From a virus, in IMG/VR virus record IMGVR_UViG_3300036985_002246, positions 96,001-160,000 of that record: a stretch of 64,000 nt of DNA; one strand, given 5' to 3'. Under the pieces are notes generated by a model that ran no database searches, was not told where the DNA came from, and worked only from the letters and a program-made list of their open reading frames with translations. The position numbers and the translations under genes are program-made. Position 1 is the first letter of the stretch, and every line of letters starts with the position of its first letter. Positions 1 through 64,000 of the stretch are shown in pieces.

Positions 1-30
1 GACCCCGACATTCCGACGAAGAGGCCCTGA

Positions 31-1353
31 ATGACGAAGAAGAAGCCCGACGAAGCTCCCGCTCCTGCTCCCAAGAAGTCCGCCAAGGCTGCTGTCCCCG
101 CCAAGAACCTCAGCCCGCTCGTTCGAGCACGGGCTGCGCTCAAGACGATCCTGAAGGAGGACCACGTCACACCGCTGTCGGACAGCACGCTCAAGTCCTC
201 CCTCCCGCATATCCCGACGGGCTCGATCGTCCTCGACTTCCTGATCGGTGGCCGCCCCAATCAGTACGGGGTCGCCCCGTGCCCCGGTATCCCCCGAGCG
301 AAGATCTTCAACCTCTACGGCAACGCGGGTGCGGGCAAGACGACTCTCGCCCTCACGACGGCAGCGTCGATCTGCAACGCGGGCGGAACCTGCGTCTATA
401 TCGACTGGGAGAACGAGATTGAGCCCCGCTACGCGGCTCGTCTCGGGGTGCCCGTTCAGGACGGCAGCAGGTTCCTCCTCATGCAGCCGAACACGCTGGA
501 GGAGGGCATGAAGATCATGGTCCAAATGGCGAGCGAGGGTGTGGACCTGATCGTCGTGGACTCGGTCGGAGCAGGCGTTCCGGAAGACCTCTACAACCGT
601 TCGGTGGACGAGGAGGGGGCGCAGACTCGGATCGGCCTCAACGCCGCGAAGTGGTCGCAGTTCCTCCCGAAGTTCAAGAGCATTGTCGCCAAGAGCAACA
701 CGGCGGTGATCGGTATCTCCCAGCTTCGCAAGACGATCGACAAGAGCGGCCACGGACCCGACTCCGCTGCTCAGGGCGGCGAGGCGTGGAAGTACTACTC
801 GGCTGTCCGCATGAGCCTCCGGGTCTACCAGAAGGAGAAGGCCAAGCAGTTCAACGCCCTTCTCGGCAAGTCTGAGGACACGATCGTCGGCACGTCGGTC
901 CTGGCCAAGCTCGACAAGTGCAAGGTCAGCGACTCGGTCCACCACGAGGCCAAGTTCTTCCTGCGGAGCGGCTTCGGAATCGACAACACCCGCTCGGTGA
1001 TCGACCTCGCCGCCACCTACAAGATCATTGACAAGAGCGGCTCCTGGTTCGAGTGGGAGACGGCCCCCGGCGGGAAGATCCGCGCTCAGGGCATGGACGG
1101 CATGATCAGGCTCGTCACCGAGCAGAAGGGTGCTCTCAAGGCGCTCTTCGCCCAGGTCGTCCCCAAGCTCACTGCCGTTCAGAAGCTCGACCCCACGACG
1201 ATCGAGGACGAGGAGGAGGAGGTGATCGGCGAGGACCTCTTCGACGAGATCGTCCCCGTCTCGGACGCTGAAGCCGCCCGTCGTGCAAAGGCGTCTGGCG
1301 GTGAGCCCCCCGCCGGGTTCCTGGCGGACCTCGACGAGTCCGAATCCGACTGA
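31..1353 (+). CDS. recA: RecA-family recombinase (phage-encoded)
   Basis: IPTGSIVLDFLIGG; Walker A GNAGAGKT; VYIDWEN; Walker B LIVVDSV; ISQLR; GGEAWKYYSAVR; acidic C-tail. Confidence 0.95.
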   Translation: MTKKKPDEAPAPAPKKSAKAAVPAKNLSPLVRARAALKTILKEDHVTPLSDSTLKSSLPHIPTGSIVLDFLIGGRPNQYGVAPCPGIPRAKIFNLYGNAGAGKTTLALTTAASICNAGGTCVYIDWENEIEPRYAARLGVPVQDGSRFLLMQPNTLEEGMKIMVQMASEGVDLIVVDSVGAGVPEDLYNRSVDEEGAQTRIGLNAAKWSQFLPKFKSIVAKSNTAVIGISQLRKTIDKSGHGPDSAAQGGEAWKYYSAVRMSLRVYQKEKAKQFNALLGKSEDTIVGTSVLAKLDKCKVSDSVHHEAKFFLRSGFGIDNTRSVIDLAATYKIIDKSGSWFEWETAPGGKIRAQGMDGMIRLVTEQKGALKALFAQVVPKLTAVQKLDPTTIEDEEEEVIGEDLFDEIVPVSDAEAARRAKASGGEPPAGFLADLDESESD

Positions 1354-1383
1354 CCGTAGTGAGGGAATGGGGTACTCTCCACC

Positions 1384-2496
1384 ATGTCCTTTCGCGTCCG
1401 AGTCAGGGATTTCCAGTCGATCGAGGACGCCACCATTGAGGTAGACGGCCTCACGGTGATCACTGGTCCGAACAACTCCGGTAAGACAGCCCTCATGCGG
1501 GCTGTCTCCGGGGCGTTCACCAATGCGCGTGGGACCAAGTTCGTTCGTCACGGGAAGGATAGCGCGAAGGTCGAGCTATCCTTCTCTGACGGGCGGACCC
1601 TTCTCTGGGAGAAGGGTGAGAAGGTCAACCGCTACGAACTCGACGGCAAGGCCCTCAATCGGGTTGGGCACGGTGCCCCGCCCGAGACGGCCACGCTCGG
1701 GATACTGCCGGTCGAGGCCGCAGGTCGGGAGCTTTGGCCGCAGTTCGCCCACCAGTTCGTCGGCCAGGTGTTCCTCCTCGACGAGCCCGGCTCTGTCCTC
1801 GCAGAGGCCGTCGCCAACGTGGACAAGGTGGGCGTCCTGAACGAGTCCCTGCGGCTCTCCCAATCTGACCGCAGGGGTGCTGCCTCTGAACTCAAGGTCC
1901 GCGTCGAGGACGTGGCCAAGCATGAGGCGGCGCTCCTCCTGTTCGACGGGCTCGACGTGGCGGTGGCTCAGGTCAAGAAGGCTGAGAAGCTGCGCGTCGA
2001 GGTCGCTGACCAGGGGAAGTCGCTCGACCAGGTGCGGGGCCTCCAATCTCGGCTGAGCACTGCGGTTGGGACCGTGAAGTCCCTCGCCCCGGTCAGGACT
2101 CTCCCGACCGTGGACAGTGCTTTGGTCGAGAAGGTGAAGAAGATCCAGTCCGCCCTCGACTGGTCAGTCCAGACCTCTGCCCGGCTGGTTCAAGCCAAGG
2201 CTGACCATGATCGGGCGCTCGACGCCGCCCAGTCTGTTCGAGACTGGGTGCTTCCTGACACCCAGCCGGTCCAGGACGCCCTCCACAGCCTGGAAGCCGC
2301 ACGCCGCAGCCTGGAGGCTGCCCGAGCCCTCACCGGTCGCCTGACCGCCCTGGAGGGCACGGTAACTGGGCTAAGAGCCACCCTGAGTGGAGTGGAGTCC
2401 GCATACGAGGCGGCGGCGTCCGACGTACAGGTCCTTTTCGAGGAGGCAGGCTCCTGCCCCTTCTGTGGAGTCGAGCATGAAGCAAGCTCTTGCTAG
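1384..2496 (+). CDS. SbcC/Rad50-like ATPase, N-terminal half only (Walker A, coiled coil, Zn-hook CPFC)
   Basis: RVRDFQSIEDATIEVDGLTVITGPNNSGKT; long coiled coil; ends just after SCPFCG; no signature motif or Walker B. Confidence 0.85.
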   Translation: MSFRVRVRDFQSIEDATIEVDGLTVITGPNNSGKTALMRAVSGAFTNARGTKFVRHGKDSAKVELSFSDGRTLLWEKGEKVNRYELDGKALNRVGHGAPPETATLGILPVEAAGRELWPQFAHQFVGQVFLLDEPGSVLAEAVANVDKVGVLNESLRLSQSDRRGAASELKVRVEDVAKHEAALLLFDGLDVAVAQVKKAEKLRVEVADQGKSLDQVRGLQSRLSTAVGTVKSLAPVRTLPTVDSALVEKVKKIQSALDWSVQTSARLVQAKADHDRALDAAQSVRDWVLPDTQPVQDALHSLEAARRSLEAARALTGRLTALEGTVTGLRATLSGVESAYEAAASDVQVLFEEAGSCPFCGVEHEASSC

Positions 2497-2722
2497 TCTG
2501 GTCCTGGCCCTCTGCATGAGTGGCTGCCCGCACCTCCCGCCCCCGAGCGGGTGTGCTCCCCGGTCCTCAATGTGCCAGGACGACCGGCCTTTCGTCTGCT
2601 CTGGAACGCAGCGGTGGACCCAGGTCGGCGACTCAACCTGTGCAGAGGTGGGTGGTGTCTGCTGCATGACGGCAGACGCGATCCACGCCTGCGTGCCCCA
2701 AACCGCCTGCACGGGGGAGTGA
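2477..2722 (+). CDS. Small Cys-rich lipoprotein
   Basis: ATG at 2477; MKQALASLVLALCMSG|C signal and lipobox; many further Cys. Confidence 0.65.
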   Translation: MKQALASLVLALCMSGCPHLPPPSGCAPRSSMCQDDRPFVCSGTQRWTQVGDSTCAEVGGVCCMTADAIHACVPQTACTGE

Positions 2723-2725
2723 CCC

Positions 2726-3328
2726 ATGACCGATCTCAAGACCGTGGCTGAGGACTTCTCGGTGTTCATGTGCTCGCACTTCGGAGCGACGGTCCTCCAC
2801 AAGGAGGACGCCGCCGAAATGAAGGCGATTGCCTGGGGCATGGACCTCGGTCGAGGCTTCGGGGCGACGGGGCTCGCGTCGGGCGCGAGCTTCATGTCCA
2901 ACTACACGACGACGCTCGGCACGAACGTCTATATGCCGAAGTCGCACCGGGAGGACCCCTTCAACTTCCTCACGATCCTCACCCACGAGTGCCAGCACGT
3001 CCTTCAGTTCAAGGAGTCTGGGGTCGAGTTCGCATGGCTCTACCTTGAGGAGCCTGAGGCTCGGGCCAGGTACGAGGCGGACGCCTACGCGGCAGGGCTC
3101 GCGCTCTGGAAGTGGCTGCGTGGCAGCCTGCCCGCAGACCCGGTCTCAGGGATCGTGGAGGGTCTGGTGAGGGGCTACAGCCTCCGCCAGGCAGACGCCG
3201 AACTCGCGGAGGATATGCTGAAGTCCCACTTCGTATCCCTGAAGAACGACATGGTCATGTCGAAGTCTGCACGCGAGGCGATCAAGTTCCTCGACGCGAA
3301 CTACCCGGAGCTTCGCGGGACGCTCTGA
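2726..3328 (+). CDS. Putative zincin metallopeptidase (HExxH)
   Basis: ILTHECQHVLQ followed by RYEADAY (candidate third Zn ligand Glu). Confidence 0.6.
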   Translation: MTDLKTVAEDFSVFMCSHFGATVLHKEDAAEMKAIAWGMDLGRGFGATGLASGASFMSNYTTTLGTNVYMPKSHREDPFNFLTILTHECQHVLQFKESGVEFAWLYLEEPEARARYEADAYAAGLALWKWLRGSLPADPVSGIVEGLVRGYSLRQADAELAEDMLKSHFVSLKNDMVMSKSAREAIKFLDANYPELRGTL

Positions 3329-3345
3329 CGGCGTAGCGTCCGCTC

Positions 3346-4309
3346 ATGAGCGACGAGTACACCTCGATCGACGACCTCCTGGCCCTCGAAGAGGGGGGCC
3401 GCACCCTCGACAAGAAGTCCCCGTACCAGAAGTCTGGTACGGGTCAGAACTCCTCGCTCAAAGCGATCCAAGCGGTCGAGGCCGAAATGGGCGAGAACCA
3501 TGTCCTCGACCGGTTTGGGTTCGTTCCGAAGTCGCTCCTCCGGTTTGAGAGGAGCCGGGAAATGCTCGAAGCGGTGAGTGACACCTCGAAGGTCAGGGGC
3601 CTTCTTCAGGGGCAGGGGTACGCCACCAATCTCCGCTTCTCAATCTACAACGTGGACGCGGCCAGGTTCTTCCTCGACTACTACCTGCCCCCGAGAGCAC
3701 TGGTGCTGGACCCGTTCATGGGTCGCTTCACGCGGGCGTTGTCCTCGCACTTGCTGGACATGACCTACGTTGGATTCGACACCTGTTCCGAGACAGTCGA
3801 GTTGAATCGCGAGTCACTCCTGCGGCACTTCAATCTGCCGGACCTCCCAGAGGGCTGGGAGTTGAACCACGGGGACGGGGTGGCACTCGCCCCCTACGCA
3901 GATCATGAGAGCGTGTTCGACGGGGTGTTCACCTGTCCCCCCCTACTACTCCACGGAGCAGTACAGCGGTGAGGCGGGCGACCTGTCCCACATGAAGGAG
4001 TCTGAGTTCAACGCGCAGATCGAGGTCCTGTTCAGGAACCTGTACCGGCTCGTGAAGCCCTCAGGCAAGCTCCGCCCCGACCTCCACCCAGTCGTCGTCA
4101 CAGTGGGCACCTTTCGGCAGGGAGAGCGGGGTCTGTTGGACATGGACTACCTCTTCCAACGGTGCGCCTACGACGCCGGGTTCGTCCTGCACGACAAGGT
4201 GGTCACGGAGAACTTCCCTCCGGGGGCTGGGTTCACGTTCCGCAGGAACTTCGGATTGGGGTTCGTGTGCAAGGCCCACGAGACCACCCTGGTCTTCCTC
4301 AAGCGGTGA
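3346..4309 (+). pseudogene. DNA amino-methyltransferase-like gene split by a one-base frameshift in a C7 tract
   Basis: ORF 3346-3972 has VLDPFMG...YVGFD and ends FTCPP; overlapping ORF 3905-4309 continues PPYYSTEQYSG...LYRLVKPSG; deleting one C of 3937-3943 gives FTCPPYY. Confidence 0.75.
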
Positions 4310-4351
4310 AAGACCTGCTCGGCTTCGAGGGGTAGGGCGTAAAGTCCAGCC

Positions 4352-5323
4352 ATGACTGTCTCGCTCCTCTGGCGCACGGACGTACACCTGTCAGACCAAA
4401 CGCCCCGGTCTCGCAAGGACGATTGGACCGCGACCGTTCTGGGCAAGCTCGCTCAGATTGGTGACCTCGCCCGCAAGCTCAAGGTGGACGGCGTTCTGGA
4501 CGGCGGGGACTTCTTCGACCTGAAGAGCCCGACCCGGAACTCCCACGCGCTCATTCAGAGGGTGCTCTCGGTACACCGTGGCTACCCGTGCCCGGTCTAC
4601 GGGAACGTCGGGAACCACGACTGCGTCTACGGGGACTACTCGTTCCTGCCCCAGCAGCCGCTCGGGGTGCTCTACGAGTCGGGTGCCTTCCGGCGCTGCT
4701 ACGACGAGCACGAGGCGGTCTTCACCTCGAAGGGGGAGACAGTGAGGGTCGTGGGTGTGCCCTACCACGGGACCAAGTACGACCTCGACCGGTTCACTCG
4801 GATCAAGAAGGGCAGCGAGGACCACCTCGTGGTGGTCGCCCATGTGTTGGCGTCGCCGACCGGGGGCACGCTGTTCGAGTCGGAGGACGTGCTCAAGTAC
4901 GCCGACCTCGACACCTTCGACGGGGACGTATTCTGCTTCGGTCACTGGCACAAGGACCAGGGGATCACCGAGACTCCTGGGGGCAAGACGATCGTGAACG
5001 TCGGCTCCCTCACGCGGGGTTCGCTCTCGCAGGACGACCTCGACCGAGTCCCCTCAGCGGTGCTCCTCAAGTTCGACAAGGCGAAGGTCTCCGCCGAGAA
5101 GATCCCCCTCAGCTACACTGTGGCGTCGGAGGTGTTCGACCTGGAGTCGAGGGACACGGCGAAGTTGCGTGAGGGCATGATCGAGGAGTTCGTCGGGAAC
5201 ATTCAGACGATCCTCACCGCCAAGTCGAACCGCTCGATCCGCGACGCGATCCGCGACCTGCCCAACGTCCCCGACGAGGTGAAAGAGCAGACGCTCCTCT
5301 ATGTGGAGAAGGCGGGAGGGTAG
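4352..5323 (+). CDS. SbcD/Mre11-like metallophosphoesterase nuclease
   Basis: TDVH, GGDFFD, GNHD, VAH, GHWH phosphoesterase motifs; NVGSLTR. Confidence 0.9.
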   Translation: MTVSLLWRTDVHLSDQTPRSRKDDWTATVLGKLAQIGDLARKLKVDGVLDGGDFFDLKSPTRNSHALIQRVLSVHRGYPCPVYGNVGNHDCVYGDYSFLPQQPLGVLYESGAFRRCYDEHEAVFTSKGETVRVVGVPYHGTKYDLDRFTRIKKGSEDHLVVVAHVLASPTGGTLFESEDVLKYADLDTFDGDVFCFGHWHKDQGITETPGGKTIVNVGSLTRGSLSQDDLDRVPSAVLLKFDKAKVSAEKIPLSYTVASEVFDLESRDTAKLREGMIEEFVGNIQTILTAKSNRSIRDAIRDLPNVPDEVKEQTLLYVEKAGG

Positions 5324-5330
5324 GGTCAGC

Positions 5331-6323
5331 ATGGCGCGTGACCCGTCCCTCTGGTGGTCAAATTTGGCGGACTACGAGGAGTGCCCTCAGAAGCTCCTGT
5401 GGAAGCGCGGCCACGGCACGATCGACCTTGGGCGAGGCCCTGGACGTGGGAAGCTCCTGCCTGACACGAAGAAGTCCGCCCACCACGCAGTCATGGGCAA
5501 CGTGCTCTCGGCGGCGATCGAGGCGCTCTACAACGAGGAGTTGTGGCGTGACCCGGCCAATCTCTCGGCTCGGCTGGAGGAACTCACCCGCAAGGAGTTC
5601 AACCTTCAGATCCTGAAGAACCATATCGTCTGGTCCGAGACTCCCGACAGGCCCAAGTGGGACGAGGCAGCCCCGCGTGAGGTGCTGCTCAAGACCTGCC
5701 TGGACGGGATCCTGAACTACCTCAAGACCATGAAGCGGAACCGGCTGCTCGGCCCCTACGCCAAGTCTGAGGTCAATATTTTCGCCCGCGTGGGGGACAC
5801 ACCGATTGCAGGGCGACCTGACCTGATCATTCGTCGAGAGTCACCCAAGCTCTCAATCCTCGACGGGAAGAACTCCTCGACGCCGGGCAAGTACACCAAC
5901 CCGGACCAGCTACGCTGGTACGCGCTCTGCTACTTCCTGGCGCACGGGGAAATGCCTGACCGGCTGGCGTTCGTGTACTTCCGGTTCCCTGAGGGCTGCC
6001 CGCCCAAGGACTACGACGGCGACCCGGAGACGTGGACCGGCCTCGTGGAGGTCTCCTGCACCAAGGGGGACCTCAAGGACCTCTCCCACCGGGCGGTCGA
6101 GACGCACCAGGCGATCACGAAGGAACTCTTCGACCCAACCCCGAGCACGAAGTCCTGCCAGTTCTGCGACTTCCAGGAGGTTTGCCCCGCTCGCATTGAG
6201 CAGAAGGCGGCGAACATTCGCAAGAAGCCGCCGAAGTCGGAGGCAGAGGTGGCGCTCGACTCCTCTACGGGGATCATGGATCTCGGGTTCTTTGGGGGTC
6301 CAGAAGTGGACTCCAAGCCGTAA
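5331..6323 (+). CDS. PD-(D/E)XK nuclease, AddB/Cas4-like with Fe-S Cys staple
   Basis: N-terminal ECP; AGRPDLI...ILDGKN; QLRWY; C-terminal CQFCDFQEVC. Confidence 0.85.
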   Translation: MARDPSLWWSNLADYEECPQKLLWKRGHGTIDLGRGPGRGKLLPDTKKSAHHAVMGNVLSAAIEALYNEELWRDPANLSARLEELTRKEFNLQILKNHIVWSETPDRPKWDEAAPREVLLKTCLDGILNYLKTMKRNRLLGPYAKSEVNIFARVGDTPIAGRPDLIIRRESPKLSILDGKNSSTPGKYTNPDQLRWYALCYFLAHGEMPDRLAFVYFRFPEGCPPKDYDGDPETWTGLVEVSCTKGDLKDLSHRAVETHQAITKELFDPTPSTKSCQFCDFQEVCPARIEQKAANIRKKPPKSEAEVALDSSTGIMDLGFFGGPEVDSKP

Positions 6324-6336
6324 AGTGAGCCGAGTC

Positions 6337-9315
6337 ATGGCTGCCCCCTGGATTCTCCACCACGAAGACTGCCTCAAGACCATGGCTGCCATGGAGGCTG
6401 ACTCTGTGGATTCCGTCGTCTGTGACCCGCCCTACGGCCTGGAGTTCATGGGCAAGGATTGGGACCACGGTGTCCCCGGTGTCGAGTTCTGGATCGAGGC
6501 GCTGCGCGTCGCGAAGCCTGGGGCCTACCTACTCGCGTTCGGCGGGACACGAATGTACCACCGGCTCGCGGTCGCGATCGAAGATGCGGGGTGGGAGATC
6601 CGCGACGCAATCTCGTGGCTCTACGGCTGCTTGAGCGAGGACACAGAGGTCCTCATCAACGGGGCGTGGGTCCACTACCGTAGCGCCATTGAAGGAAGTC
6701 TCGCATTGTGCTACGACGCGGAGAATGACACGTTCTCGCAGCAGCCAGTCGAGCAGCTTTTCGTCTACGACTACGACGACACAGCCTACCGAATCGAGTC
6801 AGATCGCACCGATCAAGTCGTCAGCCGAAATCACCGCTGCATCGTCTGGCGTGACGGACGCTGGGGGTTCGTCCTCGCAGAAGAGGTGGCACGGGAACAG
6901 GAAGCGAGAGTACCCGTTCTCGAAGCCGTGTCAGACGTGCTCGACGCCCTTTCTCTGCTTCAACCGAACGCAGGCAGTTCGCAACCGGCTCTGCGCCGGG
7001 TGTCTGACGAAGGTTCACCGGGGTCCGCGCAAGAAGCCGGTGGCGCTTCGGGAGGGCATGACCGAGATCGCGTGCTCTGTCTGCGGCAAGAGGGTGTGGA
7101 AGCCGCGATCAGCCTTGAAGGTGGTGAAGCTGCCCTCGTGCTCCCGGCGGTGCAACGGGAAGCTGCGCGGGGCGGAGTGGGCGAAGCACGGGCACAAGGG
7201 CTCGGCAGCGGTGAGCCCGGAGGGCCGAGCGTCTGCTGTTGCAAAGATGACCGGCCCGCTCAATCCAGCGTGGAAGGGCGGGGTCACAATCTTCAGGAAG
7301 CACGGGAGCTACAAGGGGGTGCGATACGTTCGGTGCCCGCTGGATTTCCTTCCAATGGCGCGGAAGGACGGCTATGTGATGGAGCACCGTCTGATCGTGG
7401 CGAAGGTGCTGGGTCGCCGTCTCCTTCGGACGGAGACGGTGCATCACGAGGATCACGACCCGACGAACAATGCTCTGTGCAACCTGTCGCTGTTCAAGTC
7501 GAATCGGGACCACAAGTTGTACGAGCATCACGGTTCACCACTTCCGATCTGGCGAGGATCACCCCCCTCCACCTGACCGGGAAGGTGTGGTGCGTGAAGG
7601 TGCCGACCGGAGCTTTCGTCGCTCGTCGTAACGGCAAGGTGTTCGTCACAGGCAACTCAGGCTTCCCGAAGTCGCTCGACGTGAGCAAGGCAATCGACAA
7701 GGCGGCTGGTGCAGAGCGGGAAGTGGTAGGCCAATACAATTTGCCGTCCGATAGTACATCAGGGCATGCCGGAAAGCCTATCCATTCACATGTTGCGGGG
7801 TCTTTTCCACTTGCTCCTACTCCAAACGGAAGAGATATTACAGCCCCCGCCACCGACGCCGCTCGTCAGTGGTCCGGCTGGGGCACCGCGCTCAAGCCCG
7901 CGTGGGAGCCGATCATCGTCGCACGCAAGCCCCTGGGTACACCTGGAACAAACGTCGTGGCCGTGGTAGAATCTGCTCTGAGACGGCAGGGCGTCGTAGG
8001 GGAGATCCTGTGGAAGCCAGACGATGCAAAGGCTGCGGAGAAGTCAAGGAGCACAAGGACTTCGTACTCAACCGAACAGCAGAAAACGGCGGTAACATCT
8101 GCCGCAAATGCCGTCGAGAGAGGGACGCAAAGCACCGATCCGCTAACCGCGACCTCTACAGAGAACGGTGGAATCAGTGGTCCGCCGCGAACCCAGGCAG
8201 GTCCAGAGAACTCGCTCGCGCAAGCGAACGAAAACTACGCAACGAAGTGCTCGACGCCTACGGAGGCGCGTGTGCTTGCTGTGGGGAGCAAGAACGGGAC
8301 TTCCTCACCCTCGACCACATCAACGGCGGGGGTACAGCGCACCGGAGAGCTACACACGGAAAGGTCTACGGGGCCGTCCGAAGAGCAGGATTTCCTCCCG
8401 ACTATCGAATCCTTTGCTGGAATTGCAACTGGGCTTACCGGCTCTATGGCTCATGTCCACATCAAACGAGACAGTGATGGCTTCTTCGTATGGCCTGCGG
8501 GGCTACCCAGGAGCGCAGCAGGGGGCTCGCTAACCGTCGCGGCGAACGTCCTGAAGCATGGCACGGGTGGGATCAATATCGACGGGTGCCGGATCGAAAC
8601 AGCAGACAAACTTCTCATCCATACTCGGGGTGATTCTGGCAAGCGGGATACACGTCTGACCTACTCAGGAGGTGATTTCCCTCTTATTATGGAGCGCAAG
8701 GCCACTGCTGGTCAGGCTTTGGGACGCTGGCCCGCGAACGTGATCCTCGACGAAGAGGCCGCTGCGCTACTGGACGAGCAGACGGGCACGCTCGCGAGTG
8801 GGAAGGCGGCGCGGGGGGGACACCGACGCAAGGATTCGATGGGTGCGACCGGAGGGGCTGCTCTTGGCGGAAACGCCGATGGTTCCCTCCGAGCGGACGA
8901 GAACGCAGGCACGCTGTACGGGGACTCCGGCGGTGCTTCGAGGTTCTTCTACACCGCCAAAGCGAGCCGCTCCGAGCGCACGCACGGCGGGGAAGTGGTC
9001 AATCTGCACCCCACGGTCAAGCCAATCTCCCTCATGCGCTACCTCGTGAGGTTGGTGACGCCTCCCGGCGGCGTGGTGCTCGACCCGTTCTGCGGTTCTG
9101 GCTCAACGGGCGTTGGGGCAATCCTGGAGGGTTTCAACTTCGTGGGTTGTGAGAGGGAACTGGCGTCGGTCGAGACTTCCAGAGCCAGGTTTGAACTCGC
9201 AGTTCTCGTCTCTGTCGGTGGTGTGAAGAACCCCTGGGTGGACGACCTAGAGGTGCCCCCTGACGAGGTTGAGCCCCCGGCTGTCTCCTCAATCGAAGAC
9301 CTGTTCGGCTTTTGA
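6337..9315 (+). CDS. Beta-class N6A/N4C DNA methyltransferase carrying an intein and a second in-frame insertion
   Basis: VCDPPY catalytic motif; WLYG|SGFPKS; KPAWEPIIVARKP; RWPANV; HPTVKP; VLDPFCGSGSTG SAM motif. Confidence 0.9.
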   Translation: MAAPWILHHEDCLKTMAAMEADSVDSVVCDPPYGLEFMGKDWDHGVPGVEFWIEALRVAKPGAYLLAFGGTRMYHRLAVAIEDAGWEIRDAISWLYGCLSEDTEVLINGAWVHYRSAIEGSLALCYDAENDTFSQQPVEQLFVYDYDDTAYRIESDRTDQVVSRNHRCIVWRDGRWGFVLAEEVAREQEARVPVLEAVSDVLDALSLLQPNAGSSQPALRRVSDEGSPGSAQEAGGASGGHDRDRVLCLRQEGVEAAISLEGGEAALVLPAVQREAARGGVGEARAQGLGSGEPGGPSVCCCKDDRPAQSSVEGRGHNLQEARELQGGAIRSVPAGFPSNGAEGRLCDGAPSDRGEGAGSPSPSDGDGASRGSRPDEQCSVQPVAVQVESGPQVVRASRFTTSDLARITPLHLTGKVWCVKVPTGAFVARRNGKVFVTGNSGFPKSLDVSKAIDKAAGAEREVVGQYNLPSDSTSGHAGKPIHSHVAGSFPLAPTPNGRDITAPATDAARQWSGWGTALKPAWEPIIVARKPLGTPGTNVVAVVESALRRQGVVGEILWKPDDAKAAEKSRSTRTSYSTEQQKTAVTSAANAVERGTQSTDPLTATSTENGGISGPPRTQAGPENSLAQANENYATKCSTPTEARVLAVGSKNGTSSPSTTSTAGVQRTGELHTERSTGPSEEQDFLPTIESFAGIATGLTGSMAHVHIKRDSDGFFVWPAGLPRSAAGGSLTVAANVLKHGTGGINIDGCRIETADKLLIHTRGDSGKRDTRLTYSGGDFPLIMERKATAGQALGRWPANVILDEEAAALLDEQTGTLASGKAARGGHRRKDSMGATGGAALGGNADGSLRADENAGTLYGDSGGASRFFYTAKASRSERTHGGEVVNLHPTVKPISLMRYLVRLVTPPGGVVLDPFCGSGSTGVGAILEGFNFVGCERELASVETSRARFELAVLVSVGGVKNPWVDDLEVPPDEVEPPAVSSIEDLFGF
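6628..7656 (+). mobile_element. Intein (343 aa) in the DNA methyltransferase
   Basis: Starts CLSEDTEVL, block B SRNHR, ends VWCVKVPTGAFVARRNGKVFVTGN followed by Ser; exteins rejoin as WLYG-SGFPKS. Confidence 0.9.
6851..7576 (+). CDS. HNH homing endonuclease overprinted in the +1 frame inside the intein (start uncertain; frame open from 6689)
   Basis: Zn-finger pairs CQTC, CAGC, CSVC, CSRRC; NPAWKGG; EHRLIVAKVLGRRL...VHHEDHDPTNNALCNL. Confidence 0.8.
   Translation: MTDAGGSSSQKRWHGNRKREYPFSKPCQTCSTPFLCFNRTQAVRNRLCAGCLTKVHRGPRKKPVALREGMTEIACSVCGKRVWKPRSALKVVKLPSCSRRCNGKLRGAEWAKHGHKGSAAVSPEGRASAVAKMTGPLNPAWKGGVTIFRKHGSYKGVRYVRCPLDFLPMARKDGYVMEHRLIVAKVLGRRLLRTETVHHEDHDPTNNALCNLSLFKSNRDHKLYEHHGSPLPIWRGSPPST
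7936..8532 (+). mobile_element. Non-intein in-frame insertion (~199 codons) in the MTase; boundaries approximate
   Basis: Interrupts ARKPL...TVAANVLKHGTGGINIDGCRI, which is normally contiguous in this MTase family; no splicing motifs seen; no stop in the MTase frame. Confidence 0.7.
8010..8477 (+). CDS. HNH endonuclease overprinted in the +2 frame inside the MTase insertion
   Basis: AGGGGAG RBS 5 nt before GTG 8010; CKGC/CRKC finger; YGGACACCGE...LTLDHINGGG...RILCWNCN...CPH. Confidence 0.85.
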   Translation: MEARRCKGCGEVKEHKDFVLNRTAENGGNICRKCRRERDAKHRSANRDLYRERWNQWSAANPGRSRELARASERKLRNEVLDAYGGACACCGEQERDFLTLDHINGGGTAHRRATHGKVYGAVRRAGFPPDYRILCWNCNWAYRLYGSCPHQTRQ

Positions 9316-9329
9316 GCGTAAGGAGTACC

Positions 9330-9593
9330 GTGGACGTGAAAGCTCGGATCGAAGCTGCAATCAAGCGGCGGGACGACCTCCGCTCTCAGAAGGAGCGGAC
9401 ATTGGGCCGCCTCGAAGAGGCAGAGAAGAATCTCGAAGCTCTCCGCGCCGAGTGCCGGGCGAAGAACCTCGACCCGGACGGTTTGGCCGACACCGTGGCC
9501 AAGCTGGAAAAGGGGCTCCAGACCTCAATCTCGGACCTGGAGACGCAGATCTCCGAGGCCGAGAGTGCCCTCAAACCCTATCTGCAACCGTGA
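9330..9593 (+). CDS. Small coiled-coil protein (possible middle piece of split SbcC)
   Basis: AGGAG RBS before GTG 9330; heptad pattern throughout. Confidence 0.7.
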   Translation: MDVKARIEAAIKRRDDLRSQKERTLGRLEEAEKNLEALRAECRAKNLDPDGLADTVAKLEKGLQTSISDLETQISEAESALKPYLQP

Positions 9594-9603
9594 GAGAGCC
9601 CGC

Positions 9604-10746
9604 ATGATCTTCAGCGTATCCAAGCGTGACCTGGAAGCCGCCCTCAAGGTGGTCAGCCACACCGTCTCCATGGGCGGCAGCGACATTTCCGCCCACTACC
9701 TCTTCCGGCAGACCCAGGCTGGGTCGAAGACCCTGGAGGTGCTTGCCTACAACGGGCGGGTGTTCGCGTCCTGCCCGGTGGTCGCCTCCTTCGAGGAGGA
9801 GGGCAAGTCCTTCACGGTCGAGGCGAAGCGGGTCCACTACCTGCTCGGTGCCGTGCCCGACGACGCTGTGCTCAAGGTGTCGAGCACGGGCGCGGGCGAG
9901 GCCACGATCAGCACCGGCAGGGGCAAGAACGTCTTCGCCAGTCTCGACCCCGACCTCTTTCCCTACTGGGACGAGCTTCTCGCGAACTCGACGGGGACGG
10001 CGGTGCTCCCGGCGGACCGGCTGCACGCTGCGCTCTCGCACGCCAAGTCGTTCATTTACGACCAGGAGGCGAAGGCCCCTCACCTCTGCGTGGCGGAGTT
10101 CCGCAAGGGCTGCCTCTACTCGACCGACCAAATGGCCGTGTCGATCGTCAAGGTGGACGGCATGGAGGGGGCTGCGATCCGCATTCTCGGCAAGGACGTG
10201 GGTGCCGTGACCTCCTTCCTGTCCTCCTTCAAGGAGGACCTCGTGGAGGTCTGGGAGTCCGACCGTGCCATGTTCCTCAAGCGTGGGGACGGGGCGGTGT
10301 TCGGCGAGAGCAAGTTCGCCAGCCGCTTCCCCGACATTGCCGTGGACTGGTCGATCGAGGACGACCACTGGATCGACCTCCCACGGGTGGAGATCGCCAA
10401 CGCGGTGAAGTTCCTCGCCTCTGGTGCTCGGTGGGAGGACACGCTGCTGCGAATGATCGTGGGGGACGGGTCCGTGACGCTCTCCATGATCGCGGCCAAC
10501 GGGAAGCCGATCACCCTCGACGTGAAGGCGGTGGCTCAGGGGACTCGGGACGGCGACGTGCCTGCCCTTCCGAAGGAGGGGTTCCCGATCTCCAACGCCT
10601 ACGTCTCGAACCTCCTGGCGAACTTCTCGGGTGAGACGGTCCGCTTCGGGATCTCGAAGAAGGGCAAGGGCGGTTGGGTCCGTGTGAAGGACGAGCGGGG
10701 TAAGGACACCTACCTCACGACCGTCGCATGGCTGAAGACCGCCTAA
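9604..10746 (+). CDS. dnaN: DNA polymerase III beta sliding clamp-like protein
   Basis: MIFSVSKRDLEAALKVV; ~380 aa; DPDLFP, LYSTD, SRFPD motifs resembling DnaN. Confidence 0.8.
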   Translation: MIFSVSKRDLEAALKVVSHTVSMGGSDISAHYLFRQTQAGSKTLEVLAYNGRVFASCPVVASFEEEGKSFTVEAKRVHYLLGAVPDDAVLKVSSTGAGEATISTGRGKNVFASLDPDLFPYWDELLANSTGTAVLPADRLHAALSHAKSFIYDQEAKAPHLCVAEFRKGCLYSTDQMAVSIVKVDGMEGAAIRILGKDVGAVTSFLSSFKEDLVEVWESDRAMFLKRGDGAVFGESKFASRFPDIAVDWSIEDDHWIDLPRVEIANAVKFLASGARWEDTLLRMIVGDGSVTLSMIAANGKPITLDVKAVAQGTRDGDVPALPKEGFPISNAYVSNLLANFSGETVRFGISKKGKGGWVRVKDERGKDTYLTTVAWLKTA

Positions 10747-11360
10747 GACCGCTGATCGAGGAGACCGCAAGGATCCTTGGTCGCAGGGACGCTGTGCAAG
10801 ACGGGCTGAAGGCAGCCCGTGCTTCCGCACGCACGCTCACGGAGCGCGTCGATCTTCTCGACCTCGTGTCGGCGCTGATCCGGTCGCTGATCGACGCGGA
10901 GATCACCGAAGGCGTGAAGGCGATCGAGACGCTCCAGACGGAGGGCGTGCGAGCCGTCTTTGACGACCAGGAGATCCGAGTCCGGGCCGACATTGAGGTT
11001 CTCCGGGGCAAGGTGAACGTGTCCCTCGTCACCATGCAGACGAAGGAGAACGGGGACATGATCGAGGGCGTGAGCCTCGAAGGGTTCGGCGGGGCCGTCT
11101 CGACCGTGCAGTCGGTGCTCCTCAGGCTCGCCCTGATCTTCCGGCGTGGGCTGCGGCCCGTGCTGTTCCTCGACGAGAGTCTTCCGGCCTTCGACGAGCG
11201 GTACGTCCTCAACATGGCGTCGTTCCTCAAGACGCTCTGCGCTCGAATGGGCGTGGACATTCTCCTCGTCACGCACAACCCAATCCTGGTAGAGCAGGCT
11301 GACCGAGCCTACCGGATTCGGCGCGAGCACGGGCACTCGTCTTTCAACCGGATCCGCTGA
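10728..11360 (+). CDS. SbcC/Rad50-like ATPase, C-terminal half
   Basis: Coiled coil, then degenerate signature FGGAVSTVQSVLLRLAL, Walker B LFLDE, H-loop LVTHN, ADRAYRI. Confidence 0.85.
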   Translation: MAEDRLRPLIEETARILGRRDAVQDGLKAARASARTLTERVDLLDLVSALIRSLIDAEITEGVKAIETLQTEGVRAVFDDQEIRVRADIEVLRGKVNVSLVTMQTKENGDMIEGVSLEGFGGAVSTVQSVLLRLALIFRRGLRPVLFLDESLPAFDERYVLNMASFLKTLCARMGVDILLVTHNPILVEQADRAYRIRREHGHSSFNRIR

Positions 11361-11391
11361 GCAGGTCTGACCCACACGGTAAGGTGCCAGC

Positions 11392-12063
11392 TTGAAGCCC
11401 GAAGGACAGATCAAGCACAAGCTCGCCCAGGTCCGGTTCCGGCACCTGAAGCGTGAGACTCGCACGGGTCTGTCCAGGCGTTCAGGCAACTGCAAGTTCA
11501 ACGGCCTGATCGACCTCCCAGGACACGAGAACCTCGGGGTCTGCCTCCACAGTGCGGAAGACCCGGCCTGCTGGAACGGTGGCTCGTGCGACGACACGCT
11601 GGACGACCGGGCGTCTCGCTGCCCGCTCTTCGAGACGCTGAACACGAAGGAGTCGATCCGGGACGAGTTCGACTCCTTCCTGGAGAAGGCTGACCGGGCG
11701 CACATTGCCGAGAGGTACCCGGACATGGCGGCGCTCCTCTGGGTGCTCGACCTCGACAAGCCCGGCGACCTGCCTGAGGAGGACGAGAGCGAGCTTGAGG
11801 GCGTGCAACCCACGACCCCCCAGCCAGAGGCTGAGCCGACGCCAGAGGTGGCCCCACAGCCTCCGGCGGCTGAGCCTGCCCCCGCTGCTGCGGAACCGGT
11901 CCCCGAAGAGCTTGCTGAGCCTCAGGCTGCCGTCGAGCCCTGGTCGGCGATCCCTACCCCCGTGCCACCCCCGTCTGAAGACCTGCCCGTGCTCAGGTCA
12001 GGGCTCCTGGGGAGCCTGGTCACCCTTTGGGCGCTGGTCATGAGGTTCTTCCGTCATGGGTGA
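11392..12063 (+). CDS. Hypothetical protein: Cys cluster, Pro/Ala/Glu linker, hydrophobic C-tail
   Basis: Tiles the operon; composition. Confidence 0.6.
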   Translation: MKPEGQIKHKLAQVRFRHLKRETRTGLSRRSGNCKFNGLIDLPGHENLGVCLHSAEDPACWNGGSCDDTLDDRASRCPLFETLNTKESIRDEFDSFLEKADRAHIAERYPDMAALLWVLDLDKPGDLPEEDESELEGVQPTTPQPEAEPTPEVAPQPPAAEPAPAAAEPVPEELAEPQAAVEPWSAIPTPVPPPSEDLPVLRSGLLGSLVTLWALVMRFFRHG

Positions 12064-12580
12064 CCTCCTCCAACAGGTGCCCATGCTCCCGGCGGCGAAG
12101 AAGGTGCCGCTGCTGATTGAGATCCCCGTCAACGGGGAGGGCGCACCCTTCCTGATCAGCGGCCTGCGGGATTGGGTCTGGATCAAGGGCTCCAAGTCTG
12201 GGATCGTCCGGTCGGCGGTGCGCCCTGGGGGGATCCCAGCGGACATTTTCACCACCGTGACCCAGCAGGTCGCCGAGAAGGGGGCCTCCGCCAAGTGGGG
12301 AAACACCCTCCCGTTCTCCGACGAGGGCCTCAAGAAGGCTGCGGCGTACCTCAAATCCTACGGCCTCGACCAGGTTGAGGCGCTCGTTCCGGTGGGCTCC
12401 ACCCTTCAGGCACCGAAGGGCGTAAAGCTCTCCGAGTCAACATGGGTGTCGAGTGGCAGAGCAGTGGTAGTTCCATTGGACCGCACCTACCTGGGGCTGC
12501 TCGGGACGTTCGGCCCGGAGTACTACACCGTGGTGCTGCACAATCCGAGTCGCGGAATGGTGGTGTTGGGGGACTGGTGA
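12056..12580 (+). CDS. Hypothetical protein
   Basis: Overlaps both neighbours; typical codon usage. Confidence 0.65.
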   Translation: MGDLLQQVPMLPAAKKVPLLIEIPVNGEGAPFLISGLRDWVWIKGSKSGIVRSAVRPGGIPADIFTTVTQQVAEKGASAKWGNTLPFSDEGLKKAAAYLKSYGLDQVEALVPVGSTLQAPKGVKLSESTWVSSGRAVVVPLDRTYLGLLGTFGPEYYTVVLHNPSRGMVVLGDW

Positions 12581-13302
12581 CACCGATCACTTCTTGGCTA
12601 GCAGAGCACCTCGCCTCCCTCTCACTCTCGGAAGAGGCTGAGGGGTACCTGCTAGGACGAGGCGCAACCCCGGAGGCGATCCAGCGGTTGGGGTTCGTGG
12701 AGTGGGAACCGGCCAAGACGGACTCCCCAAGCGCACAGTTCAGAACGAGGTACAAGCCTCGGGGTGACCTCCTGAAAGGGACGCTGGCGTACCCGCTCCG
12801 GTCCCCCACAGGGGACCTGATTGGGTTCGAGGCTCGCGGAATGAAGGAGAAGAAGATCTCCGAGTTCAGGACCCCCGAAGCCGAGTGGAACCCGGTGTTC
12901 GTCAACGCCCCAGAGGCGGCTCAGAAGCTCTGGAGCGGTGGGTCAATCTGGGTGACAGAGGGCGTGTTCGACGAACTCGCTCTGGAACTGGTCATTCCCG
13001 TCGAAGACGTGGCGATTGCGACGCTTCGGGCCGGTCTGTCGAAGCGCCATGTAGAGTTCATTTCCCGGCTCTGCCGAAATCGAGTCTACATGGTCTACGA
13101 CAACGACGAGACGGGGCGTAAGGCAACCCTGGGCTGGGAAGACGCGGTGACGGGGAAGTACAGGCCGGGGGCACTCAACCTGCTTCAGCGAGCAGGGCTC
13201 AGGGTCATTGACTTCCGGTATCGAGGCAAGGACCCCGGCGAGGTTTGGTCCTCGGGTGGGATCCATAAACTGCGGCAGGCGTTTCTAGGAGAGCAAAGAT
13301 GA
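12577..13302 (+). CDS. DnaG-type primase catalytic core/TOPRIM lacking the Zn-binding domain
   Basis: YLLGRG; YPLRSPTGDLIGFEAR; VTEGVFD; YDNDETG; GTGA overlap start. Confidence 0.8.
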   Translation: MTPITSWLAEHLASLSLSEEAEGYLLGRGATPEAIQRLGFVEWEPAKTDSPSAQFRTRYKPRGDLLKGTLAYPLRSPTGDLIGFEARGMKEKKISEFRTPEAEWNPVFVNAPEAAQKLWSGGSIWVTEGVFDELALELVIPVEDVAIATLRAGLSKRHVEFISRLCRNRVYMVYDNDETGRKATLGWEDAVTGKYRPGALNLLQRAGLRVIDFRYRGKDPGEVWSSGGIHKLRQAFLGEQR

Positions 13303-13838
13303 GCAACGACGTGTGGGAAGCAGGCAAGGACGTGATGGACGTTGTCCGTCACTACATAGCGAACTACCACCCGACCCTCGCGTCGGTGGACAAGGACATT
13401 GCTGTCCTCTTCCGCACCAAGGCGTCGAAGAAGGGCGGCCAGGTCGTCCTCGGTTCGAGCCGGAAGGCCCCCTCGATCCTGGAAGTGCTCGGGAAGGACA
13501 CCTACAAGTTCATTCTGGAGATCGCCTCCGACGAGTGGGTGCTCCTCTCCAACACCCAGCAGGGTGCTCTGATCGACCACCTCCTCTGCGCCTGCAAGGT
13601 CGAGGAGGACGAGAAGTCGGGCGACCTGAAGTTCTCGATCGCCCCTCCCGACGTGCAGTTCTACTGGGGCGAACTGGAGCGGAACGGCGACTGGCGTCCG
13701 CGTCCTCAGCAGGAGGACGGGGCGAGCATGGACCTCGAAGAAATGATCGGGGGCAAGACCGAGAGCAAGCCCGGCGCGAAGAAGGGCAAGAAGGCCCCGG
13801 CGACGGCGGACTCGTCGGACGACCCGCTGGACGAGTGA
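13299..13838 (+). CDS. Putative phage metallopeptidase-like protein with degenerate HExxH
   Basis: FILEIASDEW...ALIDHLLCAC...PPDVQ pattern. Confidence 0.55.
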   Translation: MSNDVWEAGKDVMDVVRHYIANYHPTLASVDKDIAVLFRTKASKKGGQVVLGSSRKAPSILEVLGKDTYKFILEIASDEWVLLSNTQQGALIDHLLCACKVEEDEKSGDLKFSIAPPDVQFYWGELERNGDWRPRPQQEDGASMDLEEMIGGKTESKPGAKKGKKAPATADSSDDPLDE

Positions 13839-13847
13839 GCGCCCGCT

Positions 13848-15221
13848 GTGGCACTCGACACGAAGCACCGCCCCCTCACCTATGACGGGGTGCTGGGGCA
13901 GGCGAGCACTGTTCAGATCCTCCGCCAGTACGTGAAGACGGGCTCGGGGTTCCACCAGTCGTACTTGTTCGCGGGTCCATGGGGCTCGGGCAAGACCACC
14001 CTGGGGCGAATCCTGGCCCGGTCCCTTCTCTGTTCCGCGCCGGTTGAGGGTGTGGCGTGCGACGCCTGCCTCTCGTGTCAGTCGATCCTGATCGGTGGCT
14101 CCTCGGAGAACTTCTTCGAGATCGACGCCGCCACGAACAGCGGCAAGGACTCGATCCGCAAGATCGTCGAGGAGATCCAGTACGCGACCTTCTCCGGCAA
14201 GCGTCGGATCTACCTCTTCGACGAGAGCCACCGGCTCACGCTCGACGCGCTCGACGCGCTGCTGAAGCCCATGGAGGACTGCGTTCCTGGGACGCAGGAC
14301 AAGACCCTCGTCTGCGTCTTCTGCACGACCGAGCCGGAGAAAATGAGGGCGACGATCCTCTCCCGGTGCGCTCCGGCCTTCGTGATCAAGCCCGTCACCC
14401 CCGACCAGATCGCCGAGCGTCTCGCTGCTGTCTGCGACATGGAGGGGATCCCCTACGAGAAGGACGCCCTCAAGCTGATCGGGGAACTGACCGAGTGCCA
14501 TATCCGCGACGCCCTCAAGGCGATCGAGGGGGTATCCATGCTCGGCCAGGTGAACCGGCTGAACGTGGCCAAGTACCTTCACCTGGACTCCCACCTCACC
14601 GTCCTCGAAATCCTGTCCATGCTCTTCGACGACCTCCCAGGTGCCCTCCGCAAGACCTCGGAGCTTCTGGCTTCCACCAGCCCGACCACTTGCTACGAGG
14701 CTCTGGCTGAAATGGCAATGCTGGCGTACAGGGCGGGGCTTGGGGCGGGGACAGCACCGAGCTACCTGGACGCACAGGTGGTTCAGGAGCTTGGGACGCG
14801 GGCGGGCGCGCACTTGCTCTCCTATGCAAGCAGGTTGTCGTCCCGTCCGGGCAGGCCCACGGCGTCAATGCTCTTGTGTGACCTGGCTCAGCTTCACCAG
14901 GAAGCAGTCTCCCCTACGGTTCAGGTGCTCCCTCAGATTGCACCAAAGCCCCCAACTTCGGTGCAGCGAGGTAACGTAAAGGCTGAAGACCAGCCAAGGG
15001 AGGTGGATCATGTATGGGTCCACCCCAGGGCTGTCAAACCCAACGATGAGCTTGCAAAGCCTCAGCCCCCAGCCAACCCCCACGGACTCCCGCCTCTGGA
15101 GTTCTTCAAGCTCGTCAAGCGACGAGCAGACGAACTGAAGGCGCAGCGGGATGGACGCACGGGACAAGATGACTTGGGTGGCCCTGGAGCTAACCAAGGC
15201 GGGGGAGCAGAAGGCGATTGA
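13848..15221 (+). CDS. dnaX: DNA polymerase III gamma/tau clamp-loader-like subunit
   Basis: KHRPLTYDGVLGQ; GPWGSGKT; Zn motif C-C-C-C; EIDAATNSG; LFDESHRL; SRC; IRDAL. Confidence 0.9.
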   Translation: MALDTKHRPLTYDGVLGQASTVQILRQYVKTGSGFHQSYLFAGPWGSGKTTLGRILARSLLCSAPVEGVACDACLSCQSILIGGSSENFFEIDAATNSGKDSIRKIVEEIQYATFSGKRRIYLFDESHRLTLDALDALLKPMEDCVPGTQDKTLVCVFCTTEPEKMRATILSRCAPAFVIKPVTPDQIAERLAAVCDMEGIPYEKDALKLIGELTECHIRDALKAIEGVSMLGQVNRLNVAKYLHLDSHLTVLEILSMLFDDLPGALRKTSELLASTSPTTCYEALAEMAMLAYRAGLGAGTAPSYLDAQVVQELGTRAGAHLLSYASRLSSRPGRPTASMLLCDLAQLHQEAVSPTVQVLPQIAPKPPTSVQRGNVKAEDQPREVDHVWVHPRAVKPNDELAKPQPPANPHGLPPLEFFKLVKRRADELKAQRDGRTGQDDLGGPGANQGGGAEGD

Positions 15222-15756
15222 GAGCACTCTCGCGAGTGCCCTCCGCTCTGCCCTCAGCGTCACCGACGCCCACCCCCTCTTCGTCCCCTACGCCTCCTAC
15301 TCGAAGGGTGGTCGGTCGGTCTCAGTCCGCCTCATTGAGGGCTACGCCTTCGTGGCCTCCGGGTTGGTCGAGACGCGGTACTTCTCGCTAGAGCGGGGTC
15401 CGTTCGTGGAGCGGGTCATGTCTGCCAAGGGCGCACACAATATGCGCGTCCTTCAGACCGTCCCGGACGCACGGGTGCGGGCGATGATGGCCCAGTTGAG
15501 AGAGCAGGTAGCCGCCGACCTGGAGGTTGGGGCAGCCGTCAAGATCACGGGCGGGAACTACCTTCACCTGGAGGGGGTGATCGTAGATTTGACCGACGAC
15601 CGGGCTGCCGTTAGGATCCGATTGAGGTCCCTCGACGTGGTTGCGTTCCTCCCCAAGATTTTCATTGACGTGATTGCAGAGGGCGAGGAGGATGACGCAG
15701 GTAAGATTGACGCGCTCGACGTGGCGGTCGGCCCTGAGTTCATCCCGGAGGATTGA
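15169..15756 (+). CDS. NusG/RfaH-family transcription antitermination factor
   Basis: NGN-like WVALE...FVP...LIEGYAFV; KOW VGAAVKITGGNYLHLEGVIV. Confidence 0.75.
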   Translation: MTWVALELTKAGEQKAIESTLASALRSALSVTDAHPLFVPYASYSKGGRSVSVRLIEGYAFVASGLVETRYFSLERGPFVERVMSAKGAHNMRVLQTVPDARVRAMMAQLREQVAADLEVGAAVKITGGNYLHLEGVIVDLTDDRAAVRIRLRSLDVVAFLPKIFIDVIAEGEEDDAGKIDALDVAVGPEFIPED

Positions 15757-15777
15757 GGGGCAATCTGAGGGGGTCCA

Positions 15778-16401
15778 ATGAAGAAGTCCAACCACAGCAC
15801 CGGTAGCCTCAGCAGCTTCCACAGGTCGTCGCTCGACCCGGACGCGGTCTTCTCTGAGGAGGACTCGCTCTCGTTCTTCGGCTCGGTCTTCACGGAGCCT
15901 GACGAGGACGACCTGAAGATGATGGAGAAGGTCCGCACCATGCTCGACCTGCTGCCTCCGGTGGAGGCCGACTTCGTCGAAATGTACTTCTTCCGCCATA
16001 TCAAGCAGACCGACATTGCCTCGATCTTCGGCGTCAGCCAGCCGACGGTCTGCTACCGGCTCTACCGGGCGATCGACCGGATCAAGTTCCTGCTGACCCT
16101 GCCAAAGGTGGACCTCGACGTAATGCGGGCGGACCTCTCGCGGTTCATGTCCGACCCCATGGACATTGACATTATGATGTTCATGTACGAGACGACCTGC
16201 CAATCCGAGTCCGCGAAGCGGCTGAAGGTCAGCCAGGGGCTGGTCCGGCACCGGTTCATTCGGTCGATCAAGAAGATGCAAGCGTTCGAGTCGATGCAGC
16301 TTTACAGCAACATTTTCTCAATGATTGCGAGCAACTTGAACATCATGCGCGAGGTCCGACGGCGGCGGACCTCCTCCCGCATAGATTGCGTGATCGACTG
16401 A
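15778..16401 (+). CDS. Protein with two sigma-70 region-4-like HTH motifs
   Basis: LPPVEADFVEMYFF...QTDIASIFGVSQPTV and QSESAKRLKVSQGLV; no region 2 recognised. Confidence 0.7.
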   Translation: MKKSNHSTGSLSSFHRSSLDPDAVFSEEDSLSFFGSVFTEPDEDDLKMMEKVRTMLDLLPPVEADFVEMYFFRHIKQTDIASIFGVSQPTVCYRLYRAIDRIKFLLTLPKVDLDVMRADLSRFMSDPMDIDIMMFMYETTCQSESAKRLKVSQGLVRHRFIRSIKKMQAFESMQLYSNIFSMIASNLNIMREVRRRRTSSRIDCVID

Positions 16402-16449
16402 CCCGGACGTTTTCCGCCCTATCCCTCGCAACGTGGGAGGGCTATCTGC

Positions 16450-16767
16450 GTGAAGTCTGAGGTCCGAATCGCCATGGTCCACACGGTCGCGAACCGGTGG
16501 CTCAACGAGGTCTCCCGTCAGGAGTACCGCTTCGCCGTCTTCCCAGGGTCTGGGAAGACAGAGGTGGACGTGCGCCTCCTCGCTGGGTGCCTTCGGTCGT
16601 GGAGGGACGGCAAGACGCGGATCGCGACCGTGAGCCCGATCCAGGACCTCGGGGTGAGCGAGTCCACCAACAACTCGATCGAGGTCTGGTCAACGGACTG
16701 CGACGGGCTCCGGAAGCTGTCCGCGTGGATGGAATCACGCGGCTTCGAGACGAACTTCATCTGGTAA
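16450..16767 (+). CDS. Hypothetical protein (N-terminal TVANRWL motif)
   Basis: GGAGG upstream; first gene after the regulator pair. Confidence 0.6.
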   Translation: MKSEVRIAMVHTVANRWLNEVSRQEYRFAVFPGSGKTEVDVRLLAGCLRSWRDGKTRIATVSPIQDLGVSESTNNSIEVWSTDCDGLRKLSAWMESRGFETNFIW

Positions 16768-16776
16768 CCCCACGGC

Positions 16777-17205
16777 ATGGCACTCGAACGAGCCACTTTT
16801 GACTTCACCTACCGCTCCGGCTCAGCCGGGACGTACTACTACTTCACGATCTCGCAGGACCAGGCAGGCCGGATCTCCCTCAAGAATATCCAGACCCCCA
16901 CCGGTCGGATCATTGACTCCCAGACCGGCGTCCCCCAATCGGTCGTGGACGACATTGACCTCGCTATCCAGCAAGTGGAGAACTTCGTGGCCCAGACGAG
17001 CGCAGTGAACGGAAACCTCGCCTTCGTGGCCCAGACGAGCCTGAACGTCGCCTTCGCCGTCCCGTTCGCCGGGACGAACTACCGCGTCCAGCTTTCCCTC
17101 GCCGACTTCATTCCCGCTCGCGTGGTCAACAAGACCACGACCGGCTTCACCGTGGAGGTCGGGGTGACCTACACCGGGACCGTCGGGTACGACGTGTTCG
17201 TGTGA
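16777..17205 (+). CDS. Hypothetical virion-associated beta-rich protein
   Basis: C-terminal domain resembles the end of 17645-18832; 19-nt internal duplication. Confidence 0.6.
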   Translation: MALERATFDFTYRSGSAGTYYYFTISQDQAGRISLKNIQTPTGRIIDSQTGVPQSVVDDIDLAIQQVENFVAQTSAVNGNLAFVAQTSLNVAFAVPFAGTNYRVQLSLADFIPARVVNKTTTGFTVEVGVTYTGTVGYDVFV

Positions 17206-17648
17206 CCCCTATGGACCTGACCTTCACATTCTTCCGGGGCTCAGTGATCGTCTCCTCACCTGTTGGTGAGGAGGCACAGGAGGTCGTCCATGCCGACATT
17301 CCCTCCATGGCTCGGGAGCTTGGCAAGCACCTGAGGTACCTCGTCGTCCCGACGAATGTCCCCAAGCCCAAGGGGACCAAGGGCTTCAGCTTCCACTGGT
17401 CAAATGCTCAGAGGGCATGGGACGTGATCCCTGCCAACGACCCCACCTGGCGAACCGACGGGGCAGAGTTCCTGGTGTACTTCACGAAGAGCGCCCTGTC
17501 CCCGCTCAAGAAGCCCTGGTCGCTCAAGGAAATGGAGTACGTCGCAATGTCGCTCCCGGAGCACCCTGGGTTCGCCCAATCGTTTGAGGCGTCCAGGGTT
17601 GCGAGTGTGGCCCGCGTCGCTGCGAAGTACCTCGGGAGGTCGCTGTGA
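17202..17648 (+). CDS. Hypothetical protein (C-terminal RVAAKYL motif)
   Basis: GTGA overlaps on both sides. Confidence 0.6.
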   Translation: MTPMDLTFTFFRGSVIVSSPVGEEAQEVVHADIPSMARELGKHLRYLVVPTNVPKPKGTKGFSFHWSNAQRAWDVIPANDPTWRTDGAEFLVYFTKSALSPLKKPWSLKEMEYVAMSLPEHPGFAQSFEASRVASVARVAAKYLGRSL

Positions 17649-18832
17649 CCCAGGCTCCCTTCCAGGCGGACGCCCTTCAGGTCGAGCCGGGCTCTGGGCA
17701 GACGCTCAAGGTCACGAGGGACGCGGCTACGGGCTCCCTGCGGTTCTGGGACGCCATGATCCCGCTGGGGATCAACCTCTCGGACCTTGCGAGCCTCAAC
17801 GCGATCACGGGCGTCCTCGTGGTCGGGCGGGCGGGGTCAGGGGCCAAGTACCTGACGATCCAGTCCGCGATCAACGCGATCCCGTCCACGGCGAGCGTGA
17901 CGAACCCGTACATGATCCTGTGCTTTCCGGGGATCTACCTGGAGAACCTGGTCATTGACAAGGACGGCGTGTCGATCGTCGGGGTCGGACCGGCCTCGAT
18001 CGTCGCCGTCTCGTCCACCCCGACGGTCACGATCCGAGCGGGCCTCCTGACGACGCCGCTCACGACCCTCTTCCAGGGCATGAAGATCCAGACCTCGTTC
18101 GCGGGCCTGGAGTGCGTGCTGGTTCAGGGTGGGCCGGGTTCTGCTGTCGCCAACGGCGGGATCGTCTTCAAGGACTGCAACCTCGCGGCGCTCGGGGCGG
18201 GCGGCTACACCGTCCGGGCGGACACCGTGAACTCGGTGGCCCTCTACAACTGCCGCACGGACGAGAGCGTGCCTACCGCCACGCAGAAGGTCACCCAGTG
18301 CGCGTCCTACCTCGTGTCGGGCGGCACCGTCCCCCCGACGCAGTTGGACTACGACACGGCGCTGCCACCCCCAGCAACGGCAGGGTCCACCTACTCGATC
18401 GAGGACGGTCGGACGGTCGGGGTGGTGCTCTCGACCCTGACGAACGCAGGCTCACTGAAGATCCTGAACTGCCTTTCAGTGGGTAACGTCACTCTCAATG
18501 GGAACCGCACGGGGCTCATTCAGTCCTCGACGGTCGGGAACCTCTCAATCGGAGGCACCTCGGCCATGACCCTCGTGTCCTCGAAGCGCGGGACAGCGGC
18601 TGGGACCGGGACCCTGAACGAGTCCGGGGTCACCGGGTCAGTGGACTTCGTGGCGAGCCTCTCGGAGGTCGTGACCTTCCCGGTCCCCCGGCCCAACGCC
18701 AACTACGCGGTGTTCCTCGACACAGGGGTCGCGGCGGCCTCCGCAGTCACCCTGAAGACGGCTGCCGGGTTCACGATCGCGTTCGGGGCTATACAGACCA
18801 CAACGGTGTACTGGACAATTTCGGGGACGTGA
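17645..18832 (+). CDS. Fibre/spike-like protein with pectin-lyase-like beta-helix start motif
   Basis: YLTIQSAINAI...PYMILCFPGIYLE; Thr/Gly/Val-rich. Confidence 0.55.
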   Translation: MTQAPFQADALQVEPGSGQTLKVTRDAATGSLRFWDAMIPLGINLSDLASLNAITGVLVVGRAGSGAKYLTIQSAINAIPSTASVTNPYMILCFPGIYLENLVIDKDGVSIVGVGPASIVAVSSTPTVTIRAGLLTTPLTTLFQGMKIQTSFAGLECVLVQGGPGSAVANGGIVFKDCNLAALGAGGYTVRADTVNSVALYNCRTDESVPTATQKVTQCASYLVSGGTVPPTQLDYDTALPPPATAGSTYSIEDGRTVGVVLSTLTNAGSLKILNCLSVGNVTLNGNRTGLIQSSTVGNLSIGGTSAMTLVSSKRGTAAGTGTLNESGVTGSVDFVASLSEVVTFPVPRPNANYAVFLDTGVAAASAVTLKTAAGFTIAFGAIQTTTVYWTISGT

Positions 18833-18839
18833 GGCTGAA

Positions 18840-19379
18840 GTGACTGACTTCTGGGACGAACTGACGCTCGGTATGCACAAGGAGGCTTCGCCTCTGGACC
18901 GCCACCTTGGCAGTCGTGTGCCCGCTGAGGGTGTTCGCAGCCTCACGGACAAGTTCCGGGCGGCCAACGCTCTGTCCCTGTCCCTGGCGGCTGGCACGAG
19001 GGTCACCTTCGCGAACAACCTCGGGGCAGTCCTCTCGTACCCGAACCCCCCAGACGGTGGGTCTGAGGGCACGATCGTCACCGTCCGGTGCGCGGCTGGG
19101 GACACGACCCACATGGACGGTCTCGTGTTCATGAAGTGGGACAGCGGGGCGTTCCTGCCGGTTCACCACGAGCACCTCCGACGCGCCTCGGACCGACGGA
19201 CGGCCTCCGCCTACACGATCCGAACCGCCTCCCTCGGCGACCTCACCGACTTCATGAAGTCGGCTGGTGACGACCTGATCCACAAGTCCACCAAGGACCT
19301 GTGGGCCGTGAAGCACGTCGGGAACGAGTACGTCATTGAGCGTCTCTTCGACGAGACCGGGACTCCGCTGAAGGTATGA
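18840..19379 (+). CDS. Hypothetical protein (putative head protein)
   Basis: Tiles the operon; KEAS/RTAS motifs. Confidence 0.6.
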   Translation: MTDFWDELTLGMHKEASPLDRHLGSRVPAEGVRSLTDKFRAANALSLSLAAGTRVTFANNLGAVLSYPNPPDGGSEGTIVTVRCAAGDTTHMDGLVFMKWDSGAFLPVHHEHLRRASDRRTASAYTIRTASLGDLTDFMKSAGDDLIHKSTKDLWAVKHVGNEYVIERLFDETGTPLKV

Positions 19380-19966
19380 CCAACAAGCGCAACGCCAGTG
19401 CTGAGCGGGTAGCCCGACGTGCAATGATCCGCACGGCGGGCGAGGTCCGTTTCATCAAGGACAAGTCCAACGACGCCTCCCAGTGGGCGTGGAACGACTC
19501 GGGTCCGCAGGAGCGGAAGATCAACCCGGACTTCGCCTTCAACCCGAAGAACACGAAGCCGCTTGCGAAGGTCATGCGCTCCACGAACGCGGCGCTCGGG
19601 CACGCCATGGCGGCCTACGGGGTCTTCACGAAGCTCAAGTCGGCGGACATTTCCCCCGACGGTGCCCTCGGCGGCAAGGGCTACATTCAGAAGATCGCCG
19701 AAATGCGTCGGGCGTACATGAACCTCGTCGAGGCTCTGTCGGCGCTCTCGGACACGCTCTACGACGAGATCCGGGCTCCCCACTGGGCCGCAGTCTCCCG
19801 CCAGGAAGACCCTGAGGAGCGGGAGGAGGTCGAGCAGATCGTCGAGGACGCTCTCGACATAAAGTCCGACCCCGAAGGCTGGGCCGAAGACCAAGAAGAG
19901 CAAATGGACGAGGACAGCGCGATCCTCACCAAGCGAGCGTCGCTCAGGCGCAACAGGGGTCGATGA
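19376..19966 (+). CDS. Hypothetical protein (putative head protein)
   Basis: ATGA overlap; ERVARR...RTA leader. Confidence 0.65.
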   Translation: MTNKRNASAERVARRAMIRTAGEVRFIKDKSNDASQWAWNDSGPQERKINPDFAFNPKNTKPLAKVMRSTNAALGHAMAAYGVFTKLKSADISPDGALGGKGYIQKIAEMRRAYMNLVEALSALSDTLYDEIRAPHWAAVSRQEDPEEREEVEQIVEDALDIKSDPEGWAEDQEEQMDEDSAILTKRASLRRNRGR

Positions 19967-22155
19967 TGGCGAAGTCTTCACAGATGCCGGACGGCGGGTA
20001 CGACCCCCAGCTTGGCTCGAACTACATGATGGACGGGTTCGACTTCGACTCCGAGTACGGGGAAGGCGTGGACTCGGCTCGCAAGGACCCAAGCCCTGAG
20101 CTTCCTCGTTCGACTCGCGGCCTCGCAGCCCTTCCGGACGGCCTCATGGGCGTGGACCCAGGTGAGGAGTTCGACTTCTCGATCGTCGAGGGCGGGGACG
20201 AGCACGGTCTCGGGAACCTCGGGGAAATGTTCAAGGAGGCTGCGCCTCTCATGGACCTCAACTGGCTTGAGAGCGCCACGCAGGACCCTGAGCGGCTCCC
20301 TGAAGCCGTGAACCCGATCGAGCACAGCCTCAGCGACCTCTACCACCAGACGGAGTTCTCGGACGTTCCTGGGTCCGGCACACGCGCCGAACTGGAGCAG
20401 GCTTGGGGCGTGGACCGCCGCACCGACGGCCAGAACCTCGTCCCGAACGTGGAGTACCCACGCCCCGCCAAGCCCCTGACCTCGGCTCTCCCTGGAACGG
20501 ACCAGTGGCGTGCGGTCGTGGCCCACGCAATGCGGAAGTCGGCTTTCGGGGACGACCTCGACGGAGTCCTTCGTGAGGTCGTCGCGTTCCTCGGACCCGA
20601 CCTTTTGAGGGTTCAGGAGTCCCCTGAGTTCGCAAAGTTTGCCTCGGCCATTCGGTCGATCCGTGCTGAGCATGGCCTGGTCGGCAACGTGTACGTCCGT
20701 GACTCGGCCTTCCCTGGAATCCTCTCCGGGAAGTGGGACGCGGCGATCAAGCGTCGCTGTGCCTCGGCAGCGTACTTCCTGACGACGCCAGGCTCGAAGC
20801 TCGCGGCCTACGAGAACTACCTCGGCAAGAAGGTCGTGACCTCGGTCCCGTGGGGTGAGGCGCTCAACCACTACCGTCCAATCATTGAGGCGGGTGGCAA
20901 GCGGCTCGCTTCGGGGAGCCCTCAGCAGGTTCTTCAGGCGGCGTTCACCCAGCACGTCGCCAAGGTCCGGGCTGCAACGAACTTCCCGACCCACGAGGTT
21001 CCGACGGTCTCTGGTGTGGAGGCCCGCAAGGCGTTCGCAGAGGCACCAGCAACGACACGCGAGGTGGTCGCCCGGAACGAGCGGGTCAGCCTGGTGAAGC
21101 GGGCCGACGCTCGGCTGGAGCGGTGGGTGCGTGCAGGTCTGCTCACGGCGCTTCGGGTGAACCAGTTGCGGGCGCAGATCGGCGACCCGCACGACCTGCT
21201 TCGGACTGCGGCCCTGGAGATCTCCCCGGCGAAGCGTGCCGAGTACCTCGGGTCAGGCGTTGGTGCGAAGACCCGTGATTCGAGCACCAAGCGAGACGCA
21301 GCCTGGGCCTCGGGCAAGAACGCAGAGATCCAGAAGGCTTCGCTCGACCGGGCGAAGGTGACGATCGCCAAGCTCGTGAAGTCCGGCAGCCTCACCCCTG
21401 AGGAGGCTGGGCAACTGCTGACGAGTGGTCTGGAGCCGGAGATTCTGCTCCACAAGGCGACGGAGCTTGCCACCGCCCCCAAGGTCGCAATGCTCGCCAA
21501 GACCCCGGAGAAGTCCTACTCCGGCCCTGTCTACAAGACGGCCCTGACCTCGAAGCGCGCCCAGGACCTGACCCCCGTGCTCCCGCTGGAGGTCCGCAGG
21601 CTTCTTCGCTGGGCCTCGGTGCAAATGAGCGAGGGCATGGCGGGCAAGGACCTGGACTATATGCTGTCGGCCAGGTTCTCGGACGGCCTCCGCAAGCAGG
21701 CAGACGCACCTCTCACTCAGCTTCGCAAGAAGCACGAGGGGCTCGCGGGTCACCTGTACGTCGAGGCCAGCGCCTACGCGAGCCCGGCAGGGACAGACGG
21801 GTGCGAGAAGGGTGCGCTCATTCACCGGGCCAACCAGCTTCGCTCGGTCCTCGCCATGGACCGCTGCGCTACCTGCACCTCGAACGTCGGGAACCACTGC
21901 CAGAAGTACAGCAAGGCGATCGTGGACGCCGTTCCCGAGAAGCAGGCAGCCAAGTACCAGGCGGAAATGATCCGCCTCGCGAACTCGGACGACTCGGAGC
22001 GCACAGCCTCGCTCTTCGCCCCCTCCTTCGACGAGGGTGAGTACGAGCTTCAGAACGACAACCTCGACGACATTGAGTTCAGCAACGCCCCTCCGGTCGA
22101 AGACCTCGGTGGGATCCTCTTCGAGGGGCTGATTCTCGACACCGACGAGGAGTGA
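19963..22155 (+). CDS. Large hypothetical protein with acidic termini and Cys cluster
   Basis: 730 aa; strong GC3 bias; CEKG...CATC...HCQKY. Confidence 0.7.
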   Translation: MMAKSSQMPDGGYDPQLGSNYMMDGFDFDSEYGEGVDSARKDPSPELPRSTRGLAALPDGLMGVDPGEEFDFSIVEGGDEHGLGNLGEMFKEAAPLMDLNWLESATQDPERLPEAVNPIEHSLSDLYHQTEFSDVPGSGTRAELEQAWGVDRRTDGQNLVPNVEYPRPAKPLTSALPGTDQWRAVVAHAMRKSAFGDDLDGVLREVVAFLGPDLLRVQESPEFAKFASAIRSIRAEHGLVGNVYVRDSAFPGILSGKWDAAIKRRCASAAYFLTTPGSKLAAYENYLGKKVVTSVPWGEALNHYRPIIEAGGKRLASGSPQQVLQAAFTQHVAKVRAATNFPTHEVPTVSGVEARKAFAEAPATTREVVARNERVSLVKRADARLERWVRAGLLTALRVNQLRAQIGDPHDLLRTAALEISPAKRAEYLGSGVGAKTRDSSTKRDAAWASGKNAEIQKASLDRAKVTIAKLVKSGSLTPEEAGQLLTSGLEPEILLHKATELATAPKVAMLAKTPEKSYSGPVYKTALTSKRAQDLTPVLPLEVRRLLRWASVQMSEGMAGKDLDYMLSARFSDGLRKQADAPLTQLRKKHEGLAGHLYVEASAYASPAGTDGCEKGALIHRANQLRSVLAMDRCATCTSNVGNHCQKYSKAIVDAVPEKQAAKYQAEMIRLANSDDSERTASLFAPSFDEGEYELQNDNLDDIEFSNAPPVEDLGGILFEGLILDTDEE

Positions 22156-22159
22156 CCCC

Positions 22160-22786
22160 ATGAACCCCAGCACCCCCCGGAAGTTCAACATTCTCGTTGC
22201 CGCCCTCAAGACACCCTCTGACCCAAGCAGAGGGCCGAGCGGCAACCCGACCGTCTCCCGCACGGGGTTCACGCTTCAGCAGGTGGTTCTGCCGAACGGG
22301 ACGACCCGCATTGGCGGACCCACCGCCGTCATTCCGCCCCCGAGCGCCCTCGCCCACACGGCAGCAATTGTGTGCGGAAACGGGGAGTACTGGGACCCCA
22401 GTGTGACAGTGCCTGGGCCGTTCTACTACGAGGAGGAGGTCTCCCTCTTCGACCAGTACGTCACGGCCAGCGCAAACTTCGGCATCGGCATGGGCTCAGG
22501 CACCGGACCCGCCGCCGCGATTGCGACCTCGCTCGCCACCTCGCTCGGGTCTTACCCGGACATTGACGCCCTCGCTGTTGGCAGCACCGTCTACGTCACG
22601 TCCTTCCGCCCTGAAGCCACCCTCCCGATCAAGGCGACTGCCGACGAGTCCGCCACCTTCGGGGCTCCCCCCTTCCTGGTGTATGGTCCTGGTGGTGTTC
22701 TGCTGTCCGTTGGGCCAGAATACCGGCAGACGTTCTTCGTGACGAAGACCAACAAGACACAGACGCCTCCTGTCTCTCTCCCGTGA
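22160..22786 (+). CDS. Hypothetical protein
   Basis: Tiles the operon. Confidence 0.6.
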   Translation: MNPSTPRKFNILVAALKTPSDPSRGPSGNPTVSRTGFTLQQVVLPNGTTRIGGPTAVIPPPSALAHTAAIVCGNGEYWDPSVTVPGPFYYEEEVSLFDQYVTASANFGIGMGSGTGPAAAIATSLATSLGSYPDIDALAVGSTVYVTSFRPEATLPIKATADESATFGAPPFLVYGPGGVLLSVGPEYRQTFFVTKTNKTQTPPVSLP

Positions 22787-23544
22787 AGAGGTGGGGGCTG
22801 AACACGGCGGGGTTCAGAATGAGCAGCAGAGAGCTAGACGGTCTGGACGCTTCAAGCGGCACAGAGGTCGAGAACGACCCCGCAGTCGCCCGGATCATCA
22901 AAGGCTTCGTCGCCCCTGAGGGGGCGCTTCGAGTTCGAGTAGCAGACGAGAAGGGCAAGGTCTGCTGGCGCAGAATCGACGAGGTCCGTGCCACGGACGC
23001 GATCAATCTGACCACGCAGGGCCAGCCCCAGTGGATGTTCAACCCCGTGGGCCGCCCCCGTCAGAAGAACCTCGCGGAGGTTGCCCCTCCGGTCAACCAA
23101 CTCGTCGGGGACCTCCTGCTGATCAAGCAGGCCAACCTCCGGTCGGACCCGGTGATCCTCGCAGCAGAGGCCACACCTGAGTCGGCGGAGGTCCTCAATC
23201 AGGTGCTCCTTGCAATTGCGGAGGAGGCCGCCTCAATCCGGTTCGAGCGTCAGGAGGCCGAGCGCAACGGGGAGGAGACCTCCTCCCTCTCAATGCGCCG
23301 GGTCATGGCACTCAAGGCGATCGGCGACACCTGGATCAAGCGCAAGGAGCAGATCCAGCACGCCGCCGTGGACATGGACAGCGCCGCCTTCCAGGAACTC
23401 TTCAAGTTTATCAGCGAGACGTTCTCCCGCGCAATGACCGCAGCGGGCGTCCGCCAGGAACTGATCGACGCGGTCTTCTCGCAGTTCTCGAAAATGCTCG
23501 ACGACGAGTGGAAGCGCGAAGCCAACACCAGAATGACGGAGTGA
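22783..23544 (+). CDS. Hypothetical helical protein, possible small terminase
   Basis: Immediately upstream of TerL; function from position only. Confidence 0.45.
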   Translation: MKRWGLNTAGFRMSSRELDGLDASSGTEVENDPAVARIIKGFVAPEGALRVRVADEKGKVCWRRIDEVRATDAINLTTQGQPQWMFNPVGRPRQKNLAEVAPPVNQLVGDLLLIKQANLRSDPVILAAEATPESAEVLNQVLLAIAEEAASIRFERQEAERNGEETSSLSMRRVMALKAIGDTWIKRKEQIQHAAVDMDSAAFQELFKFISETFSRAMTAAGVRQELIDAVFSQFSKMLDDEWKREANTRMTE

Positions 23545-23550
23545 TCCGTC

Positions 23551-25392
23551 GTGAGTCTGGGCAACCTAGCGATCTCGGGAGCACGAGCGGCTTCCCCTAG
23601 CTCGGCAAGTCGGGCCGTCGCCTCGATCACCGAGTTCATTGAGGAGCCCTGGGGGCTCCAAATGAAGCTCTTTCCGGTCCAGAAGGTGATCCTCAAGGCT
23701 CACTACGGGATCGAGCTAGACGACAAGACCCCGTTCCAGATCTCGGATTGGCGTCGGCAGAAGTTCATGTCGATGACCGAGAAGCAGTACCTGGAGTACC
23801 TCTTCAACGAGGGCCGGGCGAATATCAAGGAGGTCGTCCCCGGAGAGGACCGACGGGAAATGATCCTGTCGATCGGACGCCGAAGCGGCAAGACCACCCT
23901 GTCTGCCTGTGTCTCAGCCTACGAGACGTACAAGCTGATCAGCAAGGGCGACCCGCAGGGGTATTACGGCCTCCCGGCCTCGAACATGATCCAGTTGATC
24001 TCTGTCGCCACGGACAAGGACCAGGCTGGACTGCTCTACCAGGAGGTCTCCGGGCACTACAGAGGGTGCCCCTTCTTTGCCCCCTACATGGCGAACAACA
24101 CCATGTCCTATGCGCGCTTCCAGACGCCGAAGGACGTGGAAAAGTACGGGCAGTTCTCCGAGAACCCAGACGCGAAGGCGACGATCAAGGTCACGTTCCG
24201 GTCCTGTATCGCCAAGGGCTTGCGCGGTGCCGGTAACGTCGTCGTCATTCTCGACGAGGTCGCCCACTTCACCGACGCTGGGCAGTCGTCGGCGGACGCC
24301 GTGTACAACGCCGTCGTCCCGTCTACCTCAGCCTTCTCGCCGAAGGACCCCAAGGACGTTCGGATCCCCACCGGGCCGGTCGAGGCCCGCGTCATTCTGA
24401 TCTCGTCCCCGTTGGGGCGGCAGGGGCTGTTCTACAAGTTGTTCCAAATGGGCATGGGCGGAGGCAGCGTCTCCGCCAACATGCTGTGCATTCAAGCGCC
24501 CTCCTGGGAGGTGAACCCGACGATCCCCGCCTCGGAGTTCGAGAAGCACTACCTGAAGGACCCAGGCGTCTTCTTCACGGAGTACGGCGGCGAGTTCACC
24601 GACCGCACGAGGGGTTGGATTGAGCGCGAGGAGGACGTTGTCGCCTGTATCGACAAGAACCTCCGCCCTCTGATCCGTGGTATCCCACGCCGCCCCCACT
24701 TCCTCGGATTGGACTTGGGCCTCGTCGGCGACGGCACAGCTATCGCCATTGGCCACATTGACGAGACCGGGAAGATCCAAGCCGACCTGATCGACCAGGT
24801 CAAGGCGGGCGAGGGCAAGTACGTGGACAAGGAGCGTCTCGACTTCGACGACGTGGCCAACTGGATCAAGGAACTGAGCGAGCGGTTCTACATTGCGGAG
24901 GGCATTTTCGACCAGTGGGCAGGCATTCCCCTGGAGCAGGCGCTCGTGAAGCGTGGGCTCCAGCAAATGAAGGCCGTGCAAATGACGAAGGTGCTGACCT
25001 CGCAAATGTTCCAGAATTTCAAGGACATGCTCTGGGACAAGAAGCTCCTGCTCTACGACTTCCCCGTGGCCCCGCACGAGAGCCACTGCGGCTATATCAA
25101 GGAGCTTCTGGAGCTTCAGGCCCGCTACCACTCGAAGTACATAACCACCGTCGAGGCCCCCAATGTCGAGGGGAAGCACGACGACTTGTCCGACGCCCTG
25201 ATCCGAATGGTCTGGGTCGCCTCCAACCGACTCAGCAAGCAGCCACATATCGCCCGGTCAGGAATGTCCCTGAGCGGACAGGGCGGCCCGTTTGGTTCGC
25301 CTATGGGGACCGCTCGTAGAAGGCTCCACCAGAGTGGAAGCCACGAGTCGAGAATGGTCCCCAGGGGTCCGTCGAGAAGGCCAACACGGTGA
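23551..25392 (+). CDS. terL: Terminase large subunit
   Basis: Walker A GRRSGKT; Walker B VILDE; ISSP coupling motif; nuclease LGLDLG...D, HDDLSDAL. Confidence 0.9.
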   Translation: MSLGNLAISGARAASPSSASRAVASITEFIEEPWGLQMKLFPVQKVILKAHYGIELDDKTPFQISDWRRQKFMSMTEKQYLEYLFNEGRANIKEVVPGEDRREMILSIGRRSGKTTLSACVSAYETYKLISKGDPQGYYGLPASNMIQLISVATDKDQAGLLYQEVSGHYRGCPFFAPYMANNTMSYARFQTPKDVEKYGQFSENPDAKATIKVTFRSCIAKGLRGAGNVVVILDEVAHFTDAGQSSADAVYNAVVPSTSAFSPKDPKDVRIPTGPVEARVILISSPLGRQGLFYKLFQMGMGGGSVSANMLCIQAPSWEVNPTIPASEFEKHYLKDPGVFFTEYGGEFTDRTRGWIEREEDVVACIDKNLRPLIRGIPRRPHFLGLDLGLVGDGTAIAIGHIDETGKIQADLIDQVKAGEGKYVDKERLDFDDVANWIKELSERFYIAEGIFDQWAGIPLEQALVKRGLQQMKAVQMTKVLTSQMFQNFKDMLWDKKLLLYDFPVAPHESHCGYIKELLELQARYHSKYITTVEAPNVEGKHDDLSDALIRMVWVASNRLSKQPHIARSGMSLSGQGGPFGSPMGTARRRLHQSGSHESRMVPRGPSRRPTR

Positions 25393-25652
25393 GTACACGA
25401 AACGCCAAGAGCGACCCGCTCAAGCCTTCGAGGGCAGACTACCGGATCCTGAAGAAGATCCTGGAGTCCTCCTCGATTGAGGTGGTCCACGTCCCCGCCG
25501 AGTACGACCTGGTTCTCGCTGTCTTCGAGAAGGCAGGCGGGAACTGGGAGCGCCTCTTCGACGGCTCCGCGAACGACCTCCACCTCCTCAAGAGGGTCGC
25601 GAAGCTCGCCTACAAGCACGAGTACCTGACCCATGCCCCTGCGTGGGATTGA
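25389..25652 (+). CDS. Hypothetical protein
   Basis: GTGA overlap with TerL. Confidence 0.55.
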   Translation: MSTRNAKSDPLKPSRADYRILKKILESSSIEVVHVPAEYDLVLAVFEKAGGNWERLFDGSANDLHLLKRVAKLAYKHEYLTHAPAWD

Positions 25653-25674
25653 ACTGCGGTAAGGTTCAGAGCAC

Positions 25675-25980
25675 ATGAGCCGCCTACGCGCCCAGCTATC
25701 CAGGTCCGAGATCGATCGGAAGGTGGCCACCGCCCTGTCAGGGGTGGAGCGCACGGTTCTGTCAACGCTCCAGGAGTGCCACCAGTACGCACGTTCAGTG
25801 GGGAACCCGTTGGAGGCTGCTCGAACCAAGCGTGTGGTCCGTGACCTGGAGAAGGTGCTGGGGGCGCTTTCCGGAGTGCGTCGTGTCAGTCCTGTCTACG
25901 ACGCCGACGACAAGGACCTTCAGTCGTCCGAGCCCACTCCGAAGCCGAAGCGCCCGGCCCCTCCCCCTCCCACGGCATGA
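25675..25980 (+). CDS. Hypothetical protein
   Basis: Between TerL and portal. Confidence 0.55.
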   Translation: MSRLRAQLSRSEIDRKVATALSGVERTVLSTLQECHQYARSVGNPLEAARTKRVVRDLEKVLGALSGVRRVSPVYDADDKDLQSSEPTPKPKRPAPPPPTA

Positions 25981-25991
25981 AGTGAGCTTCC

Positions 25992-27695
25992 ATGAGAACC
26001 AACAAGCAGACACAGGACGCTGACGCCAAGGAGGTCAGGAAGATCTCCAAGCGGGCGAACGTCGAGACCGGTCGGCCTCGCCGTGTCGTTCTGAGTGCCA
26101 TGCGCTCGAAGGTCGCCTTCCCCTCGACAGGCGGAACGTCGTCGGCGACGGCGGGCAACTTCTACTCCCCGGAACTCTCCACCGATTTCCTCGAACTGCC
26201 CCAGTCGGCGGACGAGAAGCGGAACTACTACCGGTTCTTCTACGCGGCGGACCCCTTCGTCGGGCAGGCCGTGGACCTTCACACGGAGCTTCCGCTCTCG
26301 AAGATCCGGCTCAGCCAGCCGAAGGCGAAGAACAAGGACATTGCCGACGCTTCCCTCGCCTTCTGTACCGCATGGGCCAAGCGGATCGGTCTGCTGCACC
26401 GAATGATTGAGATCGTCCACGACTACAACCTCCTGGGGGAGGTGTTCGTGTTCTGCGAGGACGACTCCCCGGATATGCCCGAGGACGTTGAGTACGAACT
26501 CGTCCGGGAGATCGACGAGGAGAGCGGCCACCCCGTCGAGAACAAGAAGCAGCGGGCCGACTGGGCTGAGCGAGCCTCGAAGTGGCTCCTGAAGAACTAC
26601 AAGGGCTGGTCGGCGATCCGGGTCCTGCCCCCCGAGCAGATCCACATGGAGGGCTTCCCCTTCACGGACCAGAAGCTGATCGAACTGATCCCCGACAGCA
26701 AGACGAAGGACGTGATCTCCCGCGCCGACTCGGGCGACCCACACGCTCTGCGCGTCGTTCGGTCCATGCCCAACGAGGTCGTCGAGTCGATCCGCAACGG
26801 TGGGAATATCCCACTGAACACCGACCCGGACGCAGGCTCGTTCGTCTACTACATGGCTCGCAAGAAGAGCCAGTACGAGCCGCGTGGCCACTCAATCCTG
26901 GAGCGGTGCCTCCGCATTCTCGTCTACCGCGACAAGCTCCGCCAGGCGCAGACGAGCATTGCCTCCCGCCACATGACGCCGATCCGGCTGATCTGGGCAG
27001 AGGACGCTAGCGCCGCCGACGTGGACGCGATCCGCGAGCAGGTCGAACTGGCTCTCCAGGACCCCGACTACTCGATCGTCACGAACTTCCAGTTGAACTG
27101 GGAGGAAATGGGCAGCCAGCAGCGGCTCCTCGAACTGTCCGGGGAGTACGAAATGACCGACCGGCAGTTGTACGCCGGTCTGGGGGTCACCGAGTCACTC
27201 CTCTCGGGCGAGTCAAGCTACTCGGGCGACCGGATCAACCTGGAGGTGATCAACACCAGGTATATGCTCCTGCGGGAGATCCTCCAGGACATGATTGAGG
27301 ACAACTTCCTCCGGCCAATGTGCCGTCGAATGGGCTTCGTCGAGGTGGACGAGGCGGGCAACGAGACGGTGATCGTGCCTGCCCTTTCGTTCACCAGGCT
27401 GGCCCTCCGGGACAACGCCGACACGTTCGACGCGCTCTTCAATCTGTATCAGAAGGGCTCCCTCGACGTGGACATTATCCTGGAGCTTCTGAACATTGAC
27501 CCCCACACCACGAGCGAGAAGCTCAAGCGCGATATGTTCACGGTGAACGACTCGAAGTTCAACGACGTGCTCGGGGCGATCTACTCGGAGGCCGGGCGTG
27601 TCCTCGCTGAGAACAGCGACGTGATCACGAAGATCGCCCAGAACGTCGGGCTGAAGTACGTCAAGCCAGTCGAGAAGGAAGAGGGGAGGTTCTGA
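25992..27695 (+). CDS. Portal protein
   Basis: 567 aa after TerL; FYAADPFVGQAVD; LLGEVF; RVLPPEQI; YEPRGHSILER; helical C-half. Confidence 0.8.
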   Translation: MRTNKQTQDADAKEVRKISKRANVETGRPRRVVLSAMRSKVAFPSTGGTSSATAGNFYSPELSTDFLELPQSADEKRNYYRFFYAADPFVGQAVDLHTELPLSKIRLSQPKAKNKDIADASLAFCTAWAKRIGLLHRMIEIVHDYNLLGEVFVFCEDDSPDMPEDVEYELVREIDEESGHPVENKKQRADWAERASKWLLKNYKGWSAIRVLPPEQIHMEGFPFTDQKLIELIPDSKTKDVISRADSGDPHALRVVRSMPNEVVESIRNGGNIPLNTDPDAGSFVYYMARKKSQYEPRGHSILERCLRILVYRDKLRQAQTSIASRHMTPIRLIWAEDASAADVDAIREQVELALQDPDYSIVTNFQLNWEEMGSQQRLLELSGEYEMTDRQLYAGLGVTESLLSGESSYSGDRINLEVINTRYMLLREILQDMIEDNFLRPMCRRMGFVEVDEAGNETVIVPALSFTRLALRDNADTFDALFNLYQKGSLDVDIILELLNIDPHTTSEKLKRDMFTVNDSKFNDVLGAIYSEAGRVLAENSDVITKIAQNVGLKYVKPVEKEEGRF

Positions 27696-27995
27696 ATGAA
27701 GCTCAAGATCACCCGCCCGGACGGGACAGTCCTCGAAGCTGAGGGCACCGTCGAGGAGTGCGAGCGCCTTGCGGGTGCGGGGCACCCGCTCCCGGTCCAG
27801 TACCCAATCTACGTCCATCTCCCCTACCAGCCGGTGACCGTCCCCGTCTACCCGACGTACCCGGTCCAGCCGTACCCGTACCCGTACTACGTCGGGGACC
27901 CGATCGGTGTGACACCGACATGGGGAGTGCTCCAAGGGGCGACGGTTGACGGGGTCACCTTCACGTACACAGAGCCTGCCCCGCTTCGGGCGTGA
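27696..27995 (+). CDS. Hypothetical Pro/Tyr-rich protein
   Basis: Abuts the portal stop. Confidence 0.5.
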   Translation: MKLKITRPDGTVLEAEGTVEECERLAGAGHPLPVQYPIYVHLPYQPVTVPVYPTYPVQPYPYPYYVGDPIGVTPTWGVLQGATVDGVTFTYTEPAPLRA

Positions 27996-28047
27996 CACGG
28001 GGCGTCGCGGTTCGCTTTCTATGGCGTGCCCAGGCTAGGAAGCTCCC

Positions 28048-28497
28048 GTGACACCTCGCAGGTCAGTTCTCGCGTCGGACCTACTTCCGATCATGCACCC
28101 CCTCTACAACCTGAGGGAGATCTGCAAGCAATCCGCTCTGCTGGAGGACCACCTCAACAACGAGCGGAAGCGGTGCGAGGACTGCATTCGGAAGCACTTC
28201 CTGACGATCGAGGCCCTCTACGAGGAGGCCCTCTCGCTCGATAACAAGCAGAAGTGGTCCAACCAGATCGTGGGCAAGGCTGACCTCGTTCGGTCGCTCC
28301 AGGAGCGGTGGATTGACGAGGGTGATCCCCTGGAGATCGCGCAGGAACTGCGTGAGATCCGCAAGGAGTTCGCCCCGCTCTGCTTCGACCTTCGCGGAAT
28401 GACCGAGGAGTCACGGCTCGCCTCAGGCAGGGTCTCTCTTGCCAGGCACGTCGCGGACGTACACCTCGCACGTCGTCCGAGGCACACGGGGTCCTGA
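28048..28497 (+). CDS. Hypothetical protein
   Basis: CEDCIRKH; typical codon usage. Confidence 0.6.
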   Translation: MTPRRSVLASDLLPIMHPLYNLREICKQSALLEDHLNNERKRCEDCIRKHFLTIEALYEEALSLDNKQKWSNQIVGKADLVRSLQERWIDEGDPLEIAQELREIRKEFAPLCFDLRGMTEESRLASGRVSLARHVADVHLARRPRHTGS

Positions 28498-28498
28498 C

Positions 28499-31400
28499 GT
28501 GAGTCCGATCAAGCTGCACGTCTTCGATTTCGACGGCACCCTGTTCCGCAGCCCGGAGAAGCCGGTCTGGTGGAAGGGCGGCTGGTGGGGGAACCTGGAC
28601 TCCCTCTCGGACCCGTGCGTGCCGGAGCGCCCGCCCCCTGAGTGGTGGAACGAGTCTGTCGTCTCGGCGGCCAAGCAGGCGATCAGCAACCCAGACGTGC
28701 TGGCGGTCCTGCTCACGGGCAGGGTCTCGAAGTTCTCCCTCCGCCTCAAGGACCTCCTGAACCAGGCCGGTCTGCACTTCGACTCCGTTCAGTTGAACGG
28801 TGGCGGACCGACGGAAGCCTTCAAAATGAAGGCGATCAAGGCGATCCTCGAAGAGCACCCAGGGATCCGTGGGGTCGCGATCTGGGAGGACCGGGAGAAC
28901 CACCTCCGAATGCTCGCAGACTGGATCGAGTCCAACGGGCGGGCCTGCACACCGCACCTGGTCACCGTCTCTGCCCATGCGGCAGAGTGCCGCCCCCCGG
29001 AGGACGAGCCTTCAGCCACGAAGGTGGCTGCCAAGTACAAGTCCAAGAAGAAGGACGACGAGGGGAACGTCCACTACGAGTACAGCGAGCGCCAGGTCGC
29101 TAACCGCCACAATCAGAAGGCTGAGCGGGTCGAGAACCTCCGTGGGGACATTTCCAATCTCCGCGAGAAGGTCACCAACGACCTGTCGGCGAAGGACCCC
29201 AAGAAGTACCTCCCTGCGCTCGCGGTTGCCCTGATCGACGAGACGTATGAGCGGGTTGGGAACGCTGAGAGCGCCGCCGACGGTCACTACGGGGTGACCG
29301 GCTGGTTGGTGAAGCACCTGTCCTTCGAGGACGGGGAGGCGGTCTTCCGGTACGTCGGGAAGTCCGGGGTCAAGCACGAGAAGGTCGTGTCAAAGGCCCC
29401 GGTCGTGAAGCTCCTCAAGAAGCTCGTCAAGGGCAAGGGGAAGGGCGACCAGGTACTCGAACTGGACGACTTCTCGGTCAAGTCAGAGGACGTGAACGCC
29501 TACCTGAAGGACTTCAAGATCACCGCGAAGGACATTCGCGGGTACGGGGCGAACCAGGAAATGTGCAAGGCGTTGCGGGAGGTCCGCCGGGAGGGTCCAG
29601 ACCTCCCACGCGCCCGGAAGGAACGCGACAAGATCCTCAAGGAGGAGTTCAAGGACGCGCTGGAGGAGGTCGCGGAGATCGTGGGCCATGAGCCTGCCAC
29701 CCTTCGGTCGGACTACCTCGTGCCGGGCCTCGAAGACTCGTTCATGAAGGACGGGACGATCCTCGCCACGTTCAAGTCGTCCAAGGCGGCCACGAAGACC
29801 ACCTCCGAGAAGGAGGACGAGGCCGTGGACGCCCTGATCAAGCCGAGCCCCAAGCTGAAGCCGCCCCGCGACGACCTCAAGAAGCGCCGGATCGACCTGG
29901 GTGACGACGACCTGGACAGCGGGGACGACGACCTCTCGCTCAACTTCAAGGACGGGGCGGCTCGGGTCGCAATGGCCCTCCGGGTCGCTCAGGCGTTCCT
30001 GAAGGTCGCGATCGTCTTCTCCACCGAGGAAGCCAAGAAGAAGTACCTCGAAGAGCACCCTGACGCGGACGCCGACAGCCACACCGTGGAGGAGTCCGAG
30101 AAAGGCTCCCCAGCAGAGGGTGAGGGGAAGCCCAAGGAGAAGTCCAAGAAGGACGACTCGGCGGAGGCGAGGGATCTCGCGTCGGAGGAACTGGACGAGA
30201 AGGCCAAGAGCCTGGTGTCAGCCCCTTCGCTTGACAGGGGCACCGCTGCCCACGTTGACGGGGTGCTGAACTCGCTGCTCAGGTCAATGCCGGAGGGTCA
30301 CGCCAAGGAGTTCCTCGACGGGATCACCAAGGCGCGGGACTCCGACCGGGACGCCCTGGCGGCTGGCAGGCCGCCGAAGCGGACGCCCCCCGACAAGGCG
30401 AAGATTGACGACAGCAAGAAGAAGCTCGACGACCTGAACTCCAAGGTCAGTGGGCTCCAGAGGGAACTGGATTCCGGCAAGGGGAACGCCGCCGAGATCC
30501 AGGCTCACGTCAAAAAGCTCACTGAACTCCGGGACAAGGTTGGGGTGGAGCTTCAGGAGGACTTCAAGTCCTACTACGCGCACGAGGCGCTGAAGTCAGC
30601 AGCGCGGAACCCGCTGACCTTCATTGACTCCGACCCCAAGCCGCTCGGGAAGGGCGGGGCGAAGGACCGTGTCAAGGCCAGCCTGGAGCGGTTCAAGGGC
30701 ATGACGGCGGAGGACCGGGCAGCGACTGGGGCCGCCTTCAAGAAGACCGTGACCGAGGCCCAGAAGGAGCGCGCCAGCCTGGAGGAGAAGCTCTCCTCAG
30801 GGGACTCCTCTGACCCCAATCGTGCAGAGGACCAGAAGAAGCTGGAGTCGCTCAAGAGCCAGATCGAGCACCTCGACGCCGATTGGCGGTCCCTGGAGAT
30901 CTCCGCGCTCGTCAGCGGCGACAAGAACGCGGCCTCCCGGATTGGGAAGGGCACCCAGGCGCTCGTGAAGGCTCTTCACGAGAGCGGCCAGGACGTGGAG
31001 GACATTGTCGATTCCGGTATCGGGCTCCTAGGGTCTGACCCTGACCCGAAGGCGCTGGAAGACATGATGATGCGCCTCAAGCCCGAGCACATGGAGTCTG
31101 CCCTGCGGGAGATTGATCCCAAAATGGCGGACACCTGGAAGAAGCTCGTCGAGTCCGGGGAGCGCGGGAAGATTGAGAACGCCCAGTCGATCTTCGCGGC
31201 CCTGCTCACCGACGTGGCCCTCGAAGACGCTGACCCGGACCTGGCCGGTCGTGCCGTAGGGGAGCAGACCAAGAGCAAGACCAAGAGTGAGCCGAGCGAC
31301 CTCTCGGGTCCGGAGGACGAGGAGGAGGAGACGCCCCCCTATGAGTCCCCGCTCCAGGACGCGGTTGGGGATTTGGTCAAGCTCGACATTCCCGTCCCAG

Positions 31401-31555
31401 GCGAGGGTTCAAGCAAGGAACCGGCTCCAGAGGTGCCCCGCAGCCAGCAGAAGCAGGACTCCGTGGAGCGCGTCGCTGCTAGATTTACGTCGTCCCTGTT
31501 CCCAATCCGGGCGACTGGCTCGTTTAGTTCCTTATCCCATGACCCTTTAGGGTAG
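28499..31555 (+). CDS. Fusion: HAD phosphatase (Swiss-Army-Knife RNA-repair type) + DNA topoisomerase IB + charged C-terminal domain
   Basis: HVFDFDGTLFRSP, LLTGR, AFK, WEDR; TopIB residues ERVGN, YVGKSG, KDIR, GHEP, RSDY. Confidence 0.85.
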   Translation: MSPIKLHVFDFDGTLFRSPEKPVWWKGGWWGNLDSLSDPCVPERPPPEWWNESVVSAAKQAISNPDVLAVLLTGRVSKFSLRLKDLLNQAGLHFDSVQLNGGGPTEAFKMKAIKAILEEHPGIRGVAIWEDRENHLRMLADWIESNGRACTPHLVTVSAHAAECRPPEDEPSATKVAAKYKSKKKDDEGNVHYEYSERQVANRHNQKAERVENLRGDISNLREKVTNDLSAKDPKKYLPALAVALIDETYERVGNAESAADGHYGVTGWLVKHLSFEDGEAVFRYVGKSGVKHEKVVSKAPVVKLLKKLVKGKGKGDQVLELDDFSVKSEDVNAYLKDFKITAKDIRGYGANQEMCKALREVRREGPDLPRARKERDKILKEEFKDALEEVAEIVGHEPATLRSDYLVPGLEDSFMKDGTILATFKSSKAATKTTSEKEDEAVDALIKPSPKLKPPRDDLKKRRIDLGDDDLDSGDDDLSLNFKDGAARVAMALRVAQAFLKVAIVFSTEEAKKKYLEEHPDADADSHTVEESEKGSPAEGEGKPKEKSKKDDSAEARDLASEELDEKAKSLVSAPSLDRGTAAHVDGVLNSLLRSMPEGHAKEFLDGITKARDSDRDALAAGRPPKRTPPDKAKIDDSKKKLDDLNSKVSGLQRELDSGKGNAAEIQAHVKKLTELRDKVGVELQEDFKSYYAHEALKSAARNPLTFIDSDPKPLGKGGAKDRVKASLERFKGMTAEDRAATGAAFKKTVTEAQKERASLEEKLSSGDSSDPNRAEDQKKLESLKSQIEHLDADWRSLEISALVSGDKNAASRIGKGTQALVKALHESGQDVEDIVDSGIGLLGSDPDPKALEDMMMRLKPEHMESALREIDPKMADTWKKLVESGERGKIENAQSIFAALLTDVALEDADPDLAGRAVGEQTKSKTKSEPSDLSGPEDEEEETPPYESPLQDAVGDLVKLDIPVPGEGSSKEPAPEVPRSQQKQDSVERVAARFTSSLFPIRATGSFSSLSHDPLG

Positions 31556-31652
31556 GGTGCGCCGCATCCTTTCAAACCTGGTTCTGACAGACTCGGGACC
31601 GAGACAACGGATGCGTCGATCCCACCCCACGACGACACACAGGAGAGACTCC

Positions 31653-32228
31653 ATGACCGTTCGTAAGATGGCTACTGCACAGGGTGCGCGTCGGGTGACT
31701 TCGGGTCTCGACCGCTTCGCCTCGCTCTTCCAGGGCAACCACGAGTCCCTGGGCATTCCGAAGAAGGTCGCCATGGACTTCGCACTTCGGTGCGACATGC
31801 TCTCGGACGCGATCGACCGCCGGTTCAACACCAAGAACGCGGGCTACGTCGATCCCTCGACGATCGGCAAGGAAGTCCCCGGCCCCCTCGTCATGGACTC
31901 GAACAACCCGTTCATGTCGGGTGAGTTCACGCAGGAGAAGTTCTACGCGCTCGCCCAGAAGCAAATGAGCGGCGAACTCGCGGCGAACGCAGCGGCTCAC
32001 GTCGCCGACCCGAAGCTCGCGGCGCTGATCGCCAAGCAGGCCGCGAAGCTCGCCTTCGCCGTCCTCAAGCAGGCGAAGGCTGCCGAGGACGAGAAGGAGT
32101 CCGAGGACGTGGCCGAGGAGCCCGCCAAGGAAGCCGCCAAGAAGTCGGAGGGCGAGGAGCCCGACGGCGACGAGGGCGAGGACGCCGAGAAGACGGCCTC
32201 GATCTTCGGTCTCTTCGAGACGAAGTAA
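31653..32228 (+). CDS. Hypothetical head/scaffold-related protein with acidic C-tail
   Basis: AGGAG RBS; shares acidic repeats with the scaffold. Confidence 0.65.
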   Translation: MTVRKMATAQGARRVTSGLDRFASLFQGNHESLGIPKKVAMDFALRCDMLSDAIDRRFNTKNAGYVDPSTIGKEVPGPLVMDSNNPFMSGEFTQEKFYALAQKQMSGELAANAAAHVADPKLAALIAKQAAKLAFAVLKQAKAAEDEKESEDVAEEPAKEAAKKSEGEEPDGDEGEDAEKTASIFGLFETK

Positions 32229-32237
32229 GGTCACCCC

Positions 32238-32822
32238 TTGTCCTCCCGCAGGGGCAACTACGCTGACTTCCAGGCACGGGCCTCCGCCTTTTCGGTGGGG
32301 GACCGTGTGTTCACTATGGTCGGGGCAAACCCGGCCATTGGTGGGACTGTGGTCGCCGTATGGCCCGCGATTGGGATGATCGATGTTCAGTTCCCGCACG
32401 GGGCCTCCAGGTACCCGGTCGAGGACATGGTGATCGACAACTCCGACACCTTCGAGAACTTCGGTGACTTCGCGGCGGACGGGATCCCCGGAGGTACGCC
32501 CACGGTCTCGGTGCCCGGAGGCCCAACCCCGCTCCTGAAGGACCAGCGGGAGGAGATCACCGAGGAGGCACTCACGCGAGTGGCCAGCCGGGTGATCGAA
32601 GCCCACGTCAAGAAGGCGCTCTACTGGGACGCCCCTGACCGCAAGTACCGAATGAACCGGGGCGAGCTTGAGGCAGGCGTTCCGACCTGCCCGAGGTGTT
32701 CCGGAGTGGGCCTCCGCAAGGTGGTTTACAAGCGTGAAGACGGGCGGAACGAGAAGCTCCACTGCTGCCCTGACTGCCTCTTCCTGATCCGCCGGTCCGA
32801 CATTATCGGAATGGAGGACTGA
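32238..32822 (+). CDS. Hypothetical protein with C-terminal Zn ribbon
   Basis: CPRC...CPDC; KKA|LYW. Confidence 0.65.
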   Translation: MSSRRGNYADFQARASAFSVGDRVFTMVGANPAIGGTVVAVWPAIGMIDVQFPHGASRYPVEDMVIDNSDTFENFGDFAADGIPGGTPTVSVPGGPTPLLKDQREEITEEALTRVASRVIEAHVKKALYWDAPDRKYRMNRGELEAGVPTCPRCSGVGLRKVVYKREDGRNEKLHCCPDCLFLIRRSDIIGMED

Positions 32823-32825
32823 ACC

Positions 32826-34295
32826 ATGCCGTTCCTCCGGTACGCCAATGCGCGGGTGACGCACCCCCATGTCCGGGACTCGCTCTGGGACAACGTGAGG
32901 GTCGCGTCGGGGAACGTCCGTTCCGACCGGAACCTGGTGGACCAGGCGTCGAAGATCCTCAAGGCGGAGTTCGACCCCAAGCAGTTCCTGCTGACCCACG
33001 CCACGATCGTCGCGTCGGTCGATACGATCGTCGTTCCGAACGTCAAGGTCGGGCGGACCACCGAGAACGGCAAGCAGATCGTCCGCAAGACGGCCAGCTT
33101 CCGGATCAAGGCTGACTGCGACAAGTACATCAACAACAACCTCGACTCCTGGGCGAGGCCCGTCCTCCTCAAGAGCTACCCGACGTTCATTGGCGGCCAC
33201 TCGTTCGTCGAGCACGTCCAGGTCGAGGACCTCTCGAAGGGCCGGATCATTGACGCCGTGGCCCGCGACGTTGGTGACAGCGTCTACGTTGACATTCTCG
33301 TCGCCAACGACCGCAAGCACGCGAGCCTGATCAAGGAGATCGAGTCCGGGGAGCTTTCGACGCTCTCCATGGGCTGCTCGATTGACGGCTCGACCTGCAC
33401 GAAGTGCGGCCACTGGGCGGCTGACGAGACCGAGTTCTGCGACCACGTCCGGTACGAGAAGGGCAACACCTTCTACGGTGAGGACGGCCAGAAGTACCGG
33501 GTCGCCGAGTTGTGCGGTGACGAGAGCCTGGACCCGAACGGCGGGGTCATGTTCATTGAGGCGTCCTGGGTCAAGGTGCCTGCCTTCACGGGTGCGGTCG
33601 CCCGGAACGTGATCACCGTGGACACCGGCTCCGACTCGAAGAAGACCGCTCAGAAAATGAAGCGCGTCTTCGAGTCGCCCGCACGGCAGGCCGACCCGAC
33701 CGCCATGAAGAAGGCAGCCTCCGACCTGACCGCCGACGATATGTTCGACGGGGAGCCGTCGGAGGAGGGGGCACCTGAAGAGGCAGCCCCGCCGCCGCCC
33801 CCAGCGCCCCCTCCCTCCCCTCTCCACGGGATCCAGGACGAACTCAAGAAGTTCATTCTGGACAACGTGCAGGAGCAACTGAAGACCGAGCTTCGGAAGA
33901 CGAAGATCGACGACCAGACGCTCCCCCCCACGGACGCCCCGAACGACACCATAGTCAAGCAGGCAGCGGCCAATCGCCTTGCGGGCATGAAGAAAGCCTA
34001 CACCGCGTCCCTCCGGGAGATCGTCGCGACCTCCCTGACGGACGTGGACCTGCTGGACCGGGTTGCGACTCTCAATCGAGAGATTGGAATTTCGGTTCCC
34101 GTTTCCCTCTATAGGGCAATGCTAAAGGTTGGAGCCCGAAGTTCGTATTCGGGGGTCAATCCTTTTCTGAGGGCAGCCTCTAAGGCTCTAGGACATCAAC
34201 CTACCCCCAATGAGGCGCGGACAATGATTCGTCTCGCGTCCTTGTTGGAGGCACACCGGTACTCTCGGCGTCACGCCGACACGAAGCGATCCTGA
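32826..34295 (+). CDS. Prohead (maturation) protease
   Basis: FVEH; LSMGC; CTKC...CDH insert; FIEASWVKVPA; located before scaffold and capsid. Confidence 0.75.
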   Translation: MPFLRYANARVTHPHVRDSLWDNVRVASGNVRSDRNLVDQASKILKAEFDPKQFLLTHATIVASVDTIVVPNVKVGRTTENGKQIVRKTASFRIKADCDKYINNNLDSWARPVLLKSYPTFIGGHSFVEHVQVEDLSKGRIIDAVARDVGDSVYVDILVANDRKHASLIKEIESGELSTLSMGCSIDGSTCTKCGHWAADETEFCDHVRYEKGNTFYGEDGQKYRVAELCGDESLDPNGGVMFIEASWVKVPAFTGAVARNVITVDTGSDSKKTAQKMKRVFESPARQADPTAMKKAASDLTADDMFDGEPSEEGAPEEAAPPPPPAPPPSPLHGIQDELKKFILDNVQEQLKTELRKTKIDDQTLPPTDAPNDTIVKQAAANRLAGMKKAYTASLREIVATSLTDVDLLDRVATLNREIGISVPVSLYRAMLKVGARSSYSGVNPFLRAASKALGHQPTPNEARTMIRLASLLEAHRYSRRHADTKRS

Positions 34296-34305
34296 AGGAG
34301 ACAAC

Positions 34306-35811
34306 ATGACGACCCGACGCCGCCTGACCCAGTCCGCTGACCGCAAGGCTTCCGCACCCCCGGCAACCCCCGGCTACCAGGAGGGGACCAATCACCCTGC
34401 CTACACGCAGCCGGACCCCGACGCGAACCAGTACGAGAACGGTGACACGTCCTCGTGGGCGGAGGACCCGCACCCCGGCCCGTACCCGAACACCCCGCCC
34501 CCGGCGACCCCCGGCACGAACGCGCCCCAGGGCCACCCGGCGACGGACCCGAAGCACTACTTCCCCGCCGGAGTCGGCAAGGAGGCGTCGCGCAATCTCC
34601 GTGCAGCCATGGAGCACAAGGCGGCGAAGTGCATTCGGATCGCGCAGGCCATGTTCGGGCGCAAGGCGTCGGTCCAGGCGATCGAGGACCAGGCTCTCGA
34701 CCTCATGAACCTCTCGGACCGTCAGATCCAGGCCATGCTTTCGCGGATCGCGGACCAGGCGAAGGAAGGCCCCGAGGCCAACTACACCCTCACGCCGCCC
34801 CGCACGGGTGACGACCTGCTCGCCGACGACCTGCTCGTGGACGACGAGGACGTGATCGTCCCCGCCGCCGCCAAGGCCGCCAAGAAGTCCGAGGACGAGG
34901 CGGAGAAGGAAGTCGAAGAGGGCGTCAAGCCGGAGGACGAGGCCGAGGCAGCCGCCAAGAAGGCCGCTCACTTCAGCCGCCTCGCCGCCTTCTGGTCGAA
35001 GGCCGCCAAGAAGGCTGCCGAGGACGAGAAGGAGTCCGAGGACGAGGAGCCCGTCAAGGAGGAGCCCAAGAAGGAGGCTCGCAAGTCCGTCAAGGCGGAC
35101 CAGAACGACCCGGCCACCTACATGGCTGAGGACGACGAGGAGCTTCTCGTCGAAATGATGGCCGAGGAGGCTCTCAAGCAGGCCAAGGCTGCTCGTCTCG
35201 CGAAGCAGAAGCTGATCGCCGCCAAGAAGTCCGAGGACGAGGACAGCGACGAGGACAGCGACGAGGAGAGCGACGAGGCCCTGCTCGAAGAGATGGAGAA
35301 GGAAGCCGCCAAGCAGTCCGAGGACGAGAAGGCGTCTGCCAAGAAGTCCGAGGGCGAGCCCGACGGCGACGAGCCCAAGGCGGAGGACGAGGGAGCCAAG
35401 AAGGAGGCTTCCGACGACCTCACGATCGCCGATATGCTCGCCGACATGAACGAGCCGCTGGCGGACGAGGACTTCATGGACGACCCCATGTCGCTCATGG
35501 ACGAGTCGGACGACATGGGCATGGGCGACGTGGAAATGGGCCTCCTCTACGGTGGCCGCTTCGCCAAGAAGTCCGAGGACGAGAAGGAGCCTGAGGCGAA
35601 GGAGTCGGAGGAGAAGGAGCCCGAGGCGAAGTCCGCCGCTGCTCGCACTGCCGCCGCCAAGCGCACCGCTGCTCTCAAGCCCCAGCCCCGCCTCGCCTCG
35701 ACCGGCGTGAAGACGCTCGGTGCGGTCAGCAAGACGGCTGGTACGTCGGAGATCTCGGACCTCTCGAAGCTGTGGGAGTCCGCTCCCGACGTGTCGAAGA
35801 TCTTCGGCTGA
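34306..35811 (+). CDS. Acidic low-complexity scaffolding protein
   Basis: Repeated AKKSEDE units; between protease and capsid genes. Confidence 0.65.
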   Translation: MTTRRRLTQSADRKASAPPATPGYQEGTNHPAYTQPDPDANQYENGDTSSWAEDPHPGPYPNTPPPATPGTNAPQGHPATDPKHYFPAGVGKEASRNLRAAMEHKAAKCIRIAQAMFGRKASVQAIEDQALDLMNLSDRQIQAMLSRIADQAKEGPEANYTLTPPRTGDDLLADDLLVDDEDVIVPAAAKAAKKSEDEAEKEVEEGVKPEDEAEAAAKKAAHFSRLAAFWSKAAKKAAEDEKESEDEEPVKEEPKKEARKSVKADQNDPATYMAEDDEELLVEMMAEEALKQAKAARLAKQKLIAAKKSEDEDSDEDSDEESDEALLEEMEKEAAKQSEDEKASAKKSEGEPDGDEPKAEDEGAKKEASDDLTIADMLADMNEPLADEDFMDDPMSLMDESDDMGMGDVEMGLLYGGRFAKKSEDEKEPEAKESEEKEPEAKSAAARTAAAKRTAALKPQPRLASTGVKTLGAVSKTAGTSEISDLSKLWESAPDVSKIFG

Positions 35812-35854
35812 TCGCCTGACCGTCGGCTGAGAGGCCCAATCGAGGGCCAAGTAG

Positions 35855-35893
35855 AGGGGCTGAGTGGATTTTCCACTCAGCCCCTTCGCTTTT
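35855..35893 (+). terminator. Intrinsic terminator-like hairpin
   Basis: Perfect 14-bp inverted repeat aggggctgagtgga-ttt-tccactcagcccct, then tcgctttt. Confidence 0.7.
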
Positions 35894-36023
35894 GTCTCAA
35901 TACCAATCCCTTACTACGACAGCCCTACTGTTTGGGTTGTCCCGTCTGCTTCGGCAGGCGGAGGCTTCGAGACACGATCCAACACCACTCTCCCGAACAG
36001 GGAGCAGAGACAGGAGCAAGGCT

Positions 36024-36710
36024 ATGCCTTTGCTTGGACAGGCGAGCGGTGGGTGGACGGAGAGCAGCAGCGCGCTGAGGATTCTTCACGTCGGTATTCG
36101 GAATACCGTCGGAGTCCTCACGGATGATGCGTTCCGTCAGCAGAACCCGCCGATCATCAACACCGCAGGAACCGTCACCACGTCGCCCGGAGCCCTCACC
36201 GAGGTCTTCGGCGTTCTCTCGGGCTCGGTCGCGTTCACGCGCCCGGACGCGGGAAGCAACCACATCGGCGGTCCCGTGACCGTCGCCGTGAGCGGCGTCA
36301 CCGCAGCCCAGGCGTTCAACACGCGCCCGCTCGGCTGCTTCATCAACAACGCCGCAGGCAACCCCTACGAGAACCTCCCCGCGAGCGCCTCGAACAAGGG
36401 TCCCTACGTCGCTGCCATGGGCACCTACGGGAACCGTCTCTACGAGACGCAGTTCCTCATGGCTGCCGCGCCCTTCCTGATCGGCGCGTCGCTCCCCTAC
36501 CTGGTCGGCCAGGACCTGATCTCGTCGGTCAACGGCTACCTCATGCCGCGTTGGGTGGACAACGCGGGTGCGGTCGTCTCGCTCGACATCGCGGGCTTCT
36601 CGCTCGAAGTCACCAACGGCCATGGCGCTGGGACCTCGCAGACACTGGGCGTTCTCAAGATGGTCCCCGACTCGGTCATGACCGAGTGCGTCTACGACGC
36701 GCGCGTCTGA
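36024..36710 (+). CDS. Putative capsid decoration/cement protein
   Basis: AGGAG RBS; directly upstream of the MCP; beta/Gly-rich. Confidence 0.6.
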   Translation: MPLLGQASGGWTESSSALRILHVGIRNTVGVLTDDAFRQQNPPIINTAGTVTTSPGALTEVFGVLSGSVAFTRPDAGSNHIGGPVTVAVSGVTAAQAFNTRPLGCFINNAAGNPYENLPASASNKGPYVAAMGTYGNRLYETQFLMAAAPFLIGASLPYLVGQDLISSVNGYLMPRWVDNAGAVVSLDIAGFSLEVTNGHGAGTSQTLGVLKMVPDSVMTECVYDARV

Positions 36711-36735
36711 ACCGAAGGAAAGGAGACACCCAGTC

Positions 36736-37614
36736 ATGACAACCAACGTCAACAACGCTGTCAAGCAGAAGATCATCAGCGACTACCTCAAGACAGCGTC
36801 GGGCCGCAACAAGCTCGCCGCGTCTATGACGCAGCCGCTCCGCACTCGCCGGGACTACATGAGCGTCGGTCGCAAGACCTTCCTCGTGGAGCAGCTTCCC
36901 GACGGCGCGCTTCCGATCTACGACAAGGACCCGGACGTGACCGCGTTCGTGGTCGGCGAGGAGGGCGAGAACATTCTCGCTATCACCAAGCCCCGTCGTG
37001 TGATCTTCCCGCTGTTCGAGATCGCCTCGAACCCGGAGATCCCGCTCACGCAGATCAAGGAGCGTCGCTTCGACCTGATCGAGCGCGCCCAGGATCTCGC
37101 TCGGGCGCAGATCCAGGCTGCTGAGGACGAGCGCGTCTTCGCGGTTCTGGACGCAATCGCAATCAACGGCTTCGACTCGCTTCCGGGCGGGACGAACCCG
37201 GACGTGCCGGTCATCGCCCCGATCACGGGCGCTGTGCTCGCGGACGCCTTCTCGCTCATCGAGCGCCACGACCTCCGGGTCGCTCGCGTGTACATGAACG
37301 CACGGGACTACGCGGACATTCGCAAGTTCGGTCGCGACATTCTCGACATCGAGAGCCAGGCGACGCTGCTCAAGACCGGCCTCCAGGCGACCCTCTGGGG
37401 CGCTCAGGTCATCACGAGCCGCCTCGTTCCCGTCGGCACCGTGTACGTCTGCTGCGAGCCCGAGATGTTCGGTCGGATCCCGGTCCGCACGGAACTCACG
37501 GTCCTCTCGGCGGACGACCCGAAGGCCCGCACGATCGGCTTCAGCGTCTTTGAAAATCTCGGCATTGGCGCGTACAACCCCCGTGGGTTGGTCCGCCTCA
37601 CGATCACCCGCTGA
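36736..37614 (+). CDS. Major capsid protein (HK97-like fold)
   Basis: 292 aa; strong RBS AAGGAG; FEIASNPEI...RAQIQAAEDERVF; position after protease and scaffold. Confidence 0.85.
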   Translation: MTTNVNNAVKQKIISDYLKTASGRNKLAASMTQPLRTRRDYMSVGRKTFLVEQLPDGALPIYDKDPDVTAFVVGEEGENILAITKPRRVIFPLFEIASNPEIPLTQIKERRFDLIERAQDLARAQIQAAEDERVFAVLDAIAINGFDSLPGGTNPDVPVIAPITGAVLADAFSLIERHDLRVARVYMNARDYADIRKFGRDILDIESQATLLKTGLQATLWGAQVITSRLVPVGTVYVCCEPEMFGRIPVRTELTVLSADDPKARTIGFSVFENLGIGAYNPRGLVRLTITR

Positions 37615-37661
37615 TAGCGGTTGGTCGCTGAAAAGCCGGGACTCAAAGCGAGCCCACCCGC

Positions 37662-37701
37662 CAGACCCGGTTCCCGAAAGGGGGCCGGGTCTGTCGCTTT
37701 C
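37662..37701 (+). terminator. Terminator-like hairpin after the MCP
   Basis: cagacccggttccc-GAAA-gggggccgggtctg, then tcgctttc. Confidence 0.7.
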
Positions 37702-37761
37702 TGGTTGCATTTTGGAGCATTGTCTGCCACATTTTGCCCAATGTGAGCTATCGACTGCCCT

Positions 37762-38685
37762 GTGTCTCCGGAGGAGCTTCGCCGTCTCGTGAGGGACGAG
37801 AAGTTGACCGACGCAGAGGTGGCTGCACGCCTCCCTGGTGGGACAATCAAGCGCGTTCAGTCGTGGCGACGCCGATACGCCATTGAGGTTGTGGCTCGGT
37901 GGGAGCGGGGTGAGGTACCACCTATCGAGGGGCAGTTGAGGTCCCTCTTGGTGGGCTCAATGCTGGGGGACGGTCGCATTGTTCACCGCACCCATGCTGC
38001 TCACTTCGCAGAGGGTCACTGTGAAGCCCAACGCCCCTACTTGGAGTGGAAGGCCAGTCTCTGGGGCGCTTGGGCACGCCCAATCTTCGACGTGCCTGAC
38101 AAGCGGGGGTACGTCCACTCTCGAATGAACACAGTGGCGCATGGGTCACTCGTCCCGTGGCGTGACCTGTTCTACGCCACCAGAGACAAGGGTTGGAAGC
38201 GGCTCCTGCCGGAGGTGGCGGACCTCGTAGACGAGTTTGCCCTGGCCGTCTGGTACCTGGACGACGGGTGTGCAGCCTGGTGGCCTACGATCACCTTCGG
38301 GGCAGACGAGCAGAGCCGCCAGGTCGCCCTAGCAATCTTCGAGAAGTTTGGGCTCAATCCTCGCTGGAGCCCTGTGAAGGGGAAGACCGGTGAGTTCCAC
38401 ATGGAGCGTGAGGACACAGCCCACAGGTTCCTCGACCTGATCCAGCCCCATGTCCCGGAGTGCATGGCCTACAAGCTCCGTGACTTTGGCTTCCAGGGGC
38501 CGCACTACCAGGTCCGACAGAAGGTGTCTCCGGACAGACTCCGGGAGCTAGCCTCCCAAGGCACTCCGATCCGCCGCATGGCGAAGCTCCTGGGTGTGGG
38601 TGCCTCTACAGTGGACCGCTGGCTCCTGGACCTGGGTATCCCCCATGCTCGAAAGAAGGGCCGACCCTCGCTACTTGCCCTGTGA
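37762..38685 (+). CDS. Free-standing LAGLIDADG homing endonuclease with terminal HTHs
   Basis: LLVGSMLGDG and ALAVWYLDDG motifs; PYLEWK. Confidence 0.85.
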   Translation: MSPEELRRLVRDEKLTDAEVAARLPGGTIKRVQSWRRRYAIEVVARWERGEVPPIEGQLRSLLVGSMLGDGRIVHRTHAAHFAEGHCEAQRPYLEWKASLWGAWARPIFDVPDKRGYVHSRMNTVAHGSLVPWRDLFYATRDKGWKRLLPEVADLVDEFALAVWYLDDGCAAWWPTITFGADEQSRQVALAIFEKFGLNPRWSPVKGKTGEFHMEREDTAHRFLDLIQPHVPECMAYKLRDFGFQGPHYQVRQKVSPDRLRELASQGTPIRRMAKLLGVGASTVDRWLLDLGIPHARKKGRPSLLAL

Positions 38686-38706
38686 GGGCGTAAGGGTGTG
38701 GTCGGG

Positions 38707-38735
38707 TTGCTCCTCGCTTAGATTGGGTGTAGCTT
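38707..38735 (+). promoter_or_regulatory. Sigma-70-like promoter for the tmRNA
   Basis: TTGCTC-17 nt-TAGCTT, ending 10 nt before the mature 5' end. Confidence 0.6.
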
Positions 38736-38744
38736 CAAATCTCA

Positions 38745-39154
38745 GGGCTCGTCACGGTTTCGACGGGGTGTTCTACGACTGTGCTGCGTGTCCCGGTTGG
38801 TCTGCTCGCCGGGTAAAAAGCAGACCAAACATAGCTGCGAACGACAACAGCTACGCCTCAGCCGCAATCGCGGCCTGAAGCCGTTGACGAGGAGAGTCCG
38901 CCTAACACTCTCCTCGTTGGCGTAATCGAGTTGGGCGAAAATCCCGGACGTACTTCAGCGGGAGCCGAAAGGCGATCTGAGGAACTGGTGGAGGGCAATC
39001 GGGCAACCGTGAGCCCCTCGGGGAGTCCCGAAAGGGAGAGGTCGTCGGGCCTCGTGCTTTCCTCGTATCAAAACAGGCACGGACTTCGGCTACGCACGTA
39101 GACGCACAGAAGAAGGCATTCCGGACGCGGGTTCGACTCCCGCCGAGTCCACAA
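38745..39154 (+). ncRNA. ssrA: tmRNA (tag ANDNSYASAAIAA*, 38837-38878)
   Basis: 5' GGGCUCG...UUUCGACGGGG; 3' GGACGCGGGUUCGACUCCCGCCGAGUCC-A; acceptor stem with G3:U70; resume context ATAGCT|GCG AAC GAC; CCA not encoded (ACAA). Confidence 0.93.
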
Positions 39155-39157
39155 GTG

Positions 39158-39197
39158 GGGGCGGGCAACCTTTCAAGTTGCCCGCCCCTTTCCTTTG
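39158..39197 (+). terminator. Intrinsic terminator after the tmRNA
   Basis: ggggcgggcaac-7 nt-gttgcccgcccc, then tttccttt. Confidence 0.75.
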
Positions 39198-39232
39198 GTG
39201 CTTCGGTGGACTCTCAATAAAGTCCATGGGGC

Positions 39233-40054
39233 ATGACTGACAAGCTCGCCGCTGCCGATTCCGGGGACTTCGCTCGTTGGGTGCTCTCGAACTACTCGGA
39301 CCCGATCCCGGAGTCTGAGGCGCGCTCGTTTATCGAGAGCAAGCTGGGCCTGGAGATCAAGCCGCCCCGCAAGCCCCGTGGCGGCCCCCGCTTCCAGAAG
39401 GGTGACGAGGTTGTCATCAAGAAGGACAAGCACAAGAACGCCGAGACCATGGAGGTCTACGCGGAGTTCAACGGCAAGGTCGGCGAGGTGATCGACACCG
39501 ACTCGACTGGGGCCACCGTGAAGTTCAAGTCGGGCGGCGAAGGCGTGTTCCCGGACGCTCAGAAGCTCCGTGGCGTCGGGATCTACAAGTACACGCCCCC
39601 CTTCGTCATGCAGGGCTCCCCGGCGCTGGAAATGGTCTACCTCGCCGAAGAGAAGGAGATCCGCGACGAGCAGAAGGTGATCGTCGATCGGTATCTCTCG
39701 AACGGGAAGACCCAGACCCGCTCCGGCAACTACTACTCTGGCTACGCCTTCACGGCCAGCGTGAACCAGGGCGGCCAGGTCTACTTCTCGGTCTTCCCCC
39801 AGCAGCGCGTCGAGGTGGACCCGGAGTCGGAGAGCGGCTTCCTCCCCCGCAGCTTCAACCCGACGAAGGGCCAGGTGCTCTACATGGGCCTGCTCGGCAA
39901 GCGTCCGGTCGGCTGGAAGGACCAGTGGGCGGAGCAGGAGAACGCTGGGCCGGAGGGTGCAATGCACTCGGCCTCGCTCCGCGCCAAGGTCATTCGGCTC
40001 GCCCATGCGAAGCCTGAGCTTCGGGCAGCCCTCCTCCCGCTCCTGAAGAAGTGA
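39233..40054 (+). CDS. Hypothetical protein with KOW/SH3-like segment and C-terminal LRAKVIRLAH tag
   Basis: FQKGDEVVI...GKVGEVI; terminal tag. Confidence 0.7.
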   Translation: MTDKLAAADSGDFARWVLSNYSDPIPESEARSFIESKLGLEIKPPRKPRGGPRFQKGDEVVIKKDKHKNAETMEVYAEFNGKVGEVIDTDSTGATVKFKSGGEGVFPDAQKLRGVGIYKYTPPFVMQGSPALEMVYLAEEKEIRDEQKVIVDRYLSNGKTQTRSGNYYSGYAFTASVNQGGQVYFSVFPQQRVEVDPESESGFLPRSFNPTKGQVLYMGLLGKRPVGWKDQWAEQENAGPEGAMHSASLRAKVIRLAHAKPELRAALLPLLKK

Positions 40055-40130
40055 GTCTCACGGCCCTCCAGGTTGAGGGCTGGCCACGTCGGTAGAGTCC
40101 CCCGGAGGCACCAACCTCTGGAGGACTCGT

Positions 40131-41327
40131 ATGGCCGCTGAGACTGCTGAGATCCAATTCGCCACTGGGACGTTCCAATCGTTCCGGGCTGTCGCGAAGA
40201 TTCACCTTGGGAAGATCGCGACGGACGTTCGCGAGGGCGACATTATCCAGTTCGACGGTCAGACGATCAAGCTCGGGGGCGTGGACCACTCCTACCCCGA
40301 GCTTCGAGCGGGTATCCGTGTCGGCTGGTTCGTCCCTGAGGCCGACAATATCTCGAACTACAAGCCCAAGCCCGCCGACACCAACGTCCGGGCTGCCGTC
40401 GAGTCCAAGACCAAGGGGAAGAAGCAGGCGCTCCCCACAGTCTCCGACGACGAGAAGGACATGGGACCGGCCCGTGGGCGTCACGTCGTCAAGGCGGACG
40501 ACCCCGACGAGGCCACTGAGGTCGCTTCCTTCAGCCGCGAAGTGAAGAACCAGGACGACCTGGAGCGCCCTGTCGGCCCCTCAATCCGGCGGACGGCAAG
40601 CGAGCAGAAGACCGACTCTGTCGGCAACGAGGACGCAAGGCCGGTTGGCAAGGTCCGGACCCCTGCGGTCATGAAGACCGTCGTGTCAGACGGCACCCAG
40701 GCTGCCCGTGAGGCAGCCAGGCTCGACAACGCTCCCCCTCCTCGTGCGATCCTCAACACGCCCAAGGGTGCGATCCATGCGGCGGAGGCTGAGAAGGTCG
40801 AGTCAATCCTCGACACTCTCAATCCTGAGGACCAGGCTCGTATCGTCCAGGAGCAGCGCAAGGCTCAGGCGCAGGCCGCTGCCAAGGCCGCTGCCAAGGT
40901 TGAGACAGCCGAAGAGGCTGCACCGAAGAAGGTCGAGCCCAAGGCTGCGAAGCCCGCCCAGGTCCCGGACGCGCCCCCTCCTATGACCCGTGAGCAGCAG
41001 ATCGCCGCTGCCCGCCTCCTCCTGGCTGAGGAGGACGCTCGGGTCGCCGCAGCGGCAGCACCTCCCAAGGCTGCCGCCCCCAAGGCTGTGCCGCCCAAGA
41101 AGAAGGCACCGACCTCAATCGAGCAGATCGTGATCGAGGGCACCGACCTCGACCTGGGTCACGGCGTCAAGTGGGACAAGACCCTCCACTGGCGGACCCG
41201 AGCGAAGATCGCTGCTGAGCAGTACGGGACCAATCAAGTGGTCCTGGAAGCTATCCGGGCAGTCGAGGCTCCGGCGGTGGTGGCTCTCATTGCAGAGCGC
41301 CTCGCTGCGATCCACCCGACCGCCTGA
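40131..41327 (+). CDS. Hypothetical protein with Ala/Pro/Lys-rich linker
   Basis: GGAGG RBS; codon usage. Confidence 0.7.
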   Translation: MAAETAEIQFATGTFQSFRAVAKIHLGKIATDVREGDIIQFDGQTIKLGGVDHSYPELRAGIRVGWFVPEADNISNYKPKPADTNVRAAVESKTKGKKQALPTVSDDEKDMGPARGRHVVKADDPDEATEVASFSREVKNQDDLERPVGPSIRRTASEQKTDSVGNEDARPVGKVRTPAVMKTVVSDGTQAAREAARLDNAPPPRAILNTPKGAIHAAEAEKVESILDTLNPEDQARIVQEQRKAQAQAAAKAAAKVETAEEAAPKKVEPKAAKPAQVPDAPPPMTREQQIAAARLLLAEEDARVAAAAAPPKAAAPKAVPPKKKAPTSIEQIVIEGTDLDLGHGVKWDKTLHWRTRAKIAAEQYGTNQVVLEAIRAVEAPAVVALIAERLAAIHPTA

Positions 41328-41396
41328 CCGGGTCCGTCTCGGTTTCTCGCGGATAGGACGTGGTAGTACGAAGCAGCCTTCGCTGCCTGTACACCC

Positions 41397-42119
41397 ATGA
41401 ACAGAACCAAAAGAGCCTCCAGTCAGGTCGCCTGGTCACTCCTCACTGAGGGTGTGACTCAGGCCCGCGTGGACATTCACCGTCTGCGGCTCATGTTCGA
41501 CCGAGCCCAGGTGCTGGTGGAGGAGTCCACGCAGCGGGACCACCTCTACTCGGTGGCGGGCGACATGATTGAGGGTCTTCCGGACACCCTCTCCTCCGTG
41601 GAGAGGGCGCTCGACCGGACCTCCTACGCGCTCGCTGTCATGGGTGAGGACTTCCTCCGCAGCAGGCTCACGTTCGACGACCGTGTCCGGGTGGACAGGG
41701 CCACGACGACCTCTCCCTTCTCGTCAAACCGGCAGAAGGAGTCGATCGAGGCCCGTGTGGCTCGTCGCTTCATTCAGGCTCAGAAGGGTGTGGCTCCGAG
41801 CGCGGAGCCCTACTTCTTCCACAACCCTGAGTTGCATGAGGTCCGGCAGTTCAGCCGGTCCAACGCCCCCTCGAACATTCCTGCCGTCGCCGTCAACGCG
41901 GTGAAGGACCTGGACTCCTCTGAGCGGACGGTCGGTGAGGCCCGCCGAGAGGTCAAGAACGCCCCTCCGGTCCCGACGAAGATCGACCAAATGCCCGGTG
42001 GCAAGGAGTTCTCCACGCTCAACCGCTACCTCGTGAGGACCGTGCAGCCTGGGGTGCGTGGTGTTCCGGAAGGCCACGACGAGGTTCGCAAGCACCCCAA
42101 GCCGAAGGGGAACCTGTGA
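41397..42119 (+). CDS. Hypothetical (putative head) protein
   Basis: KRAS leader; RVARRF motif. Confidence 0.65.
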   Translation: MNRTKRASSQVAWSLLTEGVTQARVDIHRLRLMFDRAQVLVEESTQRDHLYSVAGDMIEGLPDTLSSVERALDRTSYALAVMGEDFLRSRLTFDDRVRVDRATTTSPFSSNRQKESIEARVARRFIQAQKGVAPSAEPYFFHNPELHEVRQFSRSNAPSNIPAVAVNAVKDLDSSERTVGEARREVKNAPPVPTKIDQMPGGKEFSTLNRYLVRTVQPGVRGVPEGHDEVRKHPKPKGNL

Positions 42120-42694
42120 TGCCCCGGAACATTTCCAACCTCAACGGGTACACCTCCGAGCGGCAGCTTTCGATCTTCCACAAGGGCGACTCCATGCCCA
42201 TGAAGATCGACCGGGCCATGGCGCGACATGGCTGGCCCGGAGGTACGTTCGTTCGCTGGGTGGACGACGGCACGGGCGACCCCTGCGTCACGATCGCTGA
42301 CGGTCGCTACTGCGGGTTCACCCCGTGGGGCTCGAACGAGCCTGCGGACCAGTACACGTCGATCACACAGACGAACCCGACGTACCGGTACATTACCCTG
42401 TTCTTCGGTGGCAACTTCGTCGCCACCACGACCTTCGAGACGCAGACCTACAAGGCCCGTCACGGCTTGACCCCGCCCACGCCTCTCGTCTACGCCCCAC
42501 AGGACTTCCTGTACGTCAGCGAGAACGGGATCATTACCAATCAGGACGAGAGCAACCCGCTGGTGAACCCCGGTGGTCTGTTCCCTGACGGCACCCCAAT
42601 CCTCGTGCCGTTCCTGTACTTCGGCCTGTGCGCTGTGCCCCCGAGCACCGCGACCGACGGCAAAATCTTCGTACAGACGAACGTCGGAGTCTGA
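42116..42694 (+). CDS. Putative decoration/cement-like protein
   Basis: N-terminus (RQLSIFHKG) loosely resembles 36024-36710 (SALRILHVG). Confidence 0.5.
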   Translation: MMPRNISNLNGYTSERQLSIFHKGDSMPMKIDRAMARHGWPGGTFVRWVDDGTGDPCVTIADGRYCGFTPWGSNEPADQYTSITQTNPTYRYITLFFGGNFVATTTFETQTYKARHGLTPPTPLVYAPQDFLYVSENGIITNQDESNPLVNPGGLFPDGTPILVPFLYFGLCAVPPSTATDGKIFVQTNVGV

Positions 42695-42696
42695 CC

Positions 42697-44289
42697 ATGA
42701 GCGGGCCGTCCCGACAGGCAGGACACGCTGCCCCGGCGGGCGAACTCTTCGGGGTTCGCACCGTCGTGGACGAGAAGCCTGCCAAGGGGATCGACGACCC
42801 TCTCGGCGACACGATCTACCACTCCCCAGGTGAGTCTCCGAAGTCTGACCGTGAGCGGGCCAAGCCGCAGCGGACGGACACCAGGGAGAACCTCGACAAG
42901 GACCCGCCGGACCCGCCGGTCTTCAACACCCCCGGCCCCTCTGTTCCCATGCGGGACAGGGACACCCGGACGCCTGGCGACCCAGACCAGAGCGACAAGA
43001 TCAAGGTCCGCACGCCCAGCGTCCCCGGTGAGGAGTACGGCCACCCCTACAAGGACAACGTCTACCCTCGCCGCACCGACGGGGAGGGTGGTCCGAAGCC
43101 CTCACACACGGCCTCTGACTCCGACTTGAGTGAGGAGGAGGAGTTCCGGCTGGCTGGGCTCTTCCCCTCGTACTCGAAGCGGCAGCACAAGCAGCGGGGC
43201 CAGGCGAAGCGGTACTATCAGAAGTACTACCGGCGGCACAAGGGTCGGATCAAGACGAAGGCCAAGCGCCGGTACAAGAAGGTCCGCAACAGTCCGAGCT
43301 TCAAGCGGCAGCGCAAGCTCCGGAACAACCCCAAGTACAAGAGCCGCTTTCGCAGGCTCCCGGCTGGGGGGGTTCACTCGACGACTGAAATGGCGGACAG
43401 GCACCGCAAGCACGCCTCTGAGCCGCTCACCTTCTTCCACTCGGTCTTCGGGTGGGGGGACATTACGGACTTCTCTGAGGAGGGTGTGGTAGTCCACCTC
43501 GACGGCGAGGAGGAGGAGTGCCTCACGATCCCGATCTCCCTGTTCGTGAGGGGCGTCGTCTTCGACTCGGAGGAGGACACAGACTCCTTCTTCGACACTC
43601 TCGACGAGGTGTACGGAACACCTGACCCACGGGCCGTCGCTGCCACCTTCTACCGGGAGGTCTACACGCCCGGCTGGAACATGGACCCAGGGCAGGGGGC
43701 GCAGAATCTCGGCCTCCCAGGTCCGGAGAGCCCGATCGTGGACTCCCTCGAAGAGGAGCACGACGACCGGGCTCCAGGGCACAAGCTCGACATTCGCGAG
43801 TTCGACGGTGGCGGCGGCTCGGCCAAGGTCATTCCTTCGGGCCATGACTTCGCCAACAAGGAAGCCCACGGCCCCTCCGCCATTCGGGTCGCCAAGCGGC
43901 TCGCTGAAATGCTCGACGGCACCTCGAATGAGGTCCTTCAGCGGTCCACCTCGATCAAGCCGAAGGGGAAGCGGTTCGACCCGAAGAACTCAATGTTCAC
44001 GTTCAGCGTTCCCGGCTCGGGTGGTGACTCCTACGTCGTGCGGATCAAGGCACTTCGCAAGGGCAACGTCACGAAGCTCTCGAAAATGGACCTGCTGGTG
44101 TCATGCTCGTGCGACTTCTGGCGGTGGCAGGGTCCAGAGCATTGGGCGAAGGTTGAGAGCTACCTCTACGGGAAGCCTCGTGGGACGGCCTCCAAGCCCG
44201 ACATGAAGGACCCCTCCGGAGACCACCGTCTCTGCAAGCACGCAGCAGCCTGCCTTCGCTCGGTCAAGGGTTGGGAGCTTTCGAGGTAA
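42697..44289 (+). CDS. Multidomain protein: Arg/Lys-rich tract, acidic segment, C-terminal SWIM Zn finger
   Basis: SCSCDF...LCKHAAA SWIM pattern; basic tract ~43180-43360. Confidence 0.7.
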   Translation: MSGPSRQAGHAAPAGELFGVRTVVDEKPAKGIDDPLGDTIYHSPGESPKSDRERAKPQRTDTRENLDKDPPDPPVFNTPGPSVPMRDRDTRTPGDPDQSDKIKVRTPSVPGEEYGHPYKDNVYPRRTDGEGGPKPSHTASDSDLSEEEEFRLAGLFPSYSKRQHKQRGQAKRYYQKYYRRHKGRIKTKAKRRYKKVRNSPSFKRQRKLRNNPKYKSRFRRLPAGGVHSTTEMADRHRKHASEPLTFFHSVFGWGDITDFSEEGVVVHLDGEEEECLTIPISLFVRGVVFDSEEDTDSFFDTLDEVYGTPDPRAVAATFYREVYTPGWNMDPGQGAQNLGLPGPESPIVDSLEEEHDDRAPGHKLDIREFDGGGGSAKVIPSGHDFANKEAHGPSAIRVAKRLAEMLDGTSNEVLQRSTSIKPKGKRFDPKNSMFTFSVPGSGGDSYVVRIKALRKGNVTKLSKMDLLVSCSCDFWRWQGPEHWAKVESYLYGKPRGTASKPDMKDPSGDHRLCKHAAACLRSVKGWELSR

Positions 44290-44297
44290 CGTCTCCC

Positions 44298-44681
44298 ATG
44301 CCCACCTACGACTACGAGTGCCCCAAGTGCGAGTCGAGCTTCGAGCGAGTGCTCCCGCTGGCTCAGTACCGAGACCCCCAGACCTGTGAGACGTGCGGGG
44401 AGATTGCGACGAAGGTCATGTCCCCGGTCAACTTCGTGCTCAAGGGCGACAACTGGGCGTCGAAGGCCAATCGGATCAGCGGGCAAATGGCTCAGAAGAA
44501 CCGCAAGCTCGACGCCAAGCAGGCAGAGAGAAAGCGGTCCATGCCCGGCGTCACCCTCGTGCCCAACGTCAACGGGGAGCGCGTTGGCTCCTGGTCGGAA
44601 GCTCAGAAGCTCGCGGCCTCGAAGGGCAAGAACGCCGAGTCCTACGCTCCGAAGGTCCGCAAGGAACAGGCGAAGCAGTAG
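44298..44681 (+). CDS. FmdB-family zinc-ribbon protein
   Basis: MPTYDYECPKCESSFE...CETCG...KGDNW. Confidence 0.85.
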   Translation: MPTYDYECPKCESSFERVLPLAQYRDPQTCETCGEIATKVMSPVNFVLKGDNWASKANRISGQMAQKNRKLDAKQAERKRSMPGVTLVPNVNGERVGSWSEAQKLAASKGKNAESYAPKVRKEQAKQ

Positions 44682-44715
44682 GTACGCAATAGATCCCCGG
44701 TAGGAGAACCTCTAC

Positions 44716-45474
44716 ATGACCCGCCAGCGAGACATTCCCTCCATTCAGTACCGGAGCCAGGGCCAGATCAATCTGACCCTCCCGAAGGCTCCGGGGATCG
44801 ACTTCTACGAGGTCCGTGGCGCGGCACGCCTGAATGACGCCTACGGGGCGGTCGCTGGCGTGCCTGGGTTCGGGGCGAACCCAATGTTCCGGATTCCCTG
44901 CGGAGGGGACTTCCGCTCGAAGGCGATCCAAATGAAGCGGCTCCCAGCCGTCGAGGAGTCGCAGCGAGGTCTGTCTCGGGCGGTCTATGACCCCGACGAC
45001 TTCGCCACTCCGATCGTGGCAGGGGCGACCTACCTCCCGAGCGACGAGGTGACGGCGTACCTTCGTGTGGCCGCGTTCGACCGTGCGACCAACGCCTTCC
45101 TGCCCGAAGGTCCGATCCTGATTGTGCCACCCTACGACTTCTTCTCGACGAAGGAGCCGATCTTCACGCTCACAGGGGTTGCGCCCAATCTCGGTATCGG
45201 GGCGTTCCCCCCGAACCTCCCGGACACTCTGCCCCCGTCGGTCATGAACTTCCTGCTGCCCTCGTACAGCATGACGCTCTCGATCGTGAACCTCGACCCT
45301 GTGGTCGGTGGGAAGCCTATCTTCGTGGGATTTCACCCAGGTATGCCTCCGACCGTCGTCATGCCTGGGGACGAGATCGGGCTCACGGGCGCTGGTTCCC
45401 CTGAGTTCTTCATTGCCAGCCCGAACGGGAACCCCTGGTTCACAATCCGAGTCGCGGTCGCAAACAGCGCCTAA
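44716..45474 (+). CDS. Hypothetical virion protein
   Basis: AGGAG RBS; Pro-rich, beta-rich. Confidence 0.65.
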   Translation: MTRQRDIPSIQYRSQGQINLTLPKAPGIDFYEVRGAARLNDAYGAVAGVPGFGANPMFRIPCGGDFRSKAIQMKRLPAVEESQRGLSRAVYDPDDFATPIVAGATYLPSDEVTAYLRVAAFDRATNAFLPEGPILIVPPYDFFSTKEPIFTLTGVAPNLGIGAFPPNLPDTLPPSVMNFLLPSYSMTLSIVNLDPVVGGKPIFVGFHPGMPPTVVMPGDEIGLTGAGSPEFFIASPNGNPWFTIRVAVANSA

Positions 45475-45587
45475 CGCAGATTGGGTCCGGTAGAGGGTCT
45501 ATCGTGGACCCTCTACGGAGAGGGCTTCGGGCTCTCACATTTCACCCCCGTTCTCTGCGGCGGGTCCATTCTCAGGGAGACAAGACA

Positions 45588-46268
45588 ATGCCGTTCATCT
45601 GCAAGCGCCGTAGTGACATCCAGAATGGGATCCTCCAGGTCACTGACCTCTGGCCCAACGCCAGCCAGCGGAACCAGTCGATCGACCCGCAGCCCCAGGG
45701 TCCCCGCTACGTCAGCGCCCCGGTGACCAACACGGTCGTCCTGAGCAGCACGGGCGCGACCCAGCGGTACCTCGCGACGGCCCAGTCGGGCCTCTCGGCG
45801 TACCTCGTCGCCAACGTCGATGTGGCTGGCCCCGCGCTCACGCCCGCCCAGGCGGACGTGGCCTCGGCAGCCCTGATCGCTGCCATGCAGGCAGGCGCGG
45901 TCCTCAACCTCGCGGCGATCAACGTGATCCTCAACGCGGCTGCGGCAGGTGCAACCCTCACGGGTGGTACCTCGACCGGTGCGGTCATGGACGTGCTCCG
46001 GATCCTCTCGGGCGCGACCTACACAGTCCCGGCTGGCACGGTCGTTCAGGTCGTCGTCTCGACGTTCAACCCCCAGGCGACCCCTGCGGTGTGGAACGCG
46101 AACAACTTCGACTTCAACGCCTACCACGACATTCTCGTGAGCGACTCGTCGTTCTACATCTCGCTCGCTCAGGGCCAGATCAACGGCTTCTCGTCGGCTT
46201 CGTTCATGTACCTCGGGACGGCGGGCGCGGCGCTCGTCGTGTACGACAACACGGGTGCAGTCCTCTGA
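45588..46268 (+). CDS. Hypothetical virion protein, tandem paralog A
   Basis: MPFICKRRSDIQ...; highly similar to the next gene. Confidence 0.7.
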   Translation: MPFICKRRSDIQNGILQVTDLWPNASQRNQSIDPQPQGPRYVSAPVTNTVVLSSTGATQRYLATAQSGLSAYLVANVDVAGPALTPAQADVASAALIAAMQAGAVLNLAAINVILNAAAAGATLTGGTSTGAVMDVLRILSGATYTVPAGTVVQVVVSTFNPQATPAVWNANNFDFNAYHDILVSDSSFYISLAQGQINGFSSASFMYLGTAGAALVVYDNTGAVL

Positions 46269-46336
46269 GTCCTGGAGGGACCTGATTCTCAGGTCCCTTG
46301 CAGGTCTTGGTATCCTGCAACGCAAAGGGAAGTGGG

Positions 46337-47386
46337 ATGCCTTTTATCTGCCTCCGGCGCTCGGACATTCAGGACGCGGTTCTTCAGATCACTGACCTCT
46401 GGCCCAACGCTTCGCAGCGGAACCAGAGCATTGATCCGCAGCCGCAGGGTCCACGCTACGTGGACGGGCCGAAGACCTCTTCGGTGATCCTGAGCAGCAC
46501 AGGTGCAACGCAGAGGTACCTCGCGCAAGCGCAGGTTGGCCTCGCCGCGTACCTGATCGCGAACGTGGAGGCCGCCAATCTGGCGGCCCTCACGCCCGCT
46601 CAGGCCGACACGATCGCTGCCTCCCTGATCGCCACAATGCGGGCGGGTGGGACGCTCAATCTCGCGGCGATCGACGCGGCCCTCTCCACGACTGCCGGTG
46701 TGGCTGCGACCGCCACCCTGACGTTCGGTGGTGCCCCGGTCAACGGCGAGACCGTCACGATCAACGGCAAGGTCTACACCTTCCGAGCGGTGATCAACGG
46801 GGCCTCTGTCAACGGTGACGTGCTGAACGACGCTCTGGCGGCCAACGCCATTGCGAACCTCGTCGCTGCGATCAATCTCGGTGCGGGTTCCGGCGTCAAG
46901 TACGCCGCCGCCATGACGCTCCACCCGACGGTGTCCGCAGCCCCTGGGCTTCTTCCTGAGATCCTGGACGCGACGGCCAAGTTCCTGGGCGCAGCAGGCA
47001 ACCTGCTCACGAACGCGACGAACGTCACGCTCGGCGTCTGGGCACCTGTCGGGTTCTTCGGTTCGGGCCTGGACGCCTCCCTGACCGGCGGTGCCTCGAC
47101 CGGGACGGTCCTCGACGTGCTTCGGATCCTCGCTGGTGCGACCTACACGGTGCCCGCAGGGACCGTCATTCAGGTGCCCGTCTCGACGTTCAATCCTCAG
47201 CCGACCCCTGCGGCGTGGAACAGCGCGAACTTCTCGGACTTCAAGGACGTTCTGGTCTCGGACTCGTCGTTCTACACCAGCCTCGCGCAGGGTCAGATCA
47301 GCGGCTTCCTGTCGCCCCAGTTCAGCTACCGGGGCGTCACGAGCCCGGCGCTCACTGTGTACGACAACGCTGGCGCAGTTCTCTGA
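46337..47386 (+). CDS. Hypothetical virion protein, tandem paralog B with ~125-aa inserted domain
   Basis: MPFICLRRSDIQ...; insert ATATLTFGG...TVTINGKVYTF...NLVAAIN. Confidence 0.7.
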   Translation: MPFICLRRSDIQDAVLQITDLWPNASQRNQSIDPQPQGPRYVDGPKTSSVILSSTGATQRYLAQAQVGLAAYLIANVEAANLAALTPAQADTIAASLIATMRAGGTLNLAAIDAALSTTAGVAATATLTFGGAPVNGETVTINGKVYTFRAVINGASVNGDVLNDALAANAIANLVAAINLGAGSGVKYAAAMTLHPTVSAAPGLLPEILDATAKFLGAAGNLLTNATNVTLGVWAPVGFFGSGLDASLTGGASTGTVLDVLRILAGATYTVPAGTVIQVPVSTFNPQPTPAAWNSANFSDFKDVLVSDSSFYTSLAQGQISGFLSPQFSYRGVTSPALTVYDNAGAVL

Positions 47387-47431
47387 CCTGAGCCCATGAG
47401 GTCCTCCCCCCGCCGCTTCGGCAGCGGGGTC

Positions 47432-47459
47432 GAAGCCGCCGAAAGGCGGCTTCTGCTTT
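47432..47459 (+). terminator. Terminator-like GAAA hairpin, preceded by a cUUCGg hairpin at 47408-47429
   Basis: gaagccgcc-GAAA-ggcggcttc, then tgcttt. Confidence 0.65.
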
Positions 47460-47510
47460 GGCCCTCCACGGCGGTAGAGTCCAACGGCTCACCCAGGGAA
47501 GGCCGAAGCA

Positions 47511-47741
47511 TTGGACGACGCTCATTACCACACAAGCGATCTGTACTACGCAGCGTTCCTGCGTGTGGCAGGCGTCAAGTTCATTGAAACGACCCGTGAC
47601 GGCACCCGGACTATCTTCGTCTTCGAGAACGCTGAGGGCATTCGAGACCTGAAGCGCGAGTACTTCAATCGAACGGCCAAGGTAGGCGCACTCGACTACG
47701 CCGACCAGGTTCGCAGCATGAAGGCCATGATCCACCTGTAG
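47511..47741 (+). CDS. DUF5659-like small phage protein
   Basis: TSDLYYAAFL...RTIFVFE...V.ALDY pattern. Confidence 0.6.
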   Translation: MDDAHYHTSDLYYAAFLRVAGVKFIETTRDGTRTIFVFENAEGIRDLKREYFNRTAKVGALDYADQVRSMKAMIHL

Positions 47742-47780
47742 CGGGCCGCCTAGCTCCGCTATAGGCCGCTTCGGATAGAG

Positions 47781-48149
47781 ATGGCTGTAGACGCTTACAT
47801 CAACGAGCCGTTCATCTTCCAGACCCTCTTCGTGGATCCGGAAGGTGCGCCCGTTCTCGTCCTCAGCCCGAATATCACAATCTTCCGCATGGACCCGCTG
47901 ACCGGGGACGAGATCCCCATGGTGGTCGCAGGTCCCATGTCCCCTGTCTTCCCCCCGGAGCCAGGCCGGTTCGTCTTCCCGTATGTGATCCCGGCCACAC
48001 TGCTCGACGGGGACACCCTCTACGCTGAGACACGGGCCACAGACCCGGTGACCCTCTACGTCACTATCTCGAACGAGACCCTCAACGTCAAGTCACGAGC
48101 CAGCAGCCCAACCGCCTGCGCTGGCCTCAACGCTAGGTTCGTGAAGTGA
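47781..48149 (+). CDS. Hypothetical protein (Ig-like?)
   Basis: Codon usage; beta-strand pattern. Confidence 0.55.
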   Translation: MAVDAYINEPFIFQTLFVDPEGAPVLVLSPNITIFRMDPLTGDEIPMVVAGPMSPVFPPEPGRFVFPYVIPATLLDGDTLYAETRATDPVTLYVTISNETLNVKSRASSPTACAGLNARFVK

Positions 48150-48203
48150 GCCAGGCGTCCGGACAGGACGTGACCGGCAGACTCCCGCCTCCGGGGGTCC
48201 GTC

Positions 48204-48581
48204 ATGGTTGAGTTCAACAAGATCATCACGATCCCCACCGGGGGCGGAAACCCCGCTGCCCCAGGTCCAGGGGACTCTGTCGTCCTGAACATTGCCTCCC
48301 TCACGGTCGCGGGGCGGTACATTATCCGGGACTTCCAGCAGCCCCTGACAGGGCCGCTGAACGGCTTCAACACGGTCTTCACGACCGCGACCGCCTTCAT
48401 TGCCTCAGGCCCCTCGAAGGAGTCGTTCTACCTGAACGGCGTGCTCCTTCTCCAAGGGGTCGGGAACGACTACACGGTGTCAGAGTCCGGTGGGGTGGGC
48501 ACTGGGTTCAACACCCTCACAATGGCCTTCGCCCCCAAGTCAGTGGACTGGCTGACGATCGACTACTGCCCGGCCCCGTAA
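48204..48581 (+). CDS. Hypothetical virion protein
   Basis: LNGFNTVFTT...YLNGVLL...NDYT motif shared with the C-end of 48647-50596. Confidence 0.6.
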   Translation: MVEFNKIITIPTGGGNPAAPGPGDSVVLNIASLTVAGRYIIRDFQQPLTGPLNGFNTVFTTATAFIASGPSKESFYLNGVLLLQGVGNDYTVSESGGVGTGFNTLTMAFAPKSVDWLTIDYCPAP

Positions 48582-48646
48582 GCCCTGCCTCGACTGGCGG
48601 TGTTTCACCTATGCTGACGCCGGGATAACCCACCAGGAGTGTAGAC

Positions 48647-50596
48647 ATGGCCCGCACGTTCATTCAGCAAGAGACGCAGATCCGCAACACCCCAGCGGCG
48701 GAGTACGCGGACAATATTGCGCCCACGCTGGCCAACTACCAGACGAACCCGACGAACCTCCAGCAAGACCTGAACAACATTCGGTCTCAGGTTCACAACC
48801 TGCTGGAGACGATCTCGGTCGGCAACTGGTACGACCCCCTCAACACCCCCAGCACGTTCGAGTTCGGGGCGCAGCGTGGCGTCAACGACCTGAACACCGA
48901 CCTGCACGACCTGGAGCGCAAGCGCGTCCTCGTCACGGTCTCCAGCCTGATCGACGTGGTGGTCCCGGCCAGCGTGCAGGCGACCAACACGTTCACCTCG
49001 ACGGGTGCCTTCAGCACCACCGAGACGATCACGATCGGCGGCCAGGTCTACACGTTCGTCAGCCCCTTCGTGGACGTGGCGGGCAACATTGACGCCTCGG
49101 GCACGACCGCCCAGACGCACCAGAACCTTCGCCGGGCGATCAACGGCAACGGCGTCGCGGGTGTCAACTACGGCACGGGCACTCCGGTCAACACCTCCGT
49201 CACGGCGACCGACGGAGCCACCTCGAACGTCTTCACGGCGATCCTGGGCGGCACGGCGGGCAACCTGATCGCGACCACGACGACGTGCGCGAACGCCACG
49301 GTTCCTGCGACGCTCACGGGCGGCACGGGTGACATCAGCATCCTGACGCTCGGCCAGCTTCCCTCGAACACGACCCAGGCCGTCGGCGCAGTCACCACGC
49401 TCGGCACGGTTGCCGCGTTCAACGCGACGTTCGGCTCAATCTCGCTCGCAGAGGTCGCAGGCTCCACGGCGATCTCGCCGAAGAACCTCTGTGAGATCGT
49501 GGACGGCTCGACACGCGACCCGATCCTCTCGTCAGGCCGCACGATCTACGCCCTGTTCCAGGTCGAGACGGTGACCGACGGGATCACCATGACGGGCACC
49601 ACGCCCAACCGAGCCCAGCTTTCCTACGTCCGCCTCACCTCCACTGGCGACGACCTGGAAATGGTCCCGGCAAGTGACATTGCGGGCAAGACGATCAACT
49701 ACTCCTCGGTCGAGCGCAAGGGCCTCGACTCGCTGAGCGAGCAGGACTTCCTGCGCGGGGCGATCATTGACGTTCCCGCCGGAACCACGGTCACCCGTCA
49801 GATCGGCTACGACAATCAGGGCACGACTCCGGTCACCGTCCTGACCAACTCCCTCCTCGACCTGGGGACGGCCAGCGTGGACTGGGAGATCCGCGACCTC
49901 GCCTCGGTCATGCTGTTCAAGGTGCTCGAAGGCAGCACGGGCGGCACGAGCGAGGTGCAGGTCGGCGCAGCGACTGACCTCTTCAAGTCGAACGCCGTCC
50001 TCAACGAGTTCAACACGGGCGCGGCCTTCGACAACGCCGCAGCGGGCACCACGATCAACGTGGGCGTCACGGCGAACCAGATCGACGCGGGCGGTGCCCT
50101 CACCGTCACCTCGGGCGGCGCTGCCGACCTGAACCTCGTGGGTGCCCTGGAACTCAACCTCACGGACAGCTACCGTGCGGGCTCGACCTGGAGCCTTGCA
50201 GCCGGTGTCGCGCTCTCCAGTGCCTCGGCTGAGTGGTCACTCTTCGAGACGAACTTCGGTGAGGTCAGCCTCCTCAACGCGATCAACCAAGCCTACGCCT
50301 CGGCGGCTGGCCCGACTCGCGGCACGAAGACCTACTCGAACGTGACGGTCACCTCGGTGGCGGGCACGGACATGAGCCTCGCCACGGCGACGCTCGACGC
50401 GGCGCTCCCGGACATGAGCCAGGGCACCTTTACCGACCACGACGTGTACCTGAACGGCAACCTGCTTCGTGGTGAGGCGTCGTATCCCGGAGCGAACGAC
50501 TACGGCCCCGGTACAGTCCTCAACCCGGCACGGCTGAAGTTCGAGTTCATCACCAAGGTTGGTGACGTGATCTGCGTCGTGCCGTGGAACCCGTGA
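48647..50596 (+). CDS. Large Thr/Gly-rich fibre-like virion protein
   Basis: AGGAG RBS; 649 aa; shares a module with the 46337 insert. Confidence 0.7.
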   Translation: MARTFIQQETQIRNTPAAEYADNIAPTLANYQTNPTNLQQDLNNIRSQVHNLLETISVGNWYDPLNTPSTFEFGAQRGVNDLNTDLHDLERKRVLVTVSSLIDVVVPASVQATNTFTSTGAFSTTETITIGGQVYTFVSPFVDVAGNIDASGTTAQTHQNLRRAINGNGVAGVNYGTGTPVNTSVTATDGATSNVFTAILGGTAGNLIATTTTCANATVPATLTGGTGDISILTLGQLPSNTTQAVGAVTTLGTVAAFNATFGSISLAEVAGSTAISPKNLCEIVDGSTRDPILSSGRTIYALFQVETVTDGITMTGTTPNRAQLSYVRLTSTGDDLEMVPASDIAGKTINYSSVERKGLDSLSEQDFLRGAIIDVPAGTTVTRQIGYDNQGTTPVTVLTNSLLDLGTASVDWEIRDLASVMLFKVLEGSTGGTSEVQVGAATDLFKSNAVLNEFNTGAAFDNAAAGTTINVGVTANQIDAGGALTVTSGGAADLNLVGALELNLTDSYRAGSTWSLAAGVALSSASAEWSLFETNFGEVSLLNAINQAYASAAGPTRGTKTYSNVTVTSVAGTDMSLATATLDAALPDMSQGTFTDHDVYLNGNLLRGEASYPGANDYGPGTVLNPARLKFEFITKVGDVICVVPWNP

Positions 50597-50610
50597 GGAG
50601 TCACTGAACC

Positions 50611-51180
50611 ATGAGCCATGAGAGAGTCGAACTGCGCGCTTCCGGAATGCACGACGTAGGGGTCCGTATGGACGACCTGCTGGAGGGTGCCCGGAAGGAG
50701 GTCCTTCGCTGTGACGGAGCCGTGTCTGGGCTCCAGCAATGTGCGAAGGCAGTCGGCGAACTCACGCCTCATGTGGACAGGGACGTGGACGAGGGAAAGT
50801 ACGACCTGGAGACGGCAAAGCAGATCAAGCTCTACTTGAGCCGGGCTATCCAGGTCGTACAGAACCTCGGCATGAACGCCAGCAACCAGCGAATGCTCTC
50901 GGCTGGCCAAGTGCAAATGGCTGAGGTGGCGGTCTCCGTCACGAAGAAGATGTACGACGGCGAAATGCAGAAGTCGGCTGCGATTGCAGCCGCTGAAGCG
51001 TCTCCTGTCAGTGCGGACGGTCGCGGGCGTGTGGTGGGAATGCACCCGTCAGCCACGATCAAGGAGCAGCGCCTGGCAGAGGAGGCCGCTCCGGCTGTCG
51101 TCCCTCAGGTGGCCCAAGGGACAGCTACAGCCCCGGCCAGGAAGAAGCCGGGGCCAAAGCCGAAGAACACCAGTGTCTAA
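50611..51180 (+). CDS. Hypothetical helical protein
   Basis: GAGGAG RBS. Confidence 0.65.
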   Translation: MSHERVELRASGMHDVGVRMDDLLEGARKEVLRCDGAVSGLQQCAKAVGELTPHVDRDVDEGKYDLETAKQIKLYLSRAIQVVQNLGMNASNQRMLSAGQVQMAEVAVSVTKKMYDGEMQKSAAIAAAEASPVSADGRGRVVGMHPSATIKEQRLAEEAAPAVVPQVAQGTATAPARKKPGPKPKNTSV

Positions 51181-51958
51181 GACCCCCGACAGGCACCCAG
51201 GAATCCTCGTCGAGACTGAGGAGATCCTGCTGGGCGGGGATGTCTCCGGCGACCCCACTGACCTGGGCGGAATGCGCTATGTCAGTGGTGCCTTCCGGTT
51301 CATGGACGCCATTGGGGTTTTCGATCCGAGAGGCACTGGTTCGGGTGACGTTGTCGGTCCGGCGTCCGCGACAGACAACGCTATCGCCCGCTACGATCTG
51401 ACCACCGGCAAGCTGATCCAGAACAGTTCCGCCACTGTTGACGACAACGGGTACATTGACAACGCACAGGGTCGGTTCAACGGCGTCCGCTACTACACTA
51501 GCTCGGCCACCGACCCGTCGTCACCCACCCCAGCCGACGGGGACATTTACTGGAACACCGCACTCGAAAAGGAAATGCGGTACGACGGCACGCGCTCAAA
51601 GTGGCTCAGCGTGGAGTCGGTGACGTTTCTGTTCAACAGCCCGCAGGCCGCGATTGGCAGCTACTTCAAGCTGGGCGACGTTACCATGACCTCGACCAGG
51701 GGCTACAATATGCCCCACAACGCGACGCTCGTCGCCATGGGCGTCACGCGCAGCAACACGGGTACTGCGACACTTGAGGCGGTGGCCGCTGGATCTTCGC
51801 TGGCGACTCAGGCGATCGGCACTGCGACGAAAGTGAAGACCAACACGGTGAACGCTGACATTGCCGTTGACGTGGTGCTCTCAGCAAAGAATGCAAGCGC
51901 GAGTGCCAACGAGATCCTGAACGGAATCGGGTACTTCGTCGTGAAGTGGAGAGTCTGA
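51173..51958 (+). CDS. Fibre-like protein
   Basis: GSGDVVGPASATDNAIARYD...GKLIQNS repeat typical of phage fibres. Confidence 0.65.
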   Translation: MSKTPDRHPGILVETEEILLGGDVSGDPTDLGGMRYVSGAFRFMDAIGVFDPRGTGSGDVVGPASATDNAIARYDLTTGKLIQNSSATVDDNGYIDNAQGRFNGVRYYTSSATDPSSPTPADGDIYWNTALEKEMRYDGTRSKWLSVESVTFLFNSPQAAIGSYFKLGDVTMTSTRGYNMPHNATLVAMGVTRSNTGTATLEAVAAGSSLATQAIGTATKVKTNTVNADIAVDVVLSAKNASASANEILNGIGYFVVKWRV

Positions 51959-51959
51959 C

Positions 51960-54900
51960 GTGGTCACGATCATTGCGAAGAACACGACCGCTGCGGACCT
52001 CCCGATCGACAACCTGTCGGTGGTGGACGCTGTTATCCCGGCGTTCGGAACGGTGACGCTGACGGACTCCAACTTCGTCTATCAGATCCAGGCCGACCCG
52101 CAGCTTCGGGACTACGTCACCTCGGGCGACATAGTGATCAGCGACGGAACGTCCGACCTGTCCCTCACAGACGGTCTGAACTACCTGTCAACCGTCGCGA
52201 TTGCGAACTCTTCGGCGAGCGTTGACACCTTCATAGCGGAGAACAGCCCCGCGCAGGTCGTCACGGTCGCGGTGAGCGGCGGGCAGCTTACGTCCGTAGC
52301 GGCAGCCATTGCGAGTATCACGGACGCGACGGTCACGAAGCCGTACATGGTGTCGGTGTACCCAGGCGAGTACACCGAGCCGCCGTTCACAATGAAGCCC
52401 TACGTCTCGGTCGTCGGCGTGGACGGGTTCTACTCGGTCCATATCAAGACGAACAACGACTCGGCGCACTTCATTACGGGCGAAGCGGGCTCCGAGCTTC
52501 TCAACGTCTCGCTCACGGGTCCAACCGGAGTCGGCTACGCGACCATTGACTACCAGACGGAGTCGCGGATCCCGTTCATGCTCGATCACGTTCTGATCCG
52601 TGGCGGCTACTACGGGGTCTGGTGCCACCCAGCCGCAGCACGGGGCGTCGTCCACGCCTTCTTCGTCACCGACTGGTACTCGGGCAACACGATCAATCAG
52701 CTTTTCCGCTCGACCGACTACGGCAATATCACCTGCATGAACTCGGCAAAAATGTCGGGTCCCGCAGGTAGCTGCGTGACCGGGTGGTATGGGTCAGGAC
52801 CGCACGCCGAGTTCACCCTGGACCTGTGTGCCTTCCGCGACTCCAGTGGCACAGCCTTCTTTGCAGACAACGGTGCCTACTACCGCCTGACGGCCTGTGC
52901 GGTGTCAAAGGCGTCGAAGGCACTCCATATTGGGAGCACAGGCACGGCCTCTGAGTTCCAGGCGATCGGCTGCGTTATCAACGAGGCTGAGGTCACCACT
53001 CATATCCAGACCGACACCCCGAACTGCGTCGTTGAGTACCAGGGATCGGCATGGAGCAGCCGGTTCAATCTGGCGAGTGGGACGGATGCGTTCATCCTGG
53101 CCACGGACACCGACGCCTTGGCGGTGACTGTTGTTGGTGAGCTTCGGGTCGGCGACCTTGCCACGGCTGTTCCGGTGGGATCCTATCTCCGCAAGACCTC
53201 TTCGACAGCAAGCACCACGTTTACGACGCTCTCACGGGGCACCGGGCGCGTTCTGAACGTCGGTGCTGGAACCGGGTTTATCTCGAACGGGTCCAGTATC
53301 GTTGGGGTGACCTGGGGGGCAGCAACGCCTACCCTCACGGCGAACAGCAACCTCTGGGTCATTGTGGATTCAGCGGGTGTGGTTCAGGAAGTCCTCACGG
53401 AGCCGGACTATGAAGCCGTGGTTGTGCTGGCAATCGCGACCACCAGCGCCACCGACACTATCTTCCTTTCCAGGCACTACGTCGCGGCGAGTCAGCACCT
53501 CCCGCACATGCACGAGTATTTCGAGACCGTGCTTGGGCCGCTGTCGGTGTCTGGCTGCACCACGGTCAAGCACGCTTCGCCGTCGCTCCAACTCGATGTG
53601 GATGGCGGCGTCTTTTACATTGCGGAGAATGAGTTCACGGCCAGTGCGAATGCTCCGATCACGTTCACCTACTGGTATCGCAACGGAAGCGGCGGGTGGA
53701 ACTGGGTCACGTCGCAAACCTCGATCAACGTCACCCAGTACGACGACGGGTCCGGGACGCTCGCCACGCTAACGGGGACCAACTTTCGCCGCGATTCCGT
53801 CTATCTCATTTCCGGCACCTGGGGCACGGAGTACCATGTGGTACTCGGTCAGGAGCAGTTCGCGACCGCACTCCTCGCCGTTGTGAATCCGACCCCTCCG
53901 GAACAGCTTCGAGTGAACTCGCTGCGGGTGGCTGCGGTGGTTGTCCAGAAGGACGCGACAGACCTGACTTCGGTCATTGACCAGCGCCCGATCCTCGGGC
54001 AACTCTCCACCGGAACGACAGCAGTCACGTCCCATGGTTCACTCTCTGGGCTCGGTGCGGACGACCACCCTCAGTACCAGCTTGTCACGGGGAAGAACGC
54101 AGCGAACGGGTACGCGGGGCTGACTGCCGGGACGATGATTGCGACGGCTCAGCTTCCCTTCACAGCGACGCCTCCGGTCAACGTCACGAAGGCGGCGGCA
54201 GCCGTAGGGACTTCGACTGAGATTGCTCGACAGGACCACAAGCACGACGTGACGACGGCGGCGGCTGTTGCAGTTGGGACGGCGAACGCAGAGGGGTCAG
54301 CGACTTCACTTGCACGCTCTGACCACACGCACCAGGTCACGGGCTTCTCGATCGCAAACCTCACGATCGACGCGGAGGGCTACCCGAACCTGGGCGACGC
54401 CTCGACGACGACGCCAGCGACGCCAGCGACTGGGGTGACCCTCTTCTCGCGGTTCCGTGCTGGTCGCCACATGGCCTCCCAGGTCGGGCCGTCTGGCATT
54501 CCATACTCGTTTCAACCGGCGCTGTTCGCTAGCAAGATCACGCTCTGGACGGCGCAGGGCAACGGCACTTCGGTCAGCACGATCAACTTTGGCACGAGCA
54601 ACACGGGCAACGCAACGGCTCGCAACGTCGCAACCACGAATTTCGCGACCTCACTCAGGCGACTGGCCTTCGTATCAACCACAGGCTCCGGCAGTTCGTC
54701 GGGCACACGCCACAACCTGCTTCAGTTCTATCGTGGCGACGCTGCTGGGCGTGGCGGCTTCTTCTACGTGGCGCGCTTCGTGGTTGATACGATCTCGGCT
54801 GGAGCCCGGTGGTTCGTCGGCCTCTATGGCTCTGCTGCGGCGATCGGGAACGCGAACCCATCGTCACTTGCCAACACCCTCGGGTTCGGGATCGACGCCA

Positions 54901-55211
54901 GCCATACGACGGTGCGGTGGTTCTACAATGACGGATCCGGAACGGCGTCAAGCTCTGACATGGGTGCGAGCTTTCCCGCGAAGACGGCAAACGTCGTCTA
55001 CGAGATTCGCATTTTCTGCCCGCCCAATGGCTCGACGATCTACTACTCGATCGAGCGGCTCGACTCGGCTGCTTTCGCTGAGGGGAGTGTCACTACGGAC
55101 ATTCCGGCGGCCACACAGCTTCTCTCGCCGCAGATTTGGGCGAACAATGGTGTCGATAACTCAGCAGTCGCACTTGCGGTCGTGTCGCAGTACCTTGAGA
55201 CGGACAACTAG
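51960..55211 (+). CDS. Long tail fibre/spike-like protein (beta-helix segment, HGSLSGLGADDHPQY and ARxDHxH repeats)
   Basis: 1083 aa; TSVAAAIASI...PYMVSVYPGEYTE; ARQDHKH, ARSDHTH. Confidence 0.7.
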   Translation: MVTIIAKNTTAADLPIDNLSVVDAVIPAFGTVTLTDSNFVYQIQADPQLRDYVTSGDIVISDGTSDLSLTDGLNYLSTVAIANSSASVDTFIAENSPAQVVTVAVSGGQLTSVAAAIASITDATVTKPYMVSVYPGEYTEPPFTMKPYVSVVGVDGFYSVHIKTNNDSAHFITGEAGSELLNVSLTGPTGVGYATIDYQTESRIPFMLDHVLIRGGYYGVWCHPAAARGVVHAFFVTDWYSGNTINQLFRSTDYGNITCMNSAKMSGPAGSCVTGWYGSGPHAEFTLDLCAFRDSSGTAFFADNGAYYRLTACAVSKASKALHIGSTGTASEFQAIGCVINEAEVTTHIQTDTPNCVVEYQGSAWSSRFNLASGTDAFILATDTDALAVTVVGELRVGDLATAVPVGSYLRKTSSTASTTFTTLSRGTGRVLNVGAGTGFISNGSSIVGVTWGAATPTLTANSNLWVIVDSAGVVQEVLTEPDYEAVVVLAIATTSATDTIFLSRHYVAASQHLPHMHEYFETVLGPLSVSGCTTVKHASPSLQLDVDGGVFYIAENEFTASANAPITFTYWYRNGSGGWNWVTSQTSINVTQYDDGSGTLATLTGTNFRRDSVYLISGTWGTEYHVVLGQEQFATALLAVVNPTPPEQLRVNSLRVAAVVVQKDATDLTSVIDQRPILGQLSTGTTAVTSHGSLSGLGADDHPQYQLVTGKNAANGYAGLTAGTMIATAQLPFTATPPVNVTKAAAAVGTSTEIARQDHKHDVTTAAAVAVGTANAEGSATSLARSDHTHQVTGFSIANLTIDAEGYPNLGDASTTTPATPATGVTLFSRFRAGRHMASQVGPSGIPYSFQPALFASKITLWTAQGNGTSVSTINFGTSNTGNATARNVATTNFATSLRRLAFVSTTGSGSSSGTRHNLLQFYRGDAAGRGGFFYVARFVVDTISAGARWFVGLYGSAAAIGNANPSSLANTLGFGIDASHTTVRWFYNDGSGTASSSDMGASFPAKTANVVYEIRIFCPPNGSTIYYSIERLDSAAFAEGSVTTDIPAATQLLSPQIWANNGVDNSAVALAVVSQYLETDN

Positions 55212-55222
55212 GAGCTAGATCA

Positions 55223-56353
55223 GTGGCCGCCACGACCCCCAACACCGTGTTCGAGTACACCGTCGATTCCGACGGCATTTTCCCCAACAAGCGCGTGGAC
55301 ATTCCGCGCTTCACGGAGGAGATCCGCGCCAGCAGTATCTCCGTCGCGCTTCGTGGGATCACGATCGCCTCCGGCAACTGCGTGATCGAGTTCTCCGGCA
55401 ACGCAAGCTCACCCCCAGGGCTGTCGTCGGCGGAGATTCTGGTCCTCGACACTCTGGTCACAAGCCACACAGGGGAGCCCCTCCCTGTGGGTGCTGCGAC
55501 TGTGACCCTCTCCTCCCCGTCCAACCCGGAGAACAAGATCCCACTCTTTTCCCTCGCGGGACGCGAGGGCAGTGAGGTGATCTACGCCACGCACAACTAC
55601 TGCGACAAGACCACCTGGTACTCGCAGAGCCTCCGGGCGGAGTCAGAGACCCTCGTGGACTCCGGGAATGGCCTCACCTGGGGGAGCGCCCATACCCACT
55701 GGGTGGATATGTACTCCGGCAAGGTCATGGACGACGACGGGGTTCGCACAGACGTTTCCCACGGGTACTCCGTGGTCGTCACCGCGAACGGGGTCGAGAA
55801 GACCATGCGCGAGGTCTACGAGGACAACGGGGGTGACTACACCGTGGACTTCGCTGCGGGCACGGTCACGTTCTTCTCGGTCCCAACAGGCCCGGTGGTG
55901 GCGACCTACTCGTATGCGGACGGGTCTGCATGGATCCTCCGGGCCTCGCCCGGTAAGAACCTCGACGTTGAGTCCGCCGAGACGCAGTTCAGCACCGACG
56001 TGGAGATCACGGACTCGATCGTGTTCACCTTCCACGGGTATGCGGCTGTGTTCGCCCCAGCCGCCGTGGCCGCCAACCTCTTGCAGCCCACCGACCTCGT
56101 GGAGATCGGGAGGGACACGTACAAGCGGTTCACCCAGATCATTGACAACGCGATCGGTTCCTTCCCTGTCGTCCCGGCCATTGGCGGTGCTGCCAGGGGC
56201 ACACAGCACGCAGTCTACGGGTTCCCGTTCAGGTACGGGACGCTCCGACGGATCTACTCGGAGTACGGAATGGAACTGCGGGTGTTCACGAAGCACGGTC
56301 GAGTGCTTCCCGGCGAGTACGCCACCACAACCTTCTACTGCGTGTCAAGGTGA
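55223..56353 (+). CDS. Hypothetical virion protein
   Basis: Tiles the operon; beta-rich. Confidence 0.65.
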   Translation: MAATTPNTVFEYTVDSDGIFPNKRVDIPRFTEEIRASSISVALRGITIASGNCVIEFSGNASSPPGLSSAEILVLDTLVTSHTGEPLPVGAATVTLSSPSNPENKIPLFSLAGREGSEVIYATHNYCDKTTWYSQSLRAESETLVDSGNGLTWGSAHTHWVDMYSGKVMDDDGVRTDVSHGYSVVVTANGVEKTMREVYEDNGGDYTVDFAAGTVTFFSVPTGPVVATYSYADGSAWILRASPGKNLDVESAETQFSTDVEITDSIVFTFHGYAAVFAPAAVAANLLQPTDLVEIGRDTYKRFTQIIDNAIGSFPVVPAIGGAARGTQHAVYGFPFRYGTLRRIYSEYGMELRVFTKHGRVLPGEYATTTFYCVSR

Positions 56354-57282
56354 AGGCCCTCTGTCTCAGTGGTGGGGGTGCTCGTGGTGCCTACCAGGTG
56401 GGCGCGATCAAGTACCTCATGGGTGAGCGTGGTGAGAACTACGACATTTTCACCGGCACCAGCGTCGGCGCTCTCAATGCGGCGTACCTTGCTCAGTTCC
56501 CTGTAGGGGAGGAGTTGGACGCGGCACACGGCCTGAGGGAACTGTGGCTCGGGCTTGACTCCTCGAAGGTCTGGCGGGAGTGGTACTGGGGGCTGCTGGG
56601 GCTCCTTCCAGTCGTTCTGCCGAAGTGGTTTGGTGGCAAGACCTCCGCCTACTCAACGGCTCCTCTGAGGGGATTGGTTGACCACCACCTCAGGCCGCGA
56701 GCGATCCTGTCTTCGGGGAAGAAGCTCCGAGTCGGGGCCGTGGACCTGGACTCAGGGGTCCGCAGGGTGTGGGACGAGCAGGATCCTGCCCACCTACGGA
56801 AGGCTGTGCTCGCAAGCTCGTCCTTCCCGGTGTTCTTCGAGCCTGTCGAGATCAACGGACGCCTCTACACGGACGCCGGGGTGCGTGAGGTCAGCCCAAT
56901 CGAGGACGCGATCAAGGCCGGGGCCAGGGAGATCCACCTGATCTCCACCAGACCCATGGAGGTCGTGGGTGCCTTCGACCGCAAGGGCGGCCTCTCGCTC
57001 GGGCGACGTGTGCTCGGGATCATGGAGTCTGAGATCGAGCGGTGGGACGTGAGGGCCGTCGAGTTGTACAACGCCCTCTACGAGGCGAGGCACCCGCTGG
57101 CCGTCGGCAAGTCCTACGTCACCCTGAAGGTGTTGCGCCCGGAGCAGGACCTGCTGGACAACGCCCTGGACTTCAACACGACCGACATTATCGCCAACAT
57201 GGGGCGCGGCTATGCCGACGCGAAGGCCATGAACTGGGGGTCCGGTCCTGCGGTACAGTCCGAGAGCAAGGTGCCCTCATGA
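56350..57282 (+). CDS. Patatin-like phospholipase
   Basis: LSGGGARG oxyanion motif; GTSVG nucleophile; DAG variant of DGG. Confidence 0.9.
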   Translation: MKALCLSGGGARGAYQVGAIKYLMGERGENYDIFTGTSVGALNAAYLAQFPVGEELDAAHGLRELWLGLDSSKVWREWYWGLLGLLPVVLPKWFGGKTSAYSTAPLRGLVDHHLRPRAILSSGKKLRVGAVDLDSGVRRVWDEQDPAHLRKAVLASSSFPVFFEPVEINGRLYTDAGVREVSPIEDAIKAGAREIHLISTRPMEVVGAFDRKGGLSLGRRVLGIMESEIERWDVRAVELYNALYEARHPLAVGKSYVTLKVLRPEQDLLDNALDFNTTDIIANMGRGYADAKAMNWGSGPAVQSESKVPS

Positions 57283-57734
57283 GCGCAGAATCCAAGGTGC
57301 TTCAGGTCGGTCTAGGGGACGCCATGCGCCGTCTCCTCGACATTGAGATCCGCGTCCGCCACGGGATCACCACCCCCGAGGTGGCTGTCGAGCGGGATAT
57401 GCTCCTCGAAGCCCTGAACCGGGTCGAGATCAATCTCGGGTTCGACTGTGACAGCGACGGGCTCCCCGACACCGTGGACCTGTTCAGGGAGACCTCTGAG
57501 ACTTCCTGCTGCCGCCTCATTGACCTGCCAGGCGTGAAGCCCACGAAGAAGCCCACTGTGAAGAAGGCGGCACCTCCCCCGGCTCCCGTGCCACCTGCGG
57601 TCTCGCAGGAGGTGTCCTCCTCCCGTCTGGAGGAGCTTCCTTCGCTCACCACGGGTCCGCTCGGGACCCCAGCGGGTCCGGGCTTCTTCTCTCGAATGTT
57701 CAACCCGGCTGACAAGAAGGGTGGGAAGCAGTAG
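57279..57734 (+). CDS. Hypothetical protein
   Basis: ATGA overlap; DCDSDGLPD; Pro-rich. Confidence 0.55.
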   Translation: MSAESKVLQVGLGDAMRRLLDIEIRVRHGITTPEVAVERDMLLEALNRVEINLGFDCDSDGLPDTVDLFRETSETSCCRLIDLPGVKPTKKPTVKKAAPPPAPVPPAVSQEVSSSRLEELPSLTTGPLGTPAGPGFFSRMFNPADKKGGKQ

Positions 57735-58042
57735 TGCCGACGCTCAACTTCCTGCTGCTCGCCTACGGGATCGCCTTCGGGGTCCAGAACAAGCTCCCGT
57801 TCCTTCGGGGCAAGCTGGCTGTCCTGGACGCACTGATCAAGTGTACCTACTGCTTGGGGTTCCACACGGGATACCTGGCTTGGGGTCTGTACTGGGTCAT
57901 GGAGAGGCCGTCTCTTGGGACTGACGCCGGAAGCATTGCACTCTCGGTGGTCCTCGCCGTCGTGACGTGGGGGCTCTCTTCGGCGGCGTTCTCCTACGGG
58001 GTGGACACGGCGATCCGGTGGCTTGAATATCGCCCCCGGTAG
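57734..58042 (+). CDS. Small membrane protein, DUF1360-like
   Basis: 2-3 hydrophobic segments; LIKCTYCLGFH. Confidence 0.55.
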   Translation: MPTLNFLLLAYGIAFGVQNKLPFLRGKLAVLDALIKCTYCLGFHTGYLAWGLYWVMERPSLGTDAGSIALSVVLAVVTWGLSSAAFSYGVDTAIRWLEYRPR

Positions 58043-58057
58043 GCGAGGGCTTCAAGC

Positions 58058-58489
58058 GTGCCGGTCGTACAACTTTTCCGACCTCAGAGTTCCGGGGACG
58101 TGATTCTTCCGGCGTCCATGCCGCCAGGGTATGTGCCCGGCTCGTACCTGAACATGGCCGTGAAGATCGTGGACGTGCTCGGGGTGCCCACGATCTACCC
58201 GTGCATGGCCCAGAAGAACACGGACAGCCCGCAATCGTTCTACGGGATCCTGAAGCAGGACCTCCCGACGGTGATCGTCACGGCAGGCAGGGGGGCCGCC
58301 ACGACTCCGCTCGTCGAGGGGGCGATCCCACTTGTGCCGGACAAGGACGTGTACCTGTCCTCGACCACGCCAGGGTATGTGACCCAGGCGACGCCCCAAT
58401 CTTCAGGGACCGTCATGCTCCGGGTCGGGTTCGCCCTTGACGCTGCTCGGGTCATTCTGTCCGGTGACTTCCGGGTGGACTACTACTGA
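58058..58489 (+). CDS. Cement/decoration-fold-like small protein
   Basis: VYLSSTTPGYVTQATP...RVGFAL pattern. Confidence 0.5.
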   Translation: MPVVQLFRPQSSGDVILPASMPPGYVPGSYLNMAVKIVDVLGVPTIYPCMAQKNTDSPQSFYGILKQDLPTVIVTAGRGAATTPLVEGAIPLVPDKDVYLSSTTPGYVTQATPQSSGTVMLRVGFALDAARVILSGDFRVDYY

Positions 58490-58522
58490 GCCTATCAGCA
58501 GACCCTGCTAGGAGTCTCGTCC

Positions 58523-58906
58523 ATGTCCAATCTCCGCTCGAAGCTGATCCGCCTGGCCCACCAGAAGCCAGAGCTTCGGGCTGACTTGCTGCCGCTGCTC
58601 AAGTCGGCGAGACCCACGTTCGTGGAGGCCAAGCAGACGATCCTCGACTACCTGGGGGAGCACGGCTGGAAGCTCTCGGCCCCTGGACTCAAGGTCATGC
58701 ACGCCACGTCCAAGGACGGGAAGGTGCGCCTCTGGTTCAAGGCACAGGCGGTCTACTTCACCTACAGCACGGGTAGACACGACTTCGGGGAGGCACACTC
58801 CCTTCACAACGACATTCGCTCAATGACCCCAGAGGCGTTCGCAAAGGACGCCGACGAGACCGCCAGGGCTGACCTCTGGGTGGAACGGGACGCTGAGCGG
58901 GGGTGA
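58523..58906 (+). CDS. Small protein with N-terminal LRSKLIRLAH tag
   Basis: AGGAG RBS; tag then KSA|. Confidence 0.7.
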   Translation: MSNLRSKLIRLAHQKPELRADLLPLLKSARPTFVEAKQTILDYLGEHGWKLSAPGLKVMHATSKDGKVRLWFKAQAVYFTYSTGRHDFGEAHSLHNDIRSMTPEAFAKDADETARADLWVERDAERG

Positions 58907-58946
58907 GCCACACCTCGTCTTTCACAACCAGTAGGGAGTCCTCTCA

Positions 58947-59405
58947 ATGTCCGACCGAACACTTCGAGCCAAGCTGATCCGCCTCGCCCACGCCAACCCC
59001 GAGCTTCGCGCTCAGATCCTCCCGCTCCTCAAGGACGCGGGCTGCGAGAAGCTGCCTGAGGGCGGCATGAGGGACAACTGCGAGGAGAAGGTCGAGGAGG
59101 GCAAGGAGTCTGCCTCCAAGAAGGCCGGTGGCAACGACGTGATCGAGTACGTCCTCCCCATGGACGACATGGCCAAGCTCTACCACACGCTGAAGAAGCA
59201 GGACGAGCAGTCAGCCAAGCTCCTCATGGAGGTCTACAACGTCCTGCGGGATAGGCTCAAGCTCTCCGACGGCGAGAACGAGGCCATGAGCCGGGTCCGT
59301 GGCATGGTCACTCGTGGGCAGAACTGGGACGCGGCCCTCCTCCGCAACAACGTCTTCAAGGCCGCCCACTCGCTCGGCATGAAGCTGCCGAGCTTCATGT
59401 TCTGA
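58947..59405 (+). CDS. Small protein with N-terminal LRAKLIRLAH tag
   Basis: GGGAG RBS; tag then KDA|; SKKA|G. Confidence 0.7.
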   Translation: MSDRTLRAKLIRLAHANPELRAQILPLLKDAGCEKLPEGGMRDNCEEKVEEGKESASKKAGGNDVIEYVLPMDDMAKLYHTLKKQDEQSAKLLMEVYNVLRDRLKLSDGENEAMSRVRGMVTRGQNWDAALLRNNVFKAAHSLGMKLPSFMF

Positions 59406-59418
59406 GCGGAGACACTCG

Positions 59419-60315
59419 GTGGCAGTCGCATTTCTACCAGGGACAGTGCTCGGGCAGGGAGATCTCGACATTTTCCTGACGAACTCGTCGTCGATTGCGA
59501 CCAACGCCTTCGAGATCACCTACGCGATCTACTGGGTCAGCAACGTCTTCCCGTTCCCCGAGATCCTGATCGGGTCGCCGAACCGGATCCCGCTGAACCC
59601 GAACGTCGGCGAGTACTACGCCTCGCTCCAGGTGCCGACCAACGCGAGTATCGGCACCTACCACATTCGGTGGAACTTCAAGCAGTTCGCCGGGAGCCCA
59701 GTCCAGCAGGTCGTGCAGGAGTGGGCCGTGGTCACGCCTGGGACGACAACCTCCCCGATCTACACCCAGTGCGTCACGTCAATGATCGGGAAGCTGCGGC
59801 TCCTCCTCCGCGACCAGAACCCCGACAAGTTCTACCACTTCCGCCCACCGGAGGCGGAAGGCAACATTGGCGCGTACAACCAGGTCTTCGGTCAGATCTG
59901 GGAGGACGCTGAGCTTCTGGAGTACCTGGAGCGCGGGCTCGACTGGTGGAATATGTTCCCACCGACGACGCCTGACCTGGACACCCTCGACAAGCTCTGC
60001 GCCGAGAAGTCCGTGTGGCGGACAGCCGTTCTGTGGGAGGCGATTGCTCACGCCTGCTTCGCTGTGTCACTCAACTGGGTGGCGGACGAGTTCGACTACT
60101 CAATCGGTGGTGTTTCCCTCTCGATCGAGAAGTCCTCGAAGTACGAGTCACTCAAGCAGAACGCCGAGTCTCAGTTCGACAAGGCCACCGAAGCCAAGGC
60201 TCGGACCGTGAAGTTCATTCGCGGCTTGCAGCAGCCCAAGTACGGGATCGGGATAAGGTCGGCCTTTGGACCACAGGTAGGTCGGGGTGTGCTCAGTCCG
60301 AGGAATTTCCTCTAA
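59419..60315 (+). CDS. Putative neck/head-completion protein
   Basis: KLRLLLRD...WEDAELLEYL...FDYSIGGVSLSIEKSSKY, resembling head-tail adaptors. Confidence 0.55.
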   Translation: MAVAFLPGTVLGQGDLDIFLTNSSSIATNAFEITYAIYWVSNVFPFPEILIGSPNRIPLNPNVGEYYASLQVPTNASIGTYHIRWNFKQFAGSPVQQVVQEWAVVTPGTTTSPIYTQCVTSMIGKLRLLLRDQNPDKFYHFRPPEAEGNIGAYNQVFGQIWEDAELLEYLERGLDWWNMFPPTTPDLDTLDKLCAEKSVWRTAVLWEAIAHACFAVSLNWVADEFDYSIGGVSLSIEKSSKYESLKQNAESQFDKATEAKARTVKFIRGLQQPKYGIGIRSAFGPQVGRGVLSPRNFL

Positions 60316-60433
60316 AACCTGAATCATTCCGGGTACCATCACTCCGTCATCAAGTACCTGAAGCGGTAACAGACAGCAAGAAAAGTACGGGTTAGGGGTA
60401 GACGTTCGGTTCTGGGTCAAGTAGACTCCAGGC

Positions 60434-61504
60434 ATGAAGTCCACGGCGACCGTCGAATGCCCGGCCTGCAAGAAGCTCATTCCGACCAAGGCGATCCCCA
60501 AACACACTTCGGGGTGTCACAGTTGGTCTACGGTCGTTGGGGTTCCCCCGTCCAAGTTCAACTGGGACGCCCACTGCAAGCGCGGCCCATACGCAGACGG
60601 GCTCATGGAGGGCACCAACTACGTTCGGTGCTTGGAGTGTGCGAAGAAGGGCTGGGACGCTCGTTTCAAGCGCATGATGGACCACCTCAAGAAGGTCCAC
60701 GGCTATGACGAGGCGACGTACCTTGCGAAGTACTCCAACGCGGCGGTGAGGATCGCCTCTACGGCCCAGAAGCGTGAGGGGACAGTCCAGGCTCGTTACG
60801 GGGTCGAGAACGTCTTTCAGGCCGACTCTGTGAAGCAGCAGAGCCGCAAGACAATGAGACAGCGGTACGGGGCCAGTCACCCACTTCAGGCTCTGAAGCC
60901 TCGCCAGAAGATGCTTGCAACCAATCTCACTCGCTACGGGTCAGCCAATCCGTTCGGCTCTGCTAAGATCAAAGCGAGGCTGAAGGCCACCAACATTCTC
61001 CGCTACGGGACCGAGTTCCCCAATCAGAACCGGGGGGTTATCGCTCGTCGTGTTGGGACGAACATGATCCGGTACGGATCTCCCGTGCCACAGGGGTTTG
61101 GTAGGTCGGGAAAGACCTCCCTTGAGGATTGGGTAGACAAGCTCGCCCTAGCAGGCGTCGTCTACACCGGGGACCGTTCGTACTGGGTCCGGTGTACCGG
61201 ACAGGACGGTTTTCCGAAGAACCGCAATCCCGACTTCGTGGTCTACTCGCCTGAGAACCTCGCCAGGGTGCTGGAAGGGGCACCTACCAATGAGGTCCGC
61301 ACGAACAAGGTGATCGAGGTGCTGGGGGATTGGTGGCACCGGGAGGAGATCGTGGGCCTCCCCCGAGACGCCTACGTTGCTTCCCGCATCGCGGAGTACG
61401 CCTCCGCCCGGATCTCCTGCCTCATCCTCTGGGAGTCCGAGGTCAAGAAGCAACCTGAGCTAGTCCTGGAGCGCCTCGCTGGGTTCCTCTCAGTAGGTCC
61501 GTGA
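60434..61504 (+). CDS. Free-standing endonuclease: Zn-finger/repeat N-terminus and Vsr-like PD-(D/E)XK C-terminus (likely homing endonuclease)
   Basis: CPAC, CLEC...HLKKVH; RYGVENVFQ-type repeats; NPDFV...VIEVLGDWWH...LILWESE. Confidence 0.75.
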   Translation: MKSTATVECPACKKLIPTKAIPKHTSGCHSWSTVVGVPPSKFNWDAHCKRGPYADGLMEGTNYVRCLECAKKGWDARFKRMMDHLKKVHGYDEATYLAKYSNAAVRIASTAQKREGTVQARYGVENVFQADSVKQQSRKTMRQRYGASHPLQALKPRQKMLATNLTRYGSANPFGSAKIKARLKATNILRYGTEFPNQNRGVIARRVGTNMIRYGSPVPQGFGRSGKTSLEDWVDKLALAGVVYTGDRSYWVRCTGQDGFPKNRNPDFVVYSPENLARVLEGAPTNEVRTNKVIEVLGDWWHREEIVGLPRDAYVASRIAEYASARISCLILWESEVKKQPELVLERLAGFLSVGP

Positions 61505-61527
61505 GTTCTCTATAGGCCGGGGGTGAC

Positions 61528-62520
61528 ATGACCAATCTGCTTCGTCTGGTCGCAGTGCTGGGAGTGTCCCTCCTGTTCTCGTGCGGGCCGTCACCGGCTC
61601 CTCTTGTGGACGCAGGGTTCGACGCCGGGACGACCGACGGTGGGGTTCCTCCGACACGGCTCCGGGTGATCAACGGCTCCACCGAGACGCTGTGGATCTT
61701 CTACCAGGTCGGCTCGGGCGGCGGGTCGATCCCCACGGCTCACCAGGTCCAGTTGGCGGCTGGCGAGCACCTCGACTACCCGATCCCCGACGAGGGCCTC
61801 GCGGCCACTCGGTTCTGGCCAGGCTACGGCTGTGACGACACCGGGAACAACTGCCAGATCGGGCAGTCAGGCGGCCCCGCAGACCAGGGCTTCACCTGCC
61901 CAAGCTACGGCTGCGCCCCGCCGATCGACTCGAAGTTCGAGGGCACCTTCGGCTGCCTTCCAAGCGTGCCGGTCGGCGACTGCCTGATCAACCCGTCGAG
62001 CCCGACGCATGACCCGCTCCCTGCCACGGACGGCTGGGACACGAGCATGGTTGACGGCTTCACGCTGCCCTTCCGGGTCGAGGTGTTCGGGGACTGTCCC
62101 GGCGGTCCGATCGCCAACACGATCGACTGCTCGGCGCTCCCCCTGTCCATGTGCCCGACCACGGAGGACCTCTCCACGGACGGGGCATTCCCGGCGCTCA
62201 TGTCGGAGAGCATGATGCTCACGAACCCCTCAAGCTCGCTGCCGGGTGGCTGCTACGCGGACTGCTCGAAGCTCACCATGTCCCAGTGGTCTGGGCTCTC
62301 CTACGACCCCGCTTCGGCTGAGGCGCAAATGTACTGCTGCCCGACGCCGCCGATTGAGCCCCCGGCCTGCCGAGTCGGCCCAGTCGCGAGCACAGCCTAC
62401 ACCGACCTGGTTCACCGGACCTGCCCGCAGGTCTACGCCTACTCCTACGACGACGGGAGCGGGCTGTTCTCGTGCCCGGCGGGCGTCCACTACGAAGTCA
62501 CCTTCTACGGACTACAATGA
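61528..62520 (+). CDS. Thaumatin-family lipoprotein
   Basis: Lipobox LFS|C; RFW..GC; DTSMVDGFTLP; YCC; CPQVYAYSYDD..LFSC..YEVTF. Confidence 0.85.
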   Translation: MTNLLRLVAVLGVSLLFSCGPSPAPLVDAGFDAGTTDGGVPPTRLRVINGSTETLWIFYQVGSGGGSIPTAHQVQLAAGEHLDYPIPDEGLAATRFWPGYGCDDTGNNCQIGQSGGPADQGFTCPSYGCAPPIDSKFEGTFGCLPSVPVGDCLINPSSPTHDPLPATDGWDTSMVDGFTLPFRVEVFGDCPGGPIANTIDCSALPLSMCPTTEDLSTDGAFPALMSESMMLTNPSSSLPGGCYADCSKLTMSQWSGLSYDPASAEAQMYCCPTPPIEPPACRVGPVASTAYTDLVHRTCPQVYAYSYDDGSGLFSCPAGVHYEVTFYGLQ

Positions 62521-62813
62521 CCAATCTCCGCAGCAAACTGATCCGTCTCGCCCACTCGAATCCCGAGCTTCGGGCTGACCTCCTGCCGCTGCTCAAGACG
62601 GCTACCCCGCAGGAGTCCACCCCTGAGCAGCAGGCGGCTTCAGCAGAGGCCAAGCGTCTCTCGGAGATCGCGAACGAGAAGGGGACGCGCTCCGCCCACG
62701 CCAAGGCGGCCTCTGCCCACAGGGCAGCCGCCGACCTCTACCCTTGGGGGCACCTCATGAAGAGCACACACAAGGGAATGGCGCAAATGCACAAGCAGAA
62801 GGCCGGGCGGTGA
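62517..62813 (+). CDS. Small protein with N-terminal LRSKLIRLAH tag
   Basis: ATGA overlap; tag then KTA|. Confidence 0.7.
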   Translation: MTNLRSKLIRLAHSNPELRADLLPLLKTATPQESTPEQQAASAEAKRLSEIANEKGTRSAHAKAASAHRAAADLYPWGHLMKSTHKGMAQMHKQKAGR

Positions 62814-63838
62814 GCAGCGCGTACTTCGTAGCGACCCGCTTCCTGACTGCGAAGGTCTGGGTCAACCCGGAGAAGCTCCTCTCGGCCTACCAGGGGGAGT
62901 TGGTTGCCCTCAAGCGGGGGTTCCAGATTGGGTGGAGCAATCAGGGGCTGCGGATCTCTCTGTCCCATGTGCTCAACGCAGCCAGGCCACTGGCTGACTG
63001 GGTGATCCAGACCCGCTCAATCCCCGCTGGCAAGTCCAAGGCGGTGGAGTTGGCCGCTCGCCTCGTGACGAATATCGCCCGTGTGCCGACCGACGCCGTC
63101 GCCTGGTACGGGAAGAACTCTGGGAAGCTGGACCTTCTCCTGGAGGCTGCACAGTGGGGCGAGCGGGCGTCAACGGAGTCCGACGACAACCTGGAGGTCG
63201 CCACGGTTGGGCCGTTCAAGGTCCACAACACGATCGGGGCGAACGCCAAGCAACTCGGTGAGATCAAGGGGATCGTCGAGAACGCAGTCAGGTCACTGGG
63301 CACCACCCTCGACTTCAGGAAGGTGCTCTACGGCGACGTGTTCATTGTCGGCCAACTCAAGCAGTCAACCACGCTCGCTTGGTACTCGGTCACGGAAGAC
63401 GACGTGTACGTCCGGTCCCTCATGAAGAAGGGGATCGACAGCCTCAAGAGCCTGACCCACGAGCTAGGGCACCGCTACTGGTTCAAGTTCTTCCCCACCG
63501 ACGCAAAGCAGAGGGTCCTCAAGCTCTACTACGACCTGGGGAGCCAGCGCCCGGAACTGCCTGACCTGAAGGTGGGTGACCTCCTCCCAGTGGAGGTCCG
63601 TGGGGCGAAGGGTCCGATCACGATCGTCAGCAGGACAGGGCTCACCCTCGGGCTCTCCACAGGTGGTGCCGTGAGCATGATGGACGTGCAGAAGTTCCTT
63701 CGCAACAAGGCGGTCTTCCCGACCGTCTACGCGGCGAAGAACGTCGAAGAGTTCTTCGCCGAGTGCTTCGCGTTCTACACAATGGGGACGCTCAAGCCTG
63801 ACCTGGCCGCTCAGTTCGAGGCCGCGATCAAGGGCTGA
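62810..63838 (+). CDS. Zincin metallopeptidase (lethal-factor-like HExxH...E) with VATRFLTA leader
   Basis: THELGHRY; YAAKNVEEFFAECF. Confidence 0.7.
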   Translation: MSSAYFVATRFLTAKVWVNPEKLLSAYQGELVALKRGFQIGWSNQGLRISLSHVLNAARPLADWVIQTRSIPAGKSKAVELAARLVTNIARVPTDAVAWYGKNSGKLDLLLEAAQWGERASTESDDNLEVATVGPFKVHNTIGANAKQLGEIKGIVENAVRSLGTTLDFRKVLYGDVFIVGQLKQSTTLAWYSVTEDDVYVRSLMKKGIDSLKSLTHELGHRYWFKFFPTDAKQRVLKLYYDLGSQRPELPDLKVGDLLPVEVRGAKGPITIVSRTGLTLGLSTGGAVSMMDVQKFLRNKAVFPTVYAAKNVEEFFAECFAFYTMGTLKPDLAAQFEAAIKG

Positions 63839-64000
63839 CCTCGACGCGGAGTTCGTCAATGAGGAACCAGCGGTCGAAACCCCGTGCCTCATTGACCACT
63901 CGGGCGTGAGTACCAGCCGCCACTGTGACGACACACCATAGACCAGTGGGTCGCCCCTCGTGAACGTAGGGGGCGATCACCTTCTGGCCCACGTCCACAT
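63828..64000 (-). CDS. 3' part of a small minus-strand gene truncated by the window edge
   Basis: ...VGQKVIAPYVHEGRPTGLWCVVTVAAGTHARVVNEARGFDRWFLIDELRVEVSP*; converges on the zincin. Confidence 0.45.
   Translation of the reverse strand, partial: VDVGQKVIAPYVHEGRPTGLWCVVTVAAGTHARVVNEARGFDRWFLIDELRVEVSP

Follow-up and report, generated by a model that had tools for sequence, protein, structure and literature searches.

A recurring 26-residue peptide tag on unrelated proteins of uncultured huge phages as a candidate docking domain for head loading

Uncultured huge phages of one clade carry, on many proteins that are otherwise unrelated, a peptide tag which is selected at the peptide level and confidently predicted to form a basic helix-turn-helix hairpin followed by a flexible linker. 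The tag probably serves to dock its carriers onto one common partner, for which the interior of the procapsid is the likeliest candidate; of the readings weighed, loading into the head was considered the best, and it is put forward tentatively. The tag was detected in a window of 64000 nucleotides, positions 96001 to 160000 of the IMG/VR virus record IMGVR_UViG_3300036985_002246. Coordinates refer to this window unless the contig is named, and all features described lie on the plus strand. Of the hundreds of proteins without a known role that huge phages encode, the common address tag sorts about 20–30 per genome into one functional class, whose common partner could be fished out with a single peptide. 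Whatever this partner is, the undescribed domain of 26 residues, which recurs in over 3000 protein clusters and is missing from Pfam, PHROGs and PDB, merits a family entry of its own.

Tag copies, sequence and predicted structure

A six-frame motif scan of the window returned exactly four copies, at the positions given by the sequence-only reading. Copy 1 (39977–40051; motif scan 39977–40048) is located at the C-terminus of a 273-aa protein (39233–40054), and the other three, each including K-x-A, are N-terminal: copy 2 (58532–58612; motif scan 58532–58603) on a 127-aa protein (58523–58906), copy 3 (58962–59039; motif scan 58962–59033) on a 152-aa protein (58947–59405) and copy 4 (62526–62606; motif scan 62526–62597) on a 98-aa protein (62517–62813). 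The carriers were taken from the list of open reading frames, supplemented by AlphaFold for the 273-aa and 127-aa proteins and by the tag HMM for the 152-aa protein. With the tag set aside, BLAST places each of the four proteins in a cluster of its own, which agrees with the earlier statement that their remainders are unrelated. The 152-aa protein carries a second shuffled mini-module (GCEKLPEGGMRDNCE, 59040–59084), which recurs in many proteins with several tags and in the tagged carrier encoded at contig 7991.

When the ORFs of the 199-kb contig, taken from all six frames, were searched with the tag HMM, the window copies were recovered at E values of 5e-21 to 8e-18, and chance was therefore excluded for them. 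Three further copies were detected beyond the window (contig ~7991, 63916 and 64925), together with a divergent copy at contig 75591; the four proteins named initially are real, but they were an undercount for the contig. Three of the window copies are held in tight operons with tail-module genes: the gene of the 127-aa protein starts 33 nt past the preceding tail-module gene, and the start of the 98-aa protein gene overlaps the stop of a thaumatin-like gene (61528–62520).

Compared with one another, the copies agree at 67–92% of first and second codon positions but at only 29–79% of third positions, and the DNA upstream of the copies is unrelated. On these grounds it is the peptide and not the DNA that is conserved, as had been claimed, selection acts at the peptide level, and a DNA-level repeat or mobile cassette was ruled out. 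The tag is 24–27 residues long, with an identity of ~70–85% between carriers, three invariant arginines and a net charge of +3 to +5; its hydrophobic and proline positions are conserved as strongly as the basic ones. In the AlphaFold model of the 127-aa protein, the tag forms helices at residues 4–14 and 16–29 (pLDDT 86–97), and the linker after the hairpin is unconserved or of low confidence. The model of the 273-aa protein (pLDDT 84, pTM 0.70) comprises two helices, tandem SH3/KOW/Tudor-like beta-barrels, a flexible linker (residues 240–243, pLDDT <50) and the C-terminal tag as a hairpin (H244–259/H261–272). Fold searches with the latter model gave only weak SH3/KOW/Tudor matches (TM ~0.2), and a wide fold search with the 127-aa model only generic three-helix matches (Z up to 4.2).

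No family for the tag was found in Pfam or PHROGs, neither on the four window proteins nor on 132 + 140 tagged proteins, and a profile search against PDB sequences returned no match at E up to 10. A literature search with the tag motif strings found no relevant paper, and an ESM Atlas search gave no usable result. The spacing of the tag is one which we take to resemble the 24-residue LRV or HEAT-like repeat of Pfam; the four window proteins have no Pfam LRV match at E up to 1, and an LRV match is present somewhere in 1 of 132 multi-tag proteins.

Conservation of the tag stops at K-x-A-(A/G/S), with 67 of 111 N-terminal copies having alanine as residue 26. This ending had been described as common to the N-terminal tags and the major capsid protein, and it is real as a trend; the capsid protein does contain YLKTASG as residues 17–23. 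Its interpretation as a protease site common to the capsid protein found no support, however: the motif L[KR]xA[ASG] was found 12 times against ~7 expected in 19954 aa of head proteins and is not clearly enriched, and YLKTASG sits in a conserved capsid N-arm that aligns with that of phage G gp27, whose residues there differ.

In related phages, the tag is N-terminal in 119 of 151 tagged ORFs (~79%), beginning 2–5 residues past the start Met, and C-terminal in ~12. Among the top 150 hits, which are multi-copy proteins with 340 copies, 55 copies are C-terminal and 165 (~half) internal. Up to 7 copies occur in one protein, with Lys/Glu-rich linkers between them, and some proteins (for example P0101, of 63 aa, P0041 and P0016) consist of little beyond two tags and a linker. 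For the family of the 273-aa protein, 52 homologues were found, and its orthologues carry the tag at the N-terminus, at the C-terminus, at both or at neither, so that the suggested modular use at either terminus is supported and is extended by a swap of terminus between orthologues. The 273-aa protein was also considered as an orthologue of the post-capsid genes Tunturi_5 gp335 and phage G gp28, to which it showed no similarity.

Carriers, distribution and genomic setting

The HMM survey of fusion partners that had been proposed with the sequence-only reading matched 3364 clusters of metagenome proteins. The bodies joined to the tag fall into at least 91 unrelated groups. The domains assigned include ART-PolyVal (three), RelA_SpoT (two), RNA ligase (two), 2H-SAK (2H phosphoesterase), pentapeptide and WGR, as well as DUF3846 and DUF5710 (Pfam) and a weak match to bactofilin (E 3e-4). 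In one case (L038:3992-4840), the tag occupies residues 3–31 and is followed by an ART domain. The pentapeptide and WGR partners were, by our own assumption, grouped with injected effectors. Effectors with ART, RelA/SpoT and 2H phosphoesterase domains are predicted to be packaged and injected, and Alt of T4, an ART, is head-packaged (Iyer et al. 2017, PMC5512222); pentapeptide, WGR and DUF3846 are not mentioned in that work. By analogy, the partner repertoire appears typical of injected phage effectors.

A strict DNA pattern of the tag matched 43 stretches in IMG/VR, mostly on contigs of 50–485 kb, whereas 596 Gb of prokaryote genomes gave one match, located on a MAG contig of 1.9 kb. Among 50697 phage records, only LR745208.1 (uncultured) matches the tag. 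All 5 of 5 sampled fragments of 166–266 kb carry 8–15 copies each, and tagged proteins number ~20–30 per genome. The tag is specific to a single clade of huge, uncultured phages. Its carriers are for the most part encoded at scattered places in the genome, and no promoter common to them was found in their upstream regions. The promoter class GTGWAAA-N15-CGCTT occurs near only two tagged genes (contig 63916 and 64925), both downstream of it, and is absent from the whole structural block.

In the head module of the window, a head maturation protease homologue (32826–34295; phrog_18299, E 1e-12) is followed by a scaffold-like protein (34306–35811), which was recognised by its place between protease and capsid gene and by its acidic low-complexity composition (116 D/E versus 67 K/R) and in which the tag HMM found no tag. 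The major capsid protein (36736–37614) has the HK97 fold and is of the phage G gp27 type; it and the scaffold-like protein are candidate receptors of the tag. Every tag-bearing contig in which a capsid protein was found encodes the same one, at 89–99% identity. These were 8 of 10 tag-bearing IMG/VR contigs tested, the other two being fragments, and the G+C content of the contigs tested ranged from 42 to 63% despite the common capsid protein. The capsid protein of LR745208.1 shows 93% identity, those of phage G and Tunturi_5 38–49%; the tag was not found in the latter two phages, though their capsid fold is the same.

The gene of the 273-aa protein occupies a slot between the capsid gene and conserved structural-module genes for a 398-aa protein (40131–41327 in the window) and a 240-aa protein. 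A tagged gene is present in this slot in the window, in LR745208.1 and in the contigs G001, G002 (with a divergent tag), G003 and G004, as well as in the near-identical fragments G006, G007 and G009, viewed in detail only in G009; the slot of G005 is without a tagged gene. At least 3 unrelated bodies occupy the slot. Two head-module ORFs (28439–31555 and 31557–32228) contain short modules common to tagged proteins of other phages, and near-length homologues of the head-module families 41397–42119 and 31557–32228 carry the tag in 0 of 85 and 0 of 94 cases. The C-terminal helix of the protease (ARTMIRLASLL, 34215–34247), which resembles tag helix 1 and is kept in 5 relatives, was tried as a relative of the tag; it is conserved, but an HMM built on it misses the tags, and it was kept as a lead only.

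Possible binding partners of the tag

In the preferred reading, the tag, as a basic alpha-helical hairpin of ~26 residues on a flexible linker, would act as a small docking domain in its own right that could be placed at either protein end or between domains and would bring all its carriers to one common binding partner. This partner would most likely be the inside of the assembling procapsid, where either the highly conserved capsid protein or the acidic scaffold-like protein would be bound. Small proteins and enzymes with the tag would then be packed into the head and released together with the DNA upon infection, and proteins with several tags and charged linkers may be multivalent cross-linkers of the same sites, in the manner of scaffolding proteins.

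Head loading is plausible and is supported indirectly by the match of the partner domains to effectors predicted to be packaged and injected (Iyer et al. 2017), by the recurring tagged gene that separates the capsid gene from the conserved structural genes after it, by the opposite character of the basic hairpin (+3 to +5) and the very acidic scaffold-like protein, by the tight operons that three window copies share with tail-module genes, by the same capsid protein in 8 of 10 tag-bearing contigs and by the short modules common to tagged proteins and the two head-module ORFs named above. Precedents argue in the same direction: cargo fused to a fragment of the P22 scaffolding protein that ends in the coat-binding helix-turn-helix is encapsidated in vivo (PMC9962691), and for loading of P1 DarB into the head its N-terminal 30 residues suffice (PMC9024508). 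Against it speak the scatter of most tagged genes over the genome, the genes at contig 63916 and 64925 that follow a promoter class absent from the structural block, and the internal position of about half of the copies in the top-scoring multi-copy proteins. RNA ligase and weakly bactofilin-matching partners need not be virion proteins, the scaffold-like protein and two conserved head-module families are without the tag, phage G and Tunturi_5 share the capsid fold but not the tag, and head proteins show no clear enrichment of K-x-A.

Should the procapsid be the partner, sequence alone would define which proteins an entire phage clade injects, the filling of large heads with many different proteins would be explained, and a short natural tag would be at hand for loading foreign proteins into phage-derived shells. 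A wider version, to which we give slightly less credence than to head loading as such, would make one hairpin, defined by its sequence and independent of position, the general capsid-interior address of the clade, with ~20–30 effectors (ADP-ribosyltransferases, alarmone synthetases, RNA-repair enzymes, DNA mimics) packed and injected per phage and the multi-tag proteins as an internal scaffold. If true, it would be, for a tailed-phage head, the first generalised cargo-loading code found in nature, and would provide a packaging tag ready for use.

The position of tagged genes outside the structural modules, two of them behind a non-structural promoter class, and the presence of RNA ligase, 2H phosphoesterase and WGR among the partners would also suit a common hub other than the capsid, be it a replication or RNA-repair factory, a phage hub protein, or the host RNA polymerase or ribosome, at which enzymes are concentrated during infection. 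The KOW/Tudor/SH3-like barrels of the only tagged family that is widely conserved point the same way, since such folds are often binders of nucleic acid or proteins. Such a hub was judged somewhat unlikely, as no candidate for it was identified and the recurring capsid-adjacent tagged gene and the tight tail-gene operons are left unexplained by it. It is less probable still that the tag associates with itself, its hairpins pairing as four-helix bundles, so that multi-tag proteins build a network or condensate which single-tag proteins join. A lone two-helix hairpin can bury its hydrophobic face only against a partner, and both the natural two-tag-plus-linker proteins and those with up to 7 copies on Lys/Glu-rich linkers would fit this arrangement; the net positive charge, however, disfavours homo-association, which is moreover compatible with, and not exclusive of, docking to a capsid or hub.

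The three invariant arginines and the net positive charge might be read as those of a basic mini-domain by which the carrier is kept on DNA or RNA. We consider this very improbable, since the tag has just two short helices without a match to a Pfam or PDB DNA-binding family, and the equal conservation of hydrophobic, proline and basic positions argues against it as well. A strict N-terminal leader, for which processing, modification, secretion or timed degradation would need a free N-terminus, would account for the 119 of 151 copies near the start Met and was given the lowest credence of all: C-terminal and internal copies are common, orthologues swap terminus, the tag is too weakly hydrophobic for a signal peptide, and no modifying enzyme is consistently linked to it among the neighbourhoods looked at.

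Comparison with known loading systems

For head loading, several known systems offer a comparison. The capsid targeting sequence of T4 is ~10 aa long, requires a free N-terminus, is cut by the prohead protease at a defined motif and is enough to bring a foreign protein into proheads. An analogous, if longer, signal had been inferred for the tag from the window; close analogy to T4 is not supported, the predicted folded hairpin being more than twice as long and often internal or repeated. The tag resembles the T4 sequence and P1 DarB as a short portable peptide, mostly N-terminal, that is common to otherwise unrelated phage proteins. Enzymes of host takeover are among the carriers, and the packaged ADP-ribosyltransferase Alt of T4 is paralleled by the combination of tag and ART-PolyVal. 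It differs from the T4 sequence in its 24–27 residues, its predicted hairpin and its additional C-terminal, internal and tandem placement, and from both systems in its dozens of carriers per genome and thousands overall. The Dar proteins of P1 are without a common consensus, in contrast to the high identity of the tag between carriers.

With the P22 scaffolding protein, the tag would have in common a small basic helix-turn-helix on a flexible tether, and, as modelled, it falls within the format of ~30 residues and net positive charge; multivalent tag carriers would likewise behave as scaffolding proteins. The two are not similar in sequence, the profile search of the PDB having returned no match at E 10, and the helix-turn-helix is located at the C-terminus of the P22 scaffold, whereas the putative scaffold here (34306–35811) is without the tag. 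The polyvalent and MuF-headed effectors (PMC5512222) share ART, RelA/SpoT and 2H phosphoesterase domains with the tagged proteins, as well as the logic of a 'header' that couples effectors to a delivery machine. No MuF, portal or ArdC-N header, however, is among the Pfam families listed for 276 tagged proteins (4 + 132 + 140), the header being instead the 26-residue hairpin, and most tagged proteins have one body, in contrast to the 2–15 domains of polyvalent proteins.

Encapsulin cargo-loading peptides and microcompartment encapsulation peptides are short terminal helices on linkers that address diverse cargo to a protein shell from either terminus, and encapsulins have the HK97 fold. They belong to cellular systems, are shorter, single helices, and have binding sites shown experimentally. 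Likeness to them is seen in the co-occurrence of the tag with one particular shell protein (8 of 10 contigs; 93% identity in LR745208.1).

The tag peptide and its predicted fold

A six-frame motif scan of the window returned exactly four copies of the tag, at the positions where the sequence-only reading had placed them: a C-terminal copy, which ends the 273-aa ORF 39233–40054, and three N-terminal copies, which start the small ORFs 58523–58906, 58947–59405 and 62517–62813. The window covers bases 96001–160000 of a 199-kb viral contig. An HMM of these four copies, run against all six-frame ORFs of that contig, recovered them at E 5e-21 to 8e-18 and found three further N-terminal copies at contig positions ~7991, 63916 and 64925, as well as a divergent copy at contig 75591; one of the carriers outside the window has a WGR domain. 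Compared pairwise, tag copies were 67–92% identical at codon positions 1+2 versus 29–79% at position 3, and the DNA upstream of their start codons was unrelated. Selection therefore acts on the tag peptide, as had been claimed from the sequence. The same two observations ruled out a DNA repeat and a mobile promoter cassette.

The consensus of 111 N-terminal copies was M, two to five residues, then LRSK(L/V)IRLAHxxPELRxxLLPLLKxA, with L1, R2, A9 and R16 invariant, I6, R7, L8, P13 and P21 nearly so, and conservation ending after K-x-A-(A/G/S). Net charge of the tag was +3 to +5. AlphaFold, using a 95-row alignment, predicted helix 4–14 and helix 16–29 with a proline turn between them (pLDDT 86–97); the model of the 273-aa protein places this hairpin behind a linker with pLDDT under 50. 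No Pfam or PHROGs model of the tag was among the matches listed for the window proteins and for sets of 132 and 140 tagged proteins, and a PDB sequence search with the tag profile gave no match. The tag family is undescribed, and is the same kind of thing as the portable address peptides already known on phage proteins of T4 and P1.

Modularity and distribution

Among 151 distinct tagged ORFs from the fetched loci, the tag came straight after the start codon in 119 and was C-terminal in about 12. After masking of the tag, these ORFs fell into 91 unrelated clusters, in line with the earlier observation that the remainder of each protein is unrelated. Seven tag copies were used as a profile against 1.84 billion representative proteins, a metagenome search which the sequence-only reading had proposed; it drew 3364 hits with E ≤ 1e-3, of which 316 had E ≤ 1e-10, and found up to seven copies in one protein. 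The best 150 of the 3364 hits, a set skewed toward multi-copy proteins, held 120 N-terminal, 55 C-terminal and 165 internal copies. Certain natural proteins consist of little beyond tag-linker-tag.

The clearest evidence of modularity is the family of the 273-aa protein (KOW/Tudor/SH3-like barrels; 52 homologues). Its body carries the tag C-terminally in this phage and the nearest relative, N-terminally in eight other members, at both ends in one and not at all in a few, so that the proposed use at either terminus holds among orthologues. Most members carry a divergent N-terminal variant with a three-residue insertion, whose HMM cross-detected standard tags. The tag is carried at either end of one and the same body, on a flexible tether, which argues for a docking domain and not a leader peptide.

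Two neighbouring genes at contig 74204–75565 and 75591–76094 (locus L003), of which the second opens with the divergent tag, have as their counterpart in LR745208.1 a single 588-aa protein whose tag is internal (L016:472–2235). Some tags counted as 'internal' thus show where genes have fused or split. At least three more mini-modules, parted by Lys/Glu-rich linkers, were shuffled among tagged proteins: a two-cysteine unit, GCEKLPEGGMRDNCE, and two others around DPTKNMSPED and GEFTQE. They were located at window 59040–59084, in contig protein L001:992–1753 and in profile hits P0007, P0009, P0014, P0019 and P0041, and form with the tag a small vocabulary of 15–40-residue units.

LR745208.1, a 485-kb uncultured phage with 11 tag copies, was the sole match among 50,697 GenBank phage records; Tunturi_5 and phage G gave zero matches at E up to 1. 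A strict back-translated DNA pattern of the tag core was scanned in prokaryote genomes (596 Gb; 185,579 species genomes) and IMG/VR. Equal occurrence in cellular proteins, which would have spoken against a virion role, was not seen: a single prokaryote match stood against 43 IMG/VR stretches, mostly on contigs of 50–485 kb. That match, L085 (JAPKZA010000101.1, 1920 bp), lies on a contig binned into an Acidobacteria MAG and probably represents phage DNA binned there in error; it hints at Acidobacteria as the host phylum, given that Tunturi_5 has an acidobacterial host. Five IMG/VR fragments, each about half a genome, held 8–15 copies each, spread along the contig with some in small arrays. The tag was also found in phages with 42–53% G+C, and 8 of 10 contigs tested had the same capsid protein (89–99% identity). 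The tag characterises a single huge-phage clade.

The head module and its tagged slot

The major capsid protein (36736–37614) is homologous to gp27 of phage G (PDB 6wkk, E 6.5e-62), with identities of 93% to LR745208.1, 49% to Tunturiibacter phage Tunturi_5 and 38% to phage G. Upstream are a protease homologue (32826–34295), a very acidic, low-complexity scaffold-like protein (34306–35811; 116 acidic versus 67 basic residues in repeated AKKSEDE-like units) and a 272-aa protein. A LAGLIDADG homing endonuclease with C-terminal HTH (37762–38685) directly follows the capsid gene, before the C-terminally tagged gene; a 1229-aa ORF weakly similar to it occupies this place in LR745208.1 (L005:21077–24766). 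Between the 63% G+C window and contigs G006, G007 and G009 (42–43% G+C) the capsid protein was 89% identical, versus 34–42% for the neighbouring protease and scaffold-like proteins, which means that the shell protein is unusually strongly constrained.

The conserved structural genes that follow the capsid gene (398-aa family, 40131–41327, and 240-aa family) are separated from it by a tagged gene in the window, LR745208.1 and contigs G001, G002 (divergent tag), G003 and G004 (two genes), and in the near-identical G006, G007 and G009, the last examined in detail; G005 had none. In this slot the body is replaced and the tag kept, with at least three unrelated body types, the genomes being related and the cases not independent. 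In the tail/fibre module, the three small tagged window genes either overlap adjacent genes or are separated from them by 13–40 nt.

Carriers and the probable docking partner

Pfam scans of 140 tagged proteins of related phages found ART-PolyVal (3), DUF2958 (3), RNA ligase (2), DUF5710 (2) and RelA_SpoT (2), as well as pentapeptide repeats, 2H-SAK phosphoesterase, WGR, DUF3846, DUF7007 and others; in L038:3992–4840 an ART-PolyVal domain directly follows the tag. ARTs, RelA/SpoT and 2H phosphoesterases are found among the domains of polyvalent proteins and of fusions to MuF, both predicted to be head-packaged and then injected, like T4 Alt, an ADP-ribosyltransferase delivered by that route; pentapeptide, WGR and DUF3846 are unnamed there (Iyer et al. 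2017, PMC5512222). No MuF or portal header was among the Pfam families listed for the tagged proteins, and the tag occupies the place of such a header.

The tag probably docks all its carriers onto a single shared partner. The leading, still tentative candidate is the procapsid interior. Ties to the head module are the recurring tagged slot after the capsid gene, the close spacing of the three small tagged window genes, and short modules that head-module ORFs 28439–31555 and 31557–32228 have in common with other phages' tagged proteins. The basic hairpin has the same architecture as the P22 scaffold coat-binding domain; cargo fused to a P22 scaffold fragment is loaded into shells (PMC9962691), and the first 30 residues of P1 DarB load cargo into P1 heads (PMC9024508). 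The protease's last 25 residues contain a helix, ARTMIRLASLL (window 34215–34247), kept in five relatives and like tag helix 1, at a similarity not significant by HMM. In HK97 the encapsidation signal is the protease C-terminus.

Against head loading counts that most tagged genes are distant from structural genes. The scaffold-like protein carries no tag by HMM, and near-length homologues of two conserved head-module families (41397–42119 and 31557–32228) were never tagged (0/85 and 0/94). The contig has 19 copies of the phage-specific promoter GTGWAAA-N15-CGCTT, at 13–63 kb and 161–164 kb, with none between 63 and 161 kb, a stretch that includes the 96–160-kb structural block; that block therefore uses another class of promoter. 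One of the 19 is found 1.3 kb upstream of the two tagged genes 63916/64925, so that tagged genes probably fall into more than one class of expression. The K-x-A ending, noted earlier as shared with the capsid protein's N-terminus, gained no support as a protease site: head proteins had 12 versus about 7 expected, not clearly enriched, and the capsid copy sits in an N-arm aligning with gp27, where the motif is absent. A hub other than the capsid is an unlikelier partner, tag-tag association is rather improbable, and small weights go to nucleic-acid binding and to a true leader, the latter opposed by the tag's presence at either end of the 273-aa family body.

In the tail/fibre module, the protein 61528–62520 has a thaumatin-family domain (E 4e-16); at its stop this gene overlaps with the start of the tagged ORF 62517–62813.
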